NCBI GenBank assembly: GCA_048213135.1 | Contig: PS015205.1 | Span: forward strand, 15,509-79,508 | Direction: 5' to 3' | Length of the DNA: 64,000 nt | Source: Reclinomonas americana ATCC 50394 | Taxonomy: Eukaryota | Shown here: one piece after another, positions 1-64,000 of the stretch | How the letters are laid out: each line of letters starts with the position of its first letter | Position numbering within the stretch: position 1 is the stretch's first letter | The notes under the pieces: generated by a model | What the model was told of the DNA's origin: nothing | The model's database searches: none | Seen by the model: the letters and a program-made list of their open reading frames with translations, nothing else | Program-made: the position numbers and the translations under genes

Positions 1-364
1 GGAGAGGAGAGGAGAGGGGGGAGAAGAGGAGAGGAAAGGAGTGGAGTGGGGAGACTTGGAAGAGAATTGAGAGAGAATCGAGGCGAGGAGAGCGAAAACT
101 GGCGGAGACGAAGGAATGCAGGAAAGGAAGGAGAAGACTGGAGAAGAGGATAACAAACGAGACTGCAAAAGGAACCAGGAAGAGGTTGATAATCAGCCAC
201 AGAGAGAGAGAGAGAGAGGTACAGACAATCAAGAGAGACAGACAGCAACTCATCCAGGATGAGAGACAGAGAGAGGGACAACTCGCTGTGATCTCTCTCT
301 CGCGCTCTCTCTCCCTTTCTCCCTCCCTCCCTTTCTCTCTCCTCCCTCCCTTCCTCTCTCTCTG

Positions 365-404
<40 letters not shown>

Positions 405-860
405 TCCACCCCCCTCTCTCTCAATCTCCCTCTCTTCCCTCTCTCTCACCAATGCATTCCCTCTCACTTGTCGCACTGAAGCCGAGCACAACAATGTCCG
501 GCACTCTGCGCGCCACAGTGTTGCGCAGTCGGAAGATCAGTGCACTGGGCACAGTCATGTGCAAGTGCGAGCGAGGGTGTCTGTGTGCAACGTGAGAGTG
601 TGAGAGAGACAACTCGAGTCTCTCTCTCTCTCACTCTCTGCGTAACTTGAGAGAGCCAAAGCGACGGCTGTGCACGTGAGAAGCACCGAGTGTCTCGCGG
701 AGAGTGAGAAGACGCGCGAGGTTCACAGAGTGCACCTCGCGGTGCATTTTGATTGTAAAAGTGACGATGAAGAAGGCGGGAAGCTCGCGAAACCTCGACT
801 AGTCGACTGAGAACTTCAATGATCATACTTTTATTATACATGAAAGGAGCATTTTTCTAT

Positions 861-3800
861 TCACAGCAACACAGCCTCGCTTGCACGTCGTCGACACTCC
901 TCCAACCACTCAACAGCATCTTCCGTATCCGAATCCTCTTCGCCAAGCAACGCTCGTCGACCATCCACACACTCCACCAGCAGTGCCTCTGCTTCAGCCC
1001 ATCGTTGCTGCTTCGTGAGCGCAATACCGAAGCCGAACATCGTCAGCAACGTGTCGTGATGCCTGTCACCCAACACCTCACGTCGTCCCTCCAAGCACTC
1101 ACGGTACAAATCAGCAGCTTCAGCCAAAAATTCTGGTGTGCCTAACTGCCTGAGAGAATGACCAAGATTGTTCATCGACATGAGAGTGCTCGGATGTCGA
1201 TCTCCGAGTGCTGCTCGCCTAAACTGCAAGCAGTCTCTTTCAAGTTGAATCACTTCCTCCACACGACTGTCATCTCGGATGCACAAGGCAACATTGCCCA
1301 TGGACAGAAGCGTGTCATGGTGCGCACCTCCAAGAACCAGTCGTCGCATCTCCCAGCACCGTCGGAACAGTGTCTCACCATCAGCAAAACGACTTCCATT
1401 ATAGTGGTCAAACGCAAGAATATGCAGTGTCGTCAGCGAGTCCGGATGACTCTCACCCAGTGTCGCACACTGTCGCTCATGGCACTGCAGCAGCAGTGGC
1501 CAGTTGTCTGCATAGTAAGAGGAGTACATGAAGCACCTCAATGAGTCGATCCTATCTAGCACAGTCAACCCTCCTCTGTCATCCCTCTTCAACTTCTGGC
1601 ACAAACGCCACGCCTGCTGCCACGCTGCATCGCGTTCATCCCACTGCTTTAGCACGTAAAACAACCACGCACGACACTCTGCCACCACAATGGCAAACCG
1701 TCGTCGCACTTGACTCATCTGTAAACCACGATCACCACGTTGTCCACACTGAGTCATGCGTCGCACAAGTGACGAAGCTACAGCTTCGTCAAATCCGACT
1801 GACGCCAGCTTTTCGCTGCCACAAAGCTCAGCAATCCACTTCACTGCCACACAATACACAAGCAACCCATTGACACCAATCGCATCACTCGCCCACATGC
1901 GGTCATCCTCTCCCAACCGTCGCCACACTGTGTGAAGCACACCTAGTAAGTCGCGCGCCACCAACAGCACACCGTCACTGTCATTCTGAGAATCAATGCC
2001 ATTCAGCACACAACACACAAGTCGCATAATCAATCGCTGCATCCGTGAAACTGCATCGCCACACCGTCCCACAATCCACCCAGCAATCTCGTCGTGCACT
2101 CGATACTCCATCACCACGTTTCTCTCCCTCACTTGCTCACCGCACAACACTCGAGCCACACTGTCCATGCTGCCACTGACACCCACCGTCACCAGATTCG
2201 ACAAACACAAACCCTCCAGCCCTTCATCCTCACCACCATCACCACCAACCAACTCATCACGTCGTGCTCGCACTCTTCGCTCCTCCTCAGCATTCATCTC
2301 GTCAAACTGCAGCTCCTCACCCACAACCTCGGGTGCACGCCGTCGTCTCTCCTTTGCCAGCTCATGCAGTCGCAGTCGACGCACACACTGACCCAACTCC
2401 ACCAGTCGACATGCCGCCTCCTCATCTTCAACCGCTGCAGCTCGCCTTCCGTCACCACGACGCACAGTCGTCGTCGTATCGGGAATCACTCGCAATACAC
2501 CCAGTGCCACTCGTGCCAGTGCCAGCGTCACAGGCAAGCCGAGTTCCTTGCATGCCGTGATCAGCACCAACAGACGACGAGCGGCTGCAGTCTGTGACAT
2601 CACATTGCGCTCGAGCAGCTGCGACAGTGCATCGCCACCAATGCCACTCAGCACCTCCTCCAGTCGCGCTCCCACCAGCTGTGCTGCTGATTGTGACAGC
2701 AACCAGCTGCATGACGAAGAAGAAGAGAGAGAAGAGTGAGTCTTCTCATCCACGAGCCACTCACGCACTCAAAGCACTCACCCAACACAAGCACTCACTC
2801 GCAGTGCACTCTTCTCCTGCTGTCCACCCTCCAGCGCCTCCACAATTCGTCGTCGCACATCCACCGGCACCTTGTGAAGCAGGTGCTCCTCCACCAGCTG
2901 CGCAATGTCCTCGTTCTCCACATTCTCCACTCGCACACACTCCACCTCCGCCTCGTGCATCATCGAGTCGCGAATCTCATCCGCCACTCGACCATATCGA
3001 CTCGTCACCACCACAATCGGTGCCACCATTCCACCTGCACAAAGGCACGCACATGATGCACATCACGTCAGAATCCAACATCCAAGCAAGGATGACGATT
3101 CTCAATATCATGACACACTCACCCTCATCAGCACACTGAACAACACTCCTCACTTGCTCCGCGGATCCCACATTGTCCAGTAGCATTGCTCCATGCGATG
3201 CATGCATCAGCTGTCCCAACAGCCGACGTGCTGGCTCCACCTCGCCATTCGCCAGCAGTGCATCCACCTGACCGGCCATTCTTCGACCCTCAACTTCATC
3301 CCCTCGCATCTGCGCCGTCACAAAGGCACGCAGACACTCGCTAAGAGCACTCTCCGCCTGCAGCATGCGGCAAGGAGAGTGACAGACAGTCAGAATGACA
3401 GCAGAAGAGATGGCACAACATGAAAGACAATATGCACACAGCCTCAGCCCACCGTCACATGCTCCCTCGCATCACCCACATGACCACGCATCTCCACAGA
3501 CACGGCCGATCCCTTCCATCGACGAGTGGCCAGCAACTCGGTCACCAGAAGCTCGGCCAGGAACGACTTGCCAGTGCCACCATCGCCCGTCAGCACCACC
3601 ATGATTGGATGATGTGCTGCGCAAGAATCATCCACCACCAGACAACATGATGAGACAAATGAAAGTGGAAGAAGGAAGGGAGAATGAGAGGAACACCCAA
3701 CTTTCCACAGCATCCACAATGCGCGCGGCGAGTGAGGCTGCCAGTGCACGCCGACTCGGGAAACGGAATGTGGTTACTGGGTTGACGGTGCGGGCGATCA

Positions 3801-5243
3801 GCGGTGTCTTGGGTGGGTGACTGCTGTTCGGTGCTGTGTGGCGCAAGAGAGAGAGAGAGAAAAGTGAGCACAGCGATGCACAATGCAATGCAGGCACATC
3901 ATGGAACTCGCCTGCAGCTGAGAGAGAAGAGGACGAGATGCTCATCGGGTCGTCTCCTTCGTGCACTTCCATTCGCATCTGATTAATCGCATGCAGGTGA
4001 GGAACAGAAAGATATCTGCAAATGACCGCCTCGTCATGCAAACCCACTCAACTTGCTCCATGTGTGCCAGCAGCGAGTCTTGGTCAGCCTGACTCAGCGC
4101 ACCTGCATTCACACACAACCAAGAGAGCATCAGCATCCACATTCAACCAAATCATACAAGCACCAGCCATCTGTCTCCTCCCACTCACCATCACGAGCCT
4201 CGTTCAGCTGCACCACCAGCTCCTCCTCCACATCCCTGCCAATCTGCAGTCGTCGCACAAGCTGGCGCAACTCGCCCTCTCCTCTTCCGTCTCCGTCACC
4301 CAGCAGAGGCACAAAGAGTGCACGAGCTCGTGCAGGACTCGCCTGCTCAAACACCTCCCTCATTCGCTCAATCGCATTGCGCTGTGACAATGATAGAATG
4401 AGAGGCACAATCACACAGAGTGGGATATCACACTCCTCCTCTTCCTCCTTCTCATTCTCGTACACTCACCACATCGCCAGCTGGAATTAGCCGATCCGGC
4501 TCGTCTCTCGGGTTCTCTCGATGACCCGCCAACAGCAAGATCGAGCAGCACAGCATCGCATCAAATGAACTGCAGTCGTGCAGCTGGCCTCGCTGATGCC
4601 ACTCGCGCACCAGCTGGCGCTCCTTCTCGCTCAACTGAACACACATGTCCACTCCGTCTGGCATGGTGCTGCAATGTGGGGAAAGGCACAAAGAAAGAGA
4701 AGATGCCGGTGAGTGAGGGAATGTATGTGACAAGAAAGAGGGCGATTCATCGGGAAAGAATGCGGAGTCGTGTAAGGTGAGACAATGAAGAGTGCGAGAA
4801 TGGAGAGAAAGAGATGACCTGTGCGGCACCATCTGCCACTTGCTTGTGGCTCTTTCTCTTCTCAATCTCATTTACATCTCCATCTACATCTTAGTATTGT
4901 GTGCTCCCATATCCTCCCCCACACACACTCACCGCACATCACGCTCACTCGGCACCTTGCCCCACTCGGCGACGTGATTCACACCGGGATACGAATCGAG
5001 AAACGTCGGAAGCACTTGCTCGAGTTTGGATTGCAGAGCGCGGGTGCACGGACGAGACAGTGCTCTGGCGAGGCGCATCATGCATTCGTCATCACCAGCA
5101 TCGTGATGATGACTGCACGAGGGAGAGGAGAGTGACAGGGAACGAATCACACAATGTGAGAATGATGATGATGATTGCATCTGACAACAACACAATGAGA
5201 GAGAGACACGCAACTCACGCGGCACTCCACTTCCACTCGCCAT
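861..5243 (-). CDS. STAND/NB-ARC-like P-loop NTPase with C-terminal TPR repeats (NLR-like); putative HEPN-like N-terminal domain; multi-exon
   Basis: Spliced model from ATG 5243 (MASGSGVPRD...). It has Walker A VVLTGDGGTGKS (~3560-3600), Walker B AMLLDNV (~3170-3190), sensor-1 VVVTSR (~3000) and kinesin-light-chain-type TPRs (LGxxHPxTLxSMxNL) in the long last exon ending TGA 861. Exon phases are consistent; the exon near 4820-4850 is less certain. Confidence 0.8.
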
Positions 5244-5898
5244 GATAATGTGTCACAAAATCAAGAACAGCAACAGACAGCACACAGACAGATGCACAGG
5301 CTCTCTCTCTCTTTCTGGCACAATAAGAAGCGGAGAAATGCAACAGCTCTCTCTCCTTCTATCTTCTCTCTCGCACACACTGTGGGGAACAACGCTGACA
5401 CACAACAGCAGAGCGCACACAGGCTCACTTCTGCTCACAGCAGCAGCAATCAAGCACAATGTCACACACAATTGTGGGACAAAACTTGCGCATGCTGCCT
5501 CTCACAAGGCAGAACAGCGTGTCGCCTGGGAGTGGATTGCACTTCCACGTGCCATGCCGTGGCTCACGCGCCAGTGAAATCAACTGCAAACAAGATGAGT
5601 CGGCGACGTCGACGTCGAGAGTGATCGTCAACACGGAGTTCTCGGAAAGGAGAAGAGGAACGACGCAGAGTGAGCAGCTTCACTGACCATTCACAACTGC
5701 ACGCCGGCCTCTCTTGCTCGCCTCGGCACTTGGCTAATGCAGCGACAACTTTCACCGTTCGCCGACCAGCTGTGCATCTTTCTCCGTCCACCGTGAGCGT
5801 ACTGTTGCACGTCGTCGTCCGTGGCATTTCTACTATAGGTACCCAGGCCCCTCGCTCTCACCAAGTTCCCAATTGTGCATGTGCATTCTCCAGGTACA

Positions 5899-6393
5899 CT
5901 ACTTCTCCTTCTCCATCACCACCGACGACAACTCCTCCAACGTCACATACTTGAGCACCCCCTCATGCGTCGCCCGGAGATCCACCGGTGGCGCCACTCC
6001 CGCCTCCCACGCCTCCCGCCACCGCAACGCACACAAGCACCACTTATCTCCGGCGCGCAGGCCCGGGAAACGAAAATGCGGCGCCGGCGTCGACAAGTCA
6101 TTGCCGCGGCTCTTCGTAAACTCGAGAAACTCTTGCGTCACTTGCGCGCACACCACGTGGCGTCCACGGTCCATTGGACCGGTTCGGCAAAAGCCGTCGC
6201 GGTAAAAGCCGGTGACGGGTTGCGTGCAGCAGCTTTCCAGGGTGCCACCGAGGACGTTGCGGTCGTCGAGTTGTGGGCAGTCGCAGTTGGCGTTCATGGT
6301 GAGAGGGCAAGGGCAAGTGGGTGAGGAGGAGGCTGTAAGGGAGAGGGAGAGGGAGAGGACGATGAGGAAGAGGTGTGTGGTGATGGCGTGCAT
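5899..6393 (-). CDS. DUF2237 family protein, intronless, with possible N-terminal signal peptide
   Basis: Motifs NVLGGTLESCC..PVTGFYRDGFC, HVVCA..T.EFL.F.KSRGNDLSTP and GL..GDKWCLCA.RW.EA...G.APPV.L.ATH match the DUF2237 family as I recall it. Hydrophobic leader MHAITTHLFLIVLSLSLSLTA; an alternative start lies at ~6297. Confidence 0.85.
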   Translation of the reverse strand: MHAITTHLFLIVLSLSLSLTASSSPTCPCPLTMNANCDCPQLDDRNVLGGTLESCCTQPVTGFYRDGFCRTGPMDRGRHVVCAQVTQEFLEFTKSRGNDLSTPAPHFRFPGLRAGDKWCLCALRWREAWEAGVAPPVDLRATHEGVLKYVTLEELSSVVMEKEK

Positions 6394-6737
6394 GTGCTGT
6401 CTCCGGCGGAGTTTTTCGGCGGAGACAGGACAACGTGCGCCTCACCGTCGGGAAAGCTGGTGGTTGTTGCAATGAGCGTGGTGATCGACAGTGCGAGAGT
6501 GGGATCGCGAAAGAGCGATACGCGAGCGATTTCGAAGCGACACTTCAGTTGGGGTCATCGACGTCGAGGCAATCGGATGACCTGAACTTGGGAGCGGTGA
6601 GCCAATCACGTGACGAATACGTGGCACGATCGCTTGGAAGCGATGTGCAAGCGACGCGAAGCGTCACTTCAATTGTGGCCATTGAAGTCGAAGCGACCTA
6701 CCATTCGTTTACTGTGCATGGGATCCATACTCCTGTA

Positions 6738-7330
6738 CACCACAAAAGCGCGTCTGTCAGAGCACACACACGCGAGGGAGAGCGCACAAAATGCTAACTG
6801 TAAGCTTCCCTCACACACTTCCTCTCTTGTCCCTCTCTCCCTCACTGCCACCACAGAGCGACAACTCCTCCAACTTCTTCAACACACGCGCACAATGCAA
6901 GCACTAATGGACGCACTAATCGCCACACTGCAGCACTTTGAGGTTCAATTGGAGCCATCGCTCGGTCTCCCAGTCACTCTCTGCACTTTCTGCCTCGCAC
7001 ACTCGCTCACTCTCCCTCTTCAAACACCCATCCTCCTGCGCACCACAAAGGCGCGTTTGTCAGAGCACTCTTCCAACAAAACAAGCACGCGCGCGCAAAG
7101 AGAGCGCACAAAATGGTGACATTTACATTCTCACACACTTCCTCTCTCGCTCCTCTCTCCCTCACTGCCACCACAGAGCGACACACTACGCCAACTCCTC
7201 CAACACACGCACACCATGCAAGCGCAAATGGACGCACTGATCACCACACTGCAGCACTTTGACGATCAAGGTCGGGGAGGTTCAATTGGAGCCATCGCTC
7301 GGTCTCCTGGTCACTTTATGCACTTTCTGC
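6738..7330 (+). repeat. Imperfect tandem duplication (~300 bp unit) covering the upstream region and first exon of the following gene
   Basis: caccacaaa(a/g)gcgcgt(c/t)tgtcagagcac occurs at ~6738 and ~7040. atgcaagc...atggacgcact.at..ccacactgcagcactttga occurs at ~6895 and 7216. ggttcaattggagccatcgctcggtctcc occurs at ~6942 and ~7279. Confidence 0.85.
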
Positions 7331-8326
7331 CTCGCACACTCGCTCACTGGCACTCTAGAAACACCTTTCCACTTGTGCACTGTGTCGCTGCACGTGCGTG
7401 TGTGAGTCGCTGCGTGTTTCTCTTGCAATATCATTCTTTGTCAAGTGAGTCTCTCGTGTTCTCTGCTCTTCTCTGCTTGCCTGCACTCACAAGCCTCTGT
7501 CTGTGCCTCAGTGTGTCTCTCCGCCTCCTTCTCTTGCACACTGCTCACTCACAAACTTCACACTTGTCTCTCTCTCTCTCTCTCTCTCAATCTCTCTCTC
7601 TCTCNNNNNNNNNNNNNNNNNNNNCTCTCTTCCCTTCCTCTTTCCCCCTTTGCATGCTCATCTCCCAACACTCTCAACCCTCTGCCTTCGCCACCCTGTG
7701 CCTCTCTGAGTGCTTCTCTTGCAAACGTGCACACTCTCTCAACGCCTTCATCTTTTCTCTCTCCCCCTCTCATCCTCTCTTCCCTTCCTCTTCCCCCTCC
7801 AACACTCTCAACCCTCTGCGTCTCACAGCATGCTTCTCTTGCAAACATGCACACTCTCTCTTGTGAACTTGAACTCTGTCTCTCGTACCTCCCTTCCTTC
7901 CTCACCCTTCCCTCCTTGCCTCTCTACCTGCGCCCATCTTCTCATCTCACTCTTGCCCCTTCTTCTCCTCCTCTGCTCAGAGACCGAGCTCTGCCGCACC
8001 TCTGAGAACACCCTCTCCGAGCTGCAAGACCGCATCCACCGCCTCACTCAACAACTGGTAACACACTCACTCACTCACCCCCTCGCCCCTCTCCACTCAC
8101 TCACATCACCTCCTCCTCGCAGGGCACACACGAGAGCAACGAGCTGGCCGAGACACGCGCAGAGAACAGTCGCCGCGATCGTCGCAGCATTGGCTGTCAA
8201 GTGGACGCGCGTCGTGCGCCTCCGCAGGCCACTGCGCAGCTGATGCAGACGGTGCATGATGAGCTGCTGGATCAGTTGTTGTTGGCGTGTTTGTCGGAGT
8301 CGACGCCGAGCGAGCATTCGACGTAA
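7216..8326 (+). CDS. Small hypothetical coiled-coil protein (3 exons)
   Basis: Exons ~7216-7270, 7981-8057 and 8123-8326 join in phase via GT-AG introns: MQAQMDALITTLQHFDDQ-ETELCRTSENTLSELQDRIHRLTQQL-GTHESNEL...SEHST*. No recognisable family. Confidence 0.5.
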
Positions 8327-8656
8327 AACAACTAAAGAGTGTGAGCACAGAGTGTGTGTTCTCGTCTGAGTCTCGCGCTGTTGCCTGTCTGCGCCTCTCT
8401 TCTCCTTGCCACCTTGTCTTGAGTTGCTCTTCTTCCCGCTCTTGTCTCTGTCTCACTCTTCTGTGTGCTGCCTCTCACAGTCTTGCTTCTCCTTGCCATC
8501 TCCTTCCCTTCTTCTTCTTGTTCTCCTCTCCATTCCTTACCTCTCTTCCTTCTCCTCACTACCTTCTTCCCGTCTTCTCTTCTTCTTGCTCTCCTTCCCG
8601 TGCCTCTCTTCCTTCTCCCTTGGCCTCCTTTTGCCCTCTCTCTCTCTGTTTGCACC

Positions 8657-11600
8657 ATGGGCACCAGCGGATCCAAGTCTCGTCCCTCCTCTGCTGGCGG
8701 GAACGGCAGTATGAGCATCTCGTCTTCGTCGTCTTCTCCGTCGGCATCGATGTCTGCCGCACAGCAGCGTCGGCGACAGAGGAGGCGCAGTGGAGGCACC
8801 TCGTCACAGCGCACTGAACCCTCCGCCTCTTCTCCGTCTTCGGCCGCTGTTGCTGCATTGGCTACTCCATCGGGACGCTCGCTCAGTCGAGTGGAGCTGG
8901 CGCATGAGTTTTGGTATTACTTGGAGGAGCAGGCGGTGGAGCGACTGCGTGCGGAGACGCGTCGGCGAGTTGCGTTGCCTTAATGCCCTCTGCAAGCAAG
9001 GCGATTCCCTCATTTTCGAACACACCGAACGCGCAGTTGGCGCAACCTCTGGACGACTCTGCTCATGTGGATTTGTCGGGCTTGGGTCGCTGCAGTGAGC
9101 AGTACGTGGCGGAGTTGTTGAAGAGCGGGGCCGATGTGCACCACACGGTCGACGAGGCGGTGTCGCTGGATGTGTCATTCAGCGATTTTCGTTCGCTGCG
9201 TGCCGTCGCGCCGCTGCTCACGTCGCAGTTGAAGACGCTGGTCGCGCAGGCGACGCTGATTGACGAGGGCGACGAAGGCGACGATGAGGAGGATGGCTCG
9301 CTGTCGTCGCTGCCGCGTCTGTGTCCGCAGTTGGAGCAGCTGTGTCTCGCCGACAATGAGGACATGCTGGTTCTCCCCGACGCGCTGCGTGGACTCAAGC
9401 AGCTGCAGCTGTGCGTGCCCCCCTCCTCTCTCTCTCACACACACACCGACACACGCATATTCTCTCTCCTATCTGTTTCTCTGTTTTCCTCGTGTTCTCT
9501 GATTACTCTTCCCTGTTCATTCGCTTGTTCCCTTTGTGCTCTGAATCCTCTTTGTCCTCGCTTCTTTCGCTTCTGCTCATCAACGCGGGCCTCTCTTTCT
9601 CGCTTTCTGTCGTCTCTCTTTCTCCCTGTCTCGCGCTCACTTTCCTCTCCCCATCTCTCCGTCCGCTCTGTGTTTCTCATTCCCCTTATCCTTTGTCAGA
9701 TCTTCGCCTCTTTCGTTTCTTGCTCGTCAACGCGAATCCGTCTCTCTTCCTCGCTCTTCCTCTCTTCGCCCTTTCTCTTTCTCCCTCTTTTATCCCTCTC
9801 CGTATCCCTCCCTCGCTCGCGCGCTTCCTCCTCCCCCTTCCGTCTTCCCCCTTCTCTTTCCCCTTCTCTTCCCCCATCTCTCCCCCCATCTCTCCCCCTT
9901 CTCTTCCCCCTTCTCTTCCCCCTTCTCTTCCCATATCTCTTCCCCCTTTGTCTTCCCCCCTTTTCTTCCCTCCTTCTCTTTCCCCTTCTCTTCCCCTTCT
10001 CTTCCCCCTTCTCTTCCCCCATNNNNNNNNNNNNNNNNNNNNNNNNNNNNNNNNNNNNNNNNNNNNNNNNNNNNNNNNNNNNNNNNNNNNNNNNNNNNNN
10101 NNNNNNNNNNNNNNNNNNNNNNNNNNNNNNNNNNNNNNNNNNNNNNNNNNNNNNNNNNNNNNNNNNNNNNNNNNNNNNNNNNNNNNNNNNNNNNNNNNNN
10201 NNNNNNNNNNNNNNNNNNNNNNNNNNNNNNNNNNNNNNNNNNNNNNNNNNNNNNNNNNNNNNNNNNNNNNNNNNNNNNNNNNNNNNNNNNNNNNNNNNNN
10301 NNNNNNNNNNNNNNNNNNNNNNNNNNNNNNNNNNNNNNNNNNNNNNNNNNNNNNNNNNNNNNNNNNNNNNNNNNNNNNNNNNNNNNNNNNNNNNNNNNNN
10401 NNNNNNNNNNNNNNNNNNNNNNNNNNNNNNNNNNNNNNNNNNNNNNNNNNNNNCTCTTCCCCCATCGTTTTCCCCCTTCTCTACCCCTCTCTTTCCCCTC
10501 ACTTGCCCCATCGTCTACCCCTTTCTCTTCCCTCTCTCCTTCCCCTCCTTCCCCTCCTTCCCCTTCCCTTCCCTTTCGCCTCTCCCTCACTCTCCCTCTC
10601 TCTCCCTCCCTCTCCCTCCCGCAGCCTCGACGTCTGCAAATGCGCACTGGAGGAGATGCCCGAGTGGATCGGGGAGCTGTCGTCGCTGCAGACGCTGCTC
10701 GTCTCCTTCAATCGGCTGGCCGGGTCGCTGCCAGAGTCGCTCGGCGAGCTGCGCCAGTTGCAGAAACTCGAGTGCCGCGGCACCGCCAAGCTGTACGAGG
10801 AGACCGGCGGCATCACGTCGATTCCGTCGACGCTCAGCCGCCTGGTGTCGCTGGTGCACTTGGACCTGGCGCACAACAGCATTGTCGGCTCGGTCAACTT
10901 TCTGTGCGACATTCCCAACCTCACCTACCTCGACGTTTCCTTCAACGCCGGCCTGCGCATCGGCTGCGATCGCCCATCGGCCGTCCTCGGTTGCATGGAC
11001 GACAGCATTGTGCGGCGCTTCTCGCCGCACCTGCGCGTGCTCAACTGCTCCAAGACTCTTGTCGCCGACTTGTCGCAGCTGCTGTGCGGATGTCGCGCGC
11101 TGGAGGAGCTGTACGTGCGGCACAATCCCAAGTAAGGCAGTCTCTTATTTGATTACAGAAGTAGTGGATTCTACCATTGACCTCCTCTCTCTCTTCAGAG
11201 TGGCCGACGACTTTTCTGCGCTGGTGGCGGAGCTGTCGGTCAACTGCCCCAAATTGCACACGCTCGACGTTAGCTTTTGCATGCTCGACGAGAGCCAATT
11301 GCGAGAGTTGTCGGCGCTGACCACCCTCGTGTCGCTGAATGTGGCGTGGACGCCGGCACTGACGCCCGACATTCTCTCGCATTTGCGTCGCTCGCTGACG
11401 CATGTGGAGCGGGTGCGGTGTTTGCGGCCGGACCACAAGTCGTACGAGTATAATGCGTTGGAGTGGTGGAGGGCGCCGGAAGGTGGGAGGGGGAAGGGGG
11501 GTGGGGAGGGGGAAGGGAGAGAGAGGAAGAGTAATAGAAGAAGGACCGGAGAGATGGGGAGGATGGGGAAGAAGAGGTTGAGCAATGTGCTCATTTTCCT

Positions 11601-14600
11601 GTTGGACTTCGCAGTGCCGAGTTGTGCCTCGTTGATTTCGCTGCCGTCGGAGCCGAATGCACTGTGCAGGGATCGAATTCGGGGGGCGCTGTGGGGGCAG
11701 GCGTTGGGAGATGCCATGGTGCGTTGGAGGGAGAGGGGCGGTAGGGAGGGGAGGGAAATGGTGTGCGGACAGACTTCTTTAAAATGGCAGGCGAGCGAAG
11801 CTCGTCTGCTGATGCAGGAGGGAGGATAGTGAGAGAGAATGGATGATGTGGAGCGTGAGAGTTCAGTGCTCTTCATTACCAGAGTCTCTATTCACATTCT
11901 CTTCTGCGTGGGAGTGAGTGAGAAGCGCATACTCTCTGCTCATGAAAGAGAAGAAACACTCTCGTCTATTTCTCTTCTCTCTTCATACGTGCTTGCGACC
12001 AGCGAGTCAAGAAGAACCTGTGTTTGTGTGATGGAAGGGTGCGCAGACAGTCAAATACACACGTTTTTCTTTCTTTAAATGGCAGGCGAGCGAAGCTCGT
12101 CTGCTGATGCAGGAAACGAGAGAAAGAGAAGGAATGGATGAAGTGGAGTGAGAGATCAGTGCTCTTCATTACCAGAGTCTCTATTCGCATTCTCTTTCTC
12201 GTTTGCGATTGAAAGGAAAGATAAGCTCTCTTCGTGCAAGGGAGAATGCTTCTTCGTTCTTTCTTCATGGCAGCTTGCAGCATGCGAGTCAGAGAACATG
12301 TGACTGAGAAAAAAGGTGCGCAGACAGGTGGATACATACAGATTTCTTTCTTTAAAATGGCAGGCGAGCGAAGCTTGTCTGCTATTGCAGGAAACGAGAG
12401 AAAGAGAAGGGAATGGATGATTAGAATGAGAGATAGAGAGAAGAGATCAGTGGCCATCTCTGTCAACGTCTTTCGTTGCGCACTCTGTTCTGCGACTGAA
12501 AGACAACGAAAAGGCGTTCTCTCTCTTCGCGAAGAAGAAAGGATGGCTTCTTTCTCTTCTCAGTTCTCATCTCTCTTCCAGATTGTTCTCGCTTCTAGAC
12601 TGTTAGAGGAGTGGTGCTCGAATCCTCTAGTTTCTGACCTTCGACCTCCACCACAGGGCCTCTCCACTGAATTTCTCAATCGCTACGCCGCTCTGCTGCT
12701 GTACGGCAACGAACCATTCTCGTTTGCGAATATTGCTCAGGACCGGCATCGCAGTCGATGGGTGCGCTCCGATCACACCGATGATACGGATCAGGCGGTG
12801 CGTAAAAGGGCAGGAGATGGAGATGGAGATNNNNNNNNNNNNNNNNNNNNNNNNNNNNNNNNNNNNNNNNNNNNNNNNNNNNNNNNNNNNNNNNNNNNNN
12901 NNNNNNNNNNNNNNNNNNNNNNNGAGAGAGAGAGAGAGAGAGGTGAAGAAGAGAGGGAGAGAGAGAAGGGAGAAGGGGGAGGGGGAGGGAGAGGAGAGAG
13001 TTGGAGAAAGAGAGGGAGTGGAAGAGAGGGGAAGAGAGGGACAGTGAAAGAAATGGTCAGTGAAAGAATGAGTGAGTCCCATGTTGAGAGGCAGTGCGTA
13101 AGTGCGTGGCTTGAGCTGATGTGGTTGTGTTGCATGTCTGGGTGAAAGTGAGAATGAAAGTGAGAGAGCGAGTGTTGGCGATTCTAAGAACCATGTGAGA
13201 GAGAATGAGAAAAGAAGGAGGGAGAGATGCAGAGAAGAGAGAAAGAGAGAAATAGAGAAAGAGAGAAAGAAAAAAGGAAGAAAGTAAGGAAGAAAGAAAT
13301 AAGGAAAGAAAGAAAGAAAGAAAAAGAAAAAAAGAAAGAAAGGAAGGAAGAAGGAAGAAAGGAAGGGAGAGAGAAGAAGAGAGAGAGAGCGCACGCGCTT
13401 TGATGTGGGTGTGCCATGTCTGCTGATCAATGAGAAAGTGGCGCGATGATTGTGCGTCGTTTGAGCAAGAGAAAGTGTGCGAAAGAGTGAGAAATCGTGT
13501 CTGTTGGGCACTGAGTGAGTGGCTAGCGCGGTTATATGAGACGGCGAATGTTTGCGAGAGAAAGAGAGAGAATGATTAGTCGCGCGTGTGTATGCAACTG
13601 AATATGCGAGTGAGTGGATGAGCTATTCACCGAGAACTTGAGGTCGATTGTGATCCTGCTGTTCTTTATCTTTGTGCTTACCCCTCTCCTGCCTTCATCC
13701 CCAGCTTGTGCTCATGGACACGCTTATGCTCTCGGAGGCCCGCGCGCCGCGTGTCGATCCCGTCGCTTTCGCGCACCGTCTGTATCACTGGGCAATGTGC
13801 GGACAGACGGAGCTGGCCGACGACGGCGGCAACGGCATGGGTCGCACCGTCAGTGCCGTGCTCTCGCACGAGGACTTTTCTCGCAATCCCCATGCGGTAC
13901 GCTTCATTTTATTCGCTTCTGTTTCTTCAGTGACACTGCTTATTCATCTCTCCTCCGACAGGCGGCCGAAGCGGTGTGGCGACGATACAGCTGCAACGCG
14001 GCGGCGAATGGGGCTGTCATGCGCACGAGTCCGTGTGGCTGCGTGCCGACCATCGACGAGGACGCGGCGGTGCAGTTGGCAAAGGATGCTTGCAAGGTCT
14101 TTCTGGAGAGATTTCTGTTCTCCCAACACTCTTGCCTGTTCCCACCCCGGATTGCGCAGGTCACGCACACCGATCCACGCTCCCTGGCCTCCTGCGTGGC
14201 AGTGACTGTGGCCCTGCTGGCCATGGTGCGCTCCAATGTCGAGTTGCTGCCGTCGGACGAGGTGGAGCGCATCTGCGAGCAGGCCAGTGCTCGCGCGTCG
14301 CGTGAACTGCAGGAGGCGGTGGAGGCCACCGGCTGCGATGCGTCGTCGATGACGGTGGCGGAGTTGCAGGAGGTGTTGGGTGCGCGCGAGTTTCGCGAGT
14401 GCCGACTGGATGATCAGGCTGCGATTGGGTAGGTGGTGCAGGAGGGAGAAGTCGGTGGTAGCAGAGTGTCTCTTATCGTATGAATGATAGGTACACGTAC
14501 AAGTGCCTCGGATCGGCGTTCGTGGCGTTGCGGTCGGAGCGGTCGTTTGAGGAGACAATGGAGGCGCTGATTGCGGAGGGCGGTGATGCGGATACGTTGC

Positions 14601-14797
14601 GTTTGAACATGGGGCAAAAAGGTGGTGGAAGGGTCGTGGTGCTAAAGGATGTGCGCAGAAATGGTGCGGCGGCGGGTGCGCTGCTGGGCTGTCGGCTGGG
14701 GTTCTCGCGCCTGCCGCAGGAGTTGGTGGGCGAGTTGCGGCATCAGGAGTTTCTGAGGAATCGCATTGAGGCGTTTATTGAGCATTTTGAGGGATGA
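8657..14797 (+). CDS. Leucine-rich repeat + ADP-ribosylglycohydrolase (ARH/DraG family) fusion protein with predicted N-myristoylation
   Basis: Starts MGTSGS. LRRs include LEQLCLADN, LQTLLVSFNRLAGSLPESLGEL, LVHLDLAHNSI and LTYLDVSFN. ARH motifs are RDRIRGALWGQALGDAMGLSTEF, DHTDDTDQA, AANGAVMRTSP, VTHTDPRSLASC and GGDADTNGAAAGALLG. All introns are phase-consistent GT-AG. Confidence 0.85.
11770..12420 (+). repeat. Three imperfect copies of an intronic repeat
   Basis: ttta(a)aatggcaggcgagcgaagct.gtctgct.atgcagga occurs at ~11778, ~12074 and ~12351. cagtgctcttcattaccagagtctctattc follows the first two copies. Confidence 0.8.
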
Positions 14798-15222
14798 GGC
14801 GGTAGCAGGGAAGAGACGGAGCCGAAGGCGGAGTCTCTTCTCTTTTTGTGAAAGGCGGTAAGGTGCCTTCGATTGATCAGCGGGAAGATCCGTCAGAATG
14901 GGATAGCTGTCCATGAACACTTTGTCGGGCGCTCTGTATCACTGAGTTAGATTGTCAGCGAGGGTGGAGCTGCACACAGTGTCGGTTTCGGCGGATCCGT
15001 ACGCGCAAGTCGCCAAGGAGTTGGTGGAGCTCGTGGTTAGAGACAGGGAGCGAGCATTCACAACATGCCAGCCCTATTAGAAGTCGTGCGTATCGACAGC
15101 AGACCGCTGCTTATGAGGAATGCATCCTGACTTCGAACCACGGCTTGAATGCATTCGTCCTCAAGCTGTCCCACCAATCAATCACTCTTTCCAGCAGCGG
15201 AACAGGAGAGCATTCACGAACG

Positions 15223-15923
15223 ATGCTCTCGCTGCTTCCTCGCCGCTGCCTAGCAGTGCCCTTGCGCGCTCCACTTGCACTCTCCTCTCACTACTTCAGC
15301 ACTTCCTCTGCACCTTCGACTGCAGCCTCTGCCTCCTTGCGACAAGCAGTGTTTGTGGACGTGGCAGAGGCCTCCCCGCGCGAGTGGGTCTCTGCACTGC
15401 GTCTCACAAGCAACAACAACAATAACAGCACAAACAAGTCGAATAACAGCTTGTCAGTGTCGGCTTGTGCGGATCCGTACGCGCAAGTCGCCAAGGAGCT
15501 GGTGGAGCTCAGTGAGAATGTGCGCCAGCTGGTCGATGTCGACCATCCGGTGATGCGTGTGGCGGCCTCGTATTACTTCTCGTTGCAAGGTGAGAGAGAG
15601 AGTGAGAGAGTGTGAGAGAAAGATGCGGGACAAGAAGATGCATGTGTGTGTATGTGTGTGTGTGTGTGTGAGTGCTTTCTTTCTCTCTTTGTGTGTGTAT
15701 GTGTGTGCGTGTGTGTGCGTGTGTGGAAGAGTGCGTGTCATTCATATTCTTGCAATCATGGGGGTTTGTCACTCTTTCACTCTCTCTCTCTCTCTCACTC
15801 TCTCTCACTCTCTCTCCGTGCTTCTATGTGCATATGCGTGCTATTCCCTCTGTTTATCTCCGTCCGCTGTCTGCATCTCTCACTCATTCTCTCTTACTCT
15901 CTCACTCTTTCTCTCTCTTTGTG

Positions 15924-16018
<95 letters not shown>

Positions 16019-16560
16019 NNNNNNNNNNNNNNNNNNNNCCTCTCTCTCCCCCTCCCTCCCCACCCTTGCCCATTCCTTGCCTCTGCATCTCCATCCTCAC
16101 TTCCCATTCGCCTTCTCCTCTGATTAGGCAAGCGCATGCGACCAATGATGGTGCTGCTGATGGCCAAGGCGGTCAACGAGCACCTCGCGGCGACGCACCC
16201 GCATCTCTTTGCGCCATCGGCCTCCTCTAGCGGACTCGGCGCGATTAGCGCGTCGCAGAAGAAGCTGGCGGAGATCACCGAGATGATTCACGTGGCGAGT
16301 CTGGCGCACGACGATGTGATTGATGAGTCGGGCACGCGGCGGGGGGCGCCGTCGTTGAATGCGCTGTATGGCAATAAGGTGAGACGGGGGTAGAAGGAGA
16401 ACGGAGGTGCAGGAGAAAGGAGGAGAAGGAGAAAGGAGGAGAAGGAGAAGGGGGGAAAGGAGAAAGGAGGAGAAGGTGAAAGGGAAAGGAGGGGAGGGAG
16501 AAAGGAGCAGCAGGAGAAAGGGAAAGGAGGAGAAGGAGAAAGGAGAAGCAGGACACATAT

Positions 16561-16591
<31 letters not shown>

Positions 16592-19510
16592 CACGCACAC
16601 ACACTCACGAACTCGCAAACTCACGAACACACAAACACATACACAAAAACGCGTGCAAAGGGCAGTCAGCTCCACGTGAACGCTAACTGTGTATGTACAC
16701 AGACATGCAGACATGCAGGGGCACACACACACACACACAGATACACATACACATGCACACGCACAGAGAGAGAGAGACAGAGGCAAAAGTGTCAAGAGAG
16801 AGACACGAAGAGTGTGTGTGAGAGAGAGAGAGAGAGAGAGAGTGCGCGTGTGTGTATATGTGAGAGAGAGATAGCAGAGGGAGGAAGTTGGGGATGCGTG
16901 TGCTCACGACGCGGCGTGCGGTGACAGGTGTCAATTTTGGCTGGCGACTTTTTGTTGGGTCGAGCGTCGCTGGCACTGGCGCGCTTGCATAACACGGAGG
17001 TGGTGGAGTTGTTGTCGAAGGTCATTGAGCATCTGGCGTTGGGGGAGGTGAGCTGAATGGGGGGAAGGGAGGGGAAGGGAGGGGAAGGGAGGGGAGAAGG
17101 GAGGAGGTGGGGAAGGGAGAGAGAAAGAGAGAGAAGACAGCGGCGCTTGAATATTCCTCGCGAGACAACGGGGTGATCTGCTTTTCGTTTGAGATGGTTG
17201 AGGGCGCGCATTGGAGTTTCGCTTTGTGCGTGCGTGTGAGAGAGAGAGAGAGGGAGTGACGAAGCGCAGTGCTGCGATGTAGACGATGTGCTTCTTGTGT
17301 GTGAGAAAAGGAGCAAAGGGGAAGAGAAAGAAAAAGGGGAAGGAAAGAAGACAGGAAGAGAGCGAGAGAGAGGACGAGAGTGAAAGGGACTGAGAAAGGG
17401 AAGAAAAATGTGAGTTCTGCAGAGCACCCAGAAATTCGTTGCATATGCTGGAGTGACGAAGCGCAGTGCTCCGGATGCAGACAGTCTGCTGCTTGTGTGC
17501 GAGAGAGGGAGCAAAGGGGAAGAGAAATAGAAAAAGGGAAAGGAAAAGAGAAGAGAACGAGAGAGAGAGAGAGAGTGAGAAAGTGAATAGGGAATTAGCA
17601 AGAAGAAAATGAGAGTTCTTCAGAGCATTCGCAAAATTTCGTTGCATATGCTGGTGTGACGAAGCGCAGTGTTGCGGATGTAGAAGATCTGCTGCTTGTG
17701 TGCGAGAGAGGGAAAAAAGGCGAAGAGACAGCGGAAGAGGAAGAAAGTGAAGAGAACGTGAGAGAGAGAGAGTGAGAGAGTGAGAAGGAATGAGAAAAAG
17801 GAAGGAGAAAGAGAGTTCTCCCTCGCCTTTTCTCTTTCCCCCGTTTCATAACCCCATCCTCCTCCTCATTCTATTATCCGCTCTAGTTCTACCTTTCTTA
17901 ATTCACCTCCTTCCACCTTCCCTCCCTTCTCCCTCCCCCTCCCATTCTCCCTTCCCTCACCCACCCTTCTCCTCACCCCCACCCTTCCCCTTCATAGGTC
18001 ATCCAAATGACCGGCGTCCTCCCCGACTCCCCACCCGACGACGAACTGGCCGACGTGGTCAAGGAACTCATGTCCGGCACCTCCGTGCACACCTCCACCG
18101 AGGAGACGGTGGAGCTGTCGCGCTTCATCACCGGCTACATGCACAAGACGTACCTGAAGACGGCGTCGTTGGTGGCTAACTCGTGCAAGGCCGCCGTGTT
18201 GTTGAGCGATGGAGCGCAGTTGCGTGCACGCCCCCCCCCCCCCCCCCTCCCTCCCTCTCCTCTTCTCCTTTGCCTGCAGCACTCATGTCGCTCTCTTCTC
18301 CACCACAGAGATCCCACGCTCGCCGCCGAGGTCGCCAAGCTCGCCGAGGCGGCGCACTCGTTCGGCCGACACGTGGGTCTCACGTATCAGTTTGTGGACG
18401 ACTCGCTCGATGTGACGTCGGATGCGGCGACTGTGGGCAAGCCGGCGGCGTTCGCCGACTTGCGGCAGGGCACGGTGACGGCGCCGGTGCTGCTGGCGGC
18501 GCGGTACACGCCCTCACTACTGCCGCTTATTCGGCGGCATTTTTCGCATCAGGGGGATATTGATCAAGTTGCGAGAAGAAGGGGAAAGGGGGGAAAGGGG
18601 AAGGAGAGGGGAGAAGGGGTGAAAGGGGAAGGAGAGGGGAAGGCGAAGGAGAAGGAGGTAGAAGGAGAAAGTGGAAGGTGAGTGAGGAAGAAGAACTTGG
18701 AAGACAAAGCGAGAAGGAGAAGGCGAGAGAGAGAGAGAGAGAAGAGGGGTACAAGAGGAAACAAGGAAGGAGAAGGAAAAGTGAAAGAAGAAGGTGAAAG
18801 GAGAAGGTGAAAGGATATGAGAAAGGAGAATAATGAACGAGATGGGGGACGGAAAACGTGAAAGATGAGGTGATAAAGAAGGCGAGAAGGAGAAGTCGGA
18901 ATGAGATGCGGAGAGACAAGGGGGAGGAGAAGAGGGGAGGCGAAGGGAAAGGAGAAAGTGGAAGAAGAGAGTGAATATGGAGAGAGTGGAAGGAGAAAGT
19001 GAAAGGAGAAGAACGAAGGAGAACAGAGAAAAAAGAAGGGGAAAGTGGGAGAGGAAAGTGATTAGAGAAAGTGAAAGGAGAAGAGGGCAAGAGGAAGGAG
19101 AAGGAGAAATGAAAGTTGATAGTGAAAGGAAGAGGAAAGAGACTGTGAAAGGAGAGAGAGAAGAGGGAGATAAGAGTGAAGCACGAAGGAGAAGGAGAAG
19201 AGGGAAGGAGAGGGGGGCAGGAGGAGGTGTGGGGGATAGTGAAGGAGATGGGGGACTGAAAACGTGGAAAGAGATGGAGAAGGCGGGAATAGGGGATGGT
19301 CAATACCAGCATTGTCCTCACTCTCTTGGTGTCTCGTAGGGCCTGAGTGTGGTGACGGACTCCTTTGCCCGTGGCATCAACGACACGGTGCAGCTGGCGA
19401 CGTGGCACACGGAGAAGGCGGCGGATGCGCTGTTGCAGAGCTTCCGACCGAGTGGCGCCCGTGATGCGCTGGTGAATCTGGTGCGCAATATTTCACGGCG
19501 CAAGAGATGA
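15223..19510 (+). CDS. COQ1: Long-chain trans-prenyl (deca/solanesyl) diphosphate synthase, mitochondrial-type
   Basis: Motifs GKRMRP, LAEITEMIHVASLAHDDVID...RRG..SLN..YGNK.SILAGDFLL, YLKTASL, GLTYQFVDDSLD and GKP...DLRQG.VTAPVL. N-terminus is Arg/Ser/Leu-rich (MLSLLPRRCLA), like a targeting peptide. Six phase-consistent exons. Confidence 0.92.
17250..17730 (+). repeat. Three imperfect intronic repeat copies
   Basis: gtgacgaagcgcagtg...gatg.aga....tgct..ttgtgtg.gaga occurs at ~17256, ~17453 and ~17656. Confidence 0.7.
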
Positions 19511-20104
19511 GAGGATAAGCGGGGAGGGAGGAGAAGGAGAGAGATGAGGGAGAGGGTTATATTCACGTGCCAATTCGATATATTCACTGCGTGCGACGAC
19601 GATGGAAGAAGAAGAAAAGAGACAGGCGACCAAGTAAAGGACGACCGGTGACAGTTAGAAGACATGATGATACAGGGGAAGGGAGGATACATGGAGAAGG
19701 GAGGAAGGGAGTGGATGTGGGGGGAAGAGCTGCGCAGCCTTGTGTGCATCGTCAACTGCGATTGTTCTCCGTGATGGGGGAGAAGGGAGTGAGAGGTGGA
19801 AAGATGCGGGGAAGGGTGTGTGCGGATGGGTGGGTGGAGGAGAAGAGAGTGAGTGACGAGTGGCTACCGGACGAGGGAGTGCAGGGTGGGAAAGAGAGTG
19901 CAGGGTGAGTGGATACTGCGGAAGGAATGAGACCAAATGCTGGCGCTTCTGCAAGCGAAACCACTGCCGTGACGGGCATGGATTGCAGTCCGCTGCATTC
20001 CAAACAGGAAGGTGGAACGACCACACTCTTTGTGTCGACTCGTCAACTTGTCTCTCTGTGCCTCGCATCTGAACAATAATTACCTGCCTCTCCTTGCTGT
20101 ACCT

Positions 20105-20755
20105 TCATTCCTTCCTGTCCTCCTTCTCTCCCTCCTCCTCCTCCTTCCCCCTCTCCTCCGCAATATGATCCAGCCAGTCCACCACATGCATCTTGCTCTC
20201 ATCGCGCGCCCACTGCGCCGGCGTCTGACCGGCCTTATTCACCGCCCGCATGAGTGCGGGAAATCGTGTCGCCACGAGTCGCACAATCTCCTTGTCGCGC
20301 CCATCCGCAGCCGCGAAATGCAACGCCGTCCACTGGTTTTCCCTTTCACTCGCCAACGCCATCTCCGTCGGACACCGTCGCTCGTCGGCCAGCAACCACT
20401 CAACCACTTGCCGGTGTCCATTACCGGCGGCCGCCATGAGTGGAGTGCACGCACCGCGGACGACCAGTTGGGCGAGTTGTGGGCCGACTCCGCTCTCCTC
20501 CCAGAGGAAGTCGAGGGTGGCGAGGTGGCCATTGGCGGCGGCGTGGTAGAAGGAGGTTTGGCCGTATGCGTCCATCTCATCTCTGGCGAGAAGCGTGTGT
20601 GCGCCTTCGCGGGTGACGAGATCGCGGAGGGCGTGGGTGTTGTTGTTTCGTGCGAGGTCCCAGGCTTTCAGTCTGCGGAGAGGGAGGGAGGGAGGTGAGG
20701 GAGAGAAGGGAGACAAGAGGATTGAGTGTGGGAAGGGAAGAGAATGAAGACACAC

Positions 20756-20799
<44 letters not shown>

Positions 20800-20898
20800 G
20801 TGGACACACGCAGAGAGAGAGAGAGAGAGAGAGAGAGGAGACATGTGGTGCATGACGCACCTGCCACCATTTGGTTCTCTGCTTCTCGTTGCGCCCAT
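20105..20898 (-). CDS. Small ankyrin-repeat protein (2 exons), predicted N-myristoylated
   Basis: MGATRSREPNGG R/LKAW is joined across a GT-AG intron. Ankyrin motifs GQTSFYHAAANGH, CTPLMAAAGNGH, WTALHFAAADG and VNKAGQTPA follow. Confidence 0.85.
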
Positions 20899-21275
20899 AG
20901 TGATCACACGCGCAACGGAGAAATGAGTTGTCACTGACAACGGAAGTCGTGTTCGGAGCGTTGTGAAGACAGAATGTGTGCGACTGCTGTGCAGAGACGA
21001 GCGTAGGAGTGGCATTGGAATAGTGTAGGAGACAAGGTGCAGTGGCACGCGACGTCGCGCTCGACGTCGGCAAGTCCATTGGCTGTTAGTTTGCTCTTTG
21101 GTTTCTGTGTCGAGCCTGTTCCTCTCGCAGCTGCACGGAACTCTGGATCAAGCACTCCGCGGCCGATCGAGCTGAAAGTCGTGTGGACGCCAGTGCAACA
21201 CTCGCTGCGGAGCGCGATCTGCGCATGCAACCCCAACTGCTGATTACTTCGAATTCTATACAAGGACCTATTAAT

Positions 21276-24200
21276 TCACTGCAGCTCCAACGTAAACTGC
21301 CCACACGCCTCGCGTACGGCCCGCATCACACCAAGCACCTCCTGCGCTGTCGGCCGGTCGGGGCGCATGGTCATGCACCGCATGCCGATCTCGAACATTG
21401 GTTCAGCGATGCGTGGCGTCCACTCAATGCCGCCATCCACCATCTCCATGACGCGCAGCGACGCGGCACCGGAGCGATCCCACGTCACGGACCATCCCAC
21501 CACCATGGTTACTGGTTTGCCTGTGAGCAGCTGCACCAGCACAATGCCCATGCTGTACACGTCGTGTTCCGTCTGTGGTGTCCTCACACGCATCGCCATC
21601 GGGTCCATGTAATCGAGCGTGCCAGCGGCGGTTGTCGTCTGCGAGTTTGAGAAAAGGTGAGAGAGTGATGTGTGAACGAGGAGGAGGAAAAAGGAGGCAA
21701 GAAACCTTGCCGTCAACAATCGACCGTGCAATGCCAAAGTCACCGAGACATGCTTCGAAACGGTGATCGAGAAGCACATTGGAGGGCTTGATGTCACGGT
21801 GAACCACTTTGTTCTGCGAGGGAGGTGGTGGGTGAGCACACAATTACACCCGCAATTAAAGAGAAAACTAGAGAGTACTGATATGGCAACCCCAAGCCCA
21901 CTCTGCTCTCTGTATTTGCCTGCATGCATCTCTTAGCTCCCCAAGTTGCCCCTGCATCTTCAGATTTCGCTTTCTGTGCTTCATCATGGAAGTAGTTCCT
22001 TCTCCCTTTCTCTCCCTCTCTTAAGGCATCCGCAAACCTTGTGCAAGAACGCCACAGCCTCAGCCAGCCCGACACCAATCTGCACACGCTGCAACACAGA
22101 GAGCGGTGGACGACCGGCACGCGGCAACAGCAACAGATCTTCCAGGTTGGGAACCCTGGATGGTAGTAACAGTGAGACGCTGATGAAGAAAGGGAGAGGA
22201 GAGAAATGAGACACGCACTGCATAGCCTTGTAAACGAGACAGCGTGCCTTGTCGTCTCCCACCGAGTAGCCGACAAGGGGCACAATGCGACGATCACTCA
22301 GGCGACCGAGAGTGGCAACCTAGGATCCGGAGATGGCCACGAGATGAGGAGCAGCGGAGAGAAGGGAAGATTCAGGAGAGGAAGAGACACAAACCTCACT
22401 CTCGAACGACTCGACGGTCCAAGGTGCATCGGGATCGAGTACCTTGATGGCCACATGCGACTCCCGAAGCAGGGTGATGAAGACAGCACCCTGGCCACCC
22501 TCACCGACCTTCAAGCGTGGCGAGAAGGAGTCGGTGGCTTGCACAATCTCGGGCCACTGGAAGCGTTGCACCGAGATATCGACTGATCATGAACGACGCA
22601 ACATGAACGACGTGAGAAACGAGTTTCGAATTGCACCATGTGTGACGATGAAGACCTTGCGAAGCGAGAAGATCCTGCCGAAGCCGCAAAATGACATGTT
22701 TGCTTTCTTGTAGCTGTTGCTCCACAGCGGTCAGCTGAGTGGCAAAATCGTCCTTGTCGCGCATCGCCGCAGTCAGCTGGGACGCTAATTGATCTCGTTC
22801 GACTCGCAGCTGCGTGTTGCTCTGCTGCAGCTCAGAGTTGGTCCGTTGTAGCTGGGCATTCTTCTGCTGCTCTTCAGCCTCCCCTCGTTGTAGATCCGCG
22901 ACAGTTTGCTGCAGTCGGGCTACTCGTTGCTGCCCCTCGGTCCTGTTTTGTTGCAGCTCCGTGTTGGCTCGCTGCAACTGAACCACAATATCTTCGTGCT
23001 CTCGTTGCTGTCGGTCCCACTCTCTCTGCTGCCGTTCCCGTTCCTGTTGCGCAGCGGTGAGTTCGCGTTGAAGTCGGGCGTTGAGCGTGTCCTTTTCGGC
23101 AAGCTGGCGCGCCATGCTGTCGTCATCAGCTCTCTAGTGTGCATGAGAGACAGGAATCATAAGTACGATGCTGAGACAAGTGGTAATGAAGAGGGAGGGT
23201 ATTGACAGTCACCTGGCGCTGTGCTGCTGCATGTTTCAAAGGGGCATTCAACGACGCGAGAGAGAAACTCACAGTAAGCGACAACGAAAACGCGAGTCAA
23301 TCATTTGCTGAAAGTGGCAATGAGACAGCACCTGCTGCTGGCGATGGCGGTGGTGATTGAGCTTGAGATGGGGATCGCTGGTGCTGTTGAAGTCGACTTG
23401 GTGAGACAGCACCTCCTGCTGGCGATTGTGGTGGTGATTGAGCTCGAGATGGCGAGCGCTGGTATTGTTGATGTCGACTCGGTGAAGCGGGCTCGAGCTC
23501 GTCGAGATCCTGCAGCTCAAGACGTAGTGGCTCTGCAGCGTAGCGGTCAAGCAACTCGGCCACTTGCCGCTTGCCCTCCTCACGAGCCGACTGAGCGGCT
23601 GTCTTGCCCTTTTTGTTGACCATGGGAACGAGGTCCGGGAAGCGAGTGGCGAGGAGTCGCACAATTGCTTCGTGACCGTGCAGAGCGGCGAAATGCAGAG
23701 CAGTGCTCTGAGGACTGTTGGTGTGGTCATTGGTGACCGTCAGCGCCATCTCCGGCGAGCACCGGCGCTCATCGGCAAGCAGCCACTCCACCACTCGCAA
23801 ATGCCCGTTGTGGGCGGCCATCATCAATGGCGTCTGGCCGCCGTCGGTGACAATTGGTGCGAGTTGAGGCCCGACGCCGCTCTCCTCCCACAAGTACTCC
23901 AACACAGTGAGACGACCGTTCAAAGCGGCCTTGGCAAACGCCGAGCAGCCAATCTTATCCGTCTCATCTCTCAGCAGCAGAGTGTGTGCGCCCTCACGAG
24001 CCACCAGTTCGCGCAGAGCCTTCACATCTTCGTCTGCCCCTGTGGCTATCGGTGATGCTTGTTGCTGCTGCTGCTGCTGCTGCTGCTGTTGACCGGATGC
24101 AGATGGCTGCAGTTGCTGAGCAGCGAGGCGGTCGATCAAATCGGCCACGTCAGTGTGGCCCTGCTCACGCGCCATCTCCGTCGCCGTCTTGCTCTCCTTG

Positions 24201-24772
24201 TCGACCAAAGGAATGAGGTCGGGAAAGCGGGTGGCGAGGAGTCGCACAATGGCCTCGTGGCCTCTCCTGGCGGCCCAGTGCAGCGCAGTGTACTGCTGAC
24301 AAAAGCCAGTGTTATTCGTGACTGCACGAACCATCTCCGGCGGGCATCGGCTCTCGTCGGCAAGCAGCCACTCCACCACTCGCAGCTGCCCATCGGCCGC
24401 AGCCTCCATTAGCGGCGTCGTGCCACGGTCGGTGACCTTTTGTGCGAGCTGCGGCCCCACGCCACTCTTCTCCCACAAGTACTGCACCGCGGCGAGGTGG
24501 CCTTCGCGAGCGGCATAGTGGGATGCCGCGCAGCCTTGCTCATCCATCTCTTCCCTCTTCAGCAGAGTGAGAGCACTCTCACGAGCCACCAACTCGCGTA
24601 GCGCCTTTACATCGCCGTCTGCTCCCATTTGCCACGCTTTCACCCATCGCTTCTGCGAAGAAGCTTGTGAACGTGCACTGGTGTAAAGTTGAGAGCTGTG
24701 CAACGCAACACAACGAAATAGCGCCGTGTGGACGTACCTTCCACGGTCACCGCGCACCGAACCTGCACCCAT
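21276..24772 (-). CDS. Ankyrin repeats (two modules) + Pro/Ser linker + coiled coil + IRAK/Pelle(RLK)-like protein kinase
   Basis: Starts MGAGS. Two ankyrin modules are separated by polyQ, and a Q-rich coiled coil lies at ~22660-23130. Kinase motifs are [62 protein letters not shown] and RPDRPT. The junction at ~23135-23330 is uncertain, so this could be two genes. Confidence 0.75.
23321..23480 (-). repeat. 81-bp coding tandem duplication (QQxQRSPSxAQSPPxSPAxGAVS)
   Basis: tgagacagcacct.ctgctggcgat recurs at 23321 and 23402. Confidence 0.8.
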
Positions 24773-24790
24773 TCCACACACTCAATCGCA

Positions 24791-37627
<12,837 letters not shown>

Positions 37628-54200: not shown

Positions 54201-57200
54201 CATGCACACGAACGTGTCTTTTCTCTCTCTTTCGTAGTGTTCCACTCGCTGTGTCGAGTCGCTTTCTGCATTTCTCTTTTTGTATCTGTGTTCATGTCAC
54301 TATTCCTGTAGATGGTGTTGCGTTGGTTCCTCTCTCCCATTCCTCTCTGCCCGGCTCACTTCTTTCATTCTTGCCGTATGTCACTCGAAGTCTCTCCTTC
54401 TCTCACACGCACTTCTCTTACCGCTCTCTATAATCTCTTCTCTCAAACTCTGTCTCTTGCGCCCACTTTCTCCGTGCCGCTCACCGCTTCTCTTCTGTCT
54501 GTCCTTCCTCAGTTTCCATTCGCGTTATTGTTCTCATCATGTCGCAATTGAAAGGTTGCCTTGGCTCTGATTCTCTCCACCCGCCTTTTGTCTCTCCCTC
54601 TCCCTCTCCCTTCCTCTCCCCCCTCCGCCCTCCCTCCGCCCTCTCCTCCCCCTTCTCCCTCCGCCCTCCCCTCACCCCCGTCTTCTCCTTCCCACTCACT
54701 TCCCCTCGCGCAAGCAGGGCCCCGCCGAGGCCTTCTTCCAGCCCCTGCTGCTGGCCTCGTACATTCTCCTCGTCGCCGTCGTCGGCATCTACTACCTGGC
54801 GCCGGAGACCGCCTATGCAGGACCACTGAACGCCACCCTCCCCTCGCTGACGGCGGCCGCCACCGAGGCGCTCTCCTCCGACGCGCTGGTGGCCGTTCCT
54901 CCATCACTGCTCGGACGACTGTACGACGCCTCCACATACGTGTGGTCACCGTCGCAGTGGCTGTGGCTGTTCAGCATCCCGACGACGCTGGTGGAGCACG
55001 CGCACATCAAGACCTCGGTGACGTGGTCGGCGTTTGTCCTGGCGATTCTGCTGGCGGTGCCGTACCTCAGTGCGGAGACATTTGAGAGGGCGTCGCCCGG
55101 CATTCCGCCGCATCGCTTGATCATGCACGTGCTGATTGCCATTTTCGTGTTCACCATTTGCTTCCGCGAGGCCGTCCTGCCGTGGCAGGCACTGGCCCTG
55201 CTAATGGCGGTTGCCTGGTATCGTTGCGTTTTTGGTGTCGGTGTCATTGCCTTGATTGGGAGTTGACATGCGTGTGACAGCCAAATTTGTGGAGCGGTAT
55301 GCGCGCACAAAGTCATACACGTCGCAGCTGTTCTCCTATGGTCGCCTGTGGCTCGCCGCTCACGTATCGCTGGCCTTGCTTGTTGGCGGCCTGTGGCCCG
55401 AGTCCGCGTACTGGGCTCCTCTGTCGGACCTGGTGCCGCCCAGCGTGACGAGCTTGAGTTGCGTTGTCACTGCAGTGCCTGTCTGCCTGTCTTGTTGTCT
55501 TTCCCAGTATCGCTGCTTCCGTGTCTGTGGTTCCACTTCCGTCTGTCTCCTTCTCCTTTACCGCGCAATCATTGTCATACCTGTAGTGCTCTTTCTCGCT
55601 TTCGTTGTGTCTCGCGCCACGCCCTCTTTCTCTCTGTCTGCATGTTGTGCTCTCTCCCTCGCTTTCTCTGCTTGCGAACATTCCGCCCCATTTTTCCGTC
55701 AGCCTGTCACACCGCTCCTATTCCTCACTCTCTTTTCACGCACTGTTTGTTATGTGTCTTCCTGTTGCGTTCATTCTCGTTTTCAGTTGTGTATTGCAAT
55801 CTCTTTACCTCCATTTCTAGTTCACTTTCTCACTCTCCTTCTCTCTTCCTTCGAGCCTGCCGTTCCATTTCCGTTGTACTCTCTCGTCCTCTCATTTCTC
55901 CTTCTCTATAACTTTCATGCACTCAAAATTGCCATTCTCGCTTAAGTTGTGTCTCGCGCCCTTGCTTTCTGCATTAACGCACTCTCGGTGTCATTCCATA
56001 TTCGATCAGTTTTTGTCTGCGTCTCGCTCGGAATCACTCCCTTTAGTGTCTCGCAGATCGCTGTCAGTTACTCTCTCCCTCTCATCCAGCCCTCTCCCTT
56101 TCCCCCAGCCTATCTTCGGTTCCCTTTTCCCCTCTCCCGCGTTGCCCTTCCTCGTTCCCTCTTCCCATTCCTTCTTTCCCATTCTTTTTTCCATTGTCCC
56201 CTTTTACCCTTCCCCTTTTACCCTTCCCCCTTTCCCCATCGCCTTTCCCCTTCCCCCTTCCCTTCCCCTTTCCTCCCTTTCCCTCGTCCCTCGTCCCCTT
56301 TCCATTCTCCCCCCTTCCCCTTACCTTTCCCTTCTCCTCCTCCTCGTTCTCCTGCACAGCTTGTGCGTTCACCGGCTGCCTCGCACCCCACACCGCCCGC
56401 GCTCTCCTCTGCATCCTCCGCGACCTGTTCTACGGCCCGGCGGCTGCATTCCTGCTCACCTCCGCCGTGTCGTGGATCATGCGACCGGTGCGCTGGAATC
56501 CATTCTTCGTGTCCGCCACGGTCGGTTCGTTCGGCATGCTGCGTGCACTGTGGCGCCAGTTGCGCACGCAGTACAAGAAGGTCAGTTGTAGAGCGAAGGC
56601 TGGGGTGGACGTTGCGCACGCTGAGAGATTATGCAGGCGGGCAACGACGACGACGGCGACGCGGTAGCAAAGAGGGAGGCGGATCCGAACGATGCGCAGC
56701 GCCAGGAGGGCGTAGTGGATGTCGTGGATGTGGCAGCGGCGGCGGCGGTGGCGGCTGCCGTGGTGCCTCCGCGAAATGGAGTCCCTGAACCCGGCGCGAT
56801 GCCTGACGGATACGATCCCTTGGTGGAGGTCACCGATACCCTGGTACGCTGTGCTTTGCATGTCTCGTCAGCTGGTCATGCCTCATTTGGTGCTTGCGCA
56901 GCGACCCAAGTGCTTCCCGGCCTCGATTCAACCCACCAAGGAGCTGCGTCGTATGATGAAAGGTTGGGAGATTTCTCCGTCCTCGTCTATTTCTTATTGG
57001 GAGACAAACCTCACATGGCTCTGCAGTCAATCGCTGGTGGCTGGCGGTCATGCGCTTCTTGCATCCGGTTGAAGATCAGCCTCTTGTGTGTTGGCGGGTG
57101 CGTCGATTCGTTCATTTGTTTTCGCGTCCCTTTACTGATCGTCGCACATTGTGCAGTCGTGTCTGCTGTACTTCACCTGCGTTGTGGCGTATCTTGTCCT

Positions 57201-60200
57201 CCTCGGCACCCACAGCATGCAGTCACTGCACTTGGCGGCATTCGGCGTATTTGTCTTTCTCACCTTTTGCGATCTCACGCATTTCCTCATGGTCGGCACC
57301 TATATCCTGGACGGTTCGTCTTATACGCGCGAATTCCATCGTCAAGCGACTCATTCTGCTCCCAACAGCCAATCGTCGCCGAGTGATGCTTCCGTTCTTT
57401 GTCATCTACGGTGTTGTGTTGGTGGTGCTCGACGTGGTGCCCATGTTCTTGGTGTGGAGTGGCGTCGCCGAGGCCACGATCGAAGTTCGATTCACCATGC
57501 AGGTGATTGAGGAGAAAGAGAGTCCGTTCCCTACTTGGTGGCGATGTTTTAAAAAACTTGATTGCTCGCAGTGCATGGAGCTTCTGACGATATTCGTGAC
57601 GGTGCTGCTTGTGTGCATGCCCGAATACTATTGCGGGGAAATCTTTGTTGCGTCGTCGTTTCTCTCTGTGCATTGGGAGCGCGTGCGTGTGCTCACGTTC
57701 CGCCCCTGCAGTCTGCACGCATCGCTGGTGTCGTGCTGCTGCTCGTGCGCCTGGTCATGCAGCTGTCGATGCCCACGTGGCTTGTGTTGGGCTCGTACCC
57801 GACGCAGGCGCTGGCTATCGCGTTTTTGGTGTGGGCGTGTTTTATTATGGCGGGGGCGATACATTCGAAGTGCGTGGGGAAAGGGGAAGGGAGTAGGGAG
57901 GGAGGAAAGTGGGGGAGGTAGGGGGAAGGGAGGGAGGGAGGGGGAAGGGAGGAAAAGGAAAGAAAGGGGAGATATGCAGGGAGATGAAGCGAATGGAGAA
58001 ATGGTCTGTGGGAGCCTTGTGGGAGATATGTGCTTCCGGAGATGAGAGAGTGTCGTGCAAACGTGAAGTGAGAGAGAGACGAGAGTCACGATAGTTGAGA
58101 GACGGAGTCGTGTGGATGATTGAGACGGAGAATGTGTTCTGGAAAATGCAATCCTTGCCATCATTTGAGGCAGAGGAGAGAGAGAGAGAGATAATTAGAG
58201 ATAGAGAGACAGAGAGACAAAGAGAATGTATGCATCAGTATCAGAGAGCGCGTGTGCAAAGAACTCTACAAACAGGCCACTTTCAGTTCTCTCAGTCGCT
58301 CCCCTTTCTGCATGTGTGTTCAATGAGAGCCACGGACAGACAGAAGGAGAGCACGCAATCTCTGCTGTTCTCTCTCTCTCTCTGGCATCTTCTTTATTTG
58401 CTGTTTTTCTTTTTCTTCCCTCTCACACTCCGTCTCCCTCTCTTGTATTGTAGTTTCCAAGACATTGTCTCTTCCCTGAGTCGACTTTGTGTCGCCTTCG
58501 TTCTCGTGCTGCTTTGATTCTTTTTATCTCTCAGCTGTTCTCTCTCTTGCATCTTCTTAATTTGCTGGTTTCCCTTTTCTTCCTCTCACACTCTGTCTCC
58601 CTCTCTTGCATTGTATTCCTCAAGGACCTTGTCTCTTGCCGTCTCCCTTGGTTCGGTGTTGTATTCATCCTTTCTATATCTCTGCTGTTCCCTCTCTTGT
58701 ATCTTCTTAATTTGCTGGTTTCCCTTTTCTTCCTCTCACACTCTGTCTCCCTCTCTTGCATTGTATTCCTCAAGGACCTTGTCTCTTCCCTGAGTCTGTG
58801 TTGCTGTTCTCTCGCTCTCTCACTTGCATCTCTCGTTCTTCTTTATGAACTGTTATCTCTCACACTCCGTCTTCCTCTTTTGTATTGTATTCTCCAAGAC
58901 GCTGTCTCTGCTCTGTGTCTGCGTGTGTCCCCTTCGTTCTTGTGCCGTATTCTTTCAATATCTCTACTTTTCTCGCTCATGCTTCTCTCTTTCTTTCCTC
59001 CCAGAGAGAGAATTGGGAGAAGGTCCTTCTCGTATCTCAATACTCACTGATGTGCCTTGGTGCAGCGATGCAAACCTTGGCCGCATGGACCCTCAGTTGC
59101 TCCTCTACGCTTTCATTGGCCTCCTAGGCACCCTCGTCGTGGTATTCACGCATGGTATGTGCGCGGTCGTTTGTGACCTTTTCCGCGTCTCCCGCTCACC
59201 AGCCTTGCCTTGTCAGTGGTGCAAGCCGAATTTATGGTGCTTGCGGCCTCGCTCGCGACGTATTTCTTGTCGTTCTGCTTGGCCGATGGCATCGGACACA
59301 TGTCGCAGCCGACGAGGCGTATTGCGGCCGGCGGTGAAATTTTGATGATTGGCGTGTTGATTGGCAGGTGCGTGAGAGGGAGGGAGAGAGAGAAAAGGAG
59401 AGGGAGAGAGAGAGAGAAGGAGAGAGAGAGAGAGAAGGGAGAGTGAAAGAGAGAGAAGGGAGGGAGAGAGTGAGAGAGAAAAGAGAGAAGGGCGAGAGAG
59501 AAGGGCGAGAGAGAGGGGTGAGATGGAGAGAGAAAATGGAGACCAAGTATGAGAGAAATAGACTTGCAATGAGAGAAAGAGAGTGAGAGCGAGAGGGAGA
59601 GATAAAAGGATTTGAAGAGAGGAGGGAAAGCGAAGGGAGAGGGGGAGAGGGAGAGCAAAGGGGGAGGGAGAGTGAGAAGGGAGAGGAAGAGAATTGGGAG
59701 AGAGTGGGGATAAGGGTGATGGAGAGAAAATTGAGACGAAGGAAGAGAGAAATATGCTTGTAACAGGAAGCGAGAGAGAGAGAGAGACTAAAAGAAATAT
59801 AAGTAGAATGGAAGAGAAAGGGGAGAGGGCAGACGTGAAGGGAGAAAGCAGGGTGAGAGACAGAGAGAGAAAAAGGAGAGAGATGGAGAGAGAGACAGGG
59901 AGAGGCCAGGTAAGAGAGAAAACTTGCACAGAGAAGAAGAAGGAGGAGGAGAAGAAGAAGAAGAAGAAGAAGAAGAAGAAGAAGAAGAAGAGAGAGAGGG
60001 AGAGAGAAAATGAGTGAGTGACAAGAGAGAGAAGTAGAGAGACAAGTGGAGTGGCAGAGAGACGAACAGAAAGACAAGACGAAACAAATTAGAGCTAACG
60101 AGAGCACCGCTCATCTTCTACCCCCCTTCTTATTCTACCTCCTCCTTCACTTCCCCCTTCCTTCTCACTCCCTTTTCCTTTCCTTCTCTCTTCAATCTCC

Positions 60201-61024
60201 ATCCCTTCTCCCTTCCTCTTCACGTCCTTCTCCCTCTCTTTCCCCCCTTCTCTCTCTCACTTCTCTCTCCCTTCTCCCTTCCTTCTCTCTCCCTTCTCCC
60301 TTCCTCCTCACTCCCTCCTCCCTCTCTTCTCCCTTCCTCCTCACTCCCTTTTCCTTTCCTTCCCCTTCAATCTCCATCCCTTCTCCCTCTTCACGTCCTT
60401 CTCCCTTCCTTCTCCCTCCCATCTCCCTCTCAACTCTCAACCTCCTCTCTCTCTTCTCCCTTCTCCCCCCTTCTCCCCTTCTCCCCCCCCCCCTTCTCCC
60501 TTCCTCCTCACTCCCTCCCCCCTCCCTGCAGCCTTCACTTCCTCCTTGCCGTGCCGGTCATGGTCACTTGGCTGATCTTCAAAGACATACGATTCCCGCT
60601 CATCAAGCCACTGTCGACGGTGGCCACGATGGTGGCAGGCGTGTGGTGCTGTGAGTGGTTCGGGGGCGCCGACTCGAGATTCGGGTGGTTCACGTTCCGA
60701 GAGTGGAACAATCTGTACAACTTTCAGGGGTTGGAAGTTGTGTACCGCCTGATAGGCTTTGTTCTCTTGGTGCTGGCCATTGTGTGCTGGTACGTCACGA
60801 GCCTCGCTTGCGATGTGTGGCGGTGCGTTCTCTGCTCATTTTTTGTGCGTGCAACTACCAGTATCGGCTGCGCGCTCTATATGCTCAGACGAGTGGAGAA
60901 ATGGGCGCTGAATCGACCAGTGGCGCATCGCGTGTTCGTGCGAGTGGGCAATCTTTTGCGGTGGCTGGCGATTGGTGTTCCGCTGGTTGTGATTCCAGCG
61001 GGTGCGTGGTGGTGGAATAGGTGA
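51246..61024 (+). CDS. Large polytopic membrane protein of unknown family (many exons; 5' end unresolved, possibly in the gap at 50289-50724)
   Basis: A chain of hydrophobic exons with GT-AG borders includes AFYALLVPLVLGIL, VVLLNFLLDRITAS, TTYVIGYISWALFAVLLGC, SAFVLAILLAVPYLS, MLPFFVIYGVVLVVLDVV and YRLIGFVLLVLAIVCWY. It ends TGA 61024. Most, but not all, junctions were phase-checked. Confidence 0.65.
58551..58787 (+). repeat. Near-perfect intronic direct repeat, 150-bp period
   Basis: atcttcttaatttgctggtttcccttttcttcctctcacactctgtctccctctcttgcattgtattcctcaaggaccttgtctctt occurs at 58551 and 58701. Confidence 0.9.
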
Positions 61025-61065
61025 AGGGGAATGAAGAGTGTGACAAAGAGCAGGTTCACTTCCAT

Positions 61066-64000
61066 TCACATCATCGCTCCGGCCTCGCTTGCACGAAGCC
61101 GACACTCCCCCAACCACTTTGTAGCATCTGCCGTATCGAGATGCTCTCCCCCAAGAACCATTCGTCGACCCTCCACACATTCAACCAGTAGCTCCTCTGC
61201 CTCGGCCCATAGCTGCTGCTTCATGCGCAGCATGCCGTAGCTGAACAGCGTTTGCAATGTTCTTTCATGCATGTCACCCAGCACCTCACGTCGCCCCTTC
61301 GAGCACTGACGGTACAAGTCAGCAGCTTCCACCAGTGCTTCTTGCAGGCCTTCTCTATACCGCGCACCAGCAAGATTGTTCATCGAAGTGAGGGTGGCTG
61401 GATGCCTATCGCCGAGAGCCGTTCGCCTCAACTGCAAACAGTCACGTTCAAGATGAACTCTCTCTCTCAGACGACAAACATCTTGGATGCACAAGGCAAC
61501 GTTGCTCATGGATGCCAATGTTTCTATATGCTCAGCTCCAAGAACCAGTCTTCGCAGCTCCCAGCACTGCTGCCAGAGTTTCTCAGCATCAGCGTATTGC
61601 GGCTGATCGTAGTAATGCCTGCCCTGCCAATGCAGCGTCATAAGGGAGTCCGGATGATATTCACCCAGTGTCGCACACTGTCGCTCATGACACTGCACCA
61701 GCATTTGCAAGTTGTTTGTAAAGTAAGCAAACCACATCGAGCAGCGAAAGGCATCCAACCAATCCAGCACAGTCATCTCCCCATTGGCATCACTCTCCCA
61801 CGCCTCGTACAAACGCCACACTTGTTGGAACGCTGTGGTGCGTTCATCCCGCAGGCGAACCATTTTGAACAACCATGCACGACACTTTGCAACAACAACA
61901 GCAAACCGTCGTCGCATTGCACTCAGTTCAACATCACCGTCTCCACGTCGTCCGCACTCTGTCACACGTCGCTCAATTGACGAGGCAACTGCTGTGATGA
62001 ACCCCACTGAAGGCACTCTTTCTCTGAAACATTGCTCACCAATCCACCCCACCGCCACACACTGCACCAACAGCCCATTCACACCAACAACATCCTCGGC
62101 CCACATGCCATCATCTTCGCAAAACCGCCGCCACGCTGCGTGCAGTACATCAAGCAAGTCCCGTGACACCAACAGCACGCCGTCACTGTCATTCTGTGAA
62201 TCAATGCCATTCAGCACAGAGCACACCAGTCGCACAATCAGTCGCTGCGCCCGCGACACTGCATTTCCATACCGTCCCACAATCCACCCAGCAATCTCAT
62301 CGTGCACTCGATACTCTACCACCACACCACCACCACTCTCCCTCACTTGCTCACCACACAACAAATGAGCCACACTGTCGACGCTGCCACTGACACCCAC
62401 TGTCACCAGATTCGACAAGCACAGACCCTCCAGCACATCCTCCACTCCTTCGCCACCACCACCTCCCACCAACTCATCTCGCCGTTCACGCATTCTTCGC
62501 TCCTCCTCCTCTGTACTCATCTCGTCAAACTGCAGTCGCTCGCCCACCACCTCGGGTGCACGCCGTCGCCTCTCCTTCGCCAATTCATGCAGTCGTAGTC
62601 GACGCACACACTGACCCAACTCCACCAATCGGCCAGCTGCCTCCTCATCTTCATCCACTGCAGTCTGCTCACCATCACCGACCACAGCCATCTTCATGTC
62701 GGGAATCACACGCAGCACACCCAGCGCCACTCGTGCAAGTGCCACTGTCACCGGCAAGCCGAGTTCCTTGCATGCCGTGATCAGCACCAACAGACCACGT
62801 GCTGCTGCAGTCTGCGACATCACATTGCGTTCCAGCAGCTGTGACAGTGCATCGCCACCAATACCACTCAGCACCTCTTCCATTCGTGCTCCAACCAGCT
62901 GTGCCGGCGATCGTGACAACAACCAGCTGCATGCCAGAAGGGAGAGGAGTAGTGAGTCTTCTCATCCACACCACACACGCACTCATGCTCACTCACCCAA
63001 CACAAGCACTCACTCGCAGTGCACTCTTCTCCTGCTGTCCACCCTCCAGCGCCTCCACAATTCGTCGTCGCACATCCACCGGCACCTTGTGGAGCAGTCG
63101 CTCCTCCACCAGCTGCACAATGTCCTCGTTCTCCACATTCTCCACTCGCACACATTCCACCTCCGCCTCGTGCATCATCGAGTCACGAATCTCATCAGCC
63201 GCTTGTTCATATCGACTCGTCACCACGACGACCGGTGCCACCATTCCACCTGCACACAGCCAGACACATGATGCACATCATGTCAGAACCAAACAACCAT
63301 CGCAAAATGAGAATTCTCTCTCATGAGTACACGCACCCTCATTAGCACATTGAATAACATTCCTCACTTGCTCCACCGATCCCGCATTGTCCAGCACCAT
63401 CACTCCACTCGATGCATGCATCATCTGTCGCAGCAGACGACGTGCTGGTTCCACCTCGCCACTGGCCAGCAGCGCATCCACCTGGCTGGCCATTCTTCGT
63501 CCCTCCGCTTCGTCCACTCGCATCTGTGCTGTCACAAAGGCACGCAGACAACTGCCCAGAGCACTCTCCGCCTGCAGCACGTGGCAAGGCGAGAGACTGA
63601 GTCAGAATACAACCAAAGAGGTGACGCAGCATGAAAAGACATAATGCATGTTCCTCAGCACACACCTTCACATGCTCCCTCGCATCACCCACATGACCGC
63701 GCATCTCCACCGACACGGCCGATCCCTTCCATCGACGAGTCGCCAGCAACTCGGTCACCAGCAGCTCGGCCAGGAACGACTTGCCAGTGCCACCATCGCC
63801 CGTCAGCACCACCATGATTGGTTGATGGGCTGCGCAAGAATCATAAGCCACAAGACAACATGATGAGACACAAGAATGTGTGGAGAAGGAAGGAAGGGAG
63901 AAAGAGAAGGAATACTCAACCATCCACAGCATCCACAATGCGCGTGGCAAGTAAGGCAGCCAGTGCACGCCGACTCGGGAAGCGGAATGTGGTCACTGGA
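61066..64000 (-). CDS. Second STAND NTPase-TPR (NLR-like) paralog; 5' part lies beyond the window
   Basis: Same exon structure as 861-5243, with VVLTGDGGTGKSFLAELL, VMVLDNAGS, VVVTSR and TPRs LGxxHPxxL. Stop at 61066. Confidence 0.82.

Follow-up and report, generated by a model that had tools for sequence, protein, structure and literature searches.

GTTGCG as a second class of 5′ splice sites in Reclinomonas americana, possibly read by U1 in a shifted register

Noncanonical U1 registers and altered U1 arms

In human genes, some donors are read by U1 in a register shifted by one base (+1; Roca and Krainer 2009, described by Tan et al. 2016, PMC4856993), and others in a register with a bulge at +2/+3 (Roca et al. 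2012, cited in the same paper). According to Tan et al., all validated non-canonical U1 registers account for 1.5% of 201,541 human donors. In the Archamoebae, it is the U1 arm that is reported to have co-evolved with the donors. For instance, Entamoeba combines the arm AACAAAC with GUUUGU donors, and Mastigamoeba combines the arm ACGUAC with GUGCGC donors, with a G in the arm opposite +4C (bioRxiv 10.1101/2022.06.08.495308). In addition, the same preprint reports three lineages that prefer C at +4, two of which (Thecamonas trahens and the Mamiellales) have a standard U1 arm.

The window analysed here, an intron-rich stretch of 64 kb from Reclinomonas americana, contains a class of GTTGCG donors that resembles each of these systems in part. 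As in the human +1 shifted sites, there is a GU at +1/+2, a U at +3 and a putative U1-pairing block one base deeper, and the cut is at the GU. However, those human sites are described as a handful of atypical cases, whereas about one intron in five seems to use a single, nearly fixed word here; the human “Shifted +1” oligonucleotide carries GUCAAGU (PMC4856993, Table 2), while the word here is GCGU; and, unlike in the human shifted sites as described, the absence of an exon-final G is coupled to the shifted class. The human bulge +2/+3 register also has one extra U, which separates the GU from the block paired to U1 positions 6-3, but it leaves C9 for the exon-final G, whereas here G is at −1 in one of 19 sites and the −1 position copies the canonical −2. 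The reported Archamoebae donors, which carry U at +3 or C at +4, misfit the textbook arm as those here do, and a changed U1 arm restores pairing, the G at arm position 5 being the change predicted here to rescue GUUGCGU. By contrast, the Archamoebae have a single donor class in the normal register, while the two classes described below are offset by one base. The donor consensus of Thecamonas trahens and the Mamiellales is of the GUGCGU type, like the main class here, and the preprint's account of them mentions no shifted GUUGCGU class.

Identification and support of the GTTGCG sites

An earlier note on this DNA, made from the sequence, listed 19 introns that would begin with GTTGCG. A direct check of both strands of the window found the hexamer at all 19 coordinates (on the minus strand, the four sites have 5209, 45785, 48317 and 48950 as their lower coordinates), while an example of a GTGCG donor given at 43302 is actually at 43303. 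The further claim that introns are cleaved at these hexamers was graded site by site. It stood at seven sites (grade A: 14596, 18568, 44255, 44612, 45790, 48322 and 48955), where cleavage at the GT is fixed by protein homology or by the continuity of a Pfam profile, and at four more (grade B: 8969, 18219, 28889 and 37324) on the basis of the reading frame and a donor-blind parse, together with a short intron and a YAG acceptor. Six sites (grade C: 25785, 26862, 29616, 33009, 51469 and 55458) are plausible donors, reached by a coding frame and with the acceptor not fixed; two (grade D: 57647 and 5214) are weak, and none was refuted. The donor-blind gene parse knew only GT...AG, with one variant restricted to YAG acceptors. 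The parser is crude, its exact recovery of alignment-placed introns being 11 of 37 in the donor-blind form and 20 of 37 in the informed form. A YAG acceptor was traced for 13 of the 19 sites. The sites are as follows (a slash marks the junction).

5113..5214, − strand: GTTGCGT intron of 102 nt, phase 2, after a first exon of 9 codons; weak, because the intron is in frame and stop-free
8969..9036, + strand: GTTGCGT intron of 68 nt, phase 0 (cga/GTTGCGT...GCGCAG); donor-blind parse, and read-through stops 4 codons past the donor
14596..14658, + strand: GTTGCGT intron of 63 nt, phase 2, in an ADP-ribosylglycohydrolase (ARH) gene (GGDADT/NGAAAG); continuity of Pfam PF03747
18219..18308, + strand: GTTGCGT intron of 90 nt, phase 2, in a polyprenyl synthase (COQ1-like) gene; donor-blind parse with YAG acceptors
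18568..19339, + strand: GTTGCGA intron of 772 nt, phase 0, in the polyprenyl synthase gene (GDIDQ/GLSV); donor-blind spliced alignment of 36 of 55 homologs, and both parses
25785..25791, + strand: GTTGCGC candidate donor with two acceptors that suit the frame, 26663 and 26733, neither of them fixed; preceded by a frame of 29-34 codons with coding scores of 16-17
26862..26868, + strand: GTTGCGT candidate donor, acceptor not fixed, N gap in the intron; the coding frame leading to it scores 24.3 and, if read through, ends after 14 codons
28889..28948, + strand: GTTGCGT intron of 60 nt, phase 1, with CTTAC 21 nt upstream of the acceptor; donor-blind parse with YAG acceptors and informed parse
29616..29622, + strand: GTTGCGT candidate donor, for which two parses gave the acceptor 30487, on the far side of an N gap (30550 and 30727 score about as well); coding frame and parses
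33009..33015, + strand: GTTGCGT candidate donor, possibly joined to 33769; the frame before it has a score of 21.4 and, if read through, meets a stop after 4 codons
37324..37387, + strand: GTTGCGT intron of 64 nt, phase 0, in a TKL-type kinase gene; both donor-blind parses, and read-through stops after 2 codons
44255..44325, + strand: GTTGCGA intron of 71 nt, phase 0, in a DUF486/DMT_6 gene (AFIE/YVMQ); 19 of 30 homologs, and 1 more in another phase
44612..44673, + strand: GTTGCGT intron of 62 nt, phase 2, in the DUF486/DMT_6 gene (AFV/LILAG); 22 of 30 homologs, and both parses
45082..45790, − strand: GTTGCGT intron of 709 nt, phase 0, in a MAPKK gene (SAEELL/GHPFVDE); 9 of 14 homologs at an intron penalty of 8, with the GHPF exon located
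48257..48322, − strand: GTTGCGT intron of 66 nt, phase 2, directly before a 15-nt microexon of the MAPKK gene; 4 of 14 homologs, no rival with as many as 3
48427..48955, − strand: GTTGCGC intron of 529 nt, phase 0, in the MAPKK gene (VAVKQ/VPVAL); 5 of 14 homologs, no rival with as many as 3
51469..51475, + strand: GTTGCGT candidate donor, acceptor perhaps 52335 (left untraced in the earlier note); upstream frame scores 14.0
55458..55464, + strand: GTTGCGT candidate donor, acceptor not fixed (one parse gave 56359); upstream frame scores 27.7
57647..57711, + strand: GTTGCGT intron of 65 nt, phase 0, in a membrane-protein-like gene; frame open up to the donor

The four protein motifs that had been proposed as anchors (GDADT/NG, E/Y, VAVKQ/V and EELL/GHPF) all check out, and the microexon of the MAPKK gene (FYk/DHLLw/FVTEYMD) aligns ungapped to P0071. 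Other sites are less clear. At 18219, which lies in a variable loop, the homologs give an ambiguous picture (9 of 55 support the site and 22 of 55 a rival GC donor at 18214), and no homolog was found for the frame upstream of 25785. The intron at 57647 ends at the acceptor CCCCTGCAG, with CTCAC 20 nt upstream, and a rival upstream donor at 57503 is in frame with the same acceptor.

It might be argued that the cut does not fall at the first GT and that the true donors are elsewhere, for instance at a GT five bases on. In fact, the donor-blind parse sometimes took a downstream GT (26867 and 33014), and no acceptor is proven for 8 of the 19 sites. However, 44612 was chosen with 22 of 30 homologs, as compared with 1 of 30 for 44617, and 45790 with 9 of 14, as compared with 1 of 14 for 45785. 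Furthermore, the ARH profile is contiguous to the residue across the junction at 14596: positions 229-265 lie in the upstream exon, 266 falls on the split codon and 267-287 lie downstream, 267 being the first residue of the downstream exon. Such an artefact is consequently very unlikely, and at the homology-fixed sites the protein comparisons show cleavage before the first GT.

Frequency of the class and type of intron

The hexamer GTTGCG matches the window 53 times, as compared with 29.9 ± 5.2 in shuffled sequence, and none of 100 shuffles reached 53. The excess is larger for GTTGCGT (24 matches against 6.4 ± 3.0, with no shuffle in 100 as high), and GTGCG has 243 matches against 128 ± 11. 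Among the introns of the window placed by donor-blind spliced alignment, 8 of 37 start with GTTGCG, while a position-independent donor model expects 0.36 (p = 2e-9), which bears out, for this window, the second donor class proposed in the earlier note. It is also the second or third commonest donor hexamer in the parses made without a donor model, with 5 of 79 introns (0.6 expected) and 6 of 68 (0.5 expected). These counts show, at the level of sequence, two classes of donor, a result that no single position-independent model could yield. About one intron in five looks to begin with GTTGCG(T), so that a mode that is rare in humans would be routine here.

In their remaining features, the GTTGCG introns share a branch-site-like motif near the acceptor with the other introns. 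Of the 13 GTTGCG introns, 10 had CTNAY 12-48 nt upstream of the YAG acceptor, as had 26 of the 29 others; the motif was searched in −50..−7, where the background is 21.5% of random intron 44-mers. U12-type introns have a donor of the form (A/G)TATCCTT and a rigid branch site near the acceptor. This type was rejected, as all 19 donors read GTTGCG(T/A/C) and the 3′ ends are like those of other introns. An introner-like repeat family was rejected as well, since the 19 sequences, compared by eye, share nothing past +7. Judged by these signals, the GTTGCG introns are ordinary U2-type GT-AG introns.

Exon end and register of the signal

The two classes differ in how the exon ends. In the alignment-placed set, none of the 8 GTTGCG introns follows an exon-final G, as compared with 28 of 29 introns with other donors (p = 2e-7). 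The non-G exon ends of this homology set belong to 8 GTTGCG donors, no GTGCGT donor and one GTACGT donor. Over the 19 sites, the −1 position is A in 10, T in 5, C in 3 and G in 1, so that G is rarer than in the exon background (34%, p = 0.004) and A is commoner (10 of 19 against 17.5%, p = 5e-4). The only site after an exon-final G, 37324, has an in-frame GT 3 nt upstream. In the model-only set, which is less certain than the homology set, 7 of 20 donors of the ordinary type lack the exon-final G, and the G rule is therefore not absolute.

The −2 position of canonical donors (A in 14, T in 7, G in 4 and C in 4) is a good match to the −1 of the GTTGCG class, whose log-likelihood is −22.4 under canonical −2, −63.4 under canonical −1 and −29.8 under the exon background. 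Downstream, +7 is T in 15 of the 19 donors, as compared with 9 of the remaining 34 GTTGCG matches in the window, and thus resembles the canonical +6. In the main class, C is at +4 in 12 of 28 donors and G is at +5 in 23 of 28. The extra base seems to be specific, with 24 matches to GTTGCGT in the window against none to GTAGCGT, 5 to GTCGCGT and 14 to GTGGCGT, and none of these three words appeared as a donor. These data support the view that the second class is the TGCGT block displaced one base into the intron.

A bulged U could produce the same displacement. In this alternative, U1 would keep its normal register (G+1 with C8 and U+2 with A7), one U of +2/+3 would be bulged, and GCGU would pair as in GUGCGU. 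The number of pairs is equal to that of the shifted register, the bulge +3 (or +2) register has been validated in human sites (Tan et al. 2016, PMC4856993), and the extra base is always U, with two U's at either of which the bulge would be possible. However, a bulge leaves C9 free and, therefore, the exon-final G should persist as in the other donors, whereas 1 of 19 sites has it, as compared with 28 of 29 other donors, and A is enriched at −1. We consequently regard the bulged U as improbable. Of the two-register reading of TGCG put forward in the earlier note, the −1 and +7 positions sustain the shift, but the bulged mode does not agree with the exon end.

The share of introns, the exon end and the matching flanks argue, therefore, for a single word of approximately A-G-[G or U]-U-G-C-G-U (A-G-[G/T]-TGCGT in DNA) that would be cut before its first GU, and such a word favours the +1 shifted register over the bulged U. 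If the bracketed letter is G, the exon would keep the first G (...AG/GUGCGU), giving the common class; if it is U, the intron would start at the first G (...A/GUUGCGU) and no exon-final G would be needed. In the shifted register, G+1 would lie opposite C9, U+2 would remain unpaired opposite C8, U+3 would pair with A7, GCGU with arm positions 6-3 and −1A with U10. The cut site would be set by the GU (through U6, U5 and Prp8) and not by the register of U1. We consider it somewhat probable that GTTGCGT donors are such a one-word signal, for which the 5′ arm of U1, paired in the +1 shifted register, is the most likely reader.

Which arm could read the word

The textbook U1 arm, ACUUACC, is predicted to pair very weakly with the GTTGCG donors (mean of −1.2 kcal/mol, against −6.7 kcal/mol for the others). 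With this standard arm, the shifted register is the best predicted fold in 1 of 19 donors, and all 19 are weak. By contrast, a hypothetical arm ACGCACC gives predicted means of −7.4 kcal/mol for the GTTGCG class and −8.3 kcal/mol for the others, and with it caa/GUUGCGU folds best in the shifted register (−8.3), with −1A paired to U10. With either arm, N/GUGCGU is predicted to be more stable than N/GUUGCGU, which tells against this account, since the non-G exon ends of the homology set nevertheless have 8 GTTGCG donors and no GTGCGT donor.

The composition of the class points in the same direction. In the window, GTTGCGT outnumbers GTTGAGT by 24 matches to 6, whereas GTGCGT and GTGAGT are about equal (83 and 88; p = 0.0014), and the standard arm is predicted to pair worse with GUUGCGU than with GUUGAGU. 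The shifted class is almost solely the GCGT word, which therefore points to a reader with G opposite C. Because the textbook arm pairs weakly in any register and the class is specific to GCGT, a variant U1, one of the options named in the earlier note, appears more likely, on this model, than a simple human-style shift. As a speculation, the arm would differ from the textbook sequence in having G (and perhaps also C) at positions 5-6, pairing with the C of GCGU. The role of U1 as reader is something we only infer, as no U1, U6 or other snRNA was found in the 64-kb window at gathering or E<=5 thresholds.

Two other readers have to be weighed. A dedicated second snRNA, either a U1 paralogue or another small RNA complementary to GUUGCGU, could read the class in a normal register of its own, with a standard U1 serving the other donors. 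The very weak pairing of the standard arm with the class and its nearly fixed, GCGT-specific word would fit this, but none was seen in the window at the thresholds above, the matching flanks (−1 with −2 and +7 with +6) are more simply explained by one reader, and an arm of the CGCAAC-C type would favour G at −1, contrary to the sites. Such an RNA is, in our opinion, unlikely.

The donor might also be defined by a protein or by U6/U5, U1 pairing being marginal: a protein, U1C-like or of another kind, would bind UGCGU, or U6 would read it at a later step, forming a loop of one base. In agreement with this, pairing with the standard arm is predicted to be weak, two lineages with +4C keep a standard U1 (Roy and Bowser, bioRxiv 10.1101/2022.06.08.495308), and the variety of U1 registers need not recur in U6, whose A43 pairs with donor +4 (Tan et al. 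2016, PMC4856993). On the other hand, the preference for A at −1 fits pairing with U10. Furthermore, the ACAGAG box of U6 contains no G able to pair with the C of GCGU, which tells against reading by U6. A donor defined in this way would be rather surprising.

Returning to U1 itself, an arm retuned to GC-rich donors (G, perhaps C, at 5-6) might read one word in two registers, with about one fifth of the introns cut one base upstream of the place implied by pairing and their exon ends freed of the near-universal G; or a specialised second U1 paralogue might serve this class alone. This proposal is possible but doubtful, and the standard arm of Thecamonas and the Mamiellales lowers the prior for a changed arm.

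Consequences for splicing and gene finding

If the one-word reading is true, the register flexibility of about 1.5% of human donors would have become a regular part of the splice code of a genome. This genome would offer a natural system for the uncoupling of U1 pairing from the choice of the cut site, for the co-evolution of snRNA arm and donor word, and for the lifting of the exon-final G constraint on coding sequence. The reading also makes sharp predictions on the sequence of the U1 arm, on the base profile at −1 and on GCGT being preferred to GAGT. In gene finding, position-weight donor models would miss or misplace about one donor in five in this genome; for instance, our own parser, even after learning a donor model, failed to find 11 of the 19 GTTGCG sites.

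Donor words and introns in the window

The window is gene-dense eukaryotic DNA (GC 0.46-0.57, nine N gaps) with numerous short introns; the results draw on these 64 kb and on homology to proteins. GTTGCG, the word that an earlier note had put at 19 donor sites (15 on + and 4 on -), does stand at all 19 of them. Its 53 occurrences compare with 29.9 +/- 5.2 in shuffles that preserve dinucleotides, and none of 100 shuffles reached 53; GTTGCGT occurs 24 times, against 6.4 +/- 3.0 (none of 100 had as many), and GTGCG 243 times, against 128 +/- 11 in shuffles of the same kind.

Introns were placed with a protein-to-genome aligner for which an intron must start with GT (or GC) and end with AG, and which is otherwise blind to the donor sequence. 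In total, 37 introns were placed by homology or by profile, and eight of these begin with GTTGCG. A single donor model with independent positions (+3 to +6) predicts 0.36 such introns in 37 (p 2e-9), so that within this one window the class passes the refuting test that the earlier note had set. The existence of a GTTGCG donor class in the window is confirmed.

Introns placed by homology or profile (donor position, strand, exon end/donor, support)
Class III alcohol/formaldehyde dehydrogenase gene, reference one Azospirillum protein
42254, -, aag/GCATGT (GC-AG); 42121, -, gag/GTGCGT
41623, -, cag/GTGGGA; 40600, -, agg/GTGCGT
40418, -, acg/GTGAGC; 39417, -, atg/GTACTC
39331, -, agg/GTGCGT; 38716, -, ccg/GTGAGT
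38604, -, gag/GTTCGC; 38507, -, gag/GTTTGG; 38343, -, atg/GTGCGT
DUF486 gene, reference 30 homologs
44255, +, gaa/GTTGCGA, 19 of 30 homologs, plus 1 in another phase
44338, +, cag/GTCCGT, 20 of 30
44460, +, aag/GTTTCT, 29 of 30
44612, +, tgt/GTTGCGT, 22 of 30
MAPKK gene, reference 14 homologs
48955, -, caa/GTTGCGC, 5 of 14
48322, -, caa/GTTGCGT, 4 of 14
48241, -, ctg/GTGATG, 5 of 14
48099, -, acg/GTATGT, 7 of 14
47009, -, gga/GTACGT, 7 of 14
46759, -, tcg/GTGCGT, 13 of 14
46465, -, ttg/GTGAGA, 12 of 14
45790, -, ctt/GTTGCGT, junction EELL/GHPF, 9 of 14 at a lower intron penalty
Polyprenyl synthase gene, reference 55 homologs
15590 or 15602, +, 7 and 10 homologs, ambiguous inside a GTGAGAGAGAGA repeat
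16379, +, 55 of 55; 17048, +, 31 of 55
18219, +, gca/GTTGCGT, only 9 of 55, against 22 of 55 for a rival GC donor at 18214
18568, +, caa/GTTGCGA, 36 of 55
TKL-type kinase gene, reference 96 kinases
35244, +, ttg/GTAGGA, 72 of 96; 35423, +, ttg/GTGCGC, 66 of 96
36526, +, cag/GTGAGG, 72 of 96; 37181, +, gtg/GTGCGT, 41 of 96
Ankyrin-kinase gene, reference the same 96 kinases
21705, -, aag/GTTTCT, 88 of 96; 22037, -, aag/GTTTGC, 55 of 96
22154, -, agg/GTTCCC, 20 of 96; 22394, -, gag/GTTTGT, 20 of 96
ADP-ribosylglycohydrolase (ARH) gene, reference a Pfam profile
14596-14658, +, GTTGCG, profile unbroken across the junction

At the first three MAPKK positions (48955, 48322 and 48241), all rival introns were found in fewer than 3 homologs. 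The 18219 junction is situated in a variable loop of the polyprenyl synthase and was retained as a GTTGCG intron because a donor-blind parse, which knows GT...YAG only, found exactly 18219-18308. No homologs of the ARH gene were obtained from a word-index search or from tblastn against plasmids, and the junction was judged by Pfam profile coordinates instead: positions 229-265 correspond to the upstream exon, 266 to the split codon and 267-287 to the downstream exon from its first residue, so that the profile continues to the residue.

Some of these genes have further peculiarities. The MAPKK gene contains a 15-nt microexon (DHLLW; 48242-48256, -) that has a GTTGCGT intron on one side and one starting GTGATG on the other; a plant MAPKK aligns across the microexon without gaps. 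For the GC-AG intron of the formaldehyde dehydrogenase gene (42182-42254, -), the use of a GT 12 nt further upstream instead would cost four conserved residues. Additionally, an exon of the same gene (40602-40916, -) shares about 80% protein identity with plasmid or chromid copies from alphaproteobacteria (Azospirillum), and 2,205 plasmid records match it.

A one-base shift between the two classes

The two classes differ in what precedes the donor, as 28 of the other 29 introns but none of the eight GTTGCG introns follow an exon-final G (Fisher p 2e-7). Among the 19 sites, the only exon-final G is at 37324, where there is an in-frame GT three bases upstream. Position -1 of the 19 sites (A10 T5 C3 G1) resembles canonical -2 (A14 T7 G4 C4) rather than canonical -1 (G28 A1), with log-likelihoods of -22.4 as canonical -2, -63.4 as canonical -1 and -29.8 as exon background; relative to this background, A is enriched (p 5e-4) and G depleted (p 0.004). 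On the intron side, +7 is T in 15 of the 19 donors, against 9 of the 34 remaining GTTGCG matches, and the exonic matches are mostly GTTGCGG or GTTGCGC. As the flanks are alike when aligned on TGCGT, both classes show one word, A-G-[G/T]-T-G-C-G-T, which is cleaved ahead of its first GT. The flanks support the earlier proposal that the TGCG element is read in two registers, with the TGCGT block moved one base into the intron for GTTGCG. In the bulged-U reading, by contrast, the normal register is kept with one U looped out and the U1 base normally opposite the exon-final G stays free; an exon-final G should then be kept, which is not what is observed.

The related words GTAGCGT (0 matches in the window), GTCGCGT (5) and GTGGCGT (14) are rare, and none of them turned up as a donor. 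Furthermore, GTTGCGT and GTTGAGT occur 24 and 6 times, against 83 and 88 for GTGCGT and GTGAGT (Fisher p 0.0014), and the shifted class is specific to the GCGT word. At 4052 (-), gcaa/GTTGAGTGGG is preceded by a good coding frame and is among only 6 GTTGAGT matches in the window; this site may be GTGAGT in shifted form.

Support for individual sites

A gene parser in which a Markov model scores coding potential and introns are bounded only by GT...AG, later by GT...YAG, recovered exactly 11 of the 37 alignment-placed introns when donor-blind and 20 after learning signal models; because of this low recovery, its output was used for enrichment and not as a catalogue. In the donor-blind parse, GTTGCG is found at 5 of 79 donors, behind GTGAGT (6) and GTGCGT (6), where its share among all 6,873 GT sites predicts 0.6 (p 4e-4); with YAG it is found at 6 of 68, behind GTGCGT (7), with 0.5 expected (p 2e-5).

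For every site, the frame, the coding score and how far a read-through runs before its first stop were also checked. Seven sites are fixed by homology and four are supported by frame and the donor-blind parse; the other eight are candidate donors, and none is refuted.

GTTGCG sites by kind of support
14596, 18568, 44255, 44612 (+), 45790, 48322, 48955 (-): fixed by homology or profile
8969-9036, 18219-18308, 28889-28948, 37324-37387 (+): frame and donor-blind parse
25785, 26862, 29616, 33009, 51469, 55458 (+): good coding frame into the site, acceptor unplaced
57647 (+), 5214 (-): weakly supported

The intron at 37324 was not placed by kinase homologs in the alignment of 96 kinases. Two further GTTGCGT sites, at 22602 (-) and 55223 (+), have a coding frame leading in and an early stop on read-through, and may be additional donors.

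Beyond the 37, the donor-blind and informed parses have 23 introns in common, three of them GTTGCG. Seven of the other 20 lack an exon-final G, although some of these calls are doubtful, which suggests that an ordinary strong donor is also possible at non-G ends. Conversely, GTT donors of another type (GTTTCT, GTTTGC, GTTCCC, GTTTGT, GTTCGC and GTTTGG) occur after an exon-final G, and U at +3 is therefore tolerated in the ordinary register too.

Exceptions to the association of ordinary donors with exon-final G
9411, agct/GTGCGT; 30667, tata/GTGCGT; 34304, gtca/GTGCGT: non-G exon end with ordinary donor (parser calls)
21639-22394 (-), 38442-38604 (-), 44460 (+): G/GTT donors of other type

Read in frame, the calls at 9411, 30667, 34304 and 29007 meet no contradiction, and homology confirms none of the four.

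Similarity to other introns

In other respects, GTTGCG introns are like the rest: the median length is 68 nt (73 nt in the rest), 11 of 13 acceptors are CAG (24 of 29), and CTNAY, a motif present in 21.5% of random intron 44-mers, precedes 10 of 13 (26 of 29). Since by eye they have nothing in common past +7, an introner or repeat family was rejected, as were minor (U12-type) introns, whose donor word does not fit.

Several short introns are a multiple of three without an in-frame stop, namely 14596-14658 (63 nt), 18219-18308 (90 nt) and 44460-44516 (57 nt) on + and 5113-5214 (102 nt) on -. Retention of these four preserves the frame, and ORF-based annotation easily misses them.

Pairing with U1

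Donors from -3 to +9 were folded against the 11-nt U1 5' end that Tan et al. 2016 (PMC4856993) give in their Table 2; the energies are a rough guide, as pseudouridines and snRNP proteins are outside the model. With the textbook U1 5' arm (ACUUACC), the mean is -6.7 +/- 2.3 kcal/mol for the 29 ordinary donors, 28 of which fold in the canonical register, and -1.2 +/- 1.1 kcal/mol for the 19 GTTGCG donors, which share no consistent register, only one being shifted. In the shifted register, this arm is predicted to prefer GUUGAGU (-4.8) over GUUGCGU (-1.4).

A U1 arm whose positions 5-6 are G and C is predicted to pair with the GTTGCG donors. For instance, with a hypothetical arm ACGCACC the ordinary donors reach -8.3 and the GTTGCG donors -7.4; caa/GUUGCGU takes exactly the shifted register with it, with -1A opposite U10, and A, C or G at +3 costs about 2 kcal/mol. 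For the Mastigamoeba-type arm ACGUACC, the two values are -8.0 and -5.4. An arm of the CGCAAC type, which would match GUUGCG without any shift of register, was rejected, as it predicts G at -1, contrary to the observed base. With the textbook arm as well as the hypothetical one, N/GUGCGU is computed to be more stable than N/GUUGCGU. In the homology set, non-G exon ends carry eight GTTGCG donors against one GTACGT, and the computed order of stability leaves this dominance without explanation. Among the candidates for the reader of the class, a changed or second U1 arm is the most interesting.

An Rfam scan of the 64-kb window gave no match at gathering scores and no U1 or U6 even at E<=5, where the matches are far-sub-threshold and of miRNA or snoRNA type only, in low-complexity DNA. 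Those to plant miRNA precursor families (41885-42071, 25324-25446 and 50023-50187; 31-43 bits against gathering scores of 64-137), which lie in low-complexity stretches, are most likely chance hairpins; the first is within the intron 42121-41706.

Comparison with known systems

Tan et al. 2016 (PMC4856993) cover both the register shift found by Roca and Krainer 2009 and registers bulged at +3 (or +2); in their count, all validated non-canonical registers together account for 1.5% of 201,541 human donors. In the portion available of their preprint, Roy and Bowser (bioRxiv 10.1101/2022.06.08.495308) report U1 arms altered to fit atypical donors both in Entamoeba (AACAAAC) and in Mastigamoeba (ACGUAC, where donors read GUGCGC), while Thecamonas and Mamiellales prefer C at +4 yet have a standard U1 arm. 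The main donor consensus in the window resembles these C-at-+4 lineages. Neither source, as far as available, describes a GUUGCGU donor class. Literature searches on GTTGCG, GUUGCG and GTTGCGT returned primers, aptamers and miRNAs, with no splice donors among the titles listed, and no title or abstract retrieved on Thecamonas splice sites or introns describes a GTTGCG-like class. In the GTTGCG class, a mode of recognising donors that is otherwise known for a minority of sites would serve as a regular, word-specific second class, which is biologically striking and sharply testable.

Neighbouring genes

Two paralogous STAND-NTPase/TPR (NLR-like) genes lie in the window, one at each end (864-3614 and 61069-63996, both -). 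Their long exons span 635 and 631 codons (TPR_10, TPR_12), and a P-loop exon is at 3447-3614.
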